Below, one piece after another: positions 1 to 64,000 of a DNA stretch of 64,000 bases. This stretch comes from a virus, in IMG/VR virus record IMGVR_UViG_3300037042_004000, positions 1-64,000 of that record; one strand, written 5' to 3'. The position numbers were made by a program, and so were the translations under genes. The notes under the pieces are model-generated. The model did not search any database. It was not told the DNA's origin and worked only from the letters and a program-made list of their open reading frames with translations. The number at the start of each line of letters is the position of its first letter. Position 1 is the stretch's first letter.

Positions 1-142
1 CAGGTGTACAGTAGCCAGGTGTACAGTAGCCAGGTGTACAGTAGCCAGGTGTACAGTAGCCAGGTGTACAGTAGCCAGGTGTACAGTAGCCAGGTGTACA
101 GTAGCCAGGTGTACAGTAGCCAGGTGTACAGTAGCCAGGTGT
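1..142. repeat. 15-bp perfect tandem repeat (CAGGTGTACAGTAGC)x9 plus a partial copy, cut off by the window start
   Basis: Read directly: nine exact units at 1-135, then CAGGTGT at 136-142; each unit contains the palindrome TGTACA. Confidence 0.97.
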
Positions 143-184
143 GGCCGTAGGTACAGTCAAAGGTCGTGGATTTGTCAGAAAATT

Positions 185-235
185 AAATATAAAATAAATA
201 ATAATATAAAAATTATTATTATTTATTTTATATTT
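185..235. repeat. A/T-only inverted repeat (22-bp arms, 7-nt loop)
   Basis: 185-206 is the exact reverse complement of 214-235. Confidence 0.9.
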
Positions 236-311
236 TGTTCCACTATACAGGGGTACAGTGGAGATCAGACACCCCTTCTTTCTTTTCCAATCCCAACTCT
301 AATTTAATTAT

Positions 312-567
312 TCTCAACCCTTGTTTAATTTTTAATAACAAAGAAATAGGACAATCAATTTTATAGACGTTGGTTCTATCTCAACCCTTGTTTAATTTTT
401 AATAACAAAGAAATAGGACAATCAATTTTATAGACGTTGGTTCTATCCCAACCTTTGTTTAATTTCTAACAACCCAGAAATAGAATTACCAATCCATAAA
501 AGGTGGTTCCCTATTTAATTTCTAACAATTAAGAAATAGAAATAGAAATCTATGGAAGTTGGTTCCA
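312..567. repeat. 67-bp tandem repeat: two exact copies (312-378, 379-445) and two degenerate copies
   Basis: TCTCAACCCTTGTTTAATTTTTAATAACAAAGAAATAGG...GGTTCTA recurs with a period of 67; TTTAATTTCTAACAA...AGAAATAGAA...GGTTCC persists in the later copies. Confidence 0.9.
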
Positions 568-604
568 TATATAACTAAGAAGTTGTTCGTTAAGGAAATA
601 AAAG

Positions 605-1060
605 ATGATTACTTTTCATAAATGGTTAGAAACATTAGTTTTAGAGGCATCATTAACTTGTAAAAACGGCCATTCTTTTAACATACCCGATTGGTTAAGA
701 GATAATACTATTTTTTGCCCAAAATGTAAAATAGTCGTACAAAGAAGTCCAAATGAAAAACAGGGAGAAACCCGTGTTGAAATTAAAAAGAGTCCATTGA
801 GTGGAAGACCAGCGACTCTTGAAGTTTCTTTTCTTTATAATGCAAAAACACAGCAAATTATAAAGATAACCCAGATAGTGTTTATTGTTGTAAAACACAA
901 CCAACGTCATAAAGTGGATCAATCTGAGGCAAAACAATATGTGGATGGCTGTCCTGAGATCAAACAACAGGTTGAAAAGTGGATTAAAGATAGAGTAAAA
1001 GCAGATTTATACAATCAAGAATTAAAACAAAGTCCCAAACCTTGGCCACCGACCCCATGA
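605..1060 (+). CDS. Hypothetical protein with capsid-targeting-like N-terminus and a zinc-ribbon-like motif
   Basis: MITFHKWLE start; CxxGH...CPKC; AAGGA RBS upstream. Confidence 0.7.
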   Translation: MITFHKWLETLVLEASLTCKNGHSFNIPDWLRDNTIFCPKCKIVVQRSPNEKQGETRVEIKKSPLSGRPATLEVSFLYNAKTQQIIKITQIVFIVVKHNQRHKVDQSEAKQYVDGCPEIKQQVEKWIKDRVKADLYNQELKQSPKPWPPTP

Positions 1061-1150
1061 ACACCCCCTGTAATCGCTCAGGATGCCCCAGGATTAAAAG
1101 TTATATAAAACATGTAAAGAAACACCAAAAGTATAAAAGGAACTAAATCA

Positions 1151-1546
1151 ATGCGATTTAAGCAATGGCTAGAAGAAATTAATAAATTTGACTATGAGGG
1201 AGATCGAGTAGAAAAATACTTTACAATTGGTCATGGAGAGGAGCGTACAGTGATATGGGCATTAATAAACGGTGAGATGCGGGTATATGTAGCGAATTCA
1301 GGGGAAAAGGAGTCACATGGAACGATTTGGGGACATCAGATCACAGACAGGGGATTTAAGGGTCGCTATGAGCCAGATACGGGGAAATTGAGTGTAGTAA
1401 TTCCATCAGCCCTGTATCAGAATCCATATTTAGACGAAAAGAAATTAGGATTAAAGGTAAAGGCTGCAATACAAACAGATATAATCCCTGCATTAGAGAA
1501 GCGATTTAGGAAGCGGATTGAGCCAAAAGATGTGGAGATATTTTGA
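1151..1546 (+). CDS. Hypothetical protein with capsid-targeting-like N-terminus
   Basis: MRFKQWLEE start; stop overlaps the start of the next gene. Confidence 0.7.
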   Translation: MRFKQWLEEINKFDYEGDRVEKYFTIGHGEERTVIWALINGEMRVYVANSGEKESHGTIWGHQITDRGFKGRYEPDTGKLSVVIPSALYQNPYLDEKKLGLKVKAAIQTDIIPALEKRFRKRIEPKDVEIF

Positions 1547-2106
1547 TGAGTTTTCGATTATGGTTAGAGGAAGATTATAGGGGGAATCATGAGGCACCTA
1601 GTTCTGCGCATTCACCTCTTCATGATTTAAGTGGTACTTATCCTGATGACATATATGGACCTGAAGGAGCGAGATTTTATGGGACAAGGGAGCCATATGA
1701 TTACGAGACAATATCAATTATTAAACAAGCTAGAAACAAGCCGAACATGCCCATTAAGATTTATAGGGCTGTTCCTGCTATTATAACGAATCAAGAAAAG
1801 ATTAATGACTTAGAGCAGCAGAAAAAATACATTTTAAAGCATGGCAAGATGCCAGCACATATTAAGAACAATGACAGGTCAACATATTACGGATTTATCA
1901 GTGATGAGTTAGATAAATTAAGATTATTACCTACAGAAAAGAGGGTTGGTATAAATGCGGGTGATTGGGTGACTATTAATAAATCATATGCGGTGGAGCA
2001 TGGTCGGAGTCAGTTTGGCAGATACAGGATAATCAGCAAGACAGTACCAGCGAGGACATTACATACATTTGGTGACAGCATACATGAGTGGGGATATAAT
2101 CCATGA
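1543..2106 (+). CDS. Cargo-motif protein, possibly ADP-ribosyltransferase-like fold
   Basis: MSFRLWLEE start; IYRAVP...GDWVT...YAVEHG...IHEWGY pattern resembles domains of phage polyvalent proteins; fold call is tentative. Confidence 0.45.
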   Translation: MMSFRLWLEEDYRGNHEAPSSAHSPLHDLSGTYPDDIYGPEGARFYGTREPYDYETISIIKQARNKPNMPIKIYRAVPAIITNQEKINDLEQQKKYILKHGKMPAHIKNNDRSTYYGFISDELDKLRLLPTEKRVGINAGDWVTINKSYAVEHGRSQFGRYRIISKTVPARTLHTFGDSIHEWGYNP

Positions 2107-2121
2107 TTACTATACTATAAC

Positions 2122-2292
2122 ATGATTACCAAAGAACAAAAAAAATTGATATTAACAAAGTTATCGGGAATTGAGGGTCGGACATTGGTATTAGACTATT
2201 TAACCAAGGTGGGGGCAACAGGGCATCGCACATTAGTATTTGAGACTGCTTTACGGGATTTTCTTTTAGAGCTTGCTGAAAAGGTTGAATAA
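2122..2292 (+). CDS. Small hypothetical protein (56 aa, below the ORF-track cutoff)
   Basis: ATG at 2122 is open to TAA at 2290-2292 and fills the intergenic gap. Confidence 0.5.
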   Translation: MITKEQKKLILTKLSGIEGRTLVLDYLTKVGATGHRTLVFETALRDFLLELAEKVE

Positions 2293-2295
2293 TTA

Positions 2296-2544
2296 CTATT
2301 GATTTAATTTCCTCAAAATTTGTAATAATTCTTGTTTATCTCTATCATTTCCATTTCCACTGTTTACTTTTTTAGAGATATCTTGTACAGAGCGATACAT
2401 TCTATCAATTTCTTGGCTATCTAGGTCGTCAACGATATCGCCATGACCTTCCGTTCTTAATTTTTGTTTAGTAGCATCTAAAGACTGTTTAATTTTTTGT
2501 GTCATTCTTCGTAGTTCATCAGTTTGTGAAGGTCTTGTGAGCAA
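2296..2544 (-). CDS. Small helical hypothetical protein
   Basis: ORF track; amphipathic composition; convergent with 2122-2292. Confidence 0.5.
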   Translation of the reverse strand: MLTRPSQTDELRRMTQKIKQSLDATKQKLRTEGHGDIVDDLDSQEIDRMYRSVQDISKKVNSGNGNDRDKQELLQILRKLNQ

Positions 2545-2831
2545 ATTTAAGCAACAAATGGGACCGAGTCATTTTTACGGACCTTATAAATTAGAACAAA
2601 TTCCACAATCTCTACAGCAGGCATGTGATATAACGGGTGAAGACACGGAATATAAGATTGAGATAGGGCGATTTGATTTTGGCAGAGAGAATCCACAAGA
2701 CATTGTTATGGGTATTAACTCTTATTTTTGGCAAAGGGTTTAAGTTTGATACAGCCATACCTGGGGCAGCAGAAAGAAACAAACAATTAGAGCTTGATCC
2801 GATGGCCAAGAAAAGAGGATTTATTTCATGA
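2537..2831 (+). pseudogene. Probable frameshifted hypothetical gene (one extra G in ATAGGGCGAT near 2665)
   Basis: The +1 frame after the G-run reads GDLILAERIHKTLLWVLTLIFGKGFKFD...KRGFIS* and ends at 2831. Confidence 0.4.
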
Positions 2832-2848
2832 ATGACATGATTATTTTG

Positions 2849-4070
2849 ACAAAAATGAACAAAATATAGCAAAAAATGAATTAGACATACTATATAAGTA
2901 TGTCATGAAACTAATTCGCTCAACTAAACTCACACTCAAATTTGTCAATAAAAGTAAAAAACAACAATTACTACTCATTCTAACTGAATACAGTAAGGTT
3001 GTCAATTTCTTTATTGATTTGTTTTGGGAACAACCAATTTCAAAAAGACAATTATTAAAAACAGTATTGGCAAAAGCAGATACTTGGCTTTGTGCCAGAA
3101 CACGTAAGGTTGCTGCAAGGGAAGCCATTGATATGATTCGCTCTGCAAAGGAAGTTGCCAAAACTCGTAGCGAAGAACAAGAAAAAGAAGTCTTGCCATT
3201 AAAACCAGTGCATCACGGTAATCGTATGTGTTTTTCTTCTATGAATGTAAGATTGGAAACCAGTAAAACAAAACATTTTGATGCTTGGCTTCATTTATCT
3301 TCCATTGGTAATAAAACCATCATTGATTTACCCCTCAAAGGGCATAAACACCTGAATAAAATTAAATCAATGGGTAAGAGATTGGAGTCATACATTATTA
3401 CGCCTAATTATGTTCAAGTTTGTTATGAAATAAACACAGGGACAAAGTTAAATGATGGTGAAATGATTGGAATTGATACAGGGATTAATGCTTTGGCAAC
3501 ATTGGACAATGGACAACAATACGGCAAAGATGTTAAACAAAAGATTGAAAGAGTAAAACGATGCAAACATGGAAGTAAAGGACAACAAAAAGCTCGTAGG
3601 GCCTTGAAGCAATACATTGATGAGACTGCGAAAATAGTCACGAAAGACAAGCGTTTGGTAGTGGTTGAAAAATTACGCCAAATGAATTACAAAACAAAAC
3701 TCAAACGTCGCTTGAGCAAAAATATGCGACGATCTCTTGGTACATGGAATTATCGTTATTGGTTGATGCGGGTAGAAGCAGCTTGTGAGATTGGACGTTC
3801 CAGCTTCAGAAGCGTAGCCCCACAATATACCAGTCAACGATGCCAAGCATGTGGTCATACCGAGAGGGGAAATCGCAACGGAGAGATGTTCAAGTGTCGG
3901 AGTTGTGGTCATACTGACAATGCTGATGTTAATGCAGCCAAGAATATCTTGTTACGATTTACTTGCGGACAATACGGTGCCGCATTCAAACAGAAAAATG
4001 GTAAATTTAGGGAATCTGCTGTTGAGCAAGTTTCATGACAACCTAGATTTACCTAGATTTTTCTGAACGG
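2849..4070 (+). mobile_element. Non-autonomous IS607-like tnpB element (boundaries inferred)
   Basis: Contains tnpB; 3' inverted repeat GGTAAATTTAGG/CCTAGATTTACC; ACCTAGATTT x2; ends in AACGG; left end has repeated CAAAAATGAA-like units; no tnpA. Confidence 0.5.
2905..4038 (+). CDS. tnpB: RNA-guided endonuclease TnpB
   Basis: RuvC-I GIDTG, RuvC-II VVVEKL, zinc finger TSQRCQACGH...FKCRSCG, RuvC-III NADVNAAKNI; D-E-D triad intact. Confidence 0.93.
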   Translation: MKLIRSTKLTLKFVNKSKKQQLLLILTEYSKVVNFFIDLFWEQPISKRQLLKTVLAKADTWLCARTRKVAAREAIDMIRSAKEVAKTRSEEQEKEVLPLKPVHHGNRMCFSSMNVRLETSKTKHFDAWLHLSSIGNKTIIDLPLKGHKHLNKIKSMGKRLESYIITPNYVQVCYEINTGTKLNDGEMIGIDTGINALATLDNGQQYGKDVKQKIERVKRCKHGSKGQQKARRALKQYIDETAKIVTKDKRLVVVEKLRQMNYKTKLKRRLSKNMRRSLGTWNYRYWLMRVEAACEIGRSSFRSVAPQYTSQRCQACGHTERGNRNGEMFKCRSCGHTDNADVNAAKNILLRFTCGQYGAAFKQKNGKFRESAVEQVS

Positions 4071-4341
4071 TTGGCTATTTTATCCTCTGTGAATTTAAAG
4101 TCTTTAATAAGTCGATGAGTAACACTCACGGCAACAAAGTAGTTGTTAATTATTCGCATTAATACTTTTTTTCTACTTGGATCTTGGTATTGTGGTTTTT
4201 GAGCATAATCTTTTGTAAAGGTTTGTTCTGCCCATTGTTTTGCATTTGCCAAATCTTGTTGGTTTGGTGTTCTTATTTTTAAAAATTTGTTTTTAATTTC
4301 CATGAATCGGCTGTTAGCTTCATCTTCTTGCGATTGGTTAC

Positions 4342-5883
4342 AACGCTTCGGCGAAAGCCACACCATCTACTGATGTTCGCCCTGTGAGCGGTGACGACCG
4401 AGCCGTAGGCGAGGGAGACAATGCGAACTAGGGCGAACCCTTGGGGTGTGGTAAGCCGAAGCATAGTGGAAGTCAGTCCAGAAATTATTTTGGAAATCGG
4501 AGGATTTTGTTGCTGAAATTTGTTCCCGCAGTAACTAGATAAGTGCGTGGACAAAAGACTCAGCCAACGCAAAGCGACACAGAAACGAAGGAAGACCCAG
4601 ACCTGTAAGGTCTATGAGGCGAAGATTGACCGCTCTCACCTCTCCGCTTCTGCTGTCAGTCATTTGTCCAGTTTGTTCAAGGAAGCAAAGTGGTTTTACA
4701 ACTTCTGTCTCTCCCACGACGATGTGGATGAAGTGGACACAAAACTCCGTACTATCCCCGTCAAGGTTGGTGATAAGGATAGTGACGAATATGAAGACCG
4801 AGACTTGTCCGTCCTTCAAGCCCAAATGAAACAGGGGATACAAACCCGACTCTTCGGTTCGTTGATGAGTCTTGCCGCCTTGAAGGAAAAAGGTTTCAAG
4901 GTTGGACGATTGAAGTTCAAGGGAGCAGTCAATTCCATTCCATTGAAGCAATATGACAAGACCTACTTCATTCGCAACGGCAAGGTGCGGATACAAGGAC
5001 TGAAACAATGGTTGAGAGTCAATGGACTTGACCAAATCCCTGCCGATGCGGAGATTGCTAACGCTACGCTGGTTCGGAGGCACGGAGACTTCTACATCCA
5101 TGTGACGACCTACCAAGAGAAGGAAGTGAAGGTTGTTCCCAATGCCGTAATAGGAATTGACTTTGGTTGCGACACTCAACTCACTTTCTCCAACGGCGTG
5201 AAGGTCAAGTTCCAAGTTCCGCCAAGCAAAAGGTTGCGTCGGCTTGACCGCAAGATAATGCGACGAGGGAAGAAGGCACGCTCCAACAACAAGACCAAAG
5301 ACCAAATCAAGAGACAGAAAGAATACGAACGAGTCACCAACAAGAAGAAGGATATTAGGCACAAATTGGTGAGTGCCATCACGAACAACTATCGGTATGT
5401 TGCGTTTCAGGATGATTCCATTCACGCATGGGCGATGGGTGGTCATGGGAAGAAGGTTCAACATTCGGGGATCGGCGGAATACTCTCCGACTTGAAGCAC
5501 AAGTCGGTAACGCCCCTTGAAGTGGACAAGTTCTTTCCTAGCACCAAACTTTGTCCGCAATGTGGAAAGAAGAACTCACCAACGCTTGCCGATAGAACAT
5601 ACGAATGCGATTGTGGTTTCGTCATGGATAGGGACTTGAAATCAAGCATTTGTATTGAGAACGAAGGATTGAAACAAATACCTACGGACTGTAGGGAATT
5701 TACGCTTGGGGAGATTTCGACCTCTACTTTCATGGGTGCATTGGCTAATATCCACGGCATTCATGTAAGCAAGTTGGAGTCGTTGAACCAAGAAGCCGCA
5801 GCACGCAGTGGACATGAGGATGTAGGGAGTGAGCGTAAGCGAACGACCAAAGCCTCATGTCGGCTTGCCCTGCGGTAAGTCAC
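4342..5883 (+). mobile_element. IS200/IS605-family element (tnpB only), 1542 bp, inserted 3' of TTAC and ending in TCAC
   Basis: Visibly GC-richer than its flanks; hairpin-rich ends; both ends recur in the mini-element at 9404-9503; precise removal restores the host ORF; no target duplication. Confidence 0.9.
4547..5878 (+). CDS. tnpB: TnpB-family protein with atypical RuvC-II (FQDDSI)
   Basis: GRLKFK, GIDFG, FPSTKLCPQCG...YECDCG, DRDLKSS. Confidence 0.9.
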   Translation: MDKRLSQRKATQKRRKTQTCKVYEAKIDRSHLSASAVSHLSSLFKEAKWFYNFCLSHDDVDEVDTKLRTIPVKVGDKDSDEYEDRDLSVLQAQMKQGIQTRLFGSLMSLAALKEKGFKVGRLKFKGAVNSIPLKQYDKTYFIRNGKVRIQGLKQWLRVNGLDQIPADAEIANATLVRRHGDFYIHVTTYQEKEVKVVPNAVIGIDFGCDTQLTFSNGVKVKFQVPPSKRLRRLDRKIMRRGKKARSNNKTKDQIKRQKEYERVTNKKKDIRHKLVSAITNNYRYVAFQDDSIHAWAMGGHGKKVQHSGIGGILSDLKHKSVTPLEVDKFFPSTKLCPQCGKKNSPTLADRTYECDCGFVMDRDLKSSICIENEGLKQIPTDCREFTLGEISTSTFMGALANIHGIHVSKLESLNQEAAARSGHEDVGSERKRTTKASCRLALR

Positions 5884-5903
5884 TTGGATCTGCTTGAGCA
5901 GGT
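5790..5903 (+). ncRNA. Predicted omega/reRNA: structured right end plus flanking guide (5884 onward)
   Basis: Nested stems CCGCAG/CTGCGG and GACATGAGG/CCTCATGTC end at TCAC; TnpB guide RNAs are known to derive from the right end; 5' limit unknown. Confidence 0.55.
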
Positions 5904-6058
5904 TGATTCATTCCTGCTAATGTAGATGCTCCTAAAGTTGCTGCTAGTACACCTTTTTTAGCCCAATCTTTCCAACCTTCATCAATAAATTCTGGATGTT
6001 GTTCAACGAGCCATATTTCGAAATTTTTCATATATTCCTAACTTATTATAATTTTACC

Positions 6059-6274
6059 TTACTTGTATAATTTCCGCAATATTTGTAAGTATCGAGTGAT
6101 TTCCAAAGCTTGTTTTTCTAGTTCATCAAATTGAGTTGCTACTTGCGGATATCGTTCTGCAACTTCAGAGAGCGAAGATCTAAAATCATTTCCTATTGTT
6201 ATCAAATCAAAAAGGTCGGCATATAAGCTGCCCGAGTTTGCTACCTCACCTAGATATTTTTTCCAAGTTTTCAT
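6059..6274 (-). CDS. Small cargo-motif protein
   Basis: MKTWKKYLGE start. Confidence 0.65.
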   Translation of the reverse strand: MKTWKKYLGEVANSGSLYADLFDLITIGNDFRSSLSEVAERYPQVATQFDELEKQALEITRYLQILRKLYK

Positions 6275-6278
6275 TATT

Positions 6279-6551
6279 TTATTTCAATTGCCATTTATGA
6301 GGTGTAGCTCTTTGTTCGCCAGACATATTATTTCCCAACAAATTAGCAGCTTGTTCTAGGAGTTTAGTGGCTTGTTGAATTTGTTGATTAAATTCTTTAA
6401 AACTTGGATCAATACCGAAGGTTGTACGGATTTGAGTAGCGAGAGATTGTATTTGATGTTCAGCACCAGCAATAGTGGTAGGTTCTAGAGCAGGTCCATC
6501 AATACTTGGTCTGTAGATATCATTTTCAGTAAATTGATAAAATGTTTTCAT
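6279..6551 (-). CDS. Small cargo-motif protein (start revised to 6551)
   Basis: MKTFYQFTE begins 5 nt from TATATA. Confidence 0.65.
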   Translation of the reverse strand: MKTFYQFTENDIYRPSIDGPALEPTTIAGAEHQIQSLATQIRTTFGIDPSFKEFNQQIQQATKLLEQAANLLGNNMSGEQRATPHKWQLK

Positions 6552-6580
6552 AATAATATATATTATTATGAAAACATTTT
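6539..6580. promoter_or_regulatory. 42-bp perfect palindrome centred on TATATA, spanning two divergent start codons; candidate bidirectional late promoter
   Basis: AAAATGTTTTCATAATAATATATATTATTATGAAAACATTTT is self-complementary. Confidence 0.75.
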
Positions 6581-6996
6581 TAGAATGGATAGAGGCTAAC
6601 AATTTAGAAGAGGGATTAGGGAGAAATCTTTTAACATTAGGTTTAATGGGATTAGGAAGTTTGGGGGCAGCGGGTTGTAGTGACAACAAATGCGTTAAAC
6701 AGAATCAACCAGCAGCGGCGGTTCAACAAGATCAAATAAACATAAATTTAGGTGGTGCTAGAAAAGTTACAGCCATCCTTAATGCTGGGGAGGATAATGG
6801 TAATGGAACGGTGAGATTTTTAGGAAGTAAATTATCTTTTAAAAGCAACAGTGATTTAGCGAGTCAATATGCTAAGACAGCGATTTTAAAGGCAGCGGGG
6901 TTATCTCGTGGTCACATACAAGAATTTGAAATTACTGGGACACAACAGCAGGGGAATTGGATTATTACTAATTTTCAATGGACGGGTGTAAAGTGA
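6568..6996 (+). CDS. Cargo-motif protein with a hydrophobic segment and lipobox-like AAGC
   Basis: MKTFLEWIE...LEEG followed by LLTLGLMGLGSLGAAGC. Confidence 0.7.
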   Translation: MKTFLEWIEANNLEEGLGRNLLTLGLMGLGSLGAAGCSDNKCVKQNQPAAAVQQDQININLGGARKVTAILNAGEDNGNGTVRFLGSKLSFKSNSDLASQYAKTAILKAAGLSRGHIQEFEITGTQQQGNWIITNFQWTGVK

Positions 6997-7817
6997 AAGA
7001 GGAGATTTATCCTTTTACGGCGAATATTAAGAATCATGATGGCAAGTCTGTAACTATTTACATTGATCCCAACAAAAAAGAATTAGACAAATTAGATTTT
7101 ATGGACGGTGTACGAGCATTATTAGACGTTAAGAATTGTTATGCATGGGCAAATGCTTTTCATGCAACAATAATGAGGCAACTTAGTTTAAGCAATGCCA
7201 TTCCAGTTCTTCTTTTTTATGATAACCAGACAGAGATATATGTAATGGTTACAGATGCAAGCAGAAGTACGTTATGGCATGAGAATCCCAAAGTTGCTGT
7301 AGCGATAAGAAACCATCCTTATATAAGAAAATGGAAGAAGATAGAGATAGGTTATTACAATGAGGACATTGTAGGAGATTGGGAAAAAGCGAAGACATTT
7401 AAAGAGTGGTTACATACGAATCATGCCGAATTAGGGCGAAGATATCCTAAGATAAGAGGGTCGTCGGATCTTGTGGATGGCCGCAGAGTATCTGGAAACG
7501 TAGACAACACAAGTTCAATAGGTGCAAGTTTAACAAATTGGGTAGCGATGTCGGGTATACGGCGAATACCAGCGAGTGATTTTGAGGATTGGAATTCTGG
7601 ATATTTCCCAGATTGTAGGGCAGATGAACAACAAAAAGTTAAAGAATTGGTAGCCCAGATACAGAAATCTAATAGAATATCCCCATTGATAGTGGTGATA
7701 GATGCCAAAGGGCCATATGTATTAGAGGGAGTGCATCGTTACGACGCCTTAAAGATATTGAAAGCAAATTGGGTTCCAGCATTAATTGTGATAGATCAGG
7801 ATGAGGTTGAAATATGA
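6978..7817 (+). CDS. Two-domain protein with C-terminal ParB/Srx-like domain (likely GTG start at 6993)
   Basis: ISPLIV...YVLEGVHRYDALK...VPALIV; internal KTFKEWL motif. Confidence 0.6.
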   Translation: MDGCKVKEEIYPFTANIKNHDGKSVTIYIDPNKKELDKLDFMDGVRALLDVKNCYAWANAFHATIMRQLSLSNAIPVLLFYDNQTEIYVMVTDASRSTLWHENPKVAVAIRNHPYIRKWKKIEIGYYNEDIVGDWEKAKTFKEWLHTNHAELGRRYPKIRGSSDLVDGRRVSGNVDNTSSIGASLTNWVAMSGIRRIPASDFEDWNSGYFPDCRADEQQKVKELVAQIQKSNRISPLIVVIDAKGPYVLEGVHRYDALKILKANWVPALIVIDQDEVEI

Positions 7818-8311
7818 ATTTTAAAGAGTGGTTATTTAGATCAGAGAATTATAATAAGAAAATTAGTTATAATATTTATAAAAATCCAGACAAAGCAGAA
7901 TTATTAGAGACATTGGAGAAAGACAAAAAAATTTCAAGGGCTATGTGGGATGAAGATTATGCTGGTAACGTAAGAGGGCTTTTAGTTGGAGAAGACATAT
8001 ATATTTGGCCTGAAAACGCAAGTATGCATTATGATATGGCAAGGGAGTACGACCTAAATTACAGAGTAGCATTTTATATTAATGACTGGTTAAAACTTAA
8101 TGGAAGCCACGGCGATTTAAGTAATGTAGAGAGGAATCCTAATTACATCAGAATGATGGATGGGTCAGAAGCAACATCTTCACCATCTTCTTTTACGACA
8201 AGGACTTGGAAAGACGTAATGAGAAGGCCAACGAAGGTTGAGCCGGGTGGGGCTTTTGCATTACCATATGAATCTAAGATTCCAACAATAGTTTCTCCAA
8301 CTATAAGATAA
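7814..8311 (+). CDS. Cargo-motif protein, paralogous to the N-domain of 6978-7817
   Basis: MNFKEWL; shared IYxxPxKxEL...VRxLL...YxW...H. Confidence 0.65.
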   Translation: MNFKEWLFRSENYNKKISYNIYKNPDKAELLETLEKDKKISRAMWDEDYAGNVRGLLVGEDIYIWPENASMHYDMAREYDLNYRVAFYINDWLKLNGSHGDLSNVERNPNYIRMMDGSEATSSPSSFTTRTWKDVMRRPTKVEPGGAFALPYESKIPTIVSPTIR

Positions 8312-8520
8312 GAAAATGCTTTGTCCCCATGCGGCAGAGAGTCCAGGCCACATCAGCGAGATCGTGGTGAAAAGGTGACACTCTGAGCCAGGGGTCCATT
8401 TTTTCATTTCTTTTAATTTTAATAATCTCCACCGAAGGTTTTAGCTCGTCATTAATATAACCTAATCTATATTGTACAATTTCTTTTACGATTTGTCCAC
8501 TTATATTTTTTTCTTCAATT

Positions 8521-8673
8521 TTACCACTTCGACCAGAAGCATCGTGACCAACGTCTGTTAAAAGCAGAAGAAAGATAAAAATTAAAGTTAAAAATCCCCG
8601 ATCCCCAATTATTATTCCAACAATCAGAATAATTTGTCCAAGCAGGGTATAATGGTTTTTTAATAATTTTCAT
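8521..8673 (-). CDS. Trp-rich micropeptide (50 aa)
   Basis: MKIIKKPLYPAW...RRWSRCFWSKW*; TATATA lies upstream. Confidence 0.4.
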   Translation of the reverse strand: MKIIKKPLYPAWTNYSDCWNNNWGSGIFNFNFYLSSAFNRRWSRCFWSKW

Positions 8674-8713
8674 AAATAAGCATATATACTTTTAACTTTT
8701 AAGGAGAGGAAAC

Positions 8714-9076
8714 ATGGGAGCTACAAGCGTAACAGGCGTATCTGGAGTAGGTTCTGCTGAAGGTCATACAAAGGGACCGAATAATAGTCGCAATACATAT
8801 GTGCCATTAGTTGGCCCAAGAGTTATAGCTGCTGGTCATGGTCAATTATCTACTGGAACATTGGTAGTTTATATGCCAACACCGATACCTAACGGTGCGA
8901 ATTTAATTTTATCGGTTACAGAGATATTGGTTTCATCAGCAGTCACAAGTGATGCAGCCACTATTGGAGATGTAACATTAAACGTAGGTGGTGACTTAAT
9001 ACAGTTTACCATTAAAGGGACAAATAATAATTATGTTAATTGGCTAGTTGTTAATCCTGGATTTTTCATTGGTTAA
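8714..9076 (+). CDS. MGAxSVTGV-family protein, putative virion decoration/structural protein
   Basis: Strong AAGGAG RBS; N-terminus shared with 12816-13247 and 13264-13692. Confidence 0.6.
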   Translation: MGATSVTGVSGVGSAEGHTKGPNNSRNTYVPLVGPRVIAAGHGQLSTGTLVVYMPTPIPNGANLILSVTEILVSSAVTSDAATIGDVTLNVGGDLIQFTIKGTNNNYVNWLVVNPGFFIG

Positions 9077-9532
9077 AAATAGTTTATTAAAATTGTTTCA
9101 TCCAATGGTGTAATATCTTGATCTAATTCAAAGACAGCTTCAACACAAATTTCATAATCTTTTAAAAACTCTTCATAGGTAGGAGGAATAATTAGTTCGC
9201 TTTTTGTTATTGCACATTGTCTGTTTTTGGCAAGTTGTTCATCAATATACTTGTCACTTTGTTCAATATATTTATTGGTATTATTAATTTGGTCAACAAA
9301 CACTTTAAATTCTGTTTTTAATTGTTCGTCGGTAAAAGAGAGTCTAAGTTTGTCACGGGCATTTATTTCATTTTCAGCCTTAACCAAATAGATCTGATCC
9401 GCTGTGACTTACCGCAGGGCAAGCCAGCTCCCTCGCCTGCGGCTCGGTCGCCACCGCTCACGGGTCAAACATCAGTAGATGGTGTGGCTTTCGCCGAAGC
9501 GTAGTAACATCACAAACCACATAAGTTTTCAT
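9073..9532 (-). pseudogene. Hypothetical gene interrupted by the 100-bp mini-element
   Basis: Removing 9404-9503 gives 360 nt in frame, MKTYVVCDVTADQIYLVKAEN...; its ATG overlaps the upstream TGA (ATGA). Confidence 0.8.
9404..9503 (-). mobile_element. 100-bp non-autonomous IS605-derived mini-element (MITE/PATE-like)
   Basis: First 76 nt match 4342-4417 at 70/76; last 22 nt are identical to 5862-5883; preceded by TTAC. Confidence 0.92.
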
Positions 9533-10110
9533 TTTAATAGTTCTGTTTTGTTTCTAGAATTTAGAAGGAATGGAGTGGGATCACGCAAAGCATCGCAAAA
9601 ACCTTGTGATGCGGTTGTTATTCCAGGAGCATAAAGTTCGATATGTAACATGTAACAGGAATGTCCTTGAATATCTGGTCTTTCTTTTACTTGTGGCAGG
9701 ACACGGGTAACGGAACCAATTGCTTCACCTTTTCTGACGGAATAACCTACAATCATTTTAGGATTAACCGCAATTTCGCCATATAAAATTACACCAGTGG
9801 CACCTTCAACAAGAATAGCATCAGTGTTGAGCCACCAAGAAGAATTATCTTGGGGTCCAGTAAAATGTTCAATACCAACAACTATTCCAGGTTCAACGGC
9901 GTGAACGACATTACCGTCATATGTATAAAGATCTACACCTGTATGTTTTGAATGTTTTCTTTGGACTCCAAAGGCCCCTGGATGATTTTCAACAGGGATT
10001 TTTGGGTCTAGAACGTCTAAGGGAAACCGCCATTTGGTAGCTTCTTTTAACGTATTAATAATGTCGAGGATGAGTGCCATTGCTCCTTCTCCATCATCCC
10101 CACAAGCCAA
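9529..10110 (-). CDS. M23-family peptidase domain; its N-terminus is the displaced C-terminus of CoaC
   Basis: HTGVDL and HSCYMLHIEL zinc motifs; frame begins LACGDDGEGAM. Confidence 0.8.
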   Translation of the reverse strand: MACGDDGEGAMALILDIINTLKEATKWRFPLDVLDPKIPVENHPGAFGVQRKHSKHTGVDLYTYDGNVVHAVEPGIVVGIEHFTGPQDNSSWWLNTDAILVEGATGVILYGEIAVNPKMIVGYSVRKGEAIGSVTRVLPQVKERPDIQGHSCYMLHIELYAPGITTASQGFCDALRDPTPFLLNSRNKTELLK

Positions 10111-10580
10111 TTTTTACTAATTGGTTCAACTAGATAAACATTTCCAAAATCTTTCACTTTGGACAGATGTTCTTTAGTAAGTGGATGCAAATACATATTG
10201 GTATTTGCGGTGGGCGCTAAGATAATTGGTTTATTCCAATCCCATGCTCTAAGGATGCTAGTAAGTAAATTATCACAAATACCATTTGCCATTTTGGCAA
10301 GGGTATTCATGGAGCATGGTGCAATAACAAGGACATGAGCCCATTTTCTTAATTCTATATGCAGGACTGGGTCATCTTTTTGCCATTGATTATCCCATCC
10401 ATTAGGTCTTTCCCATCGCCATTCATCATCATCTGTATACATATCTTCCCAGAAATTCATAAATTTCAAGGCACATGGAGTAGTCACAATTTTCACACTT
10501 CCCAACTCAGAAAGTGCTTGTCTTGTTTTTTCATAAAGGGTGGTAGCGACACTACCCGTTAGACCTAAAATAATGTTCAT
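10047..10580 (-). CDS. coaC: Phosphopantothenoylcysteine decarboxylase (HFCD flavoprotein), frameshifted near 10111-10115
   Basis: ILGLTGSVA, LHIELRKWA, IAPCSMNTLAKMANGICDNLLT, APTANTNMYLHP. Confidence 0.88.
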   Translation of the reverse strand: MNIILGLTGSVATTLYEKTRQALSELGSVKIVTTPCALKFMNFWEDMYTDDDEWRWERPNGWDNQWQKDDPVLHIELRKWAHVLVIAPCSMNTLAKMANGICDNLLTSILRAWDWNKPIILAPTANTNMYLHPLTKEHLSKVKDFGNVYLVEPISKNWLVGMMEKEQWHSSSTLLIR

Positions 10581-10702
10581 TTCCAAGACCTAGACCTAGA
10601 CCAAGACCTAGACCAAGACCAAGACCAAGACCAAGATGAAGACCAAGATAAAGACCAAGGCCAAAATGGGGACTCAGAATTTATTTTTTGAAATAATTTC
10701 AT
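10577..10702 (-). CDS. 41-aa Ser-Trp/Ser-Arg dipeptide-repeat micropeptide
   Basis: MKLFQKINSESPFWPWSLSWSSSWSWSWSWSRSWSRSRSWK*, encoded by (TCTWGG)n; stop overlaps the coaC ATG (ATGA). Confidence 0.6.
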   Translation of the reverse strand: MKLFQKINSESPFWPWSLSWSSSWSWSWSWSRSWSRSRSWK

Positions 10703-10710
10703 GTAAGCAA

Positions 10711-11457
10711 CTACTCCTTAAATTCTTTTGCCCATCTTGCGGTGCGGCAGATTTTACTAGCGACGTGATTAGGATTATCAATTACACCTTTTTCCAATCT
10801 CATTGTATAATCTTTGCCTTTTTGCACAAGATGGAGGACATGGTTTCCTTGAACAATGGATAGCCAATCATTAGCGACTACAATATCGCAATCATTATCT
10901 TCGATGCTTTTTCTGGCAGCGGCGATTAATTCTTCTTGGGTAGCACCTACAAGTAATTTAAAGCCGACAAGTAGGGTGGTTGGACACCATTTTTTGACTT
11001 GACTAATTAATTTTGGAAGTGGTTTAAGATGGATAGAGAGAGCGTCATTTGAACGAATTTTACCATCAACTACATTTTCTACCCCATAATCGGAGACAGC
11101 AGCAGCAAGGACTGTAATATCTGGTTTTTGTTCTACTAGAATTTTTTCTAATAAAGCTGCATATTCATCAAAGGTTTTGTAGATATGTTCAGTATATTTA
11201 TCTTTTGCGAAATTCCAAAGACCATGAGCATCCAGTAATTTTCGCATATTAGTTTCATAGTCACTGGATAGGTTTAGATCAATATTTACGGTGAATGGGG
11301 AGTTGGATCGTTTAGCTCTAAGAAAGATAACTTCTTCACCCAATAAGAGTGTTTCATGTGCCAATTGCGCACCAAATGTTCCTTGGCTCATATTGGTGAT
11401 AGATCTAACTTGGTCGATTTTAATCTTTGTTCCGCCAGAAGTGATAAGAACTTTCAT
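10711..11457 (-). CDS. coaB: Phosphopantothenate-cysteine ligase
   Basis: VLITSGGT..IDQVRSITNMSQGTFG, AAAVSDY, KIRS, PKLI, LVGFKL, VVAND. Confidence 0.92.
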   Translation of the reverse strand: MKVLITSGGTKIKIDQVRSITNMSQGTFGAQLAHETLLLGEEVIFLRAKRSNSPFTVNIDLNLSSDYETNMRKLLDAHGLWNFAKDKYTEHIYKTFDEYAALLEKILVEQKPDITVLAAAVSDYGVENVVDGKIRSNDALSIHLKPLPKLISQVKKWCPTTLLVGFKLLVGATQEELIAAARKSIEDNDCDIVVANDWLSIVQGNHVLHLVQKGKDYTMRLEKGVIDNPNHVASKICRTARWAKEFKE

Positions 11458-11672
11458 TTTTTAAATCCTATTTTTGTTTTATTTTTTCCATCTGTTGATA
11501 TTTCAACATCATCTAGCCATTCAGATTTTCGGGTTCTGTTGTCCCACCATACAACTTGATATTGAATTCTTCCGCAATATAATGCAATACCTATAATTGT
11601 TGCAGGAAATCTATCGCCACCTAATCCTATCGTTACTTCTTGATTAAGACTCAACACAATTATTTCACTCAT
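11454..11672 (-). CDS. Small SH3-like beta hypothetical protein
   Basis: YQVVWWD; ATGA-coupled to coaB. Confidence 0.5.
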   Translation of the reverse strand: MSEIIVLSLNQEVTIGLGGDRFPATIIGIALYCGRIQYQVVWWDNRTRKSEWLDDVEISTDGKNKTKIGFKK

Positions 11673-11673
11673 G

Positions 11674-11865
11674 TTAAAACCTTTTTAAATTCATTGTGAA
11701 AGTTGTTTTTTCTTCACTATCTGACATAGCATTAATTAGAACCTGTGCCTCAAAAACTATGTTCTGCATACGATGACAAACTAATAACGCACTAACAAAA
11801 TCGTTGTTCCACAAAGTTTTGCCATAGTCCCTTAGTTCTTTTAGGTGTTCTAGGTAGGTATTCAT
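11674..11865 (-). CDS. Hypothetical protein
   Basis: ORF track; operon context. Confidence 0.5.
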   Translation of the reverse strand: MNTYLEHLKELRDYGKTLWNNDFVSALLVCHRMQNIVFEAQVLINAMSDSEEKTTFTMNLKRF

Positions 11866-11903
11866 ACTTTTTTAAATCCAATTTTTTATTTTATGCTCGT
11901 CTT

Positions 11904-12179
11904 TTATTGGAAATATTTCAACTTTTTCACAAAGTCTAGGATTTGCTTGGCATGTAACTCATTAAATACGGTTCTATTTTCATCATCAGGATCTTGTGGA
12001 TCTTGTTGAGTATTGGTGTAAACATCTGCAAACGACAATTGCAAGCAATCTAATTGTTGTGTTTTATTTATTTTTGGCCAATCGGTATGAGAGTCAATAG
12101 AAATGCAAATCCACGGTTTATCGAATGTGAATTTTTGTGCTTCAGATTTTGACAAGATTAAAATTTTTCCGAACCGCAT
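11904..12179 (-). CDS. N-terminal part of a predicted protein-tyrosine-phosphatase-like protein, lacking the CX5R loop
   Basis: ICISI...LQLSFADV...FNELHAKQILDFV, then stop. Confidence 0.45.
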   Translation of the reverse strand: MRFGKILILSKSEAQKFTFDKPWICISIDSHTDWPKINKTQQLDCLQLSFADVYTNTQQDPQDPDDENRTVFNELHAKQILDFVKKLKYFQ

Positions 12180-12715
12180 TAAAGAAGCCCATCTACGAAT
12201 GTGATTATTCCTTGTTTTTCCATTTCTTGAATTTGCATGTCAAGGTCATGTCCTTCTGGTGTAGACCAATTTACTTCTACCCACAGAAGTTTAAATTCGT
12301 CAGCTAATTCTCTTTCAGCACATTTTATTTTCTTTTTTGTGTATGTAATGTTATTGGTGAGCCTGGAAACTTCTTGCCATACTTTAGTGGCGTGTGTGAG
12401 GTATTCTTTTTTCTCTTTTTTGCCTTTATTACCTTTCGAAAATGTTATTGCAGGGTCTAGGTAAGGTTCCATAGCAGGCAGATTACAAATTTTTGCAACG
12501 ATTTCTTCACATTCTTTAATTTCGGTTTCCCACTCAATAATTTTTGTGAATGGGTTATCACAAATTATTGTAGCATATTTGGAGTTTTTTGTGAGGGTGA
12601 GTGGGTCTGGATGACCTCTACCACATGCTTCACAATGTTTTATATCTTCGGGTTTCCAAGCAATTACGAAGCTACTGCTGGAGCTATTTGAGACAAAACC
12701 TAGTCTAAATTTCAT
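12179..12715 (-). CDS. MKxRxGFVSNSSSSSF-family phage protein (start revised)
   Basis: MKFRLGFVSNSSSSSFVI; CEACG. Confidence 0.7.
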   Translation of the reverse strand: MKFRLGFVSNSSSSSFVIAWKPEDIKHCEACGRGHPDPLTLTKNSKYATIICDNPFTKIIEWETEIKECEEIVAKICNLPAMEPYLDPAITFSKGNKGKKEKKEYLTHATKVWQEVSRLTNNITYTKKKIKCAERELADEFKLLWVEVNWSTPEGHDLDMQIQEMEKQGIITFVDGLL

Positions 12716-12753
12716 AATACCCCCATTAGTGTGGCAATTCGCCACATGAAAAC

Positions 12754-12779
12754 AAAAAGGAATGGCCGAAACCATTCCT
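12754..12779 (-). terminator. Rho-independent terminator
   Basis: AGGAATGG/CCATTCCT stem followed by a T-run on the minus strand. Confidence 0.65.
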
Positions 12780-12815
12780 CATTATACCACATTTATCACA
12801 ACTTGTAAAGCTAAA

Positions 12816-13247
12816 TTACGGAGTGTTTGGGTTGTCTTTTACGATATCCAGACCAAAACCAACAGTCAACACTTCGTACATAAATCTACCAACTTGGCCA
12901 GTAGAGCCAGATATGGTTGAATAAATGTCAAAGTGGTCAAATTGGTCATTTGTGTCATCATTTTTTACAACATACCAAGCAGTTGCTCGAATGTCGAGTT
13001 CATCTCTAGTAAATGGTGTGAGCATGACGACATATTCTGTTTCGCTTTTTGGAAGTGGACCTTCTGGAAAGTAGACAGTTGCTTGTCCCGCATATTGGTC
13101 TGTAGCATGTGCTGTTACAACTTCCCCAGCCATTACTACGTGTGGACAGAGTTGTGGAACGAAGAAATTTCGTCCATTGCTTGGTCCCTTGAGACCTGAG
13201 TTTGTAGCCGATCCTAATCCTACGCCTGTTACTGAACTTGCTCCCAT
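12816..13247 (-). CDS. MGAxSVTGV-family protein, tandem copy 2
   Basis: N- and C-termini nearly identical to 13264-13692. Confidence 0.75.
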   Translation of the reverse strand: MGASSVTGVGLGSATNSGLKGPSNGRNFFVPQLCPHVVMAGEVVTAHATDQYAGQATVYFPEGPLPKSETEYVVMLTPFTRDELDIRATAWYVVKNDDTNDQFDHFDIYSTISGSTGQVGRFMYEVLTVGFGLDIVKDNPNTP

Positions 13248-13263
13248 GATATATTTTCTCCTT

Positions 13264-13692
13264 TTATGGTGTGTTTGGGTTATCTTTAACAATATCGAGA
13301 CCGAAACCAATTGTTGTTACTTCAAACATGAATCTACCAATATCTTCGGTTTGTCCGCTAATTGTTGAATAAATGTCAAAATGGTCAAATTGGTTATTTA
13401 AGTCATCGGTTTTAACAACATAGTAATTTGTGGCAACAATATCGCCATCTTCTCTCACTAATGATGTTAGCATTACAACATAATGCACTTCACTTTTAGG
13501 AAGTGGTCCTTCTGGGAAATACACAGTGGCTCTTCCGCCAGCTTCTCCCCAAGGAGTTGTTTCAACTTCGCCAGCCATAACAATGTGTGAACAAAGTTGT
13601 GGGACAAAGAAATTTCGTCCATTACTTGGACCCTTGAGACCAGACTTTTCAGCCGATCCTAACCCTACGCCTGTTACTGAACTTGCTCCCAT
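13264..13692 (-). CDS. MGAxSVTGV-family protein, tandem copy 1
   Basis: MGASSVTGVGLGSA...GFGLDIVKDNPNTP. Confidence 0.75.
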   Translation of the reverse strand: MGASSVTGVGLGSAEKSGLKGPSNGRNFFVPQLCSHIVMAGEVETTPWGEAGGRATVYFPEGPLPKSEVHYVVMLTSLVREDGDIVATNYYVVKTDDLNNQFDHFDIYSTISGQTEDIGRFMFEVTTIGFGLDIVKDNPNTP

Positions 13693-13766
13693 AATATTTC
13701 CCTATGTTAAAGTCTAAATTTATATATGAACACAAAATTAATTTAAAAGTAAAATTTTTCCAAATG

Positions 13767-13979
13767 TCATTTAGTCGTCCTTACATCACATTCTGTATCG
13801 TGTTCGCAGATATATTCACAATACATATCACGCATCAGCCAGGCGTATTTTTCAATAAAATCCGCCACAGCATCTTCCTTATTTTCTATATGATTAAACC
13901 ATTTGTGCTTATCAATGTGTCTATTAACAACATTGATTTGAGTATTAAGGAAGTCGATAAAATGGGGGCAAATACTCAT
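13767..13979 (-). CDS. Small Cys/His-containing hypothetical protein
   Basis: AGGAGG RBS before MSICPHF. Confidence 0.6.
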   Translation of the reverse strand: MSICPHFIDFLNTQINVVNRHIDKHKWFNHIENKEDAVADFIEKYAWLMRDMYCEYICEHDTECDVRTTK

Positions 13980-14142
13980 ATTCCCTCCTACTAAATGAGA
14001 AGACACCATTTATATATTACCTCAGTGAAAACAAAAAGCAAGAAAAATTTTTTGGATTACTATAATAGTATCGACCCTAGACTTATAAAAGCTGGGGTAC
14101 TGACCGTAATAGTTCGGCAGTAGAAAACAAAAGGAGATTTTT

Positions 14143-14595
14143 ATGAACCGTAATTTGATGTTGAGAGACCAGTTATTTTCGCCGCTTGAGTTAGTGTTTG
14201 ATGACTTCTTTAGTAATTTTTGGAAAAATGGATCTTTAGATAAGATCAAGGCTACTGCTGGCTATCCAAAAATGGACATTGGTAACGAAGGTAGAAATTT
14301 TGTAATTCGTGCTGCTGTTCCAGGAGTTAATGCGGAAGATTTGAAAATAGAATTAGAAAATTCCACAGTTAGAATTAGTGGAAGAATGGCAGAAGAATAT
14401 TGCACTCCTGAAAATCACCCTTACTATGTTAAAGAATTGTGCAAACGAACATTTTCTAGAACAATTACACTTCCAGAAAATGTAAGTGGTGATCCAGAAG
14501 CGACAATTAAAGATGGCATCTTAGTTTTGAAATGGGAGATACCGGAGGAGGTGAATCCTAATGCTCCCCGAATTATTCAAATTAAGAAAGAATAA
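14143..14595 (+). CDS. hsp20: Small heat-shock protein (Hsp20/alpha-crystallin)
   Basis: YPKMDI, AAVPGV..EDLKIEL, FSRTITLP, ATIKDGILVL, IIQI tail. Confidence 0.93.
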   Translation: MNRNLMLRDQLFSPLELVFDDFFSNFWKNGSLDKIKATAGYPKMDIGNEGRNFVIRAAVPGVNAEDLKIELENSTVRISGRMAEEYCTPENHPYYVKELCKRTFSRTITLPENVSGDPEATIKDGILVLKWEIPEEVNPNAPRIIQIKKE

Positions 14596-14605
14596 TTCTG
14601 TAACT

Positions 14606-14641
14606 AAACACAGGGGACTAATTTTAGTCCCCTGTGTTTTT
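14606..14641. terminator. Bidirectional terminator between convergent genes
   Basis: 16-bp perfect stem AAACACAGGGGACTAA/TTAGTCCCCTGTGTTT. Confidence 0.8.
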
Positions 14642-14971
14642 GTTGAACCATTGTAAAAAAAGACGATAAACCTTTGCATAAGCTCGTCCAAAAGCAGGTC
14701 CATGATCGTCTTTATCTGAACTATGCCAGGAGAGACAATGACTTGCCTCATGACACACAACTTCCATAGCAAAAATTTCTGGAAGATTTTTATCCACACG
14801 AACTAAATATTTTTTTCCATAATAACAACAATCTCCCAAAGTGTTTTTTGGACACTTGACTCGTCTTACAGAAAAACTTACAGATAATTTATTTTTTAAA
14901 AATCGAACTAGCGAGTAAAATCTATTTTTTTCAACATATGCTGGCAATTGAGAATATCTGTTATTTCGCAT
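14624..14971 (-). CDS. Small HExxH zincin metallopeptidase (SprT/ImmA-like)
   Basis: VVCHEASH...DHGPAF. Confidence 0.7.
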   Translation of the reverse strand: MRNNRYSQLPAYVEKNRFYSLVRFLKNKLSVSFSVRRVKCPKNTLGDCCYYGKKYLVRVDKNLPEIFAMEVVCHEASHCLSWHSSDKDDHGPAFGRAYAKVYRLFLQWFNKNTGD

Positions 14972-15007
14972 TATGCCTCCTTACAAGTTCATAATGTATT
15001 TAGAATT

Positions 15008-15053
15008 AAAAAAGCACAGATTATTCGCATTTGGAAATAATTTGTGCTTTTAA
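15008..15053 (-). terminator. Hairpin terminator downstream of the CCA-like gene
   Basis: AAAAGCACAGATTATT/AATAATTTGTGCTTTT stem. Confidence 0.6.
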
Positions 15054-15089
15054 ATTGTCGCAAGTCGTTTTGTAGTAATGACTTACATC

Positions 15090-16529
15090 TCATTCGTCTT
15101 CATTGTTTACTGGCAACATTTTCATAAATTTTTCAATTTCCATGTCATCTAGGGCCTTTGGTTTTAATAAATCAGGAAATTGTGCAACATCGTCAAAACT
15201 AGCCAAGGGGTTATCATGATCGGCAAAAGTTTTAACATGGACAGCCCATAAGGGTCGTTTATTTCTGACACGACCTTTAGAATCGGTTATGTTAAACATT
15301 TCTACCCAATCTTTAAGTTGGTCTTTTGATAAACCAGTTCCTTTAAGTGCTTTCAGGAATCTTGGTCGATCTTGTGGAGTAAATTCTTTTAAAAACAACA
15401 GGAACAAGACGGCTCTTCTTTCTTGATCGGACCAACCAGTTTGTTTTTCCGCTCTTGAAGATGCCAAAGTATCAGCTACTTTTTCAATTGGGTTATTTTG
15501 TAGTAACCATGCTAATGCCAAAGACTTATCTCTTTGTTGAGAAAATTGTGGAGGAATATCCATATTAATTTCTATATCAGGAAACAATTTTTTCATAAGC
15601 CCTTGATTTTGATATAATTTAACATAACGTTTAATATCGGTATCTGGATGTAGCAAACCTTTTAAGAATTCATCTCTTATTTTGGTCATTTCAACACCAT
15701 CTAAACCTTTATGACGTTCCATTGCTTTTTTGATATCTGGATCTAAATCAGCATATTTGCTAAATCTAGAGTGGAATCTAACTGTTCTTAAAACCCTAGA
15801 AGGATCTTCTTTAAATCTATCTTCTGCTTTTCCAACGGCTCTTACCAATTCATTATTAACATCGTGCCATCCTTGTTTAGTTGGATCAAATAGTTTACTA
15901 TTTTCGCCATCTGATTTACTCAATTCTATATAAAGAGCATTGATGGTGAGATCTCTTGTAGCCGCATCGTCAATTGGGTTGTCTACAAAATCATTAGCAT
16001 CAGCAGTTTCAGTTTTTGGATCTTTTCTTAATGTTTCTATTACAAATTCTTCTCCATTGACAACAGCACCGATGGAGTAAGGTTTATTTTTACTATTTTT
16101 CCCTTTAACCAACCACAATCTCTTGCTAGATTCTTCGGCTTCTTTTGGGGTAAAAGTTAATTTTAAGTTTGGTTTTTGGCCATCTAATTTGAAGCCAGCC
16201 GAATGTAGAATTAAGGCGATTTGGGCAGGGGTTGCGTTGGTAGCAAGGTGGAAGTCTTGTGGAGACTTTCCTTTTAAAAAGTCTCTCACAGATCCGCCGC
16301 ACAGAAATAGTGTTTTCTTTGGCATAGTAACTTCTTTGGAGGTATCATCCATGATTTGAATTTCTGCACTATTTAGAAAAGCATCTATTAATGGTCTCAT
16401 TTTTGGAGGAGGAATGAACCCTTTCTCTAATTGGATAAATTCTTTTCTCCAATCTTTGTTGTTATCAGTTTCACTAAACATTTCGTTTTTGGTTTTTACG
16501 AAATCTTTAAACGATTTATTTATAATCAT
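15090..16529 (-). CDS. cca: CCA-adding enzyme/poly(A) polymerase family nucleotidyltransferase with DxD changed to DxH
   Basis: GGSVRD...DFHLAT, TRDLTINAL, EDPSRVLRTVRF; start revised to the ATGA overlap at 16529. Confidence 0.85.
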   Translation of the reverse strand: MIINKSFKDFVKTKNEMFSETDNNKDWRKEFIQLEKGFIPPPKMRPLIDAFLNSAEIQIMDDTSKEVTMPKKTLFLCGGSVRDFLKGKSPQDFHLATNATPAQIALILHSAGFKLDGQKPNLKLTFTPKEAEESSKRLWLVKGKNSKNKPYSIGAVVNGEEFVIETLRKDPKTETADANDFVDNPIDDAATRDLTINALYIELSKSDGENSKLFDPTKQGWHDVNNELVRAVGKAEDRFKEDPSRVLRTVRFHSRFSKYADLDPDIKKAMERHKGLDGVEMTKIRDEFLKGLLHPDTDIKRYVKLYQNQGLMKKLFPDIEINMDIPPQFSQQRDKSLALAWLLQNNPIEKVADTLASSRAEKQTGWSDQERRAVLFLLFLKEFTPQDRPRFLKALKGTGLSKDQLKDWVEMFNITDSKGRVRNKRPLWAVHVKTFADHDNPLASFDDVAQFPDLLKPKALDDMEIEKFMKMLPVNNEDE

Positions 16530-17161
16530 GTGCGTTTCCTTTTTCTTCTTAATACTTTGACTGGCGTTTCTTCTGGAGTTTTTTCTGCTGTTCTCCAAGG
16601 CTCTATTTGTTTATCGCTATAAGAAGGATTTTTATAAACTCTTACAACGATTTGAAGAGGTGGTAATCCATCTGTTCCTGGTTTTACACTAAGTAGTTCT
16701 GGTTTGGGTGCATATACAGGATTTAAGTTAAAATCTTTTATTTGGTTTCTAATTTCGGGAGAAGCAGACCACTTTTGTTTAATTTCTTTCAAAATACCTC
16801 TTAATAGAGTTCCGTCATTCATTTTAATTTTATTCAATTCCAACCAATCTTGTTCTGCTGTGAATTCAAAAGTTTTGAAATCTTCACCTTCTTTTTTATT
16901 AACGTCTCCGTAATATCTCTTCCAATCAATGCCTTGTGCATAAGCAGGTTGTGAAGATTGTGGAGTGGCAGCATTCATGGCATCTACAGGGCCTTTAAAA
17001 ATAGCCCCTAATGCTCGGCCAGCTAAATCTTCTCCTTGATATCCCTTTTCAGCCATGTCTTTTTGCGAAGATTGAGCTTTCCATAATGGTGATTTTGCAT
17101 AATGAGATCTTGTACCCAAACGAATAGGAGTTTCACTTAGTATCCAATGTTTAAAATCCAT
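16526..17161 (-). CDS. Cargo-motif protein with a basic tail
   Basis: MDFKHWILSE start. Confidence 0.65.
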   Translation of the reverse strand: MDFKHWILSETPIRLGTRSHYAKSPLWKAQSSQKDMAEKGYQGEDLAGRALGAIFKGPVDAMNAATPQSSQPAYAQGIDWKRYYGDVNKKEGEDFKTFEFTAEQDWLELNKIKMNDGTLLRGILKEIKQKWSASPEIRNQIKDFNLNPVYAPKPELLSVKPGTDGLPPLQIVVRVYKNPSYSDKQIEPWRTAEKTPEETPVKVLRRKRKRT

Positions 17162-17207
17162 GTTTAGTTGTTCCAATATATTTAAGCTGCTATTCATATA
17201 TATTATC

Positions 17208-17672
17208 ATGGACGAAAAAGTAATTGAAACAATAGAAGAAGATATTGGAAATCTTATTCCACAAATGAATATCTCGGCACCAGCAATTGTTGAAGAAAAG
17301 CAATTAATTGAGGATGAGGCATTATTAGGCATTTATAACGAAATTATGGAAGACCTGAGAAAAGATACTGTGCAAATTGATTATTTTATTAATAATTTTG
17401 CTGATGGTCTTGCTAATGGTGGCGATGCATCTACATCAAGTAAAGAAGCGTTGGTAAATCTTTTAAAGATAAAATCCGACATGCCAGATAAAAAAGCAAA
17501 GATAGCCGATTTAATGACGAGGATTAAATTAAAGCAACCTGATACATATAAGCCATATTTGACAGCTAAACAAGAAAATAAGACAACGATTAATATATCT
17601 TCTAGTAAGAAGACTCTTTTAAAGAAGATACAAAATGCCGCTTTAAAAAACAAAGAGGGAACCGATGAATAA
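17208..17672 (+). CDS. Helical hypothetical protein
   Basis: TATATA-N5-ATG start. Confidence 0.6.
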   Translation: MDEKVIETIEEDIGNLIPQMNISAPAIVEEKQLIEDEALLGIYNEIMEDLRKDTVQIDYFINNFADGLANGGDASTSSKEALVNLLKIKSDMPDKKAKIADLMTRIKLKQPDTYKPYLTAKQENKTTINISSSKKTLLKKIQNAALKNKEGTDE

Positions 17673-18975
17673 TTTAGTATTTACAGATTGGTTACTAGAA
17701 CAAGACATGCCAGCAATGGGAGGTCAACCTGATCCAATGGCTGGACAAGCTCCAGGAGTTGATCCTACAAATGCTGCTGAACCACCTCCTCAAAGTAGTC
17801 CACCATCTGGAATGCAGCCTAATCAAAATGATCCAAATATTACTCAGCAAGCAGGACAGCCAGAAGATGTTACTCAAGACCCTCAATCGCCTGATATGCC
17901 AGAGGAAAATGAAGAAGAAGATTTTGAAACATGGAAAATCAAATATTTTAAAGCATCCGTTAAAGGTGATTCCAATGAACTAATTGATATCTTGAATGAA
18001 AAAAGAGATTCAATGGATCTTACACCTGTTCAACATAAATTTATAGAAGATAATTTCAACATTCAATTGTTACGACAAAACTCTAACATTGAAAAGGCAT
18101 CTAAAGAGATTAGAAAACTTATAAAGGATCAAATAGATAAAAACAATCCAGCAACTACTGTTGTGAATCACATGTTTTCTGTTTTAGAGACAATCCCTCA
18201 ACTTAATCAAATATACATTAAGTGCAATGGTTATGGTGGAATGAAACAAGATTTACATCGTAAATTTATTGCTGCGTTGTTAGGGGCTGTGCAAGTTGGA
18301 ACTGGCGCAAATGCTGAAGATGTTATTTTTAATGAACGAGAATATTCAATTATGATTTCTACCCGATTCAATGCTCGTTGGGGTGATGTGAATTTGGGAG
18401 ATTGGAGTTTGAGAGAGGATGATGCAGAAAGATATTTATCGGAACCAGAACAAAAAAGGATGACGGGTAATGGCTCGCCAGAAGAAAAAGACGTGCTGCG
18501 AAGAAGAGTGGTATTGGAATCCATTGCAGATCAGTTTAAACAAAGGGCTTTTATCATTAATGTAATGGGAGAGAATGGAACTGTTTATACTCTTGGTTGG
18601 GATATTAGCAATGCTTTGAAACAAGCTTATCAAGAGGGAAGATTGGTAGTTAGAACCAGACGGTCTGATAATAGTCAGGCAATGATAACTGACGAAGGCA
18701 AAATTGTTCCATTTATTGATTTGGCTATTAATTATGTAAAAGAAACTGGTGAACAAGATGAGGATGGACAACCAGCAACGGAAGAATTGGAATTTATGAG
18801 AAGGCAGAATGGGCGTTTATATTTAGTGGCAGCACTAGGAACCATTAAAGAAGCCGCACAGGGACTTGCTGGCACAACATTCCAAGAGACACCTTATTCT
18901 GGTAATCCAAGCGACCTTCGCACGATCCAAAGATGCGTGTATTCTACGAGTGACATGGTCCTAAGAAGCTGTTAA
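17665..18975 (+). CDS. Cargo-motif protein with a P/Q-rich linker; putative head core/internal protein
   Basis: FTDWLLE followed by a low-complexity PQ segment and a globular domain. Confidence 0.6.
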   Translation: MNNLVFTDWLLEQDMPAMGGQPDPMAGQAPGVDPTNAAEPPPQSSPPSGMQPNQNDPNITQQAGQPEDVTQDPQSPDMPEENEEEDFETWKIKYFKASVKGDSNELIDILNEKRDSMDLTPVQHKFIEDNFNIQLLRQNSNIEKASKEIRKLIKDQIDKNNPATTVVNHMFSVLETIPQLNQIYIKCNGYGGMKQDLHRKFIAALLGAVQVGTGANAEDVIFNEREYSIMISTRFNARWGDVNLGDWSLREDDAERYLSEPEQKRMTGNGSPEEKDVLRRRVVLESIADQFKQRAFIINVMGENGTVYTLGWDISNALKQAYQEGRLVVRTRRSDNSQAMITDEGKIVPFIDLAINYVKETGEQDEDGQPATEELEFMRRQNGRLYLVAALGTIKEAAQGLAGTTFQETPYSGNPSDLRTIQRCVYSTSDMVLRSC

Positions 18976-18991
18976 AAACAAGAGGAAAATC

Positions 18992-19483
18992 ATGGGAAGT
19001 TTTGGACAATTTGTAGACAAAAAAACAAGAGCCGCTCGTAAAAATTTAGGGGTGGTAGAACGAGTATTAAAGACAGGTGGGTTTGATATTAAGAACCACT
19101 TGGAAGAAGAAGAACCATATTTATTTTTACCAAGTCCTACCAAGAGAACATCTTTTGGTGGCATACGCATTTATAAAATTGGAGAAAGCATTGCATACAG
19201 AGTTCAAAAAGAAGAGAAGACACATCCTTATGGTAAAGCTTATCGCTTAGACATTAAAGAGATGTATGATGATTTGCTATCTGATGATGAAATGACAGAA
19301 AAGAAAGCAGCGAAAGAAGTAATTGAATCCGTATTAAAAGAGTTTAATAAGTTTTTTGAAAAGAGTTGTGAAGCTGACCGAGAAATGAGAGATCAAGATT
19401 TTGACCAACAGGGAGACCCATTGGGCAGAGTAATGGTTAGAAGCACTGGAACAGATTACAGCAACACTTTGAGAAACAGTTGA
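18992..19483 (+). CDS. Hypothetical protein
   Basis: GAGG RBS; MGSFGQFVD. Confidence 0.65.
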   Translation: MGSFGQFVDKKTRAARKNLGVVERVLKTGGFDIKNHLEEEEPYLFLPSPTKRTSFGGIRIYKIGESIAYRVQKEEKTHPYGKAYRLDIKEMYDDLLSDDEMTEKKAAKEVIESVLKEFNKFFEKSCEADREMRDQDFDQQGDPLGRVMVRSTGTDYSNTLRNS

Positions 19484-19505
19484 CATAAAGCATAAATAAT
19501 ATGCA

Positions 19506-20105
19506 ATGCCTTTTAATCCACAAGCAAGAAAAATATATCAATCTCTCTCAAACATATTAAGAGATATAAGTCAGAATTCGGAATATGTGAAGGGATTTAA
19601 TCTTCCGAGAGGTTCGATTGTAACTTTTCATTATGCTTTGTGGAAGCATGATCCATATCCTACCTTAATAGTAACCGATGCAGTTCCTCCACAATATGGC
19701 AAGGATGGCATGTTGAGAGGAATAAATATTAACTATATTACATTTAACATGTTTAGACAAAAAATATTAAATAATTGTGGTAATCCCAGTTTTTCTTATA
19801 GAACGTCGATTATAGGAGATATGTATTTAAGGCGGGCATTTAGAAGATATAAGTGGAACGCCAATAACGTAAGATTATTACAAATGTTTGATGTAAAAGA
19901 AATAATAGAGAAAGCAGGAATTGTTAGGGCTTATGATCCATCACAGGCTCAAACGATTAAAGAGTCGATTAAGAGGCAGTTAGCATTGCCATTTGGGCAA
20001 CAGAGTGCCACTGAGATGGCTCAACCACAACAACAGCAACAATTTGTTAGTAAACCAATTCCAGGACAAGGGACTGTTCCAGGAATACCAACAGGACAAC
20101 AATAA
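19506..20105 (+). CDS. T4 gp2-like DNA end protector protein
   Basis: FHY..HDPYPTLIV...GININYI...FRRY parallels the gp2 pattern. Confidence 0.5.
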   Translation: MPFNPQARKIYQSLSNILRDISQNSEYVKGFNLPRGSIVTFHYALWKHDPYPTLIVTDAVPPQYGKDGMLRGININYITFNMFRQKILNNCGNPSFSYRTSIIGDMYLRRAFRRYKWNANNVRLLQMFDVKEIIEKAGIVRAYDPSQAQTIKESIKRQLALPFGQQSATEMAQPQQQQQFVSKPIPGQGTVPGIPTGQQ

Positions 20106-20108
20106 ACG

Positions 20109-23108
20109 ATGGCACCGATTACACCAATTACACCAGAAGCCTTTGATAAAATAGAAGAATCTTTAGACAAACAATCCAAATTGTCTGCAAAGGGTGCTAC
20201 ATTACTTAAACAGATAAAAGATTTGTTAACGGCATTGGGAAGAGGAACAGTTAAAGATTTTGATAAACTTATAAACGAGATGAAGGCTGTTTCAAAGGCA
20301 ACTGCTGCAAGTAAAGCTGCTGCTGGAACTGTTGGAAAGAAGGGCGGAATAGATTTAGACAAGGCAGCAATTGCAAAATCTGGTAGTGATGCTGGTTCAT
20401 TGTTTGCAAAAATGTTTGGTAAATCTGGGAAAATGGGGAAGGGAAACGCCATATTGACAGGCACCGTTGGATTAATAGGCGAAGCTTCTAAAGAAATGGA
20501 TGTATGGGGAAGGTTGTTTAAAGGAGTCATTAAAGACGAGTGGGAGTACATGAGTAACATGCGACAAATAGGATTTGTCACACAAGGTATAACATCGGAA
20601 ACCAATGATTTGCAGGAAGCCTTTCAAGATATGGGCAGTGGACTTAGGGCTGTTCAAGAGACTGGACAAGATTTAACTACCAATCAAAGAGCATATGCTG
20701 CTTTAGTAAGACAAGGATCAAAGGCTAACAAAGAGACCTTGAGAATATCTAAAACTAGTTTAGCTCTTGGAACATTGATTGGAGGAAATGCCGAAGATAC
20801 GGCAGCGGTGTCTCAAGAAATGACGGAAATCATGGGCAAGTGGAACAGAGAGTTAAGTTTAGGGTCTAATCAAATTTCTGATATTTCAAGAGGTATTCAA
20901 GCAACAGCTAGAGGCACTGGACTTATGGGTAAAGAACTAACGGCTGTTGTTAAGTCTATGGATGTGCTGATGAAAGACATGAGAAACGCTAACACCCTAA
21001 CAGCAAGTGCGGCAAAGGCTATGATAGCACTTGCTGCAAGTGCTCATAAATTGGGTGTAGGGGAGTCAATGGAGAAATTACAAGCCGCAATGGTCAATCC
21101 TTGGAAACTTCTTAATGAGACTAGTGCGGAAGATAGAAACTACATGATGATGATTGCGTCTAGGATGGGAAAAACTAATCAATTACTTGCAGGCACAATG
21201 GGGACAACAAAAGGATTTAAAGAAATGGCTGGTAGTGCCAAAACTATGGCAGAAAATATAGCCGGAATGTCATTTGACCAACTTGAAAAACTCAGCAAGT
21301 CTAACCGACAAGCAGATAAAGAAAGGATGATGCAAATTAACCAAGCTTTAATGAAAGCGACTGGAAGGCAATTTGGGCAAATGCAGCAAGAGATTAAGGC
21401 ATGGGAAGAAGCTGGTAAAACTTTTGCTCAAAAATCAGCAGAAATGAAAAAAGCATTAAAAGAGCCTCTTTCAACCTCGAAAAAGAAAAAACTGACAGAC
21501 GATTTAAACCAGGCTGGGATCGTTGCTGCATTTGATCTTATGACACAAATAGAAGAGGCAACTGCTAGCACTAAAGATCTTGGTAAGGCTACTAAAGAAG
21601 TGTTAGGTGATAAAAAATTTGCAGAAGATTTGAAAGCCTTAGAAATAGATGTGACTAAATTAACTACTGCTCCGATGGAAGCTTTTATGGAGACAGCAAT
21701 GAGGGCCAATAAAGGAATGAAAGGCATGGATGCTAGTGCAAGAGATTTTTCAAAAGATATAGCTAAAGTAGCTGCTTCAGGCGATCTTATTGCAATGAAA
21801 GATTTGTTAGAAAATATGAGTGTTGAAAATGATGAAATAATGAAACGTAAAAGGAAAGGAGTAACGCCAGAAGAAAAAGCCTTAGATGCTTTAAATCAAA
21901 TTAACGGTTACTTGAGAGAAGAAATTGGTCCTTGGGTAAGATATCTTTCTGGCGCAATGATAGCTTTGGAATTAATTGGTGGATTATTGGGTGGGGCGTG
22001 GGGGCTAAAAACACTTTATACATTAATTGCTGGCAAGGGCGCTCTGGGAGGCGTGGTAAGTCTTGCAGGAGGTGCTGGTGGTCTTATATCTAAAATTGCT
22101 TCTCCTATTACCAAGTTAATTCCATTTTTAGGCCCGGCTGGGCCTTTGATAGTTGGATTGGCTGCTTTGGGAGCGATAATTTATGGAGCGTCTAAAATTT
22201 GGGAAGCTTGGAAAGATAGTGAATTAGCAGCTAAGAAAAACGAGGAAACAAAAAAACTTTCCGATAAAACTGTTGCAAAAGTTGCGTCTAATATGGCGCA
22301 TGGAAAAAGTATAGTTGAAAAGGCTGGTAGTCCTGAAGAAAAGTTAAAAGAATTAAATTTTCAAGAAAAACTGGTTTCTGGAAGCTTAAAAGATCGAACT
22401 AAAAAGGCTACAGAGGCTAAAAAAGACGTAGAATCTTATAGTTGGTATCAACAATGGGGTAGTGATTACGAAACTTCCGTAAAACTTTCTGCGAATTTAG
22501 ACAAAGAAATTACTACTAGAAAATCACAGTTAGAAGATATTAGAAAACAAAAAAAAGCACTTGAAGAGGCCGGTGTTAAAGCATTGCCGCCTGATTCGCC
22601 TGACAAATTTAAGAAAGTGGTTGCAACGGCAACTGATAAAGTGGCTGCTAAAGATGCAGGTAAAAACTTGGATAAAATTGGTGATGCGGCAGATGCAGCA
22701 ACTACCGAGGGAAGTATTTATGTTCATGATATTGCTCTTGAGAAAATTTTATCTAGTTTTTTAATGGGACCAAATGAATCTGCTGCGTCTGTCAGTTCCA
22801 TGCCAATGTTAACTGAGGGTGAGCGAGCGGAAAAAATGCAACAAGGGTTTAAGTTGGAAGGAGAGGGAGATAATTCATTAACTTCCATTGCCAAATTTAA
22901 TGAAGAACAAGTAGTATTATTAAGTTCAATTAATGAAGGTATACAATTGTTGGCTAATTTGTGGAAACCATCATCTGCTAAAGCTAGTCAAACAGATGCG
23001 GGGGGATCAAACAATACAGGATCGCCTGGAAGAGTTGCTGCCGATTATGGTAGGTGGCCAGTATTGCAAAGTCATGGTGCTAGTACAGGAGTTATTGCAA
23101 ATGCCTAA
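20109..23108 (+). CDS. Tail tape measure protein
   Basis: 999 aa, helical, rich in A/K/M with a Gly-rich hydrophobic stretch; directly upstream of the baseplate genes. Confidence 0.8.
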   Translation: MAPITPITPEAFDKIEESLDKQSKLSAKGATLLKQIKDLLTALGRGTVKDFDKLINEMKAVSKATAASKAAAGTVGKKGGIDLDKAAIAKSGSDAGSLFAKMFGKSGKMGKGNAILTGTVGLIGEASKEMDVWGRLFKGVIKDEWEYMSNMRQIGFVTQGITSETNDLQEAFQDMGSGLRAVQETGQDLTTNQRAYAALVRQGSKANKETLRISKTSLALGTLIGGNAEDTAAVSQEMTEIMGKWNRELSLGSNQISDISRGIQATARGTGLMGKELTAVVKSMDVLMKDMRNANTLTASAAKAMIALAASAHKLGVGESMEKLQAAMVNPWKLLNETSAEDRNYMMMIASRMGKTNQLLAGTMGTTKGFKEMAGSAKTMAENIAGMSFDQLEKLSKSNRQADKERMMQINQALMKATGRQFGQMQQEIKAWEEAGKTFAQKSAEMKKALKEPLSTSKKKKLTDDLNQAGIVAAFDLMTQIEEATASTKDLGKATKEVLGDKKFAEDLKALEIDVTKLTTAPMEAFMETAMRANKGMKGMDASARDFSKDIAKVAASGDLIAMKDLLENMSVENDEIMKRKRKGVTPEEKALDALNQINGYLREEIGPWVRYLSGAMIALELIGGLLGGAWGLKTLYTLIAGKGALGGVVSLAGGAGGLISKIASPITKLIPFLGPAGPLIVGLAALGAIIYGASKIWEAWKDSELAAKKNEETKKLSDKTVAKVASNMAHGKSIVEKAGSPEEKLKELNFQEKLVSGSLKDRTKKATEAKKDVESYSWYQQWGSDYETSVKLSANLDKEITTRKSQLEDIRKQKKALEEAGVKALPPDSPDKFKKVVATATDKVAAKDAGKNLDKIGDAADAATTEGSIYVHDIALEKILSSFLMGPNESAASVSSMPMLTEGERAEKMQQGFKLEGEGDNSLTSIAKFNEEQVVLLSSINEGIQLLANLWKPSSAKASQTDAGGSNNTGSPGRVAADYGRWPVLQSHGASTGVIANA

Positions 23109-23649
23109 AGCTACAAATAATGGTAAATTAAACAAATTAGATGATAATAAATTTTATATTCTCATACCAAAAAATGGGGGTTTACCAGAGCGTAAAATTT
23201 CGTTTTATGTATTGCCAGAAATTTCAGATTCTAAGTCAGCGGTATATGCAGATGAATCAATTATGGGAAGATCAATGCCACTAAAAACCTATTCTTATTC
23301 TGACAATAGAAGCATTGGTGTTAATATACATTTTTTGGTAACTAGTCAAAAGGATATTAGTGAAAACATTACGGCTATGCGATCTTTACAAAGTTGTGTA
23401 TATCCAGGTGAAGAAGGTAATTTCCCATTTACTCCTCCACCTGTATGTAAGATAAAATTTGGAGATATATTGGGCAGCAAGCCGTTGTGTTGTGTGCTTA
23501 AGTCCTATTCTGTAAAATTTCCAACTGAAGTAGCATGGGATGCGACTTATTTTATACCATACAAATTTGATATGGATACAAATTGGGATGTTGTTTACAA
23601 CAGTATGGATCTTCCAAGCTCTACTAGAATTTTACAGTTCGGAGTATAA
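23101..23649 (+). CDS. Tail tube initiator/baseplate tube-like protein (start revised)
   Basis: ISDSKSA.Y...IMGRS.P...YS...PPVCKIKFG; follows the tape measure gene. Confidence 0.65.
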   Translation: MPKATNNGKLNKLDDNKFYILIPKNGGLPERKISFYVLPEISDSKSAVYADESIMGRSMPLKTYSYSDNRSIGVNIHFLVTSQKDISENITAMRSLQSCVYPGEEGNFPFTPPPVCKIKFGDILGSKPLCCVLKSYSVKFPTEVAWDATYFIPYKFDMDTNWDVVYNSMDLPSSTRILQFGV

Positions 23650-23651
23650 AG

Positions 23652-23978
23652 ATGGCAAACAAAATAGAAATTACAACAATAGATCCCCAAAAAAATGGTT
23701 TGGCAGCTCCAATGAGTCGATACACTACTAGCCAAGTAATTTATTATGGCGATGCTAAAAAAATGACTTATGCAACATATGTGAAAAATGTTGCAAATAT
23801 AAATAAATCAGATAGATATGCCGTTATTCCGCCTGGATATGAGTATCGTCCTGATCGAGCTTCTATTGAAGCTTACGGTATACCGGATTTGTGGTGGAAA
23901 ATTATGGAAGCCAATAATATAAAAGACATATTTGATTTTAAAGCCGGGAGAACAATCAGATTACCGGAGAACATTTAA
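23652..23978 (+). CDS. gp53/LysM-like baseplate wedge protein
   Basis: RPDRAS..AYG.PDLWWKIMEANNI.D...G..IRLP. Confidence 0.8.
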   Translation: MANKIEITTIDPQKNGLAAPMSRYTTSQVIYYGDAKKMTYATYVKNVANINKSDRYAVIPPGYEYRPDRASIEAYGIPDLWWKIMEANNIKDIFDFKAGRTIRLPENI

Positions 23979-25387
23979 TGGCGCAAGATACATATGAATG
24001 TCTGAGAGATTGCATAGCCGACTACGGTAGTATTAAGCCATTATTTCTGCCTGGAGTGGGAAGTAATGGTGATTATTCTAGGAGGAATAATGTGATGTCT
24101 CCATTTGTCACTGTGGATTTTATGGGAGGTGGAGGCAATCTTACCGTAGGCAACAAATCTTCTCCCGACGTAGATAACCACGCTATTATTAAAAGTTTTG
24201 AGTGTGGTACGTCTGATGGAATGGCATGTTCAATAGAAATTTTTGATGAAGAGGGAGGGAAATTTCAGCAAGTTTTTCGCCGTCTCACAAAAAAGATGAC
24301 AAATATTGACGATTATAAAATGAAAATAGACTTCGGATGGTTGATGACAGATTGTAATGGACAGACATCAAAGTGGGGAACTTCACAATCAATTTACATG
24401 CTTCCATTCCAAATTGAAGTAAATTATATTCAAGGTAAAATCAAATATTTGGTAACTGGAAATGATGTTATGAACGGCAGTTTTAATACAAGATACACGA
24501 AACCTCTAGGAGATGATAAATACAGCAAACTTTCTCTTAAAGATGCCATTAGAAAGCTTTGTAAAGATGAAGATCCTAAAATTAATGTGGAATTTAAAAA
24601 AAAGGGGGCTGAAGAAGAATGGGACTTTAAAGGTGATCCCAAGGATAGTTGGAAAACAAATAATGAAGATAAATTATCTATTATAAGACGTTGGATTAGA
24701 CCTTACCGAACTATAGATGATAAGGGAATTATAATTACTTGGAATAACACAGAAGAGAAACCCACATTAATTCTTTGGGAAGATCCTGGTGAAGAGTGGG
24801 GAAAACCTATTGGAACCTTTATTGTTAATGGGGGCAAATGCAGTAATGTTCTAGAATTTAGCCCTAAGTATAATTTTACGATAGGAATGGCGACCAAATC
24901 TGTTGGTGGTTATAGTGGTGGCGCAACATCTGGCGGACCAGTAGATATTAAAAAAGATATTACAAAAGAAAAAACCACAGAAGGTATTTTAAAAGCAATA
25001 ACTGTCCCTTCTCATGTTATAAACACTGAAGGTACAAAAGATGCTGGAAAACAAGTTGCCACATCTGAAGAGGCGAACAGCAAAGCAAATGCCGCAAGTG
25101 AACAATTGAATCAAGTAGATGCTGAAATGCGAATACATGGCAATCCGTCTTTGAAATTGTGTAGTATTATAGAAATGTTAAACGCAAGGGTCGCCATTGT
25201 AGTCATTAATCCTTTTCATTTATTTGGTGGAGAAGGAGAATGTGGGAAATGGTTGGCCAAACCTATGTGTAATGATATTTTATCAAGTAAAGATTGGATG
25301 ATAATGGGAGTATCTCACTCTATTAGAGAAGGTAGTTTCACAACTACTTTAAAGCTTTATTTGCCTGCTAGGAGCATACCAATTTAA
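23978..25387 (+). CDS. Baseplate hub (gp27/gpD-like)
   Basis: IHGNPSL; WMIMGVSHSIREGSFTTTLKL; synteny. Confidence 0.7.
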   Translation: MAQDTYECLRDCIADYGSIKPLFLPGVGSNGDYSRRNNVMSPFVTVDFMGGGGNLTVGNKSSPDVDNHAIIKSFECGTSDGMACSIEIFDEEGGKFQQVFRRLTKKMTNIDDYKMKIDFGWLMTDCNGQTSKWGTSQSIYMLPFQIEVNYIQGKIKYLVTGNDVMNGSFNTRYTKPLGDDKYSKLSLKDAIRKLCKDEDPKINVEFKKKGAEEEWDFKGDPKDSWKTNNEDKLSIIRRWIRPYRTIDDKGIIITWNNTEEKPTLILWEDPGEEWGKPIGTFIVNGGKCSNVLEFSPKYNFTIGMATKSVGGYSGGATSGGPVDIKKDITKEKTTEGILKAITVPSHVINTEGTKDAGKQVATSEEANSKANAASEQLNQVDAEMRIHGNPSLKLCSIIEMLNARVAIVVINPFHLFGGEGECGKWLAKPMCNDILSSKDWMIMGVSHSIREGSFTTTLKLYLPARSIPI

Positions 25388-27229
25388 ATGTATAAAATTG
25401 ATGACATAGAATATCGTTTGACTGCAATTGAAAATCGTTTTGGCGACTTAGGCTATGATTTTAAGAAAATAGTAACTAGCGAACTTAAAAGACGTTGGAG
25501 ACATATTTCGCAAAATGAATCATATTTTGGATTGTATACAGCACTGTGTATAGACACTCAAGATCCGTATCAACAAGGTAGAGTTAGGTTCTTCTCCCCG
25601 GTATTTAATGAAGTTGATGCACCTATTGAAAGCTTAGATTGGGCTTACCCTATTACACCTATGGGAGGATTAGATGATTCGGGATTAGTTTGGGTTCCAC
25701 CTGTAGGAACAACTCTTTGTATTATATTTGAAAGAGGGTCAAGAGATGCACCTTATTATATAGGAACCACTTGGCATAGAGATAGAGGCCCTGATGGTGA
25801 GCATATTTGGGATTTTAATATCAAAGAATATTATGACTTGTATGAAGGACATAGGAAAGGATATTTAATACCGCCTAATGATGGCTCTCAAGTCATGCCT
25901 CCCTGGAATACAGATAATTATGAAGAAATAGATCAACCAAAATTAGTCGGTCCTCCCAAAACAAATAAATTTGCCTCTCCTAATCAATATGGATATAAAA
26001 CACCACAAAAAGCGATGGTCAAACATGTAGATGGCAATAAAGAGAAGGATTACAAATTCAAAAGAACTGAAATTCTTTCATCTTGTGGCAATGGAATGCT
26101 TTTCAAAGATGATCCAATGAACAAAAGTATTGATTGCATTCATCCAGATAAAGGAGGAAGCAACGAATATTTTAAACATGAAAATGAGTGCCGTCCATTT
26201 AAAGGCCCAGATACTCCTCAGAATAACAAGTATTCCCTTAATAATACAGGCGTTCAAATAATTTCTTGTTCGGGACATACAATTATTTTAGACGATAAGA
26301 TTAGTGGTGAAGGAGAGATCCCAGAATGGGAGAAAAGCATTGAGCCTTTTAATTTTGGAGATTTATATCAAGGTAAATTAAAGATAATTTCTACTACTGG
26401 ACATAGAATAGAATTAAGTGATGAAGAAGATGTGCCTGAAAACAGAGGGAAAAATAATTATATTAGATTATTATCTGCTTGTGGTAATTGTATTGAATTG
26501 AACGATCATACCGTGGATAGTACCTCTGCTGGTTCCGAAAGAGGTATTCATATCATCAGCACAAGCAAACATACTTTTGAGATGATAGATGAAGAGAATA
26601 CTCAAGCTAGTCCAGCAAGGGAAGAGATAGATAAACCAGATGATGAAGCAGAAGCTAATATTGACAGGGAAGATAGACCAGTAAGTCAAGCGAAAAAAGC
26701 ATTTGTTAGAATAAGAACTGGATATGGTTTAGAGTTAATGATGTCGGATGACAATAGTCAAGAGGAGACGAAACAACAATATATTCAAATTTATTGTCCT
26801 TTTACCACTTCTCAAGAAGATGGACCACACATAATGAGGTTCCAAGAGGGCAGTGGAGGCAATGGTTATGTGTTTTTAATGGTTGGTGGTTATTATCTTT
26901 GTTATACTAAAAAAGACAACATATCAATTGTTGGGGAAGAAAAAGATCCATCTGATTGGATTGTGGTTGTAAGTAAAAATAGTTTTATAATATCGAAGGA
27001 AAGTTATATAAACGTGTCTAAATCACATTTGTTTTTGGCAGATGAAGCTATATATTTATTAGCGGGGCATGATAATTTTGAATACAATCCAAAAGGTGAT
27101 CCATACATGTACCCCGTAATGTGTTTGGGTAAAAACGGAATCGTTTTCAGTGACAGAGTATATGTTTCTGCTTCCGATGCCGCCCAATTAGCACCTGTAT
27201 TTTTAATGTCGCCATTCGCCAAAGGATAA
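25388..27229 (+). CDS. Baseplate central spike (gp5/VgrG-like OB fold)
   Basis: DPYQQGRVRF...WA...VPPVGT..IIFERG...PYYIG; repeated GHxIxLxD. Confidence 0.85.
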   Translation: MYKIDDIEYRLTAIENRFGDLGYDFKKIVTSELKRRWRHISQNESYFGLYTALCIDTQDPYQQGRVRFFSPVFNEVDAPIESLDWAYPITPMGGLDDSGLVWVPPVGTTLCIIFERGSRDAPYYIGTTWHRDRGPDGEHIWDFNIKEYYDLYEGHRKGYLIPPNDGSQVMPPWNTDNYEEIDQPKLVGPPKTNKFASPNQYGYKTPQKAMVKHVDGNKEKDYKFKRTEILSSCGNGMLFKDDPMNKSIDCIHPDKGGSNEYFKHENECRPFKGPDTPQNNKYSLNNTGVQIISCSGHTIILDDKISGEGEIPEWEKSIEPFNFGDLYQGKLKIISTTGHRIELSDEEDVPENRGKNNYIRLLSACGNCIELNDHTVDSTSAGSERGIHIISTSKHTFEMIDEENTQASPAREEIDKPDDEAEANIDREDRPVSQAKKAFVRIRTGYGLELMMSDDNSQEETKQQYIQIYCPFTTSQEDGPHIMRFQEGSGGNGYVFLMVGGYYLCYTKKDNISIVGEEKDPSDWIVVVSKNSFIISKESYINVSKSHLFLADEAIYLLAGHDNFEYNPKGDPYMYPVMCLGKNGIVFSDRVYVSASDAAQLAPVFLMSPFAKG

Positions 27230-27231
27230 AA

Positions 27232-27624
27232 ATGGAAATATTTGGAGCACCATATCCGATAGAACAACACCCATTAGGGTTTTTTCATGTTCAAACTGGG
27301 TTGGATCAAACCAAATCAGATTTGTTAGCATTACTTTTAACTAATCCAAATGAAAGAATAATGCTTAACGATTTCGGCGTTCCATTAAGAAGGCTTATGT
27401 TTGAACAAAGTAGTGATATTTTAATAGAAGAAGCAAAAAGACTTATAACAATAGCTATAAGAACTTGGGAGCCTAGAGTAGAAATTGAAAATATTGATGT
27501 TTCTTTTGGAGAAGAAGAAGATGACCAAGTTCTATATATTAAAATTAAATTTTTTGATCCAAATAATATTACAGAATTACAAGAACTAGTGTTAGAACTA
27601 CCACTTAGTTCATCAGGAGCTTAA
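27232..27624 (+). CDS. gp25-like baseplate/sheath initiator
   Basis: LLLTNPNERIM..FG..L..LMFE...WEPRV. Confidence 0.9.
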   Translation: MEIFGAPYPIEQHPLGFFHVQTGLDQTKSDLLALLLTNPNERIMLNDFGVPLRRLMFEQSSDILIEEAKRLITIAIRTWEPRVEIENIDVSFGEEEDDQVLYIKIKFFDPNNITELQELVLELPLSSSGA

Positions 27625-27625
27625 G

Positions 27626-29200
27626 ATGCCAGAAAATTGTCCAATTGATATTACGCCATACGAACAATCGGGAGTAATTAAAACCCCTAATATAGTCAAT
27701 CTTAATTATACTAATCAAGATTTTTGGTCTATGAAAAGTAGATTGGTTCAATTTATCAATGAGAGATTTGGTCCTAATGGCACAGTCATACCAAATACAT
27801 TTAATGATTTAGTAGAATCTAGTATTGCTATCATGCTTATTGAAAATTGGGCATTTTTAGCTGATACTTTATCTTTTAAAATGGATCAGATTGTTAATGA
27901 GTTATTTATTGACACTGTAACAGAGATAGATAATGCTTTTCGTTTGTCTAAATTGGTTGGGTTTACACCTCAGCCGCCAATAGGCGCATCTTCTAAATGG
28001 TCTGCTACTATTAATATGGTTACCGTAACTGATGTGATTGTTGATACTCCACTAGAAATTTCATTAGTGGCAAATAATGAATCAATAACAATTGAACTTT
28101 TCCAAGCAGATGCTAATGGAGATCCTATTTTCGACATACCAATTACTATACCAGCAGGACAAGTAATTAATTCTAGCATAGTTGGTCTTGAAGGAAAAAC
28201 ATACACAGAAGAATTTGCTGGAACTGGAGAAAGTTCTCAAGTAGTCACATTGTCCAATTCTCCAGTAATTTATGATTCGGCGCAAGTAGAGGTAGATGGA
28301 ACTATTTGGACACAAGTAGATTATTTTACAGATTCTCAACCAAGAAAAGAATATAGATTTGAACAAGATTCTACTTATGTTGGATATGTTGTATTTGGTA
28401 ATAATAGAGCAGGATTAATACCTTCTCAGGGATCTAGAATTAGTGTTAGATATAGAGTAGGTGGTGGAAGTAGAGGCAATATTATTACTGGGTATGCCGA
28501 TGTAACTAAACAAGCAATTGTATCAGGTGTGGACTATAGAGTTCCTATTGTTTTCTCCAATTATACAAAAGGACAATATGGTTATGATGGGGATACAATT
28601 GAAGATATTAGGAGAAAATTACCTGCTTGGATTAGAACACAAGACAGGGCTGTTTCTGGAAGTGATTATAAAACCTTGGCAGATCAGTTTTCGACAGCGT
28701 ATCATGGACAAATTGGAAAATCAAATGCCATTTTGAGAAACCACGGATGTGCAGGCAATATAATTGATTTGTTTATTTTGGCTAAAGATGGCACAGATGG
28801 ATTAGATATCGCATCGAATGGATTGAAGGTAGCTTTAATGGAGGAATTAACTGATAAGAAAATGTTAACAGATTTTATGTGCATCAGAGATGGTAGCATA
28901 ATCTATGTTGATGTTACTATTGAGGCTACTTTGGATAAGTTTAACAGAAAGTTTCAAGAAGAAATAAAGGCGTGGATTCAAGATAGGGCTACCATATTTT
29001 TCTCAATCAATAATTGGGAGTATGGACAATCATTAAAGATTGCTGATCTAGTAAGAGATTTGTCTGATATAAAACAAGTTTCTAGTTTTTTGGCTAATTT
29101 TATAACTGCTGATCCAGATAATTCAGGAGAATTAGTTACTGCCAAGTATTATGAAATAATTAGACCGGACGAAATTACCATTTCGTTTTTGTACACTTAA
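27626..29200 (+). CDS. gp6/baseplate J-like wedge protein
   Basis: YTNQDF, FGNNRAG..P, YRVGGGSRGNI, QDRAVSGSDY. Confidence 0.9.
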   Translation: MPENCPIDITPYEQSGVIKTPNIVNLNYTNQDFWSMKSRLVQFINERFGPNGTVIPNTFNDLVESSIAIMLIENWAFLADTLSFKMDQIVNELFIDTVTEIDNAFRLSKLVGFTPQPPIGASSKWSATINMVTVTDVIVDTPLEISLVANNESITIELFQADANGDPIFDIPITIPAGQVINSSIVGLEGKTYTEEFAGTGESSQVVTLSNSPVIYDSAQVEVDGTIWTQVDYFTDSQPRKEYRFEQDSTYVGYVVFGNNRAGLIPSQGSRISVRYRVGGGSRGNIITGYADVTKQAIVSGVDYRVPIVFSNYTKGQYGYDGDTIEDIRRKLPAWIRTQDRAVSGSDYKTLADQFSTAYHGQIGKSNAILRNHGCAGNIIDLFILAKDGTDGLDIASNGLKVALMEELTDKKMLTDFMCIRDGSIIYVDVTIEATLDKFNRKFQEEIKAWIQDRATIFFSINNWEYGQSLKIADLVRDLSDIKQVSSFLANFITADPDNSGELVTAKYYEIIRPDEITISFLYT

Positions 29201-29210
29201 AGGAGCAATT

Positions 29211-32200
29211 GTGGCTACAAAGAGGATAACTCAATCACCAACCATATCAGATCAAATAATCTTTGACATTTTATGTCCAGGGTCCGATGGTTGTTTTGCA
29301 AGTGATCCGTATATGGTAAGCACCGTTACTGTTTATTATGTGGAAAGAAATTTTACTAGTGATAATTTTGGTGAATATAATGGAGTAGATGAAACATTAC
29401 AGGCAGAATACGATGCAGCCAGAGAAGCTGCTTGTGCCGATCCTAGTGAAATCAATCTTGCTATTCTAAATCAGCTTGAAACAAGAATGTCACTAGAAAG
29501 TAGTTTTACACAATTTTATTATAAAGATGCCAAAACGGTATTAGTGGTTGGTTCTTCAAGTATGCCAGCGTGGATAGGGACAGATATTGAAAATTCAAGA
29601 CTTATTCACATTGATGAAGATGTTGATGAGAATGTTCAGTATGGAAACTTTGAATTAGAATGGTCGCCTTTGGGTATGAGAGAAGGGGATTATTTTATTT
29701 GTTGGACATGGTATCCCAATATTGGTGGCAGTTCTTTAACATCTCATTTATATTTTAGTTTGGGTGGCAGCACACAACTTACTACTAGCATCCCTACACA
29801 TTTTACACAACCTAAAAAATATGAGACTTTATTAGACCGATACCTTCCTGAAATGTTTAAAACCACTCTTTGTAATGGAGATTTAACTCCTAAAGTATTG
29901 AGTGAGTTTGACATGGCTATTGCTAAAGGGTTTACATTTTTAGAAGATATGGCAAACCAAATGGTGGATTTATTAGATGCCAATGCTACTCACGAATCGT
30001 TTCTTCCAGCTTTAGCAAGCATGTTTAATTTAAAATTACGGTCTCAAGACCCGACTAGATGGCGAAGACAAATAAAAAATTCAGTTCCACTCTTCAAAAA
30101 GAAAGGGACTTTAATAGGATTAACAGAAGCTTTAGCAGAAACAGGCATAATTCTTAATAGTTTTGTTAGGTTGTGGCAAGTTATTTCTTCATATACTTGG
30201 CAAGAATTGTTAGATATTACAGAAAATGGACAAGATACATTTGACTTAAGTCAGCTAGCATTGTTACCAATTGATACAAGTAATTTTGAATTATATTATC
30301 GAGGTGTAAATGATACAGAATGGACAACGATGGCTTCTACAAATGTTTCTATTTCAGAAGTAGATGGAGTTACAGTAGTGACATGGTTGGGAAGTCCTTT
30401 GGTTGTAGGAGACTCTTTAAGAATTGTTTACCAAACAAATATAATTACAACACCACAAGAGCAACTTATAGAGATTTATATTCGAAGTCTTCCGATAGCA
30501 GATCAAAGAGATGAAAGAGATCAAATATATCCATTGAAAAATTGGAATGTTAGAGTAATAGAAGAAAATGACCCATATTTTGATGTTGTAATTCCAACAA
30601 GACATCCATATTACGATCCTTTAGTTTTTGGTTGGGTTCGAACAGAGTTTCCTTATAGTGAAAATATCTATAATATGGATGAATATAATGGTAGTGTAAG
30701 AGATTCATTAAATCCTTGTGATATTGATAGAGAGTTCATAGATTATTGTCACGGTGGCCAAAGTAGTTTATTTAACATTGATTTAGAGATAGAAGAACTT
30801 TGTGAAGATAGGATTTCAGAAGCTAGAGAGATTGTAGAAGAATATGTTCCTTTCCATGCAATACCGCACACTATATCAATTAGTGGCGCTGTAAATGACT
30901 TTGTATCTTCTGGGCAGGAAGAAATTCAAGGATTAATAACAGTTCACGGAGAAGAAACAACAATATCGGGCAATGGGCAAATGATATTCAACAGAGTTAT
31001 GGCTGAAGGTTGTCAAATATTGAGAGATGAATTGGCAACGGCAACGGTAGAAGTTACTACAACTGATATGGCTTATAATGATGAGGTTGTATTGTTTTCT
31101 CCAGACAATAAATTAGATGAGATCGGATTATCTGTCAGTAATGTTTTAGAGATTTTATCTCCTGGCCCACCTTGGGTTACTCAACCGGAAATAAATGTTG
31201 GAATATATTCTTTGTCAGACGTGCAAGGGAATTATGGGGTTGTTTCTGGAAGCATTCCTTTGCCTGTAGACAATCGTTCTTTTGCTTATCGTTTGTCTAA
31301 TGATTTTTATAGTAACAGTGATACTACAATTTTTCAAGAATTTGTATTTAATGATGATAATATTAGTTTTGTAGATTTGTGGAACGATGAAACTCCAGAA
31401 AATGCTTATGACGGAAGTTGGACTTTGGTTTTAGCAGGTTATCCATATACAGGAGATAATGTCTATGAAGTCATTTCTATGGATATAGATGGCAATTTAC
31501 GGTTGGATAATTTTCTTAAGATTGGTTGTACTTTGCCATCCACAGACACCACGGGCATTAATTATATTTTAAAAGATGATTCTGGAAACACAATCGCTTC
31601 TGGCGCTACTGGTGAATGGACAGAAACTACAAGGGGATTAGTTGATATAAGTAGTGAAGTATCTTTAGACGATGTCATGAACATAATTAAAATTGGCAAC
31701 TATGTTTTATATAATGGACTTCAATATCGAGTAGATGCCTTTTTAGATATGCATAGATTCTATATTAGTAAATATACAGATGGAACAGCCAGTAGCATTT
31801 TAATTCATGTTTATGACAGATTAATAGATACAGCTATTGGGTATTTTAATTATCGTGGAATGACTTTAGAAACAATTGTTAATTATGAAACAGCGTTGAG
31901 CATCTCTAACGGCAAAAATTCTACAATTCCAGAAGATTTATTGAAAGATGATAATAATTTTAAAGAGAATTTTTTAATTATGATTACAATTTCTGGAACT
32001 GATTATTATTATGCTATATCTGATATTGATAATACTATAATAACATTGAATGGTCCTTACCAAACTTGGGGTTTATCTTCTGAGATTCTGGCTCCAAATG
32101 TCTCATTCCAAATCATTAAATATGCGAAAAATGGTCCGGTTGATATAGCCCCAAGAATTGCGCCTGTTTGGCCAGGACATGAATTTAGATTTTTAGATCG

Positions 32201-32360
32201 TAGAGGAAATGAAGTCATACAAGTACATAATTCAGAGACCGACGAGATTACTGGATTGGCGATGGCGACAGCATTGAATCAAGATCAATCTAAAGATGTG
32301 GTGTCTCAAAAAGAAAATATTAGCTTAAAGATAACATGGTTCGATCAGGAGAAAAAATGA
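29211..32360 (+). CDS. Large baseplate wedge protein (gp7/P2 gpI-like domain)
   Basis: FLPALASMF...WRRQIK...FKKKGTLIGL; follows the gp6-like gene. Confidence 0.7.
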   Translation: MATKRITQSPTISDQIIFDILCPGSDGCFASDPYMVSTVTVYYVERNFTSDNFGEYNGVDETLQAEYDAAREAACADPSEINLAILNQLETRMSLESSFTQFYYKDAKTVLVVGSSSMPAWIGTDIENSRLIHIDEDVDENVQYGNFELEWSPLGMREGDYFICWTWYPNIGGSSLTSHLYFSLGGSTQLTTSIPTHFTQPKKYETLLDRYLPEMFKTTLCNGDLTPKVLSEFDMAIAKGFTFLEDMANQMVDLLDANATHESFLPALASMFNLKLRSQDPTRWRRQIKNSVPLFKKKGTLIGLTEALAETGIILNSFVRLWQVISSYTWQELLDITENGQDTFDLSQLALLPIDTSNFELYYRGVNDTEWTTMASTNVSISEVDGVTVVTWLGSPLVVGDSLRIVYQTNIITTPQEQLIEIYIRSLPIADQRDERDQIYPLKNWNVRVIEENDPYFDVVIPTRHPYYDPLVFGWVRTEFPYSENIYNMDEYNGSVRDSLNPCDIDREFIDYCHGGQSSLFNIDLEIEELCEDRISEAREIVEEYVPFHAIPHTISISGAVNDFVSSGQEEIQGLITVHGEETTISGNGQMIFNRVMAEGCQILRDELATATVEVTTTDMAYNDEVVLFSPDNKLDEIGLSVSNVLEILSPGPPWVTQPEINVGIYSLSDVQGNYGVVSGSIPLPVDNRSFAYRLSNDFYSNSDTTIFQEFVFNDDNISFVDLWNDETPENAYDGSWTLVLAGYPYTGDNVYEVISMDIDGNLRLDNFLKIGCTLPSTDTTGINYILKDDSGNTIASGATGEWTETTRGLVDISSEVSLDDVMNIIKIGNYVLYNGLQYRVDAFLDMHRFYISKYTDGTASSILIHVYDRLIDTAIGYFNYRGMTLETIVNYETALSISNGKNSTIPEDLLKDDNNFKENFLIMITISGTDYYYAISDIDNTIITLNGPYQTWGLSSEILAPNVSFQIIKYAKNGPVDIAPRIAPVWPGHEFRFLDRRGNEVIQVHNSETDEITGLAMATALNQDQSKDVVSQKENISLKITWFDQEKK

Positions 32361-32827
32361 ACGATAATATAAAATCAGAAGGTTTTGTTGATATTATAAT
32401 TGATTATGTCGATGGCCGACAAGAAATAATCAGTTTTAAAAATACGGTATTAAGAACTGGTCGTATAGCGTTGGCCAAAAGCTTGGCTAATGAGTTTGGC
32501 TCCGACTATGATTACTACATTACATCTATGTTGTTTGGCAATGGTGGAACAGTTGGTGGTGTTCCAAAAGTAGTATCAACTACCAGAAGTGGTTTATTTG
32601 GGACTACTCTTAAAACTAAGAATGTTTCCGTTACTTTAGATCCTGTTCAACCTACTCAAGTAACATTTACATCCGTTCTCACCACAAGTGATTGTAATGG
32701 AGAGGTCTTGAATGAAATGGCATTGCGAATGAATGATGGTGATTTATATAGTATGGCTACATTCCCTGATTTAAATAAGACATCTGCAATGGCGCTTACA
32801 TGGGTGTGGTCTGTTAATTTTATTTAA
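32357..32827 (+). CDS. Tail fibre attachment/collar-like protein
   Basis: NTVL.TG, FGNGG, NGEVLNEMAL, W.W.VNF. Confidence 0.6.
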   Translation: MNDNIKSEGFVDIIIDYVDGRQEIISFKNTVLRTGRIALAKSLANEFGSDYDYYITSMLFGNGGTVGGVPKVVSTTRSGLFGTTLKTKNVSVTLDPVQPTQVTFTSVLTTSDCNGEVLNEMALRMNDGDLYSMATFPDLNKTSAMALTWVWSVNFI

Positions 32828-32839
32828 TAAGGAGAAACT

Positions 32840-33598
32840 ATGCCAAACATAAATTTAATTCCAGCGGTGCTTTTTGAGGCAATGCAGCCTTATCACTTTC
32901 AATATGATAATCTTCCATTACAAGCCATTTTAGATCGCTTGGGAGTTGTTAATAGCGCAGTAGACAATGATTCTCAGCAAATAAGAGAATCTGTTGGTAC
33001 GCAGGGAACTTTAGCAAATCGTTTAACACAATCAATCAATGATGACGGCTCTTTAAAAACTGATGCTGTTGATGCTACTCTTCATAGCATTGAGGAACAT
33101 ACAGATGGTGCTACTTATGTTCGCATGACGGATATAGAGAGAGATAAACTTGTTCTTATTTCTGAAAACGCAACAGCTTTAGCAATGCAATTTGATACTG
33201 GTTCAACTATAGTTTTATTTGAGGATGAAGTGGTAGAGTTTTTGGATTCTGCTACTGTTACTTGGACTGTAACTGCGCCAAATAAGGTCAAGGCTAATAT
33301 GGCATGGCCTGAAGATGCAGCGCATTTACATTTTTATGGAATGACTCCGGTAGCTGTTGGTGGTTATCAAAATTATAAAACCACATCTATAAGCACTCCT
33401 TTTATGGAAGACACTTTGCGTGTCTTTATCAATGGTATAGCAATATTCTCTGATGATGACATATATGTTCCAGATTCTACACATACAACATGGACACTCA
33501 CATCGTTTACGCCTAATTATACTGCTGGGACTTTTGCTCTTAGCAGGGCAATAGACGCTTCTGACATAATAAGAATAGATTTTGACACGGATTTTTGA
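32840..33598 (+). CDS. Putative tail/structural protein
   Basis: AAGGAG RBS; LRVFINGI; within the tail operon. Confidence 0.55.
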   Translation: MPNINLIPAVLFEAMQPYHFQYDNLPLQAILDRLGVVNSAVDNDSQQIRESVGTQGTLANRLTQSINDDGSLKTDAVDATLHSIEEHTDGATYVRMTDIERDKLVLISENATALAMQFDTGSTIVLFEDEVVEFLDSATVTWTVTAPNKVKANMAWPEDAAHLHFYGMTPVAVGGYQNYKTTSISTPFMEDTLRVFINGIAIFSDDDIYVPDSTHTTWTLTSFTPNYTAGTFALSRAIDASDIIRIDFDTDF

Positions 33599-34158
33599 TG
33601 CTACATAAATTTAAAGATTTAAATTTTGGGTTTGTAATTATTGCGCCAGAACACAACATTGGAAACATTATGTGTACAGTTCGCACTATTAAAAATAATT
33701 ACCAAGGTATACAACACATATGCGTAGTCGGCAATAACACTTCTACAGATGAAATTAAGGAATTAAACGGGGTTTGTTTAACAATTAAAGGTAAAAACAC
33801 TATAACATCGTTAATAAATTGTGGAATTAAAAAGGGTTGTAAAGAGTGGAATGTAATTGTAATGGAGGGAACCCCTGTTAAAAAAGGAATTGATAAAAAA
33901 TATTCTTTATTTGTAGAAAATGAAAAAGATGTCTTATTTCCAATAATTATGGATTATAACAGGGATGGAATGCCCAGCAAAATAAGAAGTTCTTTTGAAG
34001 AAGCAAGTCTTAACGGCATGATGATTCACCAAAAGACTTTTAAAACGGTAGGTGATTTTGTAGATGCGCCCATTCCTACATCCAAATTTATGTGGGCTTT
34101 AGGGGCTGCTGAAATCGGATGCAAGTTTAAGGGCGTTTTAGGAACGGCATTAATGTAA
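33595..34158 (+). CDS. Degenerate GT-A (GT2-like) glycosyltransferase-fold protein
   Basis: FVIIA...NCGIK...GMMIHQKTFKTVGDF; no clear DxD. Confidence 0.5.
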   Translation: MMLHKFKDLNFGFVIIAPEHNIGNIMCTVRTIKNNYQGIQHICVVGNNTSTDEIKELNGVCLTIKGKNTITSLINCGIKKGCKEWNVIVMEGTPVKKGIDKKYSLFVENEKDVLFPIIMDYNRDGMPSKIRSSFEEASLNGMMIHQKTFKTVGDFVDAPIPTSKFMWALGAAEIGCKFKGVLGTALM

Positions 34159-34695
34159 TTCCACAGCCTCTATCAATACCCAATCATTGTTCAATTGTAT
34201 TGTATTGTTATCAATTAAAGTTAATTGTTTCACTACTTCTTCTATTGATGTGTAAACATCTTTAATTTGAATTACTCCAAAAAGCCATCTTGGCAATTTG
34301 TACAAACCACCTTCGCAAACAAAAAACATAGGTTTGTGTTGATTCTCTGCCACATAAATTTCATTGGCTGTTCCCCATTGTGGAATTGTTGGATGAATCA
34401 TGACCACCATAAAATCACAATAATCTACAAACCTTAAATCATGGTGGCGATAAGATTGAACATATTGTTGAAGTTCTTCAAAACGACCAGTGGATTGTAG
34501 ATTTGTTTGAAGTTCTTGGTCTTCTCTAGATTGAATAGTTCCTTCAATTGGTTTATTTGTGGGGTCGATATGGGCAATTTTTAATCCATTTGTTTTGGTT
34601 AAATTAATAAATTGTTTTCTCCAACCTACACCATGATCCGCAGCACATTCAATTGCGCCACTTAAATACGTGATTGCACCGTCTAATTGTCCCAT
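34150..34695 (-). CDS. Nucleoside 2-deoxyribosyltransferase-like protein
   Basis: YLSGAI, GWR, DP, DLRFVDYCD, GTANEI...KP. Confidence 0.75.
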   Translation of the reverse strand: MGQLDGAITYLSGAIECAADHGVGWRKQFINLTKTNGLKIAHIDPTNKPIEGTIQSREDQELQTNLQSTGRFEELQQYVQSYRHHDLRFVDYCDFMVVMIHPTIPQWGTANEIYVAENQHKPMFFVCEGGLYKLPRWLFGVIQIKDVYTSIEEVVKQLTLIDNNTIQLNNDWVLIEAVELH

Positions 34696-34736
34696 ATTAT
34701 TACTCTTATATAATATCTTATTTTAAGGAGAGCCAA

Positions 34737-35411
34737 ATGTCAAGCCAAATACATGAACAAATTTCAGAAACACTCAAAAACAAAGAAATAATAAATAGAC
34801 ATAGTTTCTTTCAATTACGATATTTTTTGATTGGTAAAGAACCAACTCATCAGTCCAGAATGTGGCGATGCATACGGGAACTGGAAGTTAGAAAACAATC
34901 AATAGAGGGGGCCAATATAGAATTAGAGGATATTAGTGATAAAAAGGAATTAATGGAGATTGAAACAGAGAAATTATTAAAACAAAAAACAGAAGCAGAA
35001 ATGGAGGGTAAAGAACTAAATATTAGAGAGCTTGATGTTAAGCTTCGTCGTATGGCCCGTAGAAAGGCTGCCCACAGCAAATCAGTTGAAACTTTACAAA
35101 AGAAATTAAAGGAGATTGAAGAAGAAGCTGTTTTTCTTTTAACTGCTTTCGAAAAATTAGAGGAACTAGAGCCATTAAAGCCTTATGATGATATGAAATC
35201 TCAAATGGAATTTTGGAATCAGAAAATATCTCAAGAAATACAACTTAGGAGTTTGCAAGGATTGCCATTAGACTTAGAAGTTATGAAAACAGCATTGGCG
35301 TTAGATGACAAAATGCCAGTAAAACAACAATTACTTGGTTCTTTGGCTAGTGCCAAAAAATTAATGACCGAAAAGATGATAGATAAGACAGAGGTAAAAG
35401 ATGGCAAATGA
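34737..35411 (+). CDS. Coiled-coil hypothetical protein
   Basis: AAGGAG RBS; E/K heptads. Confidence 0.65.
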   Translation: MSSQIHEQISETLKNKEIINRHSFFQLRYFLIGKEPTHQSRMWRCIRELEVRKQSIEGANIELEDISDKKELMEIETEKLLKQKTEAEMEGKELNIRELDVKLRRMARRKAAHSKSVETLQKKLKEIEEEAVFLLTAFEKLEELEPLKPYDDMKSQMEFWNQKISQEIQLRSLQGLPLDLEVMKTALALDDKMPVKQQLLGSLASAKKLMTEKMIDKTEVKDGK

Positions 35412-36480
35412 TAGAGTTTCAAGTTTAGATACAGGGTATGTAACAGGGGATCTCTCTGTATATCCACAAGCGTTAGATACTAAAGATATACTTTATGAAG
35501 CAAAAAACAATGCAGAAACTACCTTGTACCAAACTTTGCCATACTCTGGAAAATATATTGTTGTAGATGATGCTTCAGGTTTCCCCGATAAAGGGTTGTT
35601 AAGAATCGGTCCTTTAAGTACCGTTATTTCTTTACAAAAAGGGGATGTTTTTCCTAGAAGGGTTCCTGGAACTCCAGGAGACTCTGAATTTGTTTATTAT
35701 GGCTTAAAAACGGGCAATGTTTTTAAAGACTTAATACGGGGGTATGCTAAAACTATACAGTCACAATGGCCAATTGGAACACCTGTTTCTAACTCTGTTT
35801 TTGCTGAACACCACAATGCAATTAAAGACACTATTATTAATATTGAAAATTATCTAGGTGTTGAAAATACTCCAGCCAGCGGTTCTTTAAATAAAATATT
35901 GTCTAATTTAGAAGTTAAATTTTTGGCTCCTAAGCCACAATTTAGGGCTTTTCCTAAAAGTGGCAAACCATCATTATCTGTAACTTTTCAAAACTTTTCT
36001 AGCGGCGATGTTGTTAGATATTTGTGGGATTTTGGAGATAATACTACTTCTTTTGAGAAGAGTCCTTCACACACTTATAGTGCAGAAGGAATATACACTG
36101 TATCTTTGAATGTTATTACATCAACTGGCGCACAAGGAATTACAACAAAAAATAATTACATATCTATTTCAAATGAATATACTGTGCCATTTTTCTATGT
36201 TGAATTAGTTGATCCTAATTTGCCAGCTTATTCTCAAGGGACAGCAGATGAACTAGCAGTAGATGTTGCCATTATTAGATTTATAGATCAAACAACAGGA
36301 GATGTTGCCCAAAGAATTTGGATTTTTGGTGATGGAGAAACGTTAACTGTAGATGATCCAGATGTACATATAGCAGAACACATATATGCTATTCCTGGTG
36401 ATTATCAAGCAAGTGCTTTAATAATTTTTGGGGACGAGTCTTACAAAAGAACCTTCACAGAGAACATTGAAATTTTATGA
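35401..36480 (+). CDS. PKD-domain virion fibre/adhesion protein 1
   Basis: YLWDFGD..S....PSHTY...GIYTVSL; AEHHN module. Confidence 0.8.
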   Translation: MANDRVSSLDTGYVTGDLSVYPQALDTKDILYEAKNNAETTLYQTLPYSGKYIVVDDASGFPDKGLLRIGPLSTVISLQKGDVFPRRVPGTPGDSEFVYYGLKTGNVFKDLIRGYAKTIQSQWPIGTPVSNSVFAEHHNAIKDTIINIENYLGVENTPASGSLNKILSNLEVKFLAPKPQFRAFPKSGKPSLSVTFQNFSSGDVVRYLWDFGDNTTSFEKSPSHTYSAEGIYTVSLNVITSTGAQGITTKNNYISISNEYTVPFFYVELVDPNLPAYSQGTADELAVDVAIIRFIDQTTGDVAQRIWIFGDGETLTVDDPDVHIAEHIYAIPGDYQASALIIFGDESYKRTFTENIEIL

Positions 36481-38804
36481 GTTTAAGTAATTTTCCAATA
36501 GCCATTGACACAGAATTTAATTTATATGAAGTACATGATGGACTTAGAGTTAAATTAGCCGAAGATTATTCGCTTGGGGACACAAGTATTACAATTTATG
36601 ACGAAAATAATGTAATGTCTACTTTTCCAGATACAGGGATTATTACATTAACAGAACAATGTAGCGATGTTGATTTGCGAGCGTTAAGTTTTACATATTG
36701 CTCCAAAACTGATACTAGTTTTGATGGTTTGATAATTTTAGATGGGTTTATTGATAATGCAAAACCCAAGACATTGACCAATGTTACATTAAATGTTATG
36801 GCAGCACATCATAATGCGATTAAAGATGCTATAATTGCTGTTGAAGATTTTGTTGGAATAAAAGGTATAATAGACACGGTTCCATTTGGGCCAAAAATCG
36901 AAGGGCGATTAAACTTTTTAAGGAAAATGGTGTTTACTCCTAGAGCATGGTTTAGCGTTAATAATACAATTGGATTAGTTCCTTTAACTGTGACTTTTAC
37001 TGATGAAAGTTTCAGATTGGGGGATGGAGATGTTACATTCTTATGGGACTTTGGGGACCATTCTGTTTCTAATATATCAATTATATCTGTGTTAGACACA
37101 GTTCCTACAAATGAAACAAATGTCATAGTGTACGATTTAAATGGCGGAAGTATTGCGAAAACATATACGTCCCCTGGGAAATATGATGTAACATTAACGG
37201 TAACTAATGAATTTGGACAAGATATTGTCATATTTAATGAATTAATAATAGCTAGAATAGCGGCACCTGATGAGGCTGTTATAGATATAGTTCCTAAATC
37301 TACTCAAACAATTACTCAAGCAGGAAGTCCATCTGGTGGTCCTTATACAACCACGCCAATAATTAGATCGTCTACTAATAATTCTGTTATCATAGAAATT
37401 CAGAGTGGAAGAAATCCTGCTACTGGAAGATCTTATGCTGGAGAAGAACTTGTTTGGGAAGGTGGTGCATGGATAGCCAGAGATCCGATTGAAGAATTTA
37501 CTTGGAAATTTGGTGATGATTTAACGCATTCCAATTATCAAGACGCTGAAGCTTTGTTTTCAATTGGGGGAAATTATGATCTAATCCTTAGAGTAGATAC
37601 TAATCTTGGAGCCTATAGAATTACTAAATATACTGGTGCATTTGATATATTGGAATCACAAAATATTTGGTTGTGGACTTTTTCTGGTCCCAATCATGAC
37701 CCTGGAGATTATTCTGTTTTATCTTATTTGAAATTAGAAGGCGATATAAATGTTAATGAGTTTGGACTATTAAGTGAGACTTTTAAATCGTTGGGAACAA
37801 CGTATACAATTCAACGAAGTGATTCTTTTCTTGATGGTACTGCAAATGAGGATCAAGCAAAACAAGAGTTTAGAAGAAATGTAGCAGTAAATCCTAAATC
37901 AACAGTAACATCTGGCAATCATGGGACAGCATTTCTTTATTATGCAACACAAGATAATGCTTTACCTGTGACCTTGTGTACTTATGGGGACCACATCGTT
38001 AATATTTTGGCATATAATGGATTTGAAGACACTTATGTGCAACAAGATCAAATTACTAGACCCTGGAATTGGATTGCTTTATCTTCACCAACAAAAACTT
38101 ATTTCCTATATGGTGCTCCTTGTACAAGAGATCCTTTCGAAAATCCTTCATATGACATAAGAACCGATTATGATTTGCTTACATCAGTTGCTACTGATTC
38201 TACGATGACAATAGCAGATTATCAAAATGGCGCAGAAGAATTAATGTCATTTCCTTCTACTTATGACGGTGGAGGAGACCCTGAAAACGGTGAGTTTGCT
38301 GTTTATAAAACAGCTTGGAAAGACAGTGCGGGATATATTTTGAGAAATAATGGAGTGGGAGCATACTTTAGGATTGCTAGTTTTTACAAAACAACTGGAA
38401 CAGTAGGTGAAGAATTTCAATATATCACTAAATTAACAGACATGGCAGGCCCAATTAAACAAGAAGGTCAGTTGGTAGCGTTGTCTGATGGTTTATTTTT
38501 CTTTAATAATACTGGAAACATATCTGCTTATAATGCTACTTCTCAAGTTTGGGAAACTGGTGGCGCTAGTGCAGAGTCTTTATCTTTTAGATCTTTGCAA
38601 GATACAAGCATACAAGGATTTGATCTTGTCACTAATACTTTGTTGGCAACATCTAATGGAGATAGAAGTGCTTATTTATCATTTGATTATTCCCCAAATG
38701 CTTTTATAAAATTTAATAGTCTTGAGCTTACCTTTAGTAATGTTGGTCCAAGACCTGGTTGGGAAGATAATACAAAACCACAATTTGCAATGGGGATGTA
38801 CTGA
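36477..38804 (+). CDS. PKD-domain virion fibre/adhesion protein 2
   Basis: PLTVTFTDES, LWDFGD, TYTSPGKYDVTLTVTN; AAHHN module. Confidence 0.8.
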   Translation: MSLSNFPIAIDTEFNLYEVHDGLRVKLAEDYSLGDTSITIYDENNVMSTFPDTGIITLTEQCSDVDLRALSFTYCSKTDTSFDGLIILDGFIDNAKPKTLTNVTLNVMAAHHNAIKDAIIAVEDFVGIKGIIDTVPFGPKIEGRLNFLRKMVFTPRAWFSVNNTIGLVPLTVTFTDESFRLGDGDVTFLWDFGDHSVSNISIISVLDTVPTNETNVIVYDLNGGSIAKTYTSPGKYDVTLTVTNEFGQDIVIFNELIIARIAAPDEAVIDIVPKSTQTITQAGSPSGGPYTTTPIIRSSTNNSVIIEIQSGRNPATGRSYAGEELVWEGGAWIARDPIEEFTWKFGDDLTHSNYQDAEALFSIGGNYDLILRVDTNLGAYRITKYTGAFDILESQNIWLWTFSGPNHDPGDYSVLSYLKLEGDINVNEFGLLSETFKSLGTTYTIQRSDSFLDGTANEDQAKQEFRRNVAVNPKSTVTSGNHGTAFLYYATQDNALPVTLCTYGDHIVNILAYNGFEDTYVQQDQITRPWNWIALSSPTKTYFLYGAPCTRDPFENPSYDIRTDYDLLTSVATDSTMTIADYQNGAEELMSFPSTYDGGGDPENGEFAVYKTAWKDSAGYILRNNGVGAYFRIASFYKTTGTVGEEFQYITKLTDMAGPIKQEGQLVALSDGLFFFNNTGNISAYNATSQVWETGGASAESLSFRSLQDTSIQGFDLVTNTLLATSNGDRSAYLSFDYSPNAFIKFNSLELTFSNVGPRPGWEDNTKPQFAMGMY

Positions 38805-40735
38805 TGGCAAGAACAGGTTTTCCACCAATTCCAGCATATCCTATAGGATTAGACACCGATAGGACTTTGTATCTGGTATACAATACAACAGAAAGCCAAT
38901 TATCTGTTGATAATCAGGCTTGGTCTGAAAGTGTTGATATTACTCCTGTGGGTGCTGATGCATCTGAAATATGGGCTGAAAATGGATATGCCAATATTGA
39001 TGGAGAACTTTTTTATTATGATGCTGTAGATACAGATGTAAACGATAAAGTAAACAAACTTCTTAGATGTGCTAGAAATTTAGGTGGCACTCATACAAAA
39101 TTTAATAAAGCTGGAATTTGGGTTAGAGGATTTGTGGTGGCAGAGCATCACAACCAATTAGTAGATACTTTGTTGTCTATTGAAGAATTTGTAGGAAAGA
39201 TAAGTTCGGAAGATCCAGAAACAATTGATTATCGCATTAGAAGATTAGAGAGGGAGCCAGAGTGTCTTGATGATTTTAAATGTGTAGACGTAGACTTCAA
39301 ATTCGATGTTGTTTCTGAAATAACTTTAACAAATCCTTGTGAATTGAATGTTGTTCCAATCTTATCTCCTTGTAAAGGAACAGAAGTAAATTATTCAATT
39401 GGTTTAAATGGTTCTTTTACAAGTTTTAGATTAGATTTTGGAGATGGAGATTGGACAACTGCTTTAAGCGGAACGCACACTTATCCGCCTAATACCACAT
39501 TAGACCCAGTGATTACTGTTGTAAATGAACATTGTCAAGTAGTTCAAACTGCTAATTCTAGAGAAGCGAATACAATACCTAGTGCAGTACAACAAGTTAC
39601 TCCTACTATACCATTAATTGATATACTTATTCCAGATATCATAATACCGTCGTTTACGTTACCAAGTGTTACACTTACTTTTCCACCAATTGTAACACAA
39701 TGTATTAGCATACCAGATTTTGCTTCAGCTATTATTATTGATATAATTGGAGCCTTGCCAAGTATTATTGTTTTTGATAATTTACCAGATATTCCTAGTA
39801 TTATTACATTTGGTGGAATAACAGTGCCTAGCATTATTTCATTCGGGGCAGTTTACATTCCTGATACTATTACTTTTGGGGCGGTTGACATTCCTGATAC
39901 TATTACTTTTGGGGCGGTTGACATTCCTGATACTATTACTTTTGGGGCGGTTGACATTCCTGATACGATTGAGTTTGTTGGTTATAGTCATATTCCTTCT
40001 CGTATTGAGTTCTATGGGACTGAATCTTTTAGTTTGATTCCGTCTAGAATTGTATTTAGCACTGCATGGTATGTGGCACCCGGCGGGAATCCTTGGTTTC
40101 CGTCTCTTGTTACCATTAGCGGATTACAGGTTCCGTCTATAATTACTATGAGTTGGCTCGAACCGCCAACCATGTCAGTAGTAGTTACTTGTAGTGCTCC
40201 TGGTTCTATGTTAGGTCCAAATCCTTCGCAAGATGGTTTTGAAGGAAATAACGTGGAAGTAGAAGTAGGAATACCATCAGAAATTAATCTAAGACATGAT
40301 CTTCCAAGAGAATTGTTAGTTAAATCAGTAGGGATACCAGAAGATATAGAAATTGTTGGATTGGAGATACCAAAAGAAATTAGTATTGTTGGCAATATTC
40401 CTAAATCTATTTTCTTAGAACCAGTTAATATTCCATCTTCAATTAAGTTAGATGCATCTGATTTGCCAACAACAATTAAACTTGAAATGATTATGCCAAT
40501 CATTAGTTTAGATGCATCTGGTCTACCTAGTACAATAAAAGTAGAAGGAATACCTGATACCATTGAAATAAAGGGATTTATTCCTAGTGTAATTGAATTA
40601 AGAGTGCCTGAAAATATGGAAGTTCCACTAGTTTATAAGGGCGGTCCCATACCAGTTCAGTTTGATATGAAAAATTTGACTGGTGAAGGACAAGATTTGC
40701 CGTGTTTCGCCATAATTCCATGTGCTAAAAAATAA
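38804..40735 (+). CDS. Fibre-like protein 3 with PKD-like domain and IPxxI repeat shaft
   Basis: AEHHN module; LDFGDG; many IP(S/D)xI repeats. Confidence 0.7.
   Translation: MARTGFPPIPAYPIGLDTDRTLYLVYNTTESQLSVDNQAWSESVDITPVGADASEIWAENGYANIDGELFYYDAVDTDVNDKVNKLLRCARNLGGTHTKFNKAGIWVRGFVVAEHHNQLVDTLLSIEEFVGKISSEDPETIDYRIRRLEREPECLDDFKCVDVDFKFDVVSEITLTNPCELNVVPILSPCKGTEVNYSIGLNGSFTSFRLDFGDGDWTTALSGTHTYPPNTTLDPVITVVNEHCQVVQTANSREANTIPSAVQQVTPTIPLIDILIPDIIIPSFTLPSVTLTFPPIVTQCISIPDFASAIIIDIIGALPSIIVFDNLPDIPSIITFGGITVPSIISFGAVYIPDTITFGAVDIPDTITFGAVDIPDTITFGAVDIPDTIEFVGYSHIPSRIEFYGTESFSLIPSRIVFSTAWYVAPGGNPWFPSLVTISGLQVPSIITMSWLEPPTMSVVVTCSAPGSMLGPNPSQDGFEGNNVEVEVGIPSEINLRHDLPRELLVKSVGIPEDIEIVGLEIPKEISIVGNIPKSIFLEPVNIPSSIKLDASDLPTTIKLEMIMPIISLDASGLPSTIKVEGIPDTIEIKGFIPSVIELRVPENMEVPLVYKGGPIPVQFDMKNLTGEGQDLPCFAIIPCAKK
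39857..39966 (+). repeat. 33-bp in-frame tandem repeat x3.3 (IPDTITFGAVD)
   Basis: Exact DNA copies at 39857, 39890 and 39923. Confidence 0.93.
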
Positions 40736-41592
40736 TGCGTATCAAAATACACAAGACTAGAAATCAATACATTTTAACAAATTCTAACATCTGGGTAAGA
40801 AATTTTTGTTTACCTGATGTGCCACCATTAGATATTAATCATTTAGTTAGTGAAAATGATTGTTCTCTTTTTCTTGAGAACGAAGTTTGTCATAGGAAGA
40901 AAGGAATCAATGAATTAGACTGGGGTAATTATAAACATGAAAATGTAATAATCGTATCTGATGGATATGAATTTGATTCAAAACAATTGATATTGGAAAA
41001 ATTTAAGGAAAAAATTGCAGTTTTTGGAACGAATGGATCATTGTGTAAATGGGGTTATGCTGCCAAAGATAAAAGATACAAAAGGGCCATGACTTGGTAT
41101 GTGGTAAATAATCCATATGCTGAAGCTAAACGATTTTTACCTAAACATGATTATTTTCCAAGATGTTTAGCAGCAGCAAGAGCAAATGCAGACTTTCTTA
41201 AATCTTATAAAGGACATAAGCATCTTTATTTTCCTATAAAAGATAGGTTATATTCTGGACTTTCTCATGATTCTGGTGTTTATGTTGATGATTATAGAAA
41301 TCCAATATGCGCTTCTATCTCTCTAGCATTTCGGGCTGGAGCTAAAAAGATACTATTGTTTTGTTGTGATAATTCTTTTGATAAAGAGCGTCCTGGAGCA
41401 GAAAGTTTAGAAAATGGTTTGTGGCAATATCCTCAACAAAACATATCCAATGAAATAATGGATGCTATGGGATATTGGTTAAAAAATGTGGGAATTATGA
41501 TTGCAAATCATTCTTCTGGACCAAATTTTAAAAACATACAATATATAACAGCAGAAGAATGCATAGACTTTTTCAAGGACAATAATGGATGA
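40735..41592 (+). CDS. Maf/DUF115-like (sialyltransferase-type fold) protein
   Basis: VIIVSDG...FGTNG...ASISLAFRAGAKKILLFCCD. Confidence 0.55.
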   Translation: MRIKIHKTRNQYILTNSNIWVRNFCLPDVPPLDINHLVSENDCSLFLENEVCHRKKGINELDWGNYKHENVIIVSDGYEFDSKQLILEKFKEKIAVFGTNGSLCKWGYAAKDKRYKRAMTWYVVNNPYAEAKRFLPKHDYFPRCLAAARANADFLKSYKGHKHLYFPIKDRLYSGLSHDSGVYVDDYRNPICASISLAFRAGAKKILLFCCDNSFDKERPGAESLENGLWQYPQQNISNEIMDAMGYWLKNVGIMIANHSSGPNFKNIQYITAEECIDFFKDNNG

Positions 41593-41878
41593 ACCAAAAT
41601 TTTCATTAGATGATTTTAAACATTGGATGAAAAATCAAAATGAATATGTTTATAAAATGTCAAAAAGCAATGTTTTAATTGGCATAATGGTAGAATCTAA
41701 ATTCGCTTCTATGAGATTAAAAAACAAAATATTTCCAGAAGATGGCGATCTTTGTGAATTAGCCAAAGATTTTAAAGATGGTGGTGGCAAAATAATACAT
41801 GTCGATGGAAAAAGTTTCTTGATAGAAGTGAATTCTGGCACATTCTACATACCTAGACAATACGTCCGGAAGATTTAG
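41585..41878 (+). CDS. Hypothetical protein
   Basis: ORF track; FKHWM motif. Confidence 0.6.
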   Translation: MDEPKFSLDDFKHWMKNQNEYVYKMSKSNVLIGIMVESKFASMRLKNKIFPEDGDLCELAKDFKDGGGKIIHVDGKSFLIEVNSGTFYIPRQYVRKI

Positions 41879-42233
41879 TTCCTCTTTTTATCATAGTTTT
41901 CAAAGGTTTTAATGGTAGGTTAGCTACAATTGTTTGTGTTGGTTTTGTGAAATTTTTTGGTTGATGTATTAAATTTGCTTTTATTGGTAGATTTGAATAT
42001 CCTTTTTTTATCAATTTTTCTCTTAGTTTATTAAAATTATCAGCACTTTCCAACCAAACTTCCCATAACATCCTATTTTCATGAACTGTACTGGAAATAG
42101 ATTGAGCTAAATCTTCAGGTAATCCTAATTTTTTTATATCGCTTACTGAGGTTCTGCCTATTTTATCCCCTTTAAAAGCCGTAAGAATTTTGATCCCTTT
42201 TTTGTCTCGTCTCGCTAAGTATAGATAAATCAT
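41853..42233 (-). CDS. Basic hypothetical protein
   Basis: ORF track; probable start MIYLYL. Confidence 0.5.
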   Translation of the reverse strand: MIYLYLARRDKKGIKILTAFKGDKIGRTSVSDIKKLGLPEDLAQSISSTVHENRMLWEVWLESADNFNKLREKLIKKGYSNLPIKANLIHQPKNFTKPTQTIVANLPLKPLKTMIKRGTKSSGRIV

Positions 42234-42369
42234 TTTTATCCTCATAATATGTTTCAAAAATTGTTTCTAAAACTAACTTAGTATATGAATCCATTGTTCC
42301 AAATTGTTGAAACATGGATTTTATAGTATCTTCCATTAGTTTAGCATCTTCTAAATCGGAGGTTTTCAT

Positions 42370-42990
42370 TTGCTGCCATATCCTCAATATGTTGAAATTA
42401 AAGATAAATATTGTTTAGCCTATTCAGGTAATTGTAATGAGTACATAGTCCAACTATTGTATTTATTAAACGCAATTGAAAAAGAGTTGCCAGGAATTAA
42501 AATTTATGTTGCTTGTAAAAAAGAATTGTTGTATTTAGCTGGTAAATTTAATACAGATAGATTGGTGTCATTAGATTTAATTAATGATTTTGGTAAAATT
42601 TTTGCTTATACTAGAATTTTAAATTGCGATTTAAAAAGTCATCCTATTTTACAATTATTAGAAGAATCTAATTTAACACTATCTTTTTTAGAATCTGTTG
42701 TTCCTATATCAGAAACTAGAAAATGTGTCATTTCTCCAAAGGGACTTTTGCCTACAAAATCTTTGGAATACAATGTAATAAATCAATTAAAGGAAATGGC
42801 TAGTTCTGAGGGGTATGATGTTGAAATTGGTGATGATATAAGTGGTGCTGGTTGGGTTATTGGTGTAGAAAATATGGCATTATTTCTAGCCGCAATTAAT
42901 GGAATAAGAACGACTTTGGTGCCAACAGGAGTTGGGACAGAATTTTATAAGAAATTATTTCCAAAAAATGAAGTTTTGATGCATATATAA
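42370..42990 (+). CDS. Degenerate GT-B (GT9-like) fold protein
   Basis: LPGIKIYV, ISP...KSL, VIGVENMALFLAAINGIRTT. Confidence 0.45.
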   Translation: MLPYPQYVEIKDKYCLAYSGNCNEYIVQLLYLLNAIEKELPGIKIYVACKKELLYLAGKFNTDRLVSLDLINDFGKIFAYTRILNCDLKSHPILQLLEESNLTLSFLESVVPISETRKCVISPKGLLPTKSLEYNVINQLKEMASSEGYDVEIGDDISGAGWVIGVENMALFLAAINGIRTTLVPTGVGTEFYKKLFPKNEVLMHI

Positions 42991-43038
42991 TTTTGAGATT
43001 GATTGTTAAAACAATTTTATATAATTGAGGAGATAAAA

Positions 43039-43629
43039 ATGAGCGTATTTAGAGTAGCCCTTAACAACACAGCCCAGGGTTTAATGGACAATACTTATGA
43101 GACAGGTCATGGTGTCCAGGCTGTTCCTAGTATTCAGAGAACCGTTTATATCATGGGACCAAATAAGATTAATCGAGAATTGGCCGATGGTGAAACGTTT
43201 ACCGATTGCAACTACTATAAGAGATTTTGCTATCCACAAGTAGCCTTGAGTGAGGCAATTTTGACGTTGGTAACGGATGATGGTAGCGTATGGTCGGATG
43301 TTGAATCTGAAAACACTTATCCATTAGTTTACACTTTGACATGTCTTAGTGGCACCACTTACACTGACGCTGCTAATATAGCTGATATTGCTGGTGACAC
43401 TGGTGGGTATGCGGTATTCTGTCAGATTACTAATACTGGTGCTAACGATGTTCAAGTTAGGCTCAACGGCGCTGCAACTGCTATCTTCACATTGGAAGAT
43501 GGTACAAGCCAAGCGTTTAATGCTGGTGACTTGTCGGTAACTAAAGTTGAAGTAAGCAATAGTGCTTCTGGCGCTGCTACATGTGTTGTTGAAGTTTTGT
43601 GCTCGGTTAAGTCCGTAGCCAATAGTTAA
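43039..43629 (+). CDS. Putative abundant structural protein
   Basis: GAGGAG RBS, T/A/V-rich beta composition, has its own terminator. Confidence 0.6.
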   Translation: MSVFRVALNNTAQGLMDNTYETGHGVQAVPSIQRTVYIMGPNKINRELADGETFTDCNYYKRFCYPQVALSEAILTLVTDDGSVWSDVESENTYPLVYTLTCLSGTTYTDAANIADIAGDTGGYAVFCQITNTGANDVQVRLNGAATAIFTLEDGTSQAFNAGDLSVTKVEVSNSASGAATCVVEVLCSVKSVANS

Positions 43630-43648
43630 TAACTATTTAAGTTGATGT

Positions 43649-43689
43649 AAAAAAAGGCTTGTTAATTCATTTAACAAGCCTTTTTTTTT
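43649..43689. terminator. Rho-independent terminator
   Basis: AGGCTTGTTAA/TTAACAAGCCT stem flanked by A7 and T9. Confidence 0.9.
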
Positions 43690-43712
43690 GTTGTTTCACA
43701 CTAAATTAGGAT

Positions 43713-44717
43713 ATGTTTCTTAAGGGCATAAAAACAAAACGCACTAAATTTAAAACACCAAGTACATTGACTTTAAGACAATTTTACGAAAGAAGAAACA
43801 AAGTATTAATTTTGCGAGAAACAGGGGGATTGGGTGACCTTTTAATGCATCGTATGATGTTTGAGGATTTTAAAAAATTGTGTCCAGAGATTGAAATGCA
43901 TTTTGCTTGTTTGCCACAATACCACACCGCTCTTAAAGATCATCCATTTATTGATAAGGTTTTAAATTCTAAAGAAGTTGAACCAAAAGATTATATTAAC
44001 TATCATATTACAACATGTGCCTGTACAAGATATGAAATGTCAAGAATCCCTTTTTCTGGTCTTAACAGAAGTGATATTTGGGCTAATCATTGCGGTGTTA
44101 AATTAACAGAACACGATGCTCATATCAATGTTTCTAAAGATTGTGTTCAATTTAGTAAAGAAAGCATAGAAAAGATTAGGAATGGCCACACTGGTCCAGG
44201 TGTTTTATTGTGTCCAATTTCTGCTATGGTTGTAAAAAATTTAACAAAGTTACAATTAGAGGGGGTTGTTAAAGGTTTGCGAAAAAGAGGTTGTTTTGTA
44301 TATGCTTGTCATACTACACCAATTCAAGATTTAGCAGGATTGGATGTTCCTATATTTACACAAATGACTTATCCAAAAATGTTTGGATTAATACAAGAGA
44401 GCGATTATGTTGTTTCTGTTGATACAGGACAATTTCATTTAGCCGGGATGTTAAAACGGCCATTAACTGGTATTTTTACTTTTTGTGACGGGAAAGTTTA
44501 CTCAAGACACTATGAAGCAGAGTTGGTTCAAAAACACAGAGATAATGGGGATTGGGATTGTGGTCCTTGTTATAATTGGGCAAATTGTGAAATATCTAAA
44601 ATTGTTCCAAAACCTTGTTTGACGGAAATAACGGTGGATATGATATTAGATGGTATTGATAGAATGTTTAAAAGATGGCCGCATCCACACTATTATATAG
44701 ATAATGGGCAGTCGTAG
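43713..44717 (+). CDS. Glycosyltransferase family 9 (heptosyltransferase-like)
   Basis: GGLGDLL, HPFID, VVSVDTGQFHLAGMLKRP, C..C...CL.EITVD. Confidence 0.88.
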   Translation: MFLKGIKTKRTKFKTPSTLTLRQFYERRNKVLILRETGGLGDLLMHRMMFEDFKKLCPEIEMHFACLPQYHTALKDHPFIDKVLNSKEVEPKDYINYHITTCACTRYEMSRIPFSGLNRSDIWANHCGVKLTEHDAHINVSKDCVQFSKESIEKIRNGHTGPGVLLCPISAMVVKNLTKLQLEGVVKGLRKRGCFVYACHTTPIQDLAGLDVPIFTQMTYPKMFGLIQESDYVVSVDTGQFHLAGMLKRPLTGIFTFCDGKVYSRHYEAELVQKHRDNGDWDCGPCYNWANCEISKIVPKPCLTEITVDMILDGIDRMFKRWPHPHYYIDNGQS

Positions 44718-44928
44718 TAGCAAAAATCAGGTTCAAATAATTACTCGTGATGGAGAAGTCAAAATTAAACTGGAAATTGACATCAATATCAATGGTGGCG
44801 ATATTACTGTGAAAGCTGCCCAAGGAGGAGGAGACCGATTGGAAGAGAAAGAAGAAAATATCTGGGCTATTCCAGACTTTACAAGCTTAGAAAAAATTAA
44901 TTTTGGTAAAGAAGTGAAAGGAGAATAA
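44704..44928 (+). CDS. Small protein directly upstream of the actin-like gene
   Basis: TATATA-N4-ATG start; 1 nt gap to the next gene. Confidence 0.6.
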   Translation: MGSRSSKNQVQIITRDGEVKIKLEIDININGGDITVKAAQGGGDRLEEKEENIWAIPDFTSLEKINFGKEVKGE

Positions 44929-44929
44929 G

Positions 44930-45940
44930 ATGGGATATTTGGGTGTCGATTGTGGAACATATAATTTAGTAACATGTCGTAGAGATAAAGAAGATAACTT
45001 TGTATACAAAAAAGAGATTAATGCCTTTATTGAAGTGCCATTGGAAACAGATTTTGTATTCAACATGATGAAAAAAGCAGGAGTTCCATTAATTGAAAGA
45101 CGTGAGGCTAAAATAGCATATGCGTTGGGTGAAGCTGCTATAAATATGGCATATACCATGAACCTGGATTTAAAACGTCCTATGAGTCATGGGTGTTTGA
45201 ATCCCAAAGAAAAACATGCACAACAGATAATGAGTATTATGATTCATAGTTTGATTGGTGATTTGTCAGATCAAAATGAAACAGTTTACTATTCTACTCC
45301 TGCCAATGCAATTAATGAAGAAACTGATGCTGATTATCATACTAAAGTTCTAGAAGCTATTTTTAAAGGATATGAGGATTCTAAAGGAAACAAAATTAAA
45401 CCATTCCCAATTAATGAGGGATTGGCCGTGATTTATGCAGAGTTGCAAGATAAGAATTTTACGGGCGTTGGAATTTCATTCGGGTCCGGGATGATAAATA
45501 TTTGTTTCTCCATTTTTGCAAATCCTGCATTCAAATTCTCTCTCGTCAACTCCGGGGATTGGATAGATCGACAAGCAGCCAAGGCTACTGGAGAATCTCC
45601 TACTTTTATCAACAAAGAAAAAACCAAAATTGATTTTACCCAACAAAGTGATAGTTTGGTCGATAGAGCAATTAAAACACAATACGAAATTATGATGCAA
45701 AAAACTGTTACTGGCATCAAACAAGGTTTAGAGCAAACTGGTAGTAAAGCAAGAACAGACCATCCTATTGATATCGTTATTGCTGGCGGAACTAGTTTAC
45801 CTAATGGATTTGACACCATGTTTGCAGATGTTCTAAAGAAAGCTAATTTACCTATTAAATTAGGAAATGTTATTAGACCAAAAGATCCGTTATTTAGTGT
45901 GGCCAAAGGCACGCTAATAGCGGCAGAAAATTCAATATAG
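44930..45940 (+). CDS. Actin-superfamily ATPase (volactin/MamK/ParM-like)
   Basis: Phosphate-1 GVDCGT, connect INEG, phosphate-2 GISFGSG, adenosine IAGGTS, SVAKG. Confidence 0.88.
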   Translation: MGYLGVDCGTYNLVTCRRDKEDNFVYKKEINAFIEVPLETDFVFNMMKKAGVPLIERREAKIAYALGEAAINMAYTMNLDLKRPMSHGCLNPKEKHAQQIMSIMIHSLIGDLSDQNETVYYSTPANAINEETDADYHTKVLEAIFKGYEDSKGNKIKPFPINEGLAVIYAELQDKNFTGVGISFGSGMINICFSIFANPAFKFSLVNSGDWIDRQAAKATGESPTFINKEKTKIDFTQQSDSLVDRAIKTQYEIMMQKTVTGIKQGLEQTGSKARTDHPIDIVIAGGTSLPNGFDTMFADVLKKANLPIKLGNVIRPKDPLFSVAKGTLIAAENSI

Positions 45941-45949
45941 GAGAAAGAA

Positions 45950-46540
45950 ATGGACGATCATGAATTAAAGCAAGTTTTAAGGAAAGAGAAATATTATCCT
46001 TTTTTAGCAGCGTTGAGAAAAAATGAGCAAATATCTTTGCCGTCATTGCCACATTTTACTGTTGATAAAGAATATGAAATCTATGAAGAGCGATTAACAG
46101 GGCTTGGTGTGCCAGGCGAATGGCCTAGTAGGATGTCCTACGTTGTTAAAAATAATATAGGAAAAACTACTATTGTTCCTATTGGCTATTTTACACCTAT
46201 TGTAAATTTGAGTCATGAAGTGGAAGATTGTACAGAAAATATTCGTGAAATACATAAAACCAAAGGATGCAATCCTTCTGGAATTCCTGATATTATTTGG
46301 GATTACAAGAAGTGTTTAAGAGAGGCAAAAAATTATTTAATTTTAGCAGGAGTTGAATCTGATTATTTAATTTTAGCAGAAGTTGAAGCTGATAATAATT
46401 TTGAGGATTTAAAGTCTAGTTCCAGCAGTAGTTCAAAGTCTAGTTCTAGTAGTAGTTCAAAGTCTAGTTCTAGTAGTAGTTCAAAACTTCAATTGGACAA
46501 TTTGGCTACTGCTATTGCTGATTTACGGGAAAGAATTTAA
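45950..46540 (+). CDS. Hypothetical protein with a Ser-rich repeat
   Basis: GGAG RBS; (KSSSSSSS)x3. Confidence 0.55.
   Translation: MDDHELKQVLRKEKYYPFLAALRKNEQISLPSLPHFTVDKEYEIYEERLTGLGVPGEWPSRMSYVVKNNIGKTTIVPIGYFTPIVNLSHEVEDCTENIREIHKTKGCNPSGIPDIIWDYKKCLREAKNYLILAGVESDYLILAEVEADNNFEDLKSSSSSSSKSSSSSSSKSSSSSSSKLQLDNLATAIADLRERI
46412..46483 (+). repeat. 24-bp in-frame tandem repeat x3
   Basis: AAGTCTAGTTCYAGYAGTAGTTCA units. Confidence 0.9.
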
Positions 46541-46812
46541 TGAAAGAAGGAGAAAAAATGGAAAAGAAAAAAGAAAGTATGCAACCAATGGTTCAAAAAG
46601 ATGTATCAGATTTGGGAGCGGGTGCTTACCTTTTGATGCTAGGATATAAGGTAATAGGCAGAAAGGGCAAATCTATTATATTTGAGGTAGAAGAGACTGG
46701 TAGTAGGGAATTTGAACAAAATACCCTAGAATATCTTTCTAGTGATTTTCATAGATTTGATTCATGCCTCATGTCCCTTAAGAAAATTAATGAATATATG
46801 CCTGATAGATAG
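46540..46812 (+). CDS. Small DUF5659-like protein
   Basis: SDLGAGAYLLMLGY.V......IIFEV. Confidence 0.45.
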   Translation: MKEGEKMEKKKESMQPMVQKDVSDLGAGAYLLMLGYKVIGRKGKSIIFEVEETGSREFEQNTLEYLSSDFHRFDSCLMSLKKINEYMPDR

Positions 46813-46834
46813 TGAAGTAATTCATATATAAGTT

Positions 46835-48109
46835 ATGGATACAAAAGATATTAAAGTTGCAATGGACAAAATAGAGGCTGATTTTGCTTCTGAGATTTCG
46901 CAACTTTTCGACGCTTTAAAAATTAAACTTAATAATATTCAATCGCCGGTTCAACCTACACCTCCTACACAAACACAGGTTGAACCGGCGTCTCCTATTG
47001 AACAACCACAAGTAAATCCTAATTGGAAAATGCCAACTTGGTGGGACACATTCAGACAACATGGTGCCATTGGTGTAGGTAAAAGAATTTGGAGAGGAAC
47101 TAATCCTCATGATGACAATGTTTGGTCACGTATAAATAAAGAATCATTTTTGCCATCTTTAGAAGATTATCTTATGATTGAAAGAGAATCAATTAATTTG
47201 GTTAATGAGTTCTTCCAATTAAATGAGGCAATAAGCCCAGAAATAGCTAGAATATTAGATGCTTTTAAAGCACAAGTTATTAAGGTTGTAAAAAGAACTG
47301 GTTTTAAGATATTTAAATTGGGTCGTTTGGTTAAACCAGTTGAACAATCGCCAGTTGAACAACCGCCAGTTGAACAACCAACTACAAACATGCCTTCAGA
47401 ACCAATTGTGGCCATGCCTGGCAGAAGTCCTTTTGTAACAGCATCTACCGAAGACCCAGAAGAACCAAAACCTGAACCCGAAGAACCTAATATACCACTA
47501 TCAAATGAGCCAGAACAAATTCTTAAAAATTACGGGCTTAAGGCAATGCAAATTCGGGCTATAAAAAGCAGGGGAGAAGATGCCTTGTCTAAAGCAGCAG
47601 ATTTTGTTACAAAAGCTAAATCAGCACAAAATGAAGCAGAATTTGCTGAAGCAGTTTTAGGAGAAACTTACAAGACATTACTTAAAAAAGGATATAGTCC
47701 ACAAAAATGGTTTAAGAAAGACCAATTGCCGCATATTGAATTTGTAGATCATCAAGACCCTGATGCAGAAGAAGCTTTAGCGGATATCTGTGTCGCTTTA
47801 AAAAGAGGAGATCTATTTAAAATTATTGTAGAACCGAAAGAAAAGGGAGAGGTTCAAAAGAATATGATGTCATTAATGCCTGGCCCAGGGGTCTTTTATA
47901 AGGATAAGGCACGGGTATTTGATGAATTGAAAAAAGCTCTTGGTAGCGAAAAAGATGCTGAAGTAGAACAGTATTTAGATAATAAAATATCGCAAAGATT
48001 TCCTGCTAATAGTGTTGTAGATAAGGCTCAAAAAGAATCTGGAAGACGATCTAATTATGCAAATAGATCAAAAAGTCTATTTGATAAATTTGGCGAACCA
48101 AATTATTAA
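46835..48109 (+). CDS. Pro/Glu-rich hypothetical protein, possible internal protein
   Basis: TATATA-N4-ATG; PVEQ repeats. Confidence 0.65.
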   Translation: MDTKDIKVAMDKIEADFASEISQLFDALKIKLNNIQSPVQPTPPTQTQVEPASPIEQPQVNPNWKMPTWWDTFRQHGAIGVGKRIWRGTNPHDDNVWSRINKESFLPSLEDYLMIERESINLVNEFFQLNEAISPEIARILDAFKAQVIKVVKRTGFKIFKLGRLVKPVEQSPVEQPPVEQPTTNMPSEPIVAMPGRSPFVTASTEDPEEPKPEPEEPNIPLSNEPEQILKNYGLKAMQIRAIKSRGEDALSKAADFVTKAKSAQNEAEFAEAVLGETYKTLLKKGYSPQKWFKKDQLPHIEFVDHQDPDAEEALADICVALKRGDLFKIIVEPKEKGEVQKNMMSLMPGPGVFYKDKARVFDELKKALGSEKDAEVEQYLDNKISQRFPANSVVDKAQKESGRRSNYANRSKSLFDKFGEPNY

Positions 48110-51100
48110 AACATAGTTTTCTGAACAGGTTGACTCTGACTAATTTGCGGTTTCACAATTGGTTGTTGCACCTGTGGCTTCACAATAGGTTGTATTGGTA
48201 TTACCTTTTCTTTTTCTGTCTTCCAACGAGTTGCCAAATTCGGTAATTGTGGATCTTTATTAACTGCTGCCGTTATTGCATTTCTAATAGGCCCTTTGAA
48301 GCGTCTTTGGAATTCTGAACCATTGGAATTAAATAAGTCTGATCCTATTCTTATCTTATTGTTTGAGACGATTTCTTCGGCTCTTGCATAATTTCCAAGT
48401 CTGTCTTTATTATTAGTATCGTAAGCGTCTGGATGTGTTAATCCGTCTAATAGTGTTTTTATTTTTTCATACATTGGCATTGCCCGTGTCACTTCTGTTC
48501 GGTAATGCTGTACTATAAAATTGGTTTTCTTTTCCACCTCATCTCTTTCTTCTGCGCTCATTGCTTGTAATTCTCTGGCAGTTCCTAACAAAAGCATGTC
48601 TAATTGAATCATTTTCTCAAGACGATTTTCGCTGGTTCTTTTACTGATAATTTCAAGCATTTCTTGACAATGAACAACCAAATTTTTAAGTTGATTGTCG
48701 GCACCAACTGGTTTAACATTTGTTAACAATTGATGGACAATGTTGCTTTGGTCAATATTTTCCACACCATCTGTCCTACCGCTTAATTGATTGGCGATTT
48801 GTTGTTTTTGAGAAGTAAGTGCTTGGGATATGGCTTGTCCATGTTTTGCAGAATGAGACTTCATATGTTCTTCAATTTCGGCCTCTGTTGGCTTTCTTCC
48901 ATTGTCTCTTTCAAAAGTAACGATATATCCTAATTGCATAAGATTAAAAGCTCTGTGTGCTTTTTTGACCAATTGAACAAGAGCATAGTCTTCTATATCA
49001 AAGTGTTTCGTAATGTCTAATACATCAGCATCTAAGTTGCCTTTTTGCACATCTGCTTGTGTGTCTTCCACATCGCTTTGAATTGTTTTGCCACCAGCTA
49101 ACCAATTACGAATAGAACTGATATCACGACTTGTCACAACACCCTCTTGTTCGCTTCTGCCCTCAAAGCCCTTTAATATAAATCCAGTAAATGCGTCTGG
49201 ATTCATATTTGGATTTTTCATTAGCTGTAACAATCTTTGTTTATCTTCTTGTGTCAAGTTTTTGCTTAGAGGTTCTGACGCTTGGATATCTGGCGTTGCT
49301 GCCCGTGTTCCCATTTTTCTGCGGGCTTCTCGTTGACGGCGAGTACCGTTCTCGGCAATATCTAATTGCCACATAGATTTTGCATAATCATAACCCATTC
49401 TCATTATCTTATTTCTTAAAACTATGACTTTTTTGGATAGATTCTTTTTCAAGTTGCTAGCGATTTTTCCATATTCTGTAATTTTTCGTGTATCATTGTC
49501 GGCTTTTGCTTTGTCTAATTTTTCTTGAGCATCTTTATATTCATCTTCTACTTCAATAAAATCTTGATACTGGGCTTTTCCCAGATTGCGTTTTACATAG
49601 TATTGTGCGTTTTTATAAAGTAATTGAAGTCCTGATTTTAGAGCCAAATACTCTGGACTTCCTTCTGGTAATTTAGATAGGAAAGAATTGATTCCTATAC
49701 CAATTGGTCCCAACCTTACCTTTTCTTCTCCAATTTGATCTTGAATAAATCTAACATTTGTTCTTGCTTTATCTCGTTGTCCACGAATTTGAAAAAGTCT
49801 TCTCATAATATCGTAAGCGCCTTCTTCTGTTTGCGAATAATGAGATATCCAATTTTGCGCAGTTTTAAAACTGTTTTCTCCTTTCTTGCCTTTTTTAGCA
49901 ACTAGGCGATTTTTCAATTCTTCAGATAGTTTTCTGTCTCCCCAATGAAATGCTTGTCCACTTGCATCTTCATCAGGCATATCATGTAGCTTAAATTGAT
50001 TTCTTAATTTATTCCATTTCTCTGCCAAAGACAATCTTGGGTGTCCTTGGGTAGTTGGAGATCTTCGTTGTTTTACAAAATTTTCTAAAAGATTAACTTC
50101 GTTGTCCAATCTAGTCAAAGCGTTTTGTTGGGATATTAACTCCGCATTTAATTGCTCATCATCTAAAAATGGATATTTATCAACAACAGGAGTTTCGTCG
50201 TCACTTATGCCAGAATAACCAAAGTATTTTTCATGTTCTTGTTCATAACGATCTGTTTTCTCTTGACTGGTTTGATGATATCTTTTAGTCCCTTTATTTG
50301 GATCACTGCCACCAGCACGAATGTAATGATACATGCTGTGTTGTCGATTGTTAACGTAAAAATTATAATCGTGTTCGTCAGCTAAACCTTTTTTGTTTTC
50401 TAATGTGTTGCTATATTTACTTAATGTGTCATTTTCACCAGGGACATGGCTACATGTGTCCAACACAATGGCTTTTGCCTGTTCTGTCAATGTGTTGATG
50501 TAACTTGCTGGTCCTTCTGATATGAGTTGGAGAATTTCTTGTTGATTTTTTTGTCGCCATCCAAAAAAGTATCTATTCAAATGATCGACAACCTTTTTTA
50601 AGCCCATCCAATAAGTAATTTCTTCTGTCAATCTAGTTTCGTCAGAAGGGTCTAAAGTCCCTCTTAGAACCTTTTCATCATATTCTTGTTGTAATCTTTG
50701 TATGCTGTTTTCTGGATGTCCATTTTTTAAATCGTCTGCTATTTTACCACTTTTAGTTGTGTCTTTTAAATCTCTAGCAGCCCGATCTCGCATAGCCGTT
50801 GTACTTTCATACATTCTATACATTGTATTGTTGATTAGTTTTCCTCTCTGCAATATGGGTAGAGGCTCAGAAATAGATTCTACTTTACCATCACTTGTGA
50901 TATACTTCCAAACTCGAACGGCAACGTTTTTATCTTGAGCCACACCATAATCGAGACCTTTAATTGCCATTGTGTATTTTTGGCTTTGATTTTGTCTTCT
51001 ATCTGAAGAAAGATCCAATCTCCAATGTCTTCCTTCTTGAGAAGGTTCTTCCGAAAGTTTAGGATCTAGATAAGTAATATCATATGTTTGCAATATGGAT

Positions 51101-52113
51101 TCTCTGTCACTATTGTCCTCTTTATTTATGGCTTCTATGAAAGTACCATCCCTTACAGGAGCCTTTAAATTAGACTCGTCTTTTTTAGGACGGCTAGGAT
51201 TAATGGTAAATTGGTCATCTTCCTTCTTTCCACTCCAATTAACTCTAGGTGCAGTATCAAGCATTTTTCGTCTGGGGTCATTAATTGGGCCTGATAACCA
51301 TCCATCAGAAATCATTTTTAACCAAGCACTTAGGCGTATGCCTGCCATCTGTTGACTCATACCAGTATAACCTTTGAAAACCCATGCGTAATCTGGATCG
51401 TTAGCTCTATCTACACGTTTTCCTTCTTCTTGACCAGCTTGCTTCTTTTCTCTAGCTTTTATTTTTGCAGGAGAATCAATTTTTTGGATAGGATTTACAT
51501 TAACATTAGATGCTGTTTTTCCTTTGCTAATTTGACCACCAGGAACATAATCTCCTAAAACATAACCGTAATCTCCATATCCCTTCTCATAATATTTTTC
51601 TCGCTTTTCTTTTCCTGATAATCCTTCCATTTCGGCAGGATCTACATCTTCCATAGTCTTTTTTCTAAAATAAGGGTCATGGACATCAGCGGTTAGTCTG
51701 TCATAAATTTGTCCAGCCATTTTACTTACAAAATAGGTGAAATATTTACCTTGTATTTTTAATGTTACAAATCCATAATCATTGGAAACATCATGAGGAT
51801 CATATTGGGTGCCATTTTGTTTGGCTAATTGTACTTTTTTATGGGTTTCTTGAATCAAAGTATTGTAACGATAGGAAAGAGCTTGTTTCCAATGACGTGG
51901 TGGGAATTGATATAAAAAAGCAATATCGTTATTATCAAATAAAACTGGTGCTTTTCTAATGTCTTCTTCTTCTTTTCCACCAATTAAAGTGGCGGGAGCA
52001 GCCATTTCAAGATAGGCTTCCCACTCTTCTTCTGTGTCTATTTTCCCAGTTAGACAGATTTTTTCAAAAAGCCGACAATGTTCTCGTTCTACTAGATAAT
52101 TAAAGAAATCCAT
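48106..52113 (-). CDS. 1335-aa cargo-motif protein of unknown function
   Basis: MDFFNYLVE; TATATA-N4-ATG. Confidence 0.75.
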   Translation of the reverse strand: MDFFNYLVEREHCRLFEKICLTGKIDTEEEWEAYLEMAAPATLIGGKEEEDIRKAPVLFDNNDIAFLYQFPPRHWKQALSYRYNTLIQETHKKVQLAKQNGTQYDPHDVSNDYGFVTLKIQGKYFTYFVSKMAGQIYDRLTADVHDPYFRKKTMEDVDPAEMEGLSGKEKREKYYEKGYGDYGYVLGDYVPGGQISKGKTASNVNVNPIQKIDSPAKIKAREKKQAGQEEGKRVDRANDPDYAWVFKGYTGMSQQMAGIRLSAWLKMISDGWLSGPINDPRRKMLDTAPRVNWSGKKEDDQFTINPSRPKKDESNLKAPVRDGTFIEAINKEDNSDRESILQTYDITYLDPKLSEEPSQEGRHWRLDLSSDRRQNQSQKYTMAIKGLDYGVAQDKNVAVRVWKYITSDGKVESISEPLPILQRGKLINNTMYRMYESTTAMRDRAARDLKDTTKSGKIADDLKNGHPENSIQRLQQEYDEKVLRGTLDPSDETRLTEEITYWMGLKKVVDHLNRYFFGWRQKNQQEILQLISEGPASYINTLTEQAKAIVLDTCSHVPGENDTLSKYSNTLENKKGLADEHDYNFYVNNRQHSMYHYIRAGGSDPNKGTKRYHQTSQEKTDRYEQEHEKYFGYSGISDDETPVVDKYPFLDDEQLNAELISQQNALTRLDNEVNLLENFVKQRRSPTTQGHPRLSLAEKWNKLRNQFKLHDMPDEDASGQAFHWGDRKLSEELKNRLVAKKGKKGENSFKTAQNWISHYSQTEEGAYDIMRRLFQIRGQRDKARTNVRFIQDQIGEEKVRLGPIGIGINSFLSKLPEGSPEYLALKSGLQLLYKNAQYYVKRNLGKAQYQDFIEVEDEYKDAQEKLDKAKADNDTRKITEYGKIASNLKKNLSKKVIVLRNKIMRMGYDYAKSMWQLDIAENGTRRQREARRKMGTRAATPDIQASEPLSKNLTQEDKQRLLQLMKNPNMNPDAFTGFILKGFEGRSEQEGVVTSRDISSIRNWLAGGKTIQSDVEDTQADVQKGNLDADVLDITKHFDIEDYALVQLVKKAHRAFNLMQLGYIVTFERDNGRKPTEAEIEEHMKSHSAKHGQAISQALTSQKQQIANQLSGRTDGVENIDQSNIVHQLLTNVKPVGADNQLKNLVVHCQEMLEIISKRTSENRLEKMIQLDMLLLGTARELQAMSAEERDEVEKKTNFIVQHYRTEVTRAMPMYEKIKTLLDGLTHPDAYDTNNKDRLGNYARAEEIVSNNKIRIGSDLFNSNGSEFQRRFKGPIRNAITAAVNKDPQLPNLATRWKTEKEKVIPIQPIVKPQVQQPIVKPQISQSQPVQKTMF

Positions 52114-52128
52114 GCAATATATAGGATG

Positions 52129-52527
52129 CTATTGTCCAAATTTATCTTTTAGATCGCCAGCTAATTTAGATAATCCCTCTGGATTCAAATATTGCCCTTG
52201 TAGAGCATTAGGTGGTGGATTTTCTACCTTTTTGGCTCTATCTAGACATTCTTGGATATATTTGGCATCTTTAGGATTGTCTGGGTCTAATACTTCTTCT
52301 TCGGCAATTGCCACAACATGGGGCAAAGCAACCCATGTTCTGAGTTGTTTTGGCAATTGTTTAATAATAACTCCGCTTTCTGAGATGGATTCTATTTCTC
52401 CCATAAAATAACGAAATAGGATTTGAACATATCCTTTGGGATCTTCTTTAAATAAATCCCTGGCTGTCTGACTGGTAAAAACACTACAAATTTTACCTTC
52501 AAAATATTTTAAATTTGGGTGTATCAT
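52129..52527 (-). CDS. Hypothetical protein
   Basis: ORF track; ATGA coupling. Confidence 0.6.
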   Translation of the reverse strand: MIHPNLKYFEGKICSVFTSQTARDLFKEDPKGYVQILFRYFMGEIESISESGVIIKQLPKQLRTWVALPHVVAIAEEEVLDPDNPKDAKYIQECLDRAKKVENPPPNALQGQYLNPEGLSKLAGDLKDKFGQ

Positions 52528-52811
52528 TTACAATCACATCCACAGGAACAAGATCCGCTACTCTCTTCACAGGAACTAGGCTCCATTAGTATTCGTTTTA
52601 ATTCGTCTATTGGTGGGACTCTTCCAGCAGTTTTAACTTTGCCATCTATGATAAGTGCAGGAAGTATCAATACGCCATAATGACTAATTTCATTAATGTT
52701 TGTTACTTTTTGAATAGACGCTTTAATGTTGAGTTGGGTCACCATCTGTTCTGTTTGCTCGGCTAATCTTTTACATTTTTCACAACCAGAACCTAATATT
52801 TTAATTTCCAC
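52524..52811 (-). CDS. Small thioredoxin-like redox protein (MTH895 type)
   Basis: IKILGSGCEKC, YGVLILPALIIDG. Confidence 0.9.
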   Translation of the reverse strand: MEIKILGSGCEKCKRLAEQTEQMVTQLNIKASIQKVTNINEISHYGVLILPALIIDGKVKTAGRVPPIDELKRILMEPSSCEESSGSCSCGCDCK

Positions 52812-52843
52812 AGTATGCTCCTTTGTATAAAATAGAATAGTAA

Positions 52844-53908
52844 CTACATTGCTAATTGCAACAGATATTCATCGGTAACAGGTTTTTCTGAAACTTCTAA
52901 ATAATGAATTAATAATTTGGGTCCAACATTCACAAGCATTGCGTTCCAATCTTTGTAAATTTGTGGAGGTCTGACGAAAGATATTTTCATTCCTCTTGCC
53001 TGCATTTTTTCTATCATGTTTTTAATGCCTTCTTTGCCTGCCGAGTCGGAATCGAGACATAACACAATTTGGTATGGTTGTAAGAATTCCAGTTGTTTAT
53101 CAGAAATATTTTTGCCACCAAAAGCAGCAGAATATGTTTTAAATTCTCCAGCATAATAGATAGAGATGGCATCGAATTCGCCTTCCGTCAAAAAAAGCTT
53201 AGCTCCTTCTTTAGGCCAAGTTCCTTCTTCTATCATAGCGCTAGGAAAAAACAGAACATCACCTTTACCTAATCCGACTGTTATTTGTGGCCCAAGATAT
53301 TTTGGAACCTTATCATTGTCCCCAATATATCGACCATTGTAATAAATTAGTCTTCCATCATTGTTGTAATATGGGATTACAATTCTTTGACGATATCGCC
53401 CATTAGTAGAAATTAGTAGACCGTCTGTAGATAATTTTCTTTTGTTTAAGTATGTTTCTGCTTCTATGCGATAACGACTGCTTGTAGGTATTTCATTTAT
53501 TGGATAAGTAAATGGTGGTAGGTTTAAAAATTCAGGTTTTTTTTCTTCAACAATTACTGGTTCTGGTGGTTTGATAAATAATTTTTCTATTTCTTTTTCT
53601 AGGTCTCTAATATCATTGTTTTCACTGCCCAAAATAAAACAAGCTTCTTCAAATGAACATTTTTCTATCTCCATTAGGAGCCCTATGATTGTTCCCGTTT
53701 TGCCCGAGGACCAACAATGATAGCAACCGTTCGATATTTGTTTTTTTCCACCTTTAGTATCGCAATGAAGAGAATGTTCACGATCACGCCGACCACTCGA
53801 TGTTTGAAAACAGGTATTTATTCTTATGATCGAATCCCCAACTGTGACAACATCACCAGGGAACTTGCTTTCACACCATTCAACAAATTTTTCAAAATTT
53901 ATTGACAT
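52844..53908 (-). CDS. DNA primase (TOPRIM)
   Basis: RIVIPY, YNGR, PKY, LTEGEFDAIS, CLDSDSAG, KDWN. Confidence 0.9.
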   Translation of the reverse strand: MSINFEKFVEWCESKFPGDVVTVGDSIIRINTCFQTSSGRRDREHSLHCDTKGGKKQISNGCYHCWSSGKTGTIIGLLMEIEKCSFEEACFILGSENNDIRDLEKEIEKLFIKPPEPVIVEEKKPEFLNLPPFTYPINEIPTSSRYRIEAETYLNKRKLSTDGLLISTNGRYRQRIVIPYYNNDGRLIYYNGRYIGDNDKVPKYLGPQITVGLGKGDVLFFPSAMIEEGTWPKEGAKLFLTEGEFDAISIYYAGEFKTYSAAFGGKNISDKQLEFLQPYQIVLCLDSDSAGKEGIKNMIEKMQARGMKISFVRPPQIYKDWNAMLVNVGPKLLIHYLEVSEKPVTDEYLLQLAM

Positions 53909-54897
53909 TTTATCTCAACACCCCTTTGTTCCAACCATTTTAAAAAATCTTTCTCTGAATATTTACAACCTTTTGAAATATTGTTTAACAACAGCATGGG
54001 CTGTAAATTATCAAGACAGTTTATTAATTTTACATTTGTTATATTGTGATCCACGAATGCTTTGATGGGGAAAATGTGGTCAACAGACCATTTTCCATCT
54101 TTTATTTTATGCCAATTTGGATGATTTGTCAAATGTTTTTCGAGGTCAATTCTTGTATAGCCAAGCAAGTCTGCACTTTTACATTTTTTTGTTTGTCCAA
54201 TTGCCAATAATGTGTGTTTAACTAATTTTTGACAACGATTTTGCATCACTTTATTAAATTTAACTCTTTCTCTGTCGGGGTTCCATGCTGGATTATTAGG
54301 GCCTTTACGACGGTCAAGATAGGCACTGCCAGTAGTTGTTTCTATTATCTTTTTAATTCCACATTTTCGACATCTTTGTCCCATTTTGAATTTACAAAAT
54401 CTTATTATGTTTTCTTCGCCACATTCACATATGTACTTCATTGGTGTATTTGCGTCTGTATATTTATCTAATAGTTTACATTTGTTGTCTAAGAAATATT
54501 GATTAACATCTTCTTGTTTCCATTTTCTTTTTTCAAGACTACACTTTTTGCAACAACCGCTTTTTATAAATCTATGAAAGATAGTAACTGCTTCTTCGCC
54601 ACAGAAGCAAATATATCGTAATTTTTGTAGGCTATTAATGTATTTATTTTCTAATAAAACACATCCATGTTCTTCAAAACATTTTTTGATATAATCATAT
54701 TCCAATTGCTTGCTGCCACCACAAACTATACATCTATTACCCGATTTAAAATTGGCCCAAGAAATAAATCCTTCGTGCCCATTTTTACAAACATATTTCA
54801 TTTTAGTGGTATTGTTGATGTATTCTTTTTCCAATAATTGGCAGCCATTGTCCGTAAAATATTTTTTAACATACTCATAATTTAATTTTTTTCCCAT
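53899..54897 (-). CDS. HNH homing-endonuclease-like protein with three N-terminal zinc-finger repeats (start revised)
   Basis: Y(V/I)CxxG...RCxxC x3; WSVDHIFPI...NLQPM...NISKG. Confidence 0.8.
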   Translation of the reverse strand: MGKKLNYEYVKKYFTDNGCQLLEKEYINNTTKMKYVCKNGHEGFISWANFKSGNRCIVCGGSKQLEYDYIKKCFEEHGCVLLENKYINSLQKLRYICFCGEEAVTIFHRFIKSGCCKKCSLEKRKWKQEDVNQYFLDNKCKLLDKYTDANTPMKYICECGEENIIRFCKFKMGQRCRKCGIKKIIETTTGSAYLDRRKGPNNPAWNPDRERVKFNKVMQNRCQKLVKHTLLAIGQTKKCKSADLLGYTRIDLEKHLTNHPNWHKIKDGKWSVDHIFPIKAFVDHNITNVKLINCLDNLQPMLLLNNISKGCKYSEKDFLKWLEQRGVEIKCQ

Positions 54898-54934
54898 ACT
54901 CTTATATAGTATATTTGTTTCAGAAAAAAGCGAT

Positions 54935-55111
54935 ATGAGCGATTTAATTACTCCAAAAAAAGCAGCGGAAATTTTAGGTGTGTTGCCGAATACTATAAGA
55001 AATTGGGAACGGGACAATAAAATCTCCGCCATTAAAACTTTAGGTGGTCATCGACGTTACCATTTAGATGAAATTAAAAAATTGCTTGAAAATAATAACA
55101 AAAAGGATTAA
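54935..55111 (+). CDS. 58-aa MerR-type HTH protein (like the IS607 TnpA N-domain or an excisionase); not in the ORF track
   Basis: MSDLITPKKAAEILGVLPNTIRNWERDNKISAIKTLGGHRRYHLDEI. Confidence 0.85.
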   Translation: MSDLITPKKAAEILGVLPNTIRNWERDNKISAIKTLGGHRRYHLDEIKKLLENNNKKD

Positions 55112-55120
55112 AATAAAATA

Positions 55121-55897
55121 ATGAATTGTAATCATATTAGTGTGAGTCGGCACGATTGTTGGAAGTTATGCCAAAAATCTTATTATTACCGTTACCATGT
55201 AAAAGTGCCTTCGCAGTTTTCCCCGTTTTATTTTACTTATGGAACAATTTTTCACAAATGTGCCGAGGAATTCGTCCGTCATGAAGGTAAAAAGAGCCTT
55301 GGAATTATATCGAAAGAGATTTTAGAGGGCAAAATTCCGATTGAAGAACATAATGGAATTATTAAATATGCTCCTAAATTACCTGCTGAATATAAAGAAA
55401 AGTTCCCAAATCATTTAAAAGCACTCCAAAAATTAACCGATCAGATAGGTTTTGAAGGTAAAAATGAGATAGAATGGTCATTTGAATATGATTTAGAGCC
55501 ACCAAATAATAAATGTGTAGTGGGGTTTATTGACCGTCTTATTATTAAAAATGATAAATACTTCATTATTGATTATAAAACTAGCAAAAATAATGGTTGG
55601 CGTAAGACCCCTAAAACTATTATAAACGACCTTCAACTTCAAGTTTATGCCAGAGTAGTTCAAAAAACCTTTAATGTTGACGCTAAAGCGGTCCAGGCAG
55701 CATTATATTATGTAGATGGTGGAAACCTAGTTGGAGCCCGTTTTACAAACGAAACGCTGCTACGAGCCGAGCAGGAGCTTTTAAGGGCATACTGTGACAT
55801 CATCTCTACCGAACCTAATAAAGCCTATGCTAATGTAGGGGAACATTGTCGGAGATGTGAATTTAATAGTCTCTGCCCGCATTATAAAAAGAAGTGA
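55121..55897 (+). CDS. PD-(D/E)XK Cas4/AddB-like exonuclease
   Basis: GTIFH, GFIDRL, IIDYKTS, QLQVYA, CRRCEFNSLC. Confidence 0.9.
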   Translation: MNCNHISVSRHDCWKLCQKSYYYRYHVKVPSQFSPFYFTYGTIFHKCAEEFVRHEGKKSLGIISKEILEGKIPIEEHNGIIKYAPKLPAEYKEKFPNHLKALQKLTDQIGFEGKNEIEWSFEYDLEPPNNKCVVGFIDRLIIKNDKYFIIDYKTSKNNGWRKTPKTIINDLQLQVYARVVQKTFNVDAKAVQAALYYVDGGNLVGARFTNETLLRAEQELLRAYCDIISTEPNKAYANVGEHCRRCEFNSLCPHYKKK

Positions 55898-55949
55898 TTT
55901 TAATAAATAGATTATAGAATTAAAACAAAGGAAATTTATTACACTACAA

Positions 55950-56207
55950 ATGTATGAAACGGCACAAAAAATGAATAAATTTATTGTTCATATAATTTGT
56001 GAAGGCCGAGAAGATGCCTTTGATGGAGTGACCTTTATTTCTTTAGTTGATGCATTTCCGAGAATTGGGGAAAAGATCGCCATTGAAGATGGTAATGTAT
56101 GTGAGGTCGTAGGCATAATACACAAACAATCTGTAATTCGTGAAAATGGAGAAATTACTTCTATTATTTTAGTTCCTAATGTAATGGCGAAATTACAAAA
56201 CAAATAA
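55950..56207 (+). CDS. Hypothetical protein
   Basis: ORF track; PRIGE motif. Confidence 0.55.
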   Translation: MYETAQKMNKFIVHIICEGREDAFDGVTFISLVDAFPRIGEKIAIEDGNVCEVVGIIHKQSVIRENGEITSIILVPNVMAKLQNK

Positions 56208-56972
56208 TCAAGGCAAAATGATATAACTCTTAGGATATCGTCTACCAGGATTAATATAATCAATAATTGGTATTTCTTGGGCGAAACTATAGGAATTTAC
56301 CAACCATCCATATCCATTTCTTTTATAAACGGCTCTAATATTTTCTAAATTAGTAAACCAACCTTTCCCCATACCGTGTTTTATGTCGTTACTGGCAAAA
56401 CAAGTGCCAACATAATATTCTTTATCCAATAGTCCACCACCAGACCGTCCCGATCTTGGACTATTTAGACGAGTAGAAATAATACCCCCTACTTGCTCAA
56501 TAAATTCTACAGAATAAACAGCTACTTCATCTCCAAAATCACATCCAGTTGATATAAGTTCTTTTCCAGGGTTCATTTTATAATTATTTGGGGCTATCGA
56601 AAAATACTTAGGCTTCCAATCAGGCTTAAAAACTACACAACTACTATCTTGTCCAGGTTTCAGGCTCCAAAATAAAACTTTTGCTTTATAGGTTCTAGGG
56701 ATTAGTAATTTAATTTTATTGTGATACCAAACAACAATTTTACAATCAGCAGAACTGTTCTCATCCCACAAATGTCCGCAGGATGCAACATAGGCGTTAT
56801 TATTTTTAGCATCATAATAAATAATTGTTCCACTACCATAATTATCACCCGCTTTAATAAGAACGCTAGCGCTTAAGTAATTGATATATTTTAAGCCTCT
56901 TTGTGGAAGTGGATCACCAAATACCTTGTTGACAAAACATGCCAAAAAAAGTAAAATTATAAAGCGTTTCAT
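56208..56972 (-). CDS. Secreted trypsin-like serine protease
   Basis: Signal peptide; GSG, SCGH, QD, GRSGGGL triad motifs. Confidence 0.8.
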   Translation of the reverse strand: MKRFIILLFLACFVNKVFGDPLPQRGLKYINYLSASVLIKAGDNYGSGTIIYYDAKNNNAYVASCGHLWDENSSADCKIVVWYHNKIKLLIPRTYKAKVLFWSLKPGQDSSCVVFKPDWKPKYFSIAPNNYKMNPGKELISTGCDFGDEVAVYSVEFIEQVGGIISTRLNSPRSGRSGGGLLDKEYYVGTCFASNDIKHGMGKGWFTNLENIRAVYKRNGYGWLVNSYSFAQEIPIIDYINPGRRYPKSYIILP

Positions 56973-56983
56973 ATAAATTATAT

Positions 56984-57466
56984 ATGTCTATATTAATTGT
57001 GTCTCATAATATTTATCTAACTAGAGAAGAAAGATATTCTCTGGTCTCTAAAATCCCAATAGAGGTAGTTGGAGTAAGTATTCCTGTATGGGCCAAAGAA
57101 GGGGTTACTACAGAACCAGCAAAAGAGGTTTTTTGCAAATATGAAATATCAGACAATGGATCGAAAAAATTAGTTAGTTTTTCGAATAATAAATATCAAA
57201 TTGTTTTGCCAAGTTCTAATGGTCATATTGTATCAAGACCAACAAACGAAGAATGGCGACAGATAAGTAAAGAAAACCAAGAACTTTGGTATGAACACCA
57301 TCAACCTATTCCGACTTCTAAAAATCTTTTAGATATGAAAGACGGTGGTGCAGCTTATTTGAAGTTTAGGTATAGAACTATAATTGTTAAAGAAGAACAA
57401 AAAACCCCAGTTTTCCATTTTGTAGAGATTAAACCAATAGAAATTTTATTAGAATCACTTACTTAA
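56984..57466 (+). CDS. Hypothetical protein
   Basis: ORF track; divergent pair with the protease gene. Confidence 0.6.
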   Translation: MSILIVSHNIYLTREERYSLVSKIPIEVVGVSIPVWAKEGVTTEPAKEVFCKYEISDNGSKKLVSFSNNKYQIVLPSSNGHIVSRPTNEEWRQISKENQELWYEHHQPIPTSKNLLDMKDGGAAYLKFRYRTIIVKEEQKTPVFHFVEIKPIEILLESLT

Positions 57467-57969
57467 GGCGGGCAATCTCTCAAAGATATGCCCATTCTTA
57501 CATATATGCTTTGTCCACTAGTAACAGTCACACTATCTGTTAAAGCTACCGAGGAAATCAAATAACCAGTTGCATCTCCTTCATCAGTTAGGAAAAGATT
57601 TTGAACTGGTCCCCAACTACCACCAGTAGCCGAGAAAATTAAAATTGGACTTCTTGCGACTGTAATTCCACCTACTTCTGTCATGACAAACGTAGTAGAA
57701 GTAACCTGTTGTCTAGAATAGCCATTAATAGCTGGTTCGGCTATCAAAGACCCCATAGTTTGGGCAGCGGTTAGCGAGGATCTATTATCCAGGCCAAAAA
57801 AATACTTCTCTGGTATGCTTACACCATTGAAAAGAACCCCTAAGAAGAATTCTTCTCCAGTTGTGTGGATCATGTTTTTGAGATTTCTTTTTTCCCAAAT
57901 AACCTCGTTTTCTTTAGAAACAAGTTTAATTTCTTCAATGGTAATAATACCGTGCCAATTCTTATTCAT
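57463..57969 (-). CDS. Virion structural/fibre-base-like protein
   Basis: N.I..TGE, E...NGYSRQ, F.ATGGSWGPV, V..GQS. Confidence 0.6.
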   Translation of the reverse strand: MNKNWHGIITIEEIKLVSKENEVIWEKRNLKNMIHTTGEEFFLGVLFNGVSIPEKYFFGLDNRSSLTAAQTMGSLIAEPAINGYSRQQVTSTTFVMTEVGGITVARSPILIFSATGGSWGPVQNLFLTDEGDATGYLISSVALTDSVTVTSGQSIYVRMGISLRDCPP

Positions 57970-57984
57970 AGTAATATATAGTGT

Positions 57985-58191
57985 ATGCGATTATCTTTTC
58001 GAAACTGGTTAGAGGGTCAAACATTGGGTGGTGGTATAAGTCCACCACCCCAATCTCCAGTAGATCCAGAACCAGCACCCGGACAAAGTACGGGAGCCTT
58101 TTGGGATTGGAGCAAGAAAAAATTACCTCCAACTAAAAGGACTCCAGAAAATGCGTGGGAAAAAATGAAAACTAAAAAATCAAAGGTCTGA
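57985..58191 (+). CDS. Small Pro-rich cargo-motif protein
   Basis: MRLSFRNWLE; TATATA-N4-ATG. Confidence 0.6.
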   Translation: MRLSFRNWLEGQTLGGGISPPPQSPVDPEPAPGQSTGAFWDWSKKKLPPTKRTPENAWEKMKTKKSKV

Positions 58192-58368
58192 ATCGCCATC
58201 TTCCCATTCGTCTTCCTCTTCATCCCACTCTTCATCTTCTTCTTCGTCATCTTCATCTAAATCATCATCCCATTCGTCTTCATCATCTTCTGTTTCATAA
58301 GGATCAAATTCTTCTTCTTCATCTTCGTCATAATCATCTTGATACAAATTGTTTTCTCTGCTTTTCAT
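58180..58368 (-). CDS. Extremely acidic 62-aa protein
   Basis: AGGAG RBS; D/E-dominated with spaced W/Y/F. Confidence 0.6.
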   Translation of the reverse strand: MKSRENNLYQDDYDEDEEEEFDPYETEDDEDEWDDDLDEDDEEEDEEWDEEEDEWEDGDSDL

Positions 58369-58402
58369 GAACTATCTCCTATATAATATAAAGGTGTCGC
58401 AT

Positions 58403-58888
58403 ATGAACAATGTAGTTAAGTTATTATCAGTTTTCTTTGTAGTTTTTATTATTGGTTGTGGGGCAAATCTTTTTATTGGCGGTCTTGTTAATGGTGCTAT
58501 AGATTTTTATCTTGTATGGAAAGATGGCGAGGCCCATAAATGCTATGATTATGATGTTTTTATCATTCGTAATTCTGTCATAATGGCTCTTGAAGAAATG
58601 AAAATACCTATCACAGAATTAGGCGATAATAAAATTATAGCTGGTGAAAAAGAACGATTCAAGATAAAAATAGAAAAAATTCAGTCAAATATAACAAAAT
58701 TAAGTGTTAGAATTAACTTCATGGGTGATAAACCATATGCAGAATTATTATATCAACTTGTAGATGACCATTTAAATACAATTGATTTTCAAAAACCAAT
58801 TCCTCAATTATCTCCAGTTCCTAAACAAATAATTCCCAAACAAACAATGCCAATTAGAAGGCGATTGTTTAGGAGAAACATGGTATGA
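58403..58888 (+). CDS. Lipoprotein, DUF3568-like
   Basis: Hydrophobic N-terminus with IIGC lipobox; T.LSVRI...GD....ELL. Confidence 0.55.
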   Translation: MNNVVKLLSVFFVVFIIGCGANLFIGGLVNGAIDFYLVWKDGEAHKCYDYDVFIIRNSVIMALEEMKIPITELGDNKIIAGEKERFKIKIEKIQSNITKLSVRINFMGDKPYAELLYQLVDDHLNTIDFQKPIPQLSPVPKQIIPKQTMPIRRRLFRRNMV

Positions 58889-59517
58889 CATTTAAATTAT
58901 GGTTAGAAGCCCAATTGGCTTATGATATGCGTAATTTGGATAATCCAGATGCTGGTGATCCAAATTGGCTTACAAATGATAAAAAAAACAAATTGCGAGG
59001 ATTATATGCTGGACCGACTCCCAAAAAAGGTATGCACGAATTAAAAGTTTGGTGGAATCAAGCCGTAGATAGAAATTTTATTCAATCGGTCACAACTATT
59101 CATTTTGGTCATGCTGATAGAATTGATAAAGAAATACAAGGCAATAAAAATGATGATCTCTCATGCATAGGCTACATTAATCCACCGTATAAAAACAATT
59201 GGGTGGGCAATTGCGGAATAATAGTAAAAGGTCATATTACTCTAGCAGGTAATTCTGACCTTCAGAGTAATCAATGGGTGATAAGAACTCGTACAGGTCG
59301 TCGCAAATATTCAGAATATTATAGAGATTTTATTATTGATAAAAATACTTTTGTGCCACCATCGGGAAGAAAATACAATGAATTTTTAGTGGCAAATTGG
59401 TCACCTATTGCCGTAGTGGTAAGTGGTGACAATCTTGATTCTTCTATGACGCCACAACAATTGTCCCAAAAATATAAATTACCATTATTAGATGAGAGTG
59501 GGCAGCGTTTAGCTTAA
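58885..59517 (+). CDS. Cargo-motif protein, possible ART-like fold
   Basis: MTFKLWLE; TIHF...LSC...YNEFLV. Confidence 0.5.
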   Translation: MTFKLWLEAQLAYDMRNLDNPDAGDPNWLTNDKKNKLRGLYAGPTPKKGMHELKVWWNQAVDRNFIQSVTTIHFGHADRIDKEIQGNKNDDLSCIGYINPPYKNNWVGNCGIIVKGHITLAGNSDLQSNQWVIRTRTGRRKYSEYYRDFIIDKNTFVPPSGRKYNEFLVANWSPIAVVVSGDNLDSSMTPQQLSQKYKLPLLDESGQRLA

Positions 59518-60881
59518 ATTACAAATTTTCTAACCAATTTGTTGTTTTGGACATCCCACATTTCATTAGATCCAATATTTTCAATAGTTGATACGCTAGT
59601 AATCGCAGCTTCTGCCATCTCTTCTTCACTTGAAGAAATTTCTTCTGTTATATTGCCACGTTTGTCTAATGTAAAATATTTATCTGCTGGGACTTCAACC
59701 TCTATATTGGTAATATCTAGCCCATTAGCTAACATGCTTACTCCTTTATAAAATTTAGACAATTTAATCATTTTTGTTTGTGGAACAAGTATACCATTAT
59801 CAAAGTTTATAACATCATGTGCGCCTTCAATATCATCTTTACAGATATTCCTCATCATTTTAACATCTGGGCTTTTAATGCCTTTATTGAGAAATTCGGC
59901 TATCATTACATCCTGATAAGGTCGTCCAGCGGTCATGTCTAACTGCAACATCATATCTGCAATTGCCTGGGTATACTTTACAACTCTAGGCGTTTTAATA
60001 ACAGCTTGTGCCAAATAAGCATACGCAGCATCCCTAGCTGTCTTTAAAGCCGTCATTTGGTCTTTACCGTTCGATTTTTCTTTTTCATAAATCCCAACCA
60101 TAATATTCCACCATGCACCTAAAAAGACTCTGCCAAAACTATGGCATTCACTACTTAATTGATTATCTGACGATTCCTTTGGCAAACCTTCTGGCGGAAC
60201 ATATCTAAAATTATTATTTGCATCTCGTAAAGCATAAGATAGTGTAGCTCCTAAATCATGTAAAATTTGACCAGCTTGTTCCGCCAAGGAAGACAAAGAA
60301 TTTGTCTTCCTTAAATCACCACCACAATCTGCTAAGGCTCTATTCAACAATTCATCAAATTGCATTGATGTTATAATGGCAGAAATATCGGAAAACGCTT
60401 CGTGAAAAGCCCAAATTTCCAATGCTTGTACACTCCAGAAATCAGGTCTAACAGCATCTAAAATTGCGTGACCTTGTTCATGTGCCACAACATTGGCAGA
60501 TTCTACCATAAAAATTTGTCTTTTAGATTTATCAATAAAAGAGAAAAATTTTATATTAGCTCTGTCATAATAAGCATTAAGTTCGTTGCCTGCTCTAGGA
60601 AAAACTTTAAGGGTATTGGTTGCAGCCCATTTTTTTAAAGGTAGATATTTGCTAGCATAATCTAACCCAGCAACCATTGTAATAACAGCGCCATTTGCTT
60701 GTCCTTCTAATGTGCCGAGATTGGCTGCTTGGCCTTTAAATCCTGCTACTGACAATTTCATTGTTTCTGGCAAATTTGGTAATGTTGCTTTTTTAACAAG
60801 TTGAATGGCGGGATCATCTAGAAAATAATCTGTAATAACTGGTGTGGCAAAGAACCGTTTGATGTTGTTAATAATTTGCAT
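59514..60881 (-). CDS. Thermolysin/fungalysin-like (M4/M36) zinc metalloprotease
   Basis: NAYYDR, VVAHEQGH, AFHEAFSD, ECH. Confidence 0.85.
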   Translation of the reverse strand: MQIINNIKRFFATPVITDYFLDDPAIQLVKKATLPNLPETMKLSVAGFKGQAANLGTLEGQANGAVITMVAGLDYASKYLPLKKWAATNTLKVFPRAGNELNAYYDRANIKFFSFIDKSKRQIFMVESANVVAHEQGHAILDAVRPDFWSVQALEIWAFHEAFSDISAIITSMQFDELLNRALADCGGDLRKTNSLSSLAEQAGQILHDLGATLSYALRDANNNFRYVPPEGLPKESSDNQLSSECHSFGRVFLGAWWNIMVGIYEKEKSNGKDQMTALKTARDAAYAYLAQAVIKTPRVVKYTQAIADMMLQLDMTAGRPYQDVMIAEFLNKGIKSPDVKMMRNICKDDIEGAHDVINFDNGILVPQTKMIKLSKFYKGVSMLANGLDITNIEVEVPADKYFTLDKRGNITEEISSSEEEMAEAAITSVSTIENIGSNEMWDVQNNKLVRKFVI

Positions 60882-60909
60882 TTTGTCTCTCCTTTCTATT
60901 ATATATTAT

Positions 60910-61506
60910 ATGAACGAAAAAGAACAAAAGATAAAAGAACTAAGAGCCATTGAGGCTAATAAGAAGAATTATATGGGATTAAGTGGCAAATTTGGGTTAA
61001 TTGTCAAAACGCTAGGACAACCCATTATAGAACAACATGAGGGCGGGAGTTGGTATGAGTCAAGTTATTTGGACGAAGTAGATAATTTTGAAAATGACGG
61101 CGATATTGTAGATGAATTGCCTAAAATGGATGTTGAAGAAAGAAATGAACCTGTTGGTGATGAATGGAGAAACGAAAGAATTGATGGAACTATTTATTCT
61201 CCTGTTTCCATTGGATGGTATTTTGAAGGATTAAATATTGGAATGCATATTGAGATTCTGTATAAAGAAAACGATAAGTTGTTAAGAGTATCGTTTAAAG
61301 GACATGTTGTTTATAAGGAAACAATGGGAGAATTAGAGGCATTTGTTCCTGGTGTTGAATGGGAATCATTAATTGATAAATTGTATATTTCAGCAAAAGA
61401 AAAACATGCTGTTTTGAAACGTGATAATAAACAAAAAGATGAACAAAAAAATGTTCGTCTTAAAAAGAATTGGCTTAAAAAAATTAATGAAATTTGGGGC
61501 GTGTGA
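60910..61506 (+). CDS. Hypothetical protein (start revised)
   Basis: TATATA-N4-ATG. Confidence 0.6.
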   Translation: MNEKEQKIKELRAIEANKKNYMGLSGKFGLIVKTLGQPIIEQHEGGSWYESSYLDEVDNFENDGDIVDELPKMDVEERNEPVGDEWRNERIDGTIYSPVSIGWYFEGLNIGMHIEILYKENDKLLRVSFKGHVVYKETMGELEAFVPGVEWESLIDKLYISAKEKHAVLKRDNKQKDEQKNVRLKKNWLKKINEIWGV

Positions 61507-61537
61507 AATTTGTAATAATTTGCCTATATATTTGGAC

Positions 61538-62305
61538 ATGGAAAGCTACAGTAAATGGGTGAAAATTCGTGAAGGAATAGCTACAGGAAGAGGTGTTATT
61601 GAACCTCCTACAAAAGATGATAACGACGAAGGCCCCTACGATCCACAGTGGCCAAATTACTGGAAACGAATTGAACAGTGGATCGGTTCTCATTACGATG
61701 AATTTTTACCACTTTTTGAAATGATGGTAGAACAGTCGATTGCGTTAAACCCCGATACTAATGCCAAATATAAAGGCGGAATAGGGAAAGATGAACCGCT
61801 TTTTAGAGTTGAATTGGTGTGGGTTGTAAATCAACTTGAAAACAAACTGTTGTTCGATCAAATCGACAACAAATTAGAAGCCGTCCTCTCCCGATCTTCA
61901 ATAAAAGAGATCATGCCTGATGCTGATATGGAGAGAGAATTGGCATCTGGATTGACAGATATGTGTTATCGGTCTGTCCTTATGAGTTTCTCGAAGTTCT
62001 GCAATCCGTATTCTGAAAACAAGGCTTTTTACAAAAAAGCGATAGATTTTTTGATTGAGGCATCACAACGAAGGGATTTGTTTGTTTTAGCTGGGAAGTT
62101 AGCCTTGATGACTATGGAAAGGATTTGTTCATCTGCTTTTAGAGACACATCTATTTGTAGTCATTTAGATAAGGCTAAATTAGTACCTATAGATAATGAG
62201 GATGGAAAATTAACACTATTCTACAATAACGTTAATTTTAGAGATGGCAACAAAGCATTCACATTCACAGTTGATAGAATGTGTGTGCTTAAATTAATGG
62301 TTTAG
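61538..62305 (+). CDS. Cargo-motif-like hypothetical protein (start revised)
   Basis: MESYSKWVKIREG; TATATA 7 nt upstream. Confidence 0.55.
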   Translation: MESYSKWVKIREGIATGRGVIEPPTKDDNDEGPYDPQWPNYWKRIEQWIGSHYDEFLPLFEMMVEQSIALNPDTNAKYKGGIGKDEPLFRVELVWVVNQLENKLLFDQIDNKLEAVLSRSSIKEIMPDADMERELASGLTDMCYRSVLMSFSKFCNPYSENKAFYKKAIDFLIEASQRRDLFVLAGKLALMTMERICSSAFRDTSICSHLDKAKLVPIDNEDGKLTLFYNNVNFRDGNKAFTFTVDRMCVLKLMV

Positions 62306-62757
62306 AAGAAGAATAGAAAATAAACTATTGCTCCAACTTGTGCTACTATAACTCCAATTCCAGTCCAATCCCACGCATTTAATTTCTTTTCATCTTCAGC
62401 CTTTAGTAAGGCTCTTCTTGTTGGGATTTTTAATGCGGCTACTTGTTCTTTAAGAGAAGTGAGTTCTGCTTCGTAATTAGATGATGGTTGTTCTTTTACA
62501 ACCGTTCTCTCTACTTCAGTTAAATTTAATGTATATTCTGGCTTAAAAGTTTCTTTCTTAATAACGGTCTGACCATCTTCGTCATAGGTGTGAATTTCTC
62601 TTTCAACAATCACAGGCGCTCTTCGTTCAATTATTTTTTCACTTAAAAATTTTGGGACTGGTTTTTCCACCCAAATTTCCTGAACAGTTTCTTCATAAAT
62701 TCTTTTTTCGGCTTTTCGGCCATCTTCTAATACAATTTGTTTTACGGTTTCACTCAT
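62302..62757 (-). CDS. Hypothetical protein with a C-terminal transmembrane helix
   Basis: Ends GIGVIVAQVGAIVYFLFF. Confidence 0.6.
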   Translation of the reverse strand: MSETVKQIVLEDGRKAEKRIYEETVQEIWVEKPVPKFLSEKIIERRAPVIVEREIHTYDEDGQTVIKKETFKPEYTLNLTEVERTVVKEQPSSNYEAELTSLKEQVAALKIPTRRALLKAEDEKKLNAWDWTGIGVIVAQVGAIVYFLFFF

Positions 62758-62847
62758 ACAATGCCCTCATTCTGATTATTATATAGTAGTAAACGTAGAA
62801 AATTTTCATGATTAATAATCGCCAAAAAGAAGGCTAATTTTGGGCAC

Positions 62848-63051
62848 TTATTTGTTTATTTTTTGCTTTATTTCTTTAAGGTCTTGGTGGATGTTATCAA
62901 CTATCTCTTTATTATGTGTAATTATCTCTTGATTTTGTGTAACTATTGTGTGGTTGTGCAAAGTTAATATGGCATTACTAATGACAAAAATCACTATTAC
63001 TACATTAAAAATAAATTGCACAACATATAAAGACACTGAAATATTTTTCAT
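62848..63051 (-). CDS. Small membrane protein
   Basis: N-terminal TM helix plus a coiled tail; TATATA-N4-ATG. Confidence 0.55.
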   Translation of the reverse strand: MKNISVSLYVVQFIFNVVIVIFVISNAILTLHNHTIVTQNQEIITHNKEIVDNIHQDLKEIKQKINK

Positions 63052-63065
63052 ACAATATATAGTGT

Positions 63066-63821
63066 ATGATTACTTTTTTGGAGTATGTTAAAAAGAAAAA
63101 ATTCTCAAAAAAATTCATACAACAATACGGACACTTTAAAGTCTGTGTTGTGAATGGCAAGGCAGTTAGGGATTTTTCTAAAGAGGCAGAGGAATTCGGG
63201 GAAATTTCTATACACCCTTATTTTCCTACTCTAATTCCAAAAAACGAAATTTGGATAGAGGATAATATTAAACCGAAAGAACAAGGAGTGTTAATTGCGT
63301 CCGCTTTACATCAATTGAAAAAAATAGAAAGTGGCATGTCTTTGGAAAAGGCATATGAAGATGGTATGAAAAAACAAAATAAATATAGAGAAGCTATATT
63401 GTTATCCAAAAAGAAAATTTATTCAACAAATAAGTCGGCACCAGATTATGTTTATATTAAAAAATATGGGCATGTAGAAAACGAAGATGTAGATGTTTGG
63501 CTGGTGGATGGTGAAACAGTAAGAAACCATTTTAAGGTTGATTATTTGGAAGGGGGACATGGATATGTTTATGGATGGATTCCCAATGGTGAAATTTGGA
63601 TAGAAAAAAGCCCACATCCAAATGAGTGGTCATATATTTTACTTCATGAATATGTTGAATTGGTGTTAATGAAATATAAGAAGATGGGGTACGATAAAGC
63701 TCATGCAATAGCATCTAAATGCGAATGGTATATGCGAAAATATAAATCAAATTATTCTAAAAAACAAGCTCTTTCTCTTACCAAAGAAAAAGCACTTGAA
63801 TTAGTTAGGAGAAACAAATGA
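63066..63821 (+). CDS. Cargo-motif protein with an internally duplicated metallopeptidase-like domain
   Basis: MITFLEYV; V.G..VR...IP..EIWIE twice; LLHEYVE...AH. Confidence 0.6.
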   Translation: MITFLEYVKKKKFSKKFIQQYGHFKVCVVNGKAVRDFSKEAEEFGEISIHPYFPTLIPKNEIWIEDNIKPKEQGVLIASALHQLKKIESGMSLEKAYEDGMKKQNKYREAILLSKKKIYSTNKSAPDYVYIKKYGHVENEDVDVWLVDGETVRNHFKVDYLEGGHGYVYGWIPNGEIWIEKSPHPNEWSYILLHEYVELVLMKYKKMGYDKAHAIASKCEWYMRKYKSNYSKKQALSLTKEKALELVRRNK

Positions 63822-64000
63822 TAGCAACTGGTGGAATTTTAATATCTGGAACTAGTTTATATAGAAAAACAAGAGTGCCACCTCTTTTAATACCTAATGC
63901 CATTGTGCTTATTGGTAATTCTATGCTGTATGGACGAAGAAGATCGCTATCTCGATTAACGGGAGTGGATGCCTATGACAATCGTTGTAGAGAACCATCT
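63818..64000 (+). CDS. Partial ORF running off the window end
   Basis: ATGA overlap and AGGAG RBS; open to 64000. Confidence 0.4.
   Translation, partial: MIATGGILISGTSLYRKTRVPPLLIPNAIVLIGNSMLYGRRRSLSRLTGVDAYDNRCREPS

Follow-up and report, generated by a model that had tools for sequence, protein, structure and literature searches.

The locus

The window analysed here, 64,000 nt comprising positions 1 to 64,000 of the IMG/VR virus record IMGVR_UViG_3300037042_004000, contains two small minus-strand genes that are each split by an insertion. Gene 1 survives as a 3' piece (4049..4341; 97 codons including the stop) and a 5' piece (5884..6031; 49 codons and 1 nt, with an AGGAA sequence lying 3 nt ahead of its ATG), which flank a 1542-bp TnpB-only IS200/IS605 element on the plus strand (4342..5883; hereafter element B), antisense to the gene it splits. 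Gene 2 consists of a 3' piece (9073..9403; 110 codons plus stop and 1 nt of the split codon) and a 5' piece (9504..9532; 9 codons plus 2 nt), separated by a 100-bp internal-deletion derivative (9404..9503, minus strand) lying in the sense orientation of the gene. The first-pass annotation held that both reading frames return when the insertions are removed, and they do: deletion of 4342-5883 opens a minus-strand frame of 146 aa, and deletion of 9404-9503 yields a 119-aa ORF, the ATG of which (9532-9530) shares bases with the upstream gene's TGA (9531-9529). The restored gene 2 product aligns with an intact 119-aa protein, P0003, without gaps across the junction (77/119 identical), a protein-level indication of an empty site; none was seen in DNA. 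The 3' piece of gene 1 matched only itself, and as searches returned no other homologue of the gene, its restored frame has no relative with which to be compared.

Both insertions lie immediately 3' of (G)TTAC, the left flank ending GGTTAC at element B (TTAC at 4338..4341, plus strand) and TGTTAC at the 100-bp unit (TTAC at 9504..9507, minus strand), and both end in GTCAC, with no target duplication in their flanks. As the flank and the element both end in AC, a 2-nt ambiguity attaches to the boundaries of either copy. The right boundary at 5883 recurs in at least nine relatives, which end in the same ...GTCAC and continue into unrelated flanks (L046/L030, L034, L059, L022, L031, L049, L026, L068 and the copies in sequencing runs X1-X3), while insertion targets among relatives are TTAC, TTAT, TGAT or TGAC. 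A fixed tetra- or pentanucleotide 5' of the insertion, without target-site duplication or terminal inverted repeats, is characteristic of IS200/IS605 elements, and the flanks of both copies bear out the earlier proposal of a TnpB element of this type inserted 3' of TTAC without duplication.

The tnpB gene of element B (4547..5878, plus strand) starts with GTG, encodes 443 aa and has its TAA stop inside the flank of the right-end hairpin. Its product matches the Pfam families OrfB_IS605 and Cas12f1-like TNB as well as the ISDra2 TnpB structures (E=4e-18), and has 728 homologues at E<=1e-30. Of the RuvC triad (D, E, D) and zinc ribbon expected of TnpB, the Asp of GIDFG, the Asp of MDRD and a CxxC...CxC motif are present. 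However, the codon at 5414..5416, presumed to specify the RuvC-II catalytic residue, is GAT (Asp290), whereas Glu occupies this position in 12/12 aligned relatives (FQDES motif); in runs X2 and X6 the related copies carry G at 5416, giving GAG (Glu), and among the aligned relatives the substitution is confined to the element B copy. The replaced residue is likely the RuvC catalytic Glu, and the nuclease activity of element B is uncertain because of this Asp. In five relatives on viral contigs, a partly palindromic, TATA-rich box that may be a promoter lies no more than about 10 nt from where tnpB begins; in element B this box is degraded.

Terminal structures and target recognition

Subterminal imperfect hairpins, similar to one another, are found at both ends of element B, as is typical of IS608-like members of IS200/IS605. 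The left end folds into a nested structure (4345..4462, plus strand), and most of the relatives folded share this architecture, with compensatory changes between them. An outer helix, P1 (4345-4352 paired with 4455-4462), encloses the left guide G_L AAAG (4354-4357), which lies directly 5' of the foot of the left hairpin, IP_L, with arms CCACACC/GGTGTGG (4358-4364 and 4445-4451); an inserted loop module is closed by stem P3 (4375-4382 paired with 4431-4438). The right-end signals (5792..5883, plus strand) comprise the guide G_R GAAG (5792-5795), the IP_R arms CCGCAG/CTGCGG (5796-5801 and 5870-5875), a TAAG spacer (5876-5879) and the right cleavage site TCAC (5880-5883). TAAG follows both hairpins of element B on their 3' side, and left and right hairpin feet, similar inside one element and different between elements, co-vary among relatives.

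In IS608, G_L AAAG pairs with the left cleavage site C_L TTAC and G_R GAAT with C_R TCAA, base 1 of the guide pairing with base 2 of the site and base 2 of the guide with base 1 (PMC5934647, PMC3201880). The TTAC at 4338..4341, the C_L of element B and its inferred TAM, pairs with G_L AAAG by this rule, and GAAG pairs with TCAC as GAAT does with TCAA (PMC5934647). The rule is obeyed by 11/11 left ends spanning four target types, in a guide/target table that depends partly on left boundaries of relatives set by alignment to element B rather than by empty sites. AAAG/TTAC is found in element B, the 100-bp unit, L007, L008 and L034; AAAA/TTAT in L009, L012, L046 and a further element, C; CAAA/TGAT in L011; and CAAG/TGAC in L031. 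The GAAG/TCAC pairing holds for the right ends read.

Element B thus resembles IS608 of Helicobacter pylori in its insertion 3' of TTAC without duplication, in the left guide AAAG adjoining the 5' side of the left hairpin foot, in a right-end cleavage site, a TCAN tetranucleotide, that lies a few bases beyond the right hairpin on its 3' side and is cut at its end, and in the common pairing rule with two mutually similar hairpins. It differs in lacking tnpA, in the distance from target to left hairpin foot (16 nt vs 19 nt in IS608), in a right cleavage site that starts 4 nt after the hairpin rather than 10 nt 3' of its foot, in a 60-85-nt stem-loop module carried in both hairpin loops, in the P1 helix around the left guide and hairpin, and in being hosted by a large phage rather than by H. 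pylori.

No Y1 TnpA (PF01797) was detected in the 74-kb record, which covers about 15% of the phage by CheckV estimate, nor in the records of five related phages; the absence of TnpA from the window, noted before, therefore extends to the rest of the record, and the transposase is hypothetical here because none of these records holds one. About 75% of tnpB genes are non-autonomous (PMC10055086) and tnpA is missing from most elements of the TnpB-only class (PMC8612924, PMC10055086), and its lack does not exclude IS200/IS605 membership. Element B belongs to the non-autonomous IS200/IS605 elements that carry TnpB only, and its DNA signals are IS608-like. It would have entered a small ORFan gene of a large T4-like phage in single-stranded form, inserting 3' of TTAC. 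A Y1 (HUH) TnpA provided in trans would bind both subterminal hairpins, and AAAG on the left and GAAG on the right would pair with TTAC and TCAC, so that cleavage falls at 4341|4342 and 5883|5884.

The omega-RNA, its guide and the TAM

A putative omega-RNA scaffold (5680..5883, plus strand; RNAalifold, with an nhmmer match at 5676-5815) overlaps the 3' end of tnpB. Across 11 relatives, RNAalifold predicted 41 omega-RNA pairs, 17 of them with compensatory changes, and a conserved structured RNA over the 3' end of the gene that reaches the right boundary is expected of TnpB/OMEGA systems. The loop of its terminal hairpin holds a stem-loop module of ~60 nt (about 5802-5862) that some relatives lack. 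The 3' ~200 nt of the element would yield an omega-RNA guided by the right flank, with a candidate 16-nt guide at 5884..5899 (plus strand) that is assigned from the family and is unique in the record. The TnpB target would be TTAC followed by that flank, as the two would adjoin once the element has excised or in a co-infecting phage that lacks it. The first-pass proposal of TTAC as TAM and of a guide running from 5884 is plausible by analogy only.

These features are shared with TnpB-only IS605 elements such as ISDra2 and the Geobacillus ISGst (PMC8612924, PMC10055086), which likewise combine a TnpB bearing RuvC and zinc-ribbon motifs with an omega-RNA scaffold over the tnpB 3' end and the right end, and from which a guide taken from the right flank and a TAM matching the transposase target would be expected by analogy. 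Differences are the Asp in place of the conserved Glu and the variation of natural targets (TTAC, TTAT, TGAT, TGAC). Such varied targets within one family predict either a relaxed TAM or a co-evolving TnpB. The natural series AAAG/TTAC, AAAA/TTAT, CAAA/TGAT and CAAG/TGAC parallels the engineered retargeting of IS608 and poses the testable question of how the TnpB TAM keeps pace with the transposase target. Element B is a well-documented kind of selfish element and no new system: a clean further example that leaves current understanding unchanged, illustrating that IS608-type peel-and-paste elements with TnpB colonize environmental phages of very large size, where they inactivate small accessory genes.

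Origin and fate of the 100-bp unit

The repeat relationship reported between the two insertions is real: the first 76 nt of element B match the 100-bp unit at 70/76 positions and the last 22 nt at 22/22, and BLAST within the 74-kb record places both matches far above chance (left end, E=7e-28; right end, E=3e-6). The left-end part occupies 9428-9503 and the right-end part 9404-9427 (both minus strand). The two nucleotides (CT) that separate the 76-nt and 22-nt matches, previously read as a linker, belong to the right end, as the unit's final 25 nt, which take in CT, are found 25/25 in the right ends of L059 and L049; the complement of the unit's left-end variant of stem P3 is found in a run X6 copy. 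Sequence comparison indicates that the unit descends from a sister lineage and not from the neighbouring element B, by an independent insertion of a sister element that would have been followed by internal deletion. At its left end the unit keeps the guide and the hairpin's 5' arm, and at its right end the final 24 nt; the 3' arm of the left hairpin is gone, as is all of the omega-RNA scaffold.

The unit had been put forward as a minimal mobilisable cassette moved by a TnpA in trans, which would make it a PATE, one of the gene-less elements with both IS605-type termini known from Haloquadratum (PMC3119063) and Geobacillus (PMC10055086). It is gene-less, retains both termini and G_L AAAG, and sits 3' of TTAC without duplication. 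The stretch CCGCAGG of its left end also forms a perfect 7-bp helix with CCTGCGG in the right hairpin's 3' arm, which rebuilds one good right-end-like hairpin beside TCAC that TnpA might still bind. Gene-less internal-deletion derivatives do exist among the relatives, namely L031 (about 310 bp), a true PATE-like element, and L059, probably another. However, both of these keep the omega-RNA and measure about 300 bp or more, and L031, the only one seen whole, keeps the left hairpin; PATEs in general retain both hairpins and often the omega-RNA, and occur in several copies (PMC3119063, PMC10055086). Stable IS608 TnpA complexes depend on the left hairpin's 3' arm together with the bases that immediately follow it (PMC3201880, PMC5934647), both absent from the unit, and its rebuilt hairpin is preceded by CGAG and not by GAAG. 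No second copy was found in the 74-kb record (BLAST, nhmmer) or among 56 metagenome loci holding the right-end 16-mer. In view of the lost arm and omega-RNA, the single copy and the sister origin, the cassette reading is not supported, and we regard it as doubtful. Because no second copy was found, a dead remnant is likelier than a mobile cassette; because the left hairpin 3' arm and omega-RNA are lost, the unit is most likely immobile, a judgement drawn from the biochemistry of IS608. By that analogy it would most likely be an immobile scar that inactivates gene 2 or truncates its product N-terminally. Taken jointly, an IS608-like insertion of element B and a probably immobile remnant of a sister insertion form the best explanation of the locus, one that we consider highly probable.

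Alternative explanations

Element B might instead spread mainly by RNA-guided homing among co-infecting phages, TnpB cutting TTAC plus guide in genomes of phages free of the element and recombination copying it in, with TnpA acting rarely or never. The missing TnpA in all six phage records, the TATA-rich box of the five viral-contig relatives and the established homing role of TnpB in bacteria (PMC10055086) are consistent with this, as is the family's occurrence on phage-like contigs, a pattern scan of 185,579 reference prokaryote genomes having returned no close relative. However, family members occupy many unrelated sites at targets that match their own left guides, which only TnpA-type insertion explains, and in element B itself Asp replaces the catalytic Glu and the promoter box is degraded. 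We therefore consider homing as the main route unlikely. An equally tentative extension to the family as a whole, which we would not favour, pictures a TnpB lineage adapted to huge T4-like phages and poor in TnpA, with the TATA-rich box beside tnpB as a possibly phage-type promoter and with homing between co-infecting phages by RNA-guided cutting. Because substitution of one base in the left guide redirects insertion (TTAC, TTAT, TGAT, TGAC), its TnpB would have to read a relaxed T-K-A-Y TAM, and the 60-85-nt module of either hairpin loop would be a portable accessory.

Two further explanations carry little weight. That assembly joined a foreign GC-rich element to the phage genome as a chimera could be suspected from its base composition (48.6% GC vs 35.4% for the record) and from the fragmentation of Logan contigs by repeats at its ends, but it is very improbable: independent Logan contigs from the source sample span both junctions (3800-4372 and 5848-6568), contig depth is similar inside the element (9.3) and outside it (11.6-12.4), and related copies likewise lie in AT-rich flanks. 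Least credible of all is that the insertions are IStron-like introns (a group I ribozyme joined to an IS605 element) whose splicing leaves the split genes functional, for although TnpB-bearing IStrons are known from Clostridia (bioRxiv 10.1101/2023.11.20.567912), share with element B a structured 5' part (here a strongly structured region of ~120 nt) and interrupt genes as cleanly as the restored frames imply, element B is antisense to the gene it splits, which contradicts splicing, a search of 4000-10000 against Rfam, with its group I families, gave no match even at E<=1, the group I rule (exon ...U|, intron ...G|) is unmet in all three possible registers, 100 nt is below the size of a group I core, and the 5' structure of element B is accounted for by its left-end hairpin and loop module.

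Element B and its relatives

The source record, an IMG/VR virus sequence of 74,322 bp rated ~15% complete by CheckV, includes a gene for a T4-type portal (Pfam Portal_T4) and, as the first-pass annotation had proposed, a genuine pair of related insertions. Element B (4342-5883, plus strand) and a 100-bp unit (9404-9503, minus strand) match each other within the record at E=7e-28 and 3e-6, with 70/76 identical positions over the left 76 nt and 22/22 over the right 22 nt. Both are preceded by GTTAC and closed by GTCAC, target duplication is absent, and their boundaries slide by 2 nt because AC ends flank and element alike. In silico excision of both units opens minus-strand ORFs of 146 aa (gene 1) and 119 aa (gene 2), the latter with an ATG overlapping the upstream gene's TGA. 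Element B is an IS608-like, TnpB-only IS200/IS605 element and the unit a decayed derivative; both kinds have been described (PMC8612924, PMC10055086, PMC3119063), and new here are the occurrence in a phage, the modules in the hairpin loops and a naturally occurring series of guide/target pairs. No match to positions 2000-12000 was found among phage records by megablast, and exact scans of viral contigs found neither the 22-nt right end nor a 20-nt word from the left end.

The ORF at 4547-5878 encodes a TnpB with matches to Pfam OrfB_IS605 and the Cas12f1-like TNB domain, and to ISDra2 TnpB structures at E=4e-18. Its 728 homologues at E<=1e-30 are nearly all metagenomic; six relatives at 61-70% identity come from viral contigs, which look like large phages as well, since contigs of 24-37 kb were rated only 5-14% complete. 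A scan with the right-end 16-mer added further members from metagenome contigs (L046/L030, L034, L059, L022, L026, L031, L049 and L068), among which L046/L030 is 80% identical to B along the entire element, and a TnpB pattern search across 185,579 reference genomes detected no relative. Because these members and copies in three sequencing runs all end in GTCAC beside unrelated flanks, the right boundary of B at 5883 can be regarded as firm. Pairs such as L022/L026 and L031/L068 have identical right-end sequences beside different flanks, which shows past mobility of the family. In the source-sample run (X1), at least one further copy of the B right end is joined to another AT-rich flank, beginning AATCATCTTTTGGATC.

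The first-pass annotation noted that the window lacks a TnpA, and this holds more widely: Y1 transposase (PF01797) is absent from the whole record and from five related phage records. Element B is thus non-autonomous, as are most tnpB elements (PMC10055086). Its own TnpB has Asp290 (GAT, 5414-5416) where 12/12 aligned relatives have the Glu of an FQDES motif, and the codon is GAG in related copies from other samples. HMMER aligned the ISDra2 catalytic residue E278 two residues before Asp290, at an invariant Gln, which makes the conserved Glu the likelier RuvC catalytic residue, and this copy of TnpB may be attenuated or dead.

End signals and guide/target pairs

In IS608, TnpA binds subterminal hairpins, and the tetranucleotides 5' of the hairpin feet, AAAG and GAAT, recognise the cleavage sites TTAC (left) and TCAA (right), respectively, with guide base 1 pairing with site base 2 and guide base 2 with site base 1 (PMC3201880, PMC5934647). 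Comparison of the left and right IS608 pairs suggests, by analogy, that guide base 4 pairs with site base 4. In B, the left guide AAAG (4354-4357) lies directly 5' of a plus-strand hairpin with arms at 4358-4364 and 4445-4451, 16 nt from TTAC, and the right guide GAAG (5792-5795) lies 5' of a hairpin with arms at 5796-5801 and 5870-5875, after which come TAAG and TCAC. The IS608 pairing rule holds for AAAG/TTAC and GAAG/TCAC alike.

In a set of 11 elements, the left guide co-varies with the four bases preceding the element. With left boundaries of the relatives set by alignment to B and not by empty sites, guide AAAG goes with target TTAC in B, the 100-bp unit, L007, L008 and L034; AAAA with TTAT in L009, L012, L046 and a third TnpB element of the record, element C; CAAA with TGAT in L011; and CAAG with TGAC in L031. 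This co-variation is the strongest evidence that an IS608-type Y1 TnpA placed these elements.

The predicted fold of the first ~120 nt of B consists of three nested helices (z = -3.8), of which the outer one surrounds the left guide and hairpin. Folded as single sequences, most relatives and element C repeat this nesting, and compensatory substitutions distinguish the individual sequences; RNAalifold, run on left ends aligned with MAFFT, missed some of the helices owing to the variable length of the loop module. Set beside the simple right ends of elements such as L022 and L031, the left end proves to be an ordinary left hairpin with a ~85-nt stem-loop module in its loop. A similar ~60-nt module occupies the right hairpin loop of B, L046, L059 and L049, and tnpB runs through it, giving a 20-residue C-terminal extension. 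The 60-85-nt module (4365-4444 and 5802-5862 in the window; 5024-5168 in L034) occurs in the left hairpin loop, the right or both. Its stem co-varies, and apical GAGCG..GCGA motifs resemble the stable GCGAAGC mini-hairpin.

Putative omega-RNA and tnpB start

The last ~200 nt of B show high nucleotide conservation, and RNAalifold predicted 41 pairs there, 17 with compensatory changes, which fits an omega-RNA scaffold ending at the right boundary. By analogy with the family, the guide would run from 5884 onward and the TAM would be TTAC. Rfam gave no relevant match to 4000-10000 at E<=1, and RNA runs were not listed among the sequencing runs. Upstream of the tnpB start, within about 10 nt, the related loci L007-L012 have a TATA-rich, partly palindromic box (...ACTATATAA...) and no Shine-Dalgarno sequence. 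The box resembles a TATATA promoter-like motif found across the phage; its counterpart in B (4530-4549) reads TAGATAA.

Split genes

The restored 119-aa product of gene 2 aligns without gaps across the junction to the metagenomic protein P0003 (119 aa; 77/119 identical), which supports a precise insertion at the protein level. For gene 1 the frame opens, but word-indexed and exhaustive protein searches with its C-terminal half retrieved only itself, so that the gene rests on its open frame and ribosome-binding site only. An assembly chimera was rejected, as independent source-sample contigs cross both B junctions at similar depth, and an IStron-like intron was ruled out by the antisense orientation of B to gene 1, the lack of a ribozyme match and unfit splice boundaries.

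The 100-bp unit

The last 25 nt of the unit are identical to the right ends of L059 and L049, and the CT formerly taken for a 2-nt linker lies within this sister right end. The complement of the unit's left-end P3 stem variant was found in a copy from sequencing run X6, and the unit therefore descends from a sister element via an independent insertion. Its left end retains the guide and the 5' hairpin arm but neither the 3' arm nor the bases beyond it, and the entire omega-RNA scaffold is absent. No second copy was found in the record by profile searches, nor among the metagenome loci, and other gene-less derivatives of the family are larger: L031 spans ~310 bp and L059 350 bp or more, the omega-RNA is retained in both, and the left hairpin in L031.

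Given these losses, the single copy and the larger size of other derivatives, the unit is probably an internal-deletion scar and immobile. The minimal mobilisable cassette envisaged by the first-pass annotation is left some room by seven left-end bases with perfect complementarity to the right hairpin arm; the missing hairpin arm and scaffold and the lack of a second copy nevertheless make it the considerably less probable reading. Contigs from the source run contained no joints skipping 4342-5883 or 9404-9503, which is uninformative on excision as contigs drop rare variants. Among the derivatives, L031 (ending at the right-end 16-mer) and L059 (5272-5621) are gene-less or nearly so, keep the tnpB promoter box and a complete omega-RNA scaffold, with the left end additionally kept in L031, and constitute PATE-like members.

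Other TnpB genes and neighbours

A second, unrelated TnpB gene of 377 aa, TnpB-A (2905-4038, plus strand; flanks ~2860-4062), is located immediately upstream of gene 1. The Pfam TNB domain is recognised in its product at 4e-16, Cas12f-like TnpBs are the closest structures solved, and a search of viral contigs returned no close relatives. A palindrome around TATATA immediately precedes its ATG, and an inverted repeat (4000-4011/4043-4054) overlaps the gene 1 stop codon and adjoins a tandem CCTAGATTT repeat.

Element C is AT-rich and lies outside the window, at ~72290-73895 (minus strand) of the whole record (loci L004 and L006). Its left end resembles that of B (85 bits), is preceded by TTTAT and carries the left guide AAAA. 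An 81-aa ORF that matches no Pfam family is followed by a TnpB (HTH_OrfB and OrfB_IS605) that a frameshift disrupts after residue 323, and the element ends with a right hairpin and then GTAATTCAC. The T4-type portal protein (Portal_T4, 6.5e-50) is encoded at L006:2-1345 (plus strand), equivalent to 70857-72200 of the record, and a stretch just before its conserved core weakly matches the C-terminal portion of an intein splicing domain.

Follow-up and report, generated by a model that had tools for sequence, protein, structure and literature searches.

A TATATA box 4-5 nt ahead of start codons in a huge-phage fragment: a candidate T4-type late promoter for leaderless and divergent genes

In a 74.3-kb contig of an uncultured huge phage (about 15% of a genome of roughly 500 kb), about 15 genes without a ribosome-binding site have the palindrome TATATA 4-5 nt ahead of their ATG. 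The reading favoured here, with a probability of roughly 0.55, is that TATATA forms the core of a T4-late-type promoter with a -10 box alone, which would be read by a phage sigma factor, would give leaderless starts, and could serve either gene of a divergent pair with a single box. Positions are given in the numbering of the window, which is the first 64,000 nt of the record.

Placement of the box relative to start codons

A preliminary description of the window had proposed that TATATA recurs at a fixed distance before ATGs, and the contig-wide histogram bears this out. On both strands, TATATA-Nk-ATG peaks at k = 4 (n = 10) and k = 5 (n = 7), against about 1.7 expected for each (means of 1.6 and 1.75, maxima of 4 and 5, in 100 second-order Markov simulations). 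In an unbiased scan of all hexamers, at spacings of 0-15 nt ahead of ATGs that begin an ORF of 60 codons or more, TATATA stands out at 4 nt (7 v 0.41 expected) and at 5 nt (6 v 0.41), level in rank with the Shine-Dalgarno (SD) site (AGGAGA at 5 nt, 6 v 0.27). The total count on the contig matches expectation (42 v 43 +/- 8), so that the signal is one of placement, not abundance. Twenty of the 42 copies lie in non-coding DNA, which makes up 6.5% of the contig, and TATAAA is not enriched in the same DNA. TATATA occurs in 11 of 15 divergent gaps (shuffled gaps: mean 1.8, maximum 6), in 8 of 61 tandem gaps and in none of the 16 convergent ones, and it is not enriched inside operons.

The distance from box to ATG is bimodal: either 4-8 nt, with no SD-like word flagged at these starts, or 15-31 nt, with an SD between box and ATG, a pattern which argues against a fixed translational signal. 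Conservation extends over 6-8 nt (A-[C/A]-TATATA-[A/T/G]-T), and 13 of 17 boxes read TATATAwT. No conservation of a -35 element was found 15-25 nt upstream of the boxes, nor any TG extension, and outside the divergent pairs the symmetry stops at the edges of the hexamer. A pyrimidine occupies -1 at 45 of 52 box-led starts, compared with 128 of 244 GGAG-led starts (Fisher 4e-6); the preference for ATG over GTG/TTG is marginal (44/52 v 173/244, p = 0.056).

All twelve sites first described read TATATA-N4-ATG or TATATA-N5-ATG on the strand assigned to them. The three divergent gaps among them were also correctly described: they measure 16, 15 and 14 nt, each with a single TATATA and no SD, and the A residues of the two ATGs are 17, 16 and 15 bp apart, respectively. 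The first pair, 6551(-) and 6568(+), has the box at 6557..6562, N5 from each start (gap 6552-6567). Centred on this box, 42 nt (6539-6580) form a perfect palindrome, which arises because both genes begin with the same four codons, MKTF. In the second pair, 57969(-) and 57985(+), the box at 57975..57980 lies N5 and N4 from the respective starts (gap 57970-57984), and in the third, 63051(-) and 63066(+), the box at 63056..63061 lies N4 from each (gap 63052-63065). Symmetric bidirectional promoters have a single symmetric -10-type element between two divergent starts that are a set short distance apart, and the three pairs show this layout in their sequence. An 11-nt divergent gap, between 56972(-) and 56984(+) (56972..56984), has TATATA at 56979-56984, N6 ahead of 56972(-), and TATAAA at 56972-56977, N6 ahead of 56984(+).

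Among the other starts, ATG 17208(+) follows its box (17197..17202) at N5 and opens the head gene of a tail/baseplate operon (17208-34158), which holds baseplate hub, wedge and Tail_P2_I genes. The same box is 35 nt from the ATG chosen (17161) for the divergent minus-strand gene. The box at 44694..44699, N4 ahead of 44704(+), lies within the 3' end of the preceding gene. N4 boxes without an SD precede 46835(+) (box 46825..46830; 424 aa) and 52113(-) (box 52118..52123; a 1335-aa protein). A search for loci related to 46835-48109, or to the N-terminal 500 residues of the latter protein, found none, and among GenBank phages there was no match to an 8-kb query (megablast) or to the 1335-aa protein (tblastn). 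An HNH-endonuclease-like protein of 332 aa starts at 54897(-), N5 from the box at 54903..54908. The box at 60900..60905 is N4 ahead of 60910(+), without an SD, and also 18 nt ahead of 60881(-), with AAGGAG between.

Sites beyond the original twelve comprise 56972(-) (N6, above), 61538(+) (box 61525..61530, N7), 2905(+) (box 2891..2896, N8) and, outside the window, 65566(+) (N5) and 74187(-) (N7). The start is the first ATG of its ORF at 6551, 6568, 46835, 52113, 56972, 57969, 63051, 63066 and 65566, while 17208, 44704, 54897, 60910 and 61538 were picked as starts partly on account of the box.

The box also occurs ahead of leadered genes. At 8683..8688, it lies 25 nt ahead of 8714(+), with AAGGAG, and 9 nt ahead of 8673(-). 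At 34707..34712, it lies 24 nt ahead of 34737(+), the head of the next plus-strand operon, again with AAGGAG, and 11 nt ahead of 34695(-). Further copies are found on the plus strand at 43018..43023, 15 nt ahead of 43039(+), where GAGGAG directly follows the predicted start, and at 568..573, 31 nt ahead of 605(+), and on the minus strand at 62780..62785, 22 nt ahead of 62757(-), with an SD. A similar box at 1102-1107 (+) stands 43 nt ahead of 1151(+). The preliminary description had missed these leadered uses, as well as the sigma-70-type leaderless class in a relative (see below).

Related phages, sigma factors and a second promoter type

Three related huge-phage records (225-595 kb) have TATATA or (C)TAAATA 4-6 nt ahead of ATGs, and reversed-pattern controls agree with this clade-wide signal. 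By the unbiased scan, TATATA is found at 5 nt 10 times in the relative G001 (1.3 expected), and LR756511.1 has TAAATA at 4 nt (n = 10) and 5 nt (n = 8) and TATATA at 5 nt (n = 7). The corresponding count in G006 is 15 v 1.2. In LR756511.1, TATATA-N4-ATG alone is not enriched (6 v 7), because the box there mostly takes the form TAAATA. At the position orthologous to 17208, the head of the tail operon, tcaTATATAnnatcATG is found in L105/L106 and ctactatatatacatcATG in G001, and the orthologue of 63066 in G006 has cTAAATAagatATG. Start type is only partly conserved between orthologues (3 of 8), and tight one-box divergent pairs, frequent in this phage, are rare in the relatives. Pooled over 80 loci surrounding the baseplate wedge gene, the signal was only weak; these are operon interiors with few promoters and not a fair test. 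The major capsid genes of G001 and G006, which are SD-led within operons, have no box within 1.5 kb upstream, an uninformative result.

T4 late promoters are read by gp55, which has sigma region 2 only, together with gp33 and the gp45 clamp. In G001, a 173-aa protein matches Pfam Sigma70_r2 (2.4e-7) but shows no region 4; by hmmscan, it also matches phrog_234 'late sigma transcription factor' (4e-6). The same protein is 61% identical to a homologue in LR756511.1 and 31% identical to an annotated late sigma of Ochrobactrum phage vB_OspM_OC. Judged by these matches, the small region-2-only sigma of G001 and LR756511.1 resembles T4-type late sigmas and is a putative gp55-like factor. In the 74 kb of the fragment itself (~15% of the genome), no sigma or RNA polymerase gene was found, and four other partial relatives yielded no gp55-like sigma. 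A phrog_234 profile search gave no match in a set that held no known carrier genome (G001 not included), and a PDB sequence search with the G001 sigma returned no relevant match and none to a solved gp55 structure.

Models for the T4 gp45-type clamp (PF09116, PF02916) had no match in seven records, in searches run without a positive control. The RNA polymerase beta domain PF00562 had none in five relatives, including the 595-kb record, although divergent split subunits could escape this model; several sigma genes are present among the same five. G001 has a T4 Gp23-type capsid protein, and Pfam Phage_sheath_1 and DNA_pol_B had no match in G000, G001 and G006.

The box also heads a homologue of the T4 gp15 tail-sheath stabiliser in G001. 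T4 capsid-targeting-like N-terminal tags, considered as a sign of late timing, occur on this contig in 6 of ~17 box-led and 8 of ~45 SD-led genes and were dropped as not specific to box-led genes.

A promoter of another type is likewise fused to ATGs. TTGAAA-17-TAAAAT at 55086..55114 (+) ends exactly 6 nt before ATG 55121 of a PD-(D/E)XK exonuclease gene, and TAAAATaaaataATG is kept in the G001 orthologue. Sigma-70-type promoters in G001 number 12 at k = 6 before the ATG, compared with 0-4 at other spacings, and stand ahead of DNA-metabolism genes, among them those of a DnaB-like helicase, thymidylate synthase and a nuclease. These promoters at 6 nt apparently constitute a second leaderless class, which would be early. 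The distance to the ATG is, for each promoter type, the canonical one of that type. For the clade of ~500-kb phages, we tentatively suggest a largely leaderless programme, in which host-type -35/-10 promoters at 6 nt would serve early DNA-metabolism genes and T4-type late boxes at 4-5 nt late genes, with the palindromic box of this phage serving two genes.

Proposed promoter function and alternative readings

If TATATA is a T4-type late promoter, host RNA polymerase would recognise it by means of a small region-2-only phage sigma. The T4 late box TATAAATA spans -13 to -6, and the Aeh1 box CTAAATA starts at -12 (PMC1524935). As the T4 box ends at -6, a box-N5-ATG arrangement would set +1 on the A of the ATG, which the pyrimidine preference at -1 fits. 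Strict T4 spacing would set the start of N4 sites on the T of the ATG, so that a flexibility of 1 nt must be assumed. From a box 5 nt (also 4 nt) before the ATG, RNA would, thus, start at the A of the AUG or no more than one base from it. The resulting mRNA would be leaderless and, as expected of such messages, would be translated without an SD. A box 15-31 nt upstream would give RNA with a short SD-carrying leader, and the self-complementary hexamer between ATGs 15-17 bp apart could be used for either gene, by a single polymerase at any moment. One hexamer firing both ways might also explain the strand switching, as originally suggested.

The start point, the sigma reading the box, the late timing and the two-way firing are what we infer from sequence. 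The sequencing runs listed as containing 54500-64000 are two of sediment DNA, one of them probably the source of this DNA, and none of RNA. Promoter-like placement, the absence of a -35 element, a T4/Aeh1-like box, the +1 geometry, the tail/baseplate operon head and the gp55-like small sigma of two relatives all argue for the T4-late-type promoter that had been proposed. Its 'late' part is what we infer from few annotated genes, the box-led set including one HNH endonuclease and many unknowns, most of its genes being without annotation.

It is unlikely, in our estimate, that the host primary sigma, with no phage sigma, recognises the box as a -10 element, as in Deinococcus-Thermus. The same two motifs, TANNNT and GGAG, are found upstream of Deinococcus ORFs (PMC12340547), the clade clearly has host-type promoters fused to ATGs, and the 13 TATATAwT boxes contain a TANNNT frame (TATAwT). 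This sole frame, however, ends 2-3 nt before the ATG, whereas the sigma-70-type promoters of the clade end 6 nt before it. Host sigma-70/sigma-A hexamers end 6-7 nt before the start point, a spacing that the box does not show, and sigma-70-type geometry would put the RNA start inside the ORF. The boxes, moreover, have neither a -35 element nor a TG extension, and the genes headed by the two promoter types differ in kind.

TATATA could also act in RNA, as a 5' UTR signal (A/U-rich SD-less ribosome loading, or a processing site), with the promoters elsewhere; its fixed short distance from the ATG and the missing SD would fit a translation signal too. This is rendered quite improbable by the boxes 15-31 nt upstream with a normal SD between, by their absence from convergent gaps (0/16) and lack of enrichment within operons, and by the resemblance to a known DNA promoter box. 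The 14-16-nt divergent gaps would, in addition, force each promoter into the opposite gene.

An operator or other protein-binding DNA site (for a repressor, a nucleoid protein or recombination), merely located at gene starts, would account for the self-complementary core and the 42-nt perfect palindrome at 6539-6580, but we regard it as very improbable: the symmetry does not go beyond the hexamer outside divergent pairs, the long palindrome is explained by the shared MKTF codons, and the non-palindromic TAAATA takes the place of the box at the same distance in relatives. Hardly any credence is given to an early promoter of a virion-packaged phiKZ/AR9-type RNA polymerase (AR9: AAATATATATTAT-N6-G+1). 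The AR9 early consensus (PMC5312081) is resembled by some sites, for example ATAATATATATTATT (6553-6567). That system has a ~13-nt invariant A/T consensus, a start 6 nt downstream and split multisubunit RNA polymerase genes. Only 6-8 nt are conserved here, not 13, a start 6 nt past the consensus would land inside ORFs, AR9 UTRs measure 26-491 nt, phiKZ is without leaderless transcripts, and the five relatives searched have several sigma genes and no RNA polymerase beta domain. On general grounds, an archaeal TATA box (which lies near -26) and late initiators of the poxvirus or ASFV type were rejected, this being a tailed phage with SD-led genes and a box at -11 to -6.

If the starts map as predicted, many genes of huge phages would be expressed without ribosome-binding sites, with both early and late genes apparently leaderless in at least one relative. 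Such a two-promoter leaderless programme would mean that leaderless translation is favoured in the infected cell, and would raise the question of how this bias comes about. The box would also mark true start codons and transcription units, so that gene starts and operons could be annotated better in metagenomic phages of a large group that is mostly unannotated. With the promoter and both starts in 14-16 bp, few two-gene control regions known to us would be as compact as those of the one-box divergent pairs.

Comparison with known promoter systems

The AR9/phiKZ early promoters (AAATATATATTAT-N6-G) share with some sites here an A/T-rich TATATATTAT-like string. The conserved core is, however, much shorter here, and the start is predicted at another position; searches of relatives revealed no split RNA polymerase genes, and AR9/phiKZ mRNAs are leadered.

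In the Thermus phage phiYS40, most middle and late mRNAs are leaderless (PMC3594737), and the Deinococcus TANNNT motif works as a classical -10 region of host RNA polymerase (PMC12340547). As in phiYS40 and Deinococcus-Thermus, a -10-type element directly precedes the ATG here, and SD-less genes stand beside SD-led ones; a temporal gene class without SD would be a further likeness to phiYS40. Unlike in those systems, the box has T4 late sequence and spacing, and a separate sigma-70-type leaderless class would exist in at least one relative. The lineage, huge phages of ~500 kb, is unrelated to phiYS40.

Symmetric overlapping -10 elements drive divergent starts 18 bp apart in the bidirectional promoters of Warman et al. 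(bioRxiv 10.1101/2020.01.31.928960). One symmetric -10-type element between close divergent starts is common to both cases. The separation here is 15-17 bp, not 18, the predicted starts coincide with the start codons, the whole gap is only 14-16 nt, and recognition is probably by a phage sigma.

The T4 late promoters differ from the box in several respects. T4 late mRNAs, as far as is known, carry leaders with an SD, whereas the box lies 4-5 nt from the ATG, with no leader predicted and no SD; its core is palindromic, and no gp55 or gp45 homologue was seen in this fragment. There are also likenesses. cTATATA matches the Aeh1 box CTAAATA at 6 of 7 positions and is likewise a short A/T box without a -35 element, it heads the tail/baseplate operon here and a gp15 homologue in G001, and two relatives have a small region-2-only sigma, one of them together with a Gp23-type capsid protein.

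Position of the TATATA box relative to genes

TATATA lies 4 or 5 nt before an ATG at the 12 sites listed in the preliminary description, all of which were confirmed, and the three divergent gaps that it gave as 14-16 nt measure 16, 15, and 14 nt. The spacing enrichment that it proposed to check is also present: counts of TATATA-Nk-ATG (k being the number of nucleotides between box and start codon) are maximal at k = 4 (10) and k = 5 (7), against about 1.7 each in second-order Markov simulations (100 runs; run maxima of 4 and 5, respectively). As the total number of TATATA copies (42) corresponds to expectation (43 ± 8), with no overall over-representation, the signal lies in position, not in abundance. 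When every hexamer was scanned at spacings of 0-15 nt upstream of ATGs opening ORFs of at least 60 codons, the leading signals were TATATA at 4 nt, TATATA at 5 nt, and AGGAGA at 5 nt. AAATAA at 4 nt ranked fourth (6 vs. 0.5), and (G/T)AAATAAAATA-ATG precedes the starts at 6274(-) and 55121(+) alike. Extra TATATA sites are found at N6-N8 and past the end of the window.

The distribution of the box resembles that of a promoter, not that of A/T-rich filler. Nearly half of the copies (20/42) fall entirely within non-coding DNA, which makes up 6.5% of the sequence, while the comparison hexamer TATAAA has no such bias. A box was found in 11 of the 15 divergent gaps and in 8 of the 61 tandem ones; the 16 convergent gaps, which total as much DNA as the divergent ones, have none. 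Shuffled divergent gaps gave a mean of 1.8 with a box and a maximum of 6, against the 11 observed. The box-to-start distance is bimodal, being either 4-8 nt without a Shine-Dalgarno (SD) site, at about 17 starts, or 15-31 nt with a normal SD between, as for the boxes at 568, 1102, 8683(+), 34707(+), 43018, 60900(-), 62780(-), and 65555(-). Several boxes (e.g., 60900 and 65555) are leadered on one side and leaderless on the other. A clear SD (AAGGAG or GGAG, 5-8 nt) is found at about half of the contig genes. The boxes are flanked by A-[C/A] on the 5' side and [A/T/G]-T on the 3' side, and no conservation was found at the -35 position upstream of them. The box very probably constitutes a promoter core.

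Several features of the start regions can be described separately. The box shared by the divergent starts 6551 and 6568 sits in a 42-nt perfect palindrome (6539-6580), which covers the first 13 nt of either gene, as the two open alike with ATGAAAACATTT (MKTF). Many unrelated proteins across the window, and in the related 595-kb phage record LR756511.1, open with M-x-x-F-x-x-W/F-L/I-E, for example at 605, 1151, 1546, 6031(-), 6551(-), 6568, 7814, 17161(-), 52113(-), 57985, 58885, and 63066. This start, which we take to resemble the T4 capsid-targeting sequence, is carried by 16 of 35 box-led genes in LR756511.1, and by SD-led as well as box-led genes in the contig. Paralogous proteins opening with MGA(S/T)(S/T)VTG.G.GSA are encoded at 8714-9076, 12816-13247(-), and 13264-13692(-), and at 154329 and 174350 in the related record G001, where members with this type of N-terminus are box-led (MGAQTTEGTGFGSAEG and MGATTTEGSGAGSAAG). 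An HNH-endonuclease-like gene (phrog_559, 2e-21), at 53899-54897(-), is also box-led; in the shorter version of its protein the profile match begins at residue 2, which favors ATG 54897 over 55032 as the probable start.

Conservation of the box in related phages

The window forms the first 64 kb of an IMG/VR virus contig from a sediment metagenome. The contig is 74,322 bp long with a GC content of 33-41%, and is 15% complete according to CheckV, from which the whole genome would measure about 500 kb. The window holds the baseplate module of a contractile tail, with hub/Phage_base_V (25388), wedge/gpJ-like (27626), and Tail_P2_I (29211) genes. The closest GenBank record is LR756511.1 ('uncultured phage', unannotated; 45% amino-acid identity for the wedge protein), and wedge-protein relatives are encoded at 325 IMG/VR loci, some on contigs of 130-340 kb.

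Unbiased scans of the relatives recovered TATATA at 5 nt in G001 (10 vs. 1.3) and in G006 (15 vs. 1.2), the latter together with CTATAT at 6 nt and TAAATA at 4 nt. For LR756511.1, of which the first 400 kb were scanned, TAAATA at 4 nt (10), TAAATA at 5 nt (8), and TATATA at 5 nt (7) were found, often preceded by C. Reversed-pattern controls concur (G006, 50 vs. 21; G007, 11 vs. 2; G008, 12 vs. 2; G001, 17 vs. 9; G002, 7 vs. 1). The box that heads the tail operon, before its first gene, is kept in G001 and at locus L105 of G007 (tcaTATATAccatcATG, 54% amino-acid identity). Start type is conserved in part: a box is retained in 3/8 orthologues of box-led genes, and an SD in 20/23 orthologues of SD-led genes. 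Tight divergent pairs sharing one box are frequent in this contig and rare in G001 and G006. In G006, the orthologue of 63066 is preceded by cTAAATAagatATG, and its divergent neighbor by a separate inverted GCCTAAATA box with an SD after it. Two non-palindromic boxes there do the work that a single palindromic box appears to do in the window. At locus L107 of G006 (1440-1503), two inverted GCCTAAATA copies point apart in a 54-nt divergent gap. For one copy, 4 nt separate the box from an ATG; for the other, the distance is 15 nt and includes an SD.

Start-point geometry and candidate sigma factors

T4 late promoters consist of TATAAATA, spanning -13 to -6, and the late box of phage Aeh1 is CTAAATA from -12 (PMC1524935). 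When cTATATA is aligned to these boxes, its last base falls at -6, so that in the box-N5-ATG arrangement +1 would coincide exactly with the A of the start codon; N4 sites require a 1-nt shift. In counts pooled from the contig, G001, and G006, a pyrimidine precedes the ATG at 45/52 box-led starts vs. 128/244 GGAG-led starts (Fisher 4e-6). Bacterial RNA polymerases favor a pyrimidine at -1 and a purine at +1, a preference with which this bias agrees if transcription starts on the A. Transcription probably begins no more than 2 nt from the AUG. Reading of the box by a primary sigma factor was rejected on geometry, as its sole TANNNT frame ends 2-3 nt before the ATG.

The search for a gp55-like sigma factor suggested in the preliminary description was negative for the fragment, where no sigma or RNA polymerase gene was found in 74 kb, and positive for G001 and LR756511.1, which encode a sigma with region 2 only. 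The G001 protein (173 aa) matches phrog_234 (4e-6), a family labeled 'late sigma transcription factor'. LR756511.1 encodes a homologue of 61% identity, and the G001 protein is weakly similar to a protein annotated as late sigma in Ochrobactrum phage vB_OspM_OC. No such protein was found in four other partial relatives. G001, G002, and LR756511.1 each have 3-4 Sigma70_r2 matches, and no RNA polymerase beta domain was found in these three. A T4 Gp23-type capsid protein is encoded in G001; a search for a gp45-type clamp, run without a positive control, gave no match. That a gp55-like sigma reads the box is somewhat favored, as is, to the same degree, late timing of the box-led genes.

A second promoter class and known systems

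In G001 (225 kb), 12 full sigma-70-type promoters (TTGnnn, 16-18 nt, TANNNT), including one at 66025, end exactly 6 nt before an ORF-opening ATG, compared with 0-4 at each other spacing; 6 nt is the spacing expected canonically if RNA begins on the A. Seven of ten tested proteins of this class have Pfam matches, mostly to DNA/nucleotide metabolism: PD-(D/E)XK nuclease, DnaB-like helicase, thymidylate synthase, nucleoside deoxyribosyltransferase, and P-loop kinase, the remaining two being histidine phosphatase and DUF4326. Ten box-led proteins yielded one T4 gp15 tail-sheath stabilizer, two glycosyltransferases, and seven without match. The window holds a single promoter of this arrangement (TTGAAA-17-TAAAAT-aaaata-ATG, 55086-55123), before the exonuclease gene at 55121, and it is kept in G001. 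These promoters form a second, putatively leaderless class, apparently an early one, which serves as an internal control. Each of the two promoter types keeps a canonical spacing to the ATG that differs from the other's, and the two precede different kinds of genes; this pattern offers the best, albeit indirect, argument that leaderless transcripts and an early/late split may exist.

The positional observation of the preliminary description stands, and its promoter interpretation is the best available, though unproven. We give the complete chain, in which a T4-type late promoter would be read by a gp55-like sigma and start on the AUG, a probability of about 0.55. Some sites resemble the early consensus of phage AR9, but a promoter of that type is disfavored by length, by start point, and by the absence of split polymerase genes from the five relatives searched.

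Literature searches found no account of a T4-type box joined directly to a start codon. Among the jumbo phages that have been studied, phiKZ and AR9 have leadered mRNAs, unlike the leaderless arrangement proposed here. Leaderless late mRNAs are described for Thermus phage phiYS40 (PMC3594737), -10 motifs abutting ORFs for Deinococcus-Thermus (PMC12340547), and symmetric -10 elements giving divergent starts 18 bp apart for many bacteria (bioRxiv 10.1101/2020.01.31.928960). The proposed arrangement would be a variation on what is already known of T4 late promoters, of leaderless mRNAs in phages, and of bidirectional promoters with a symmetric element.
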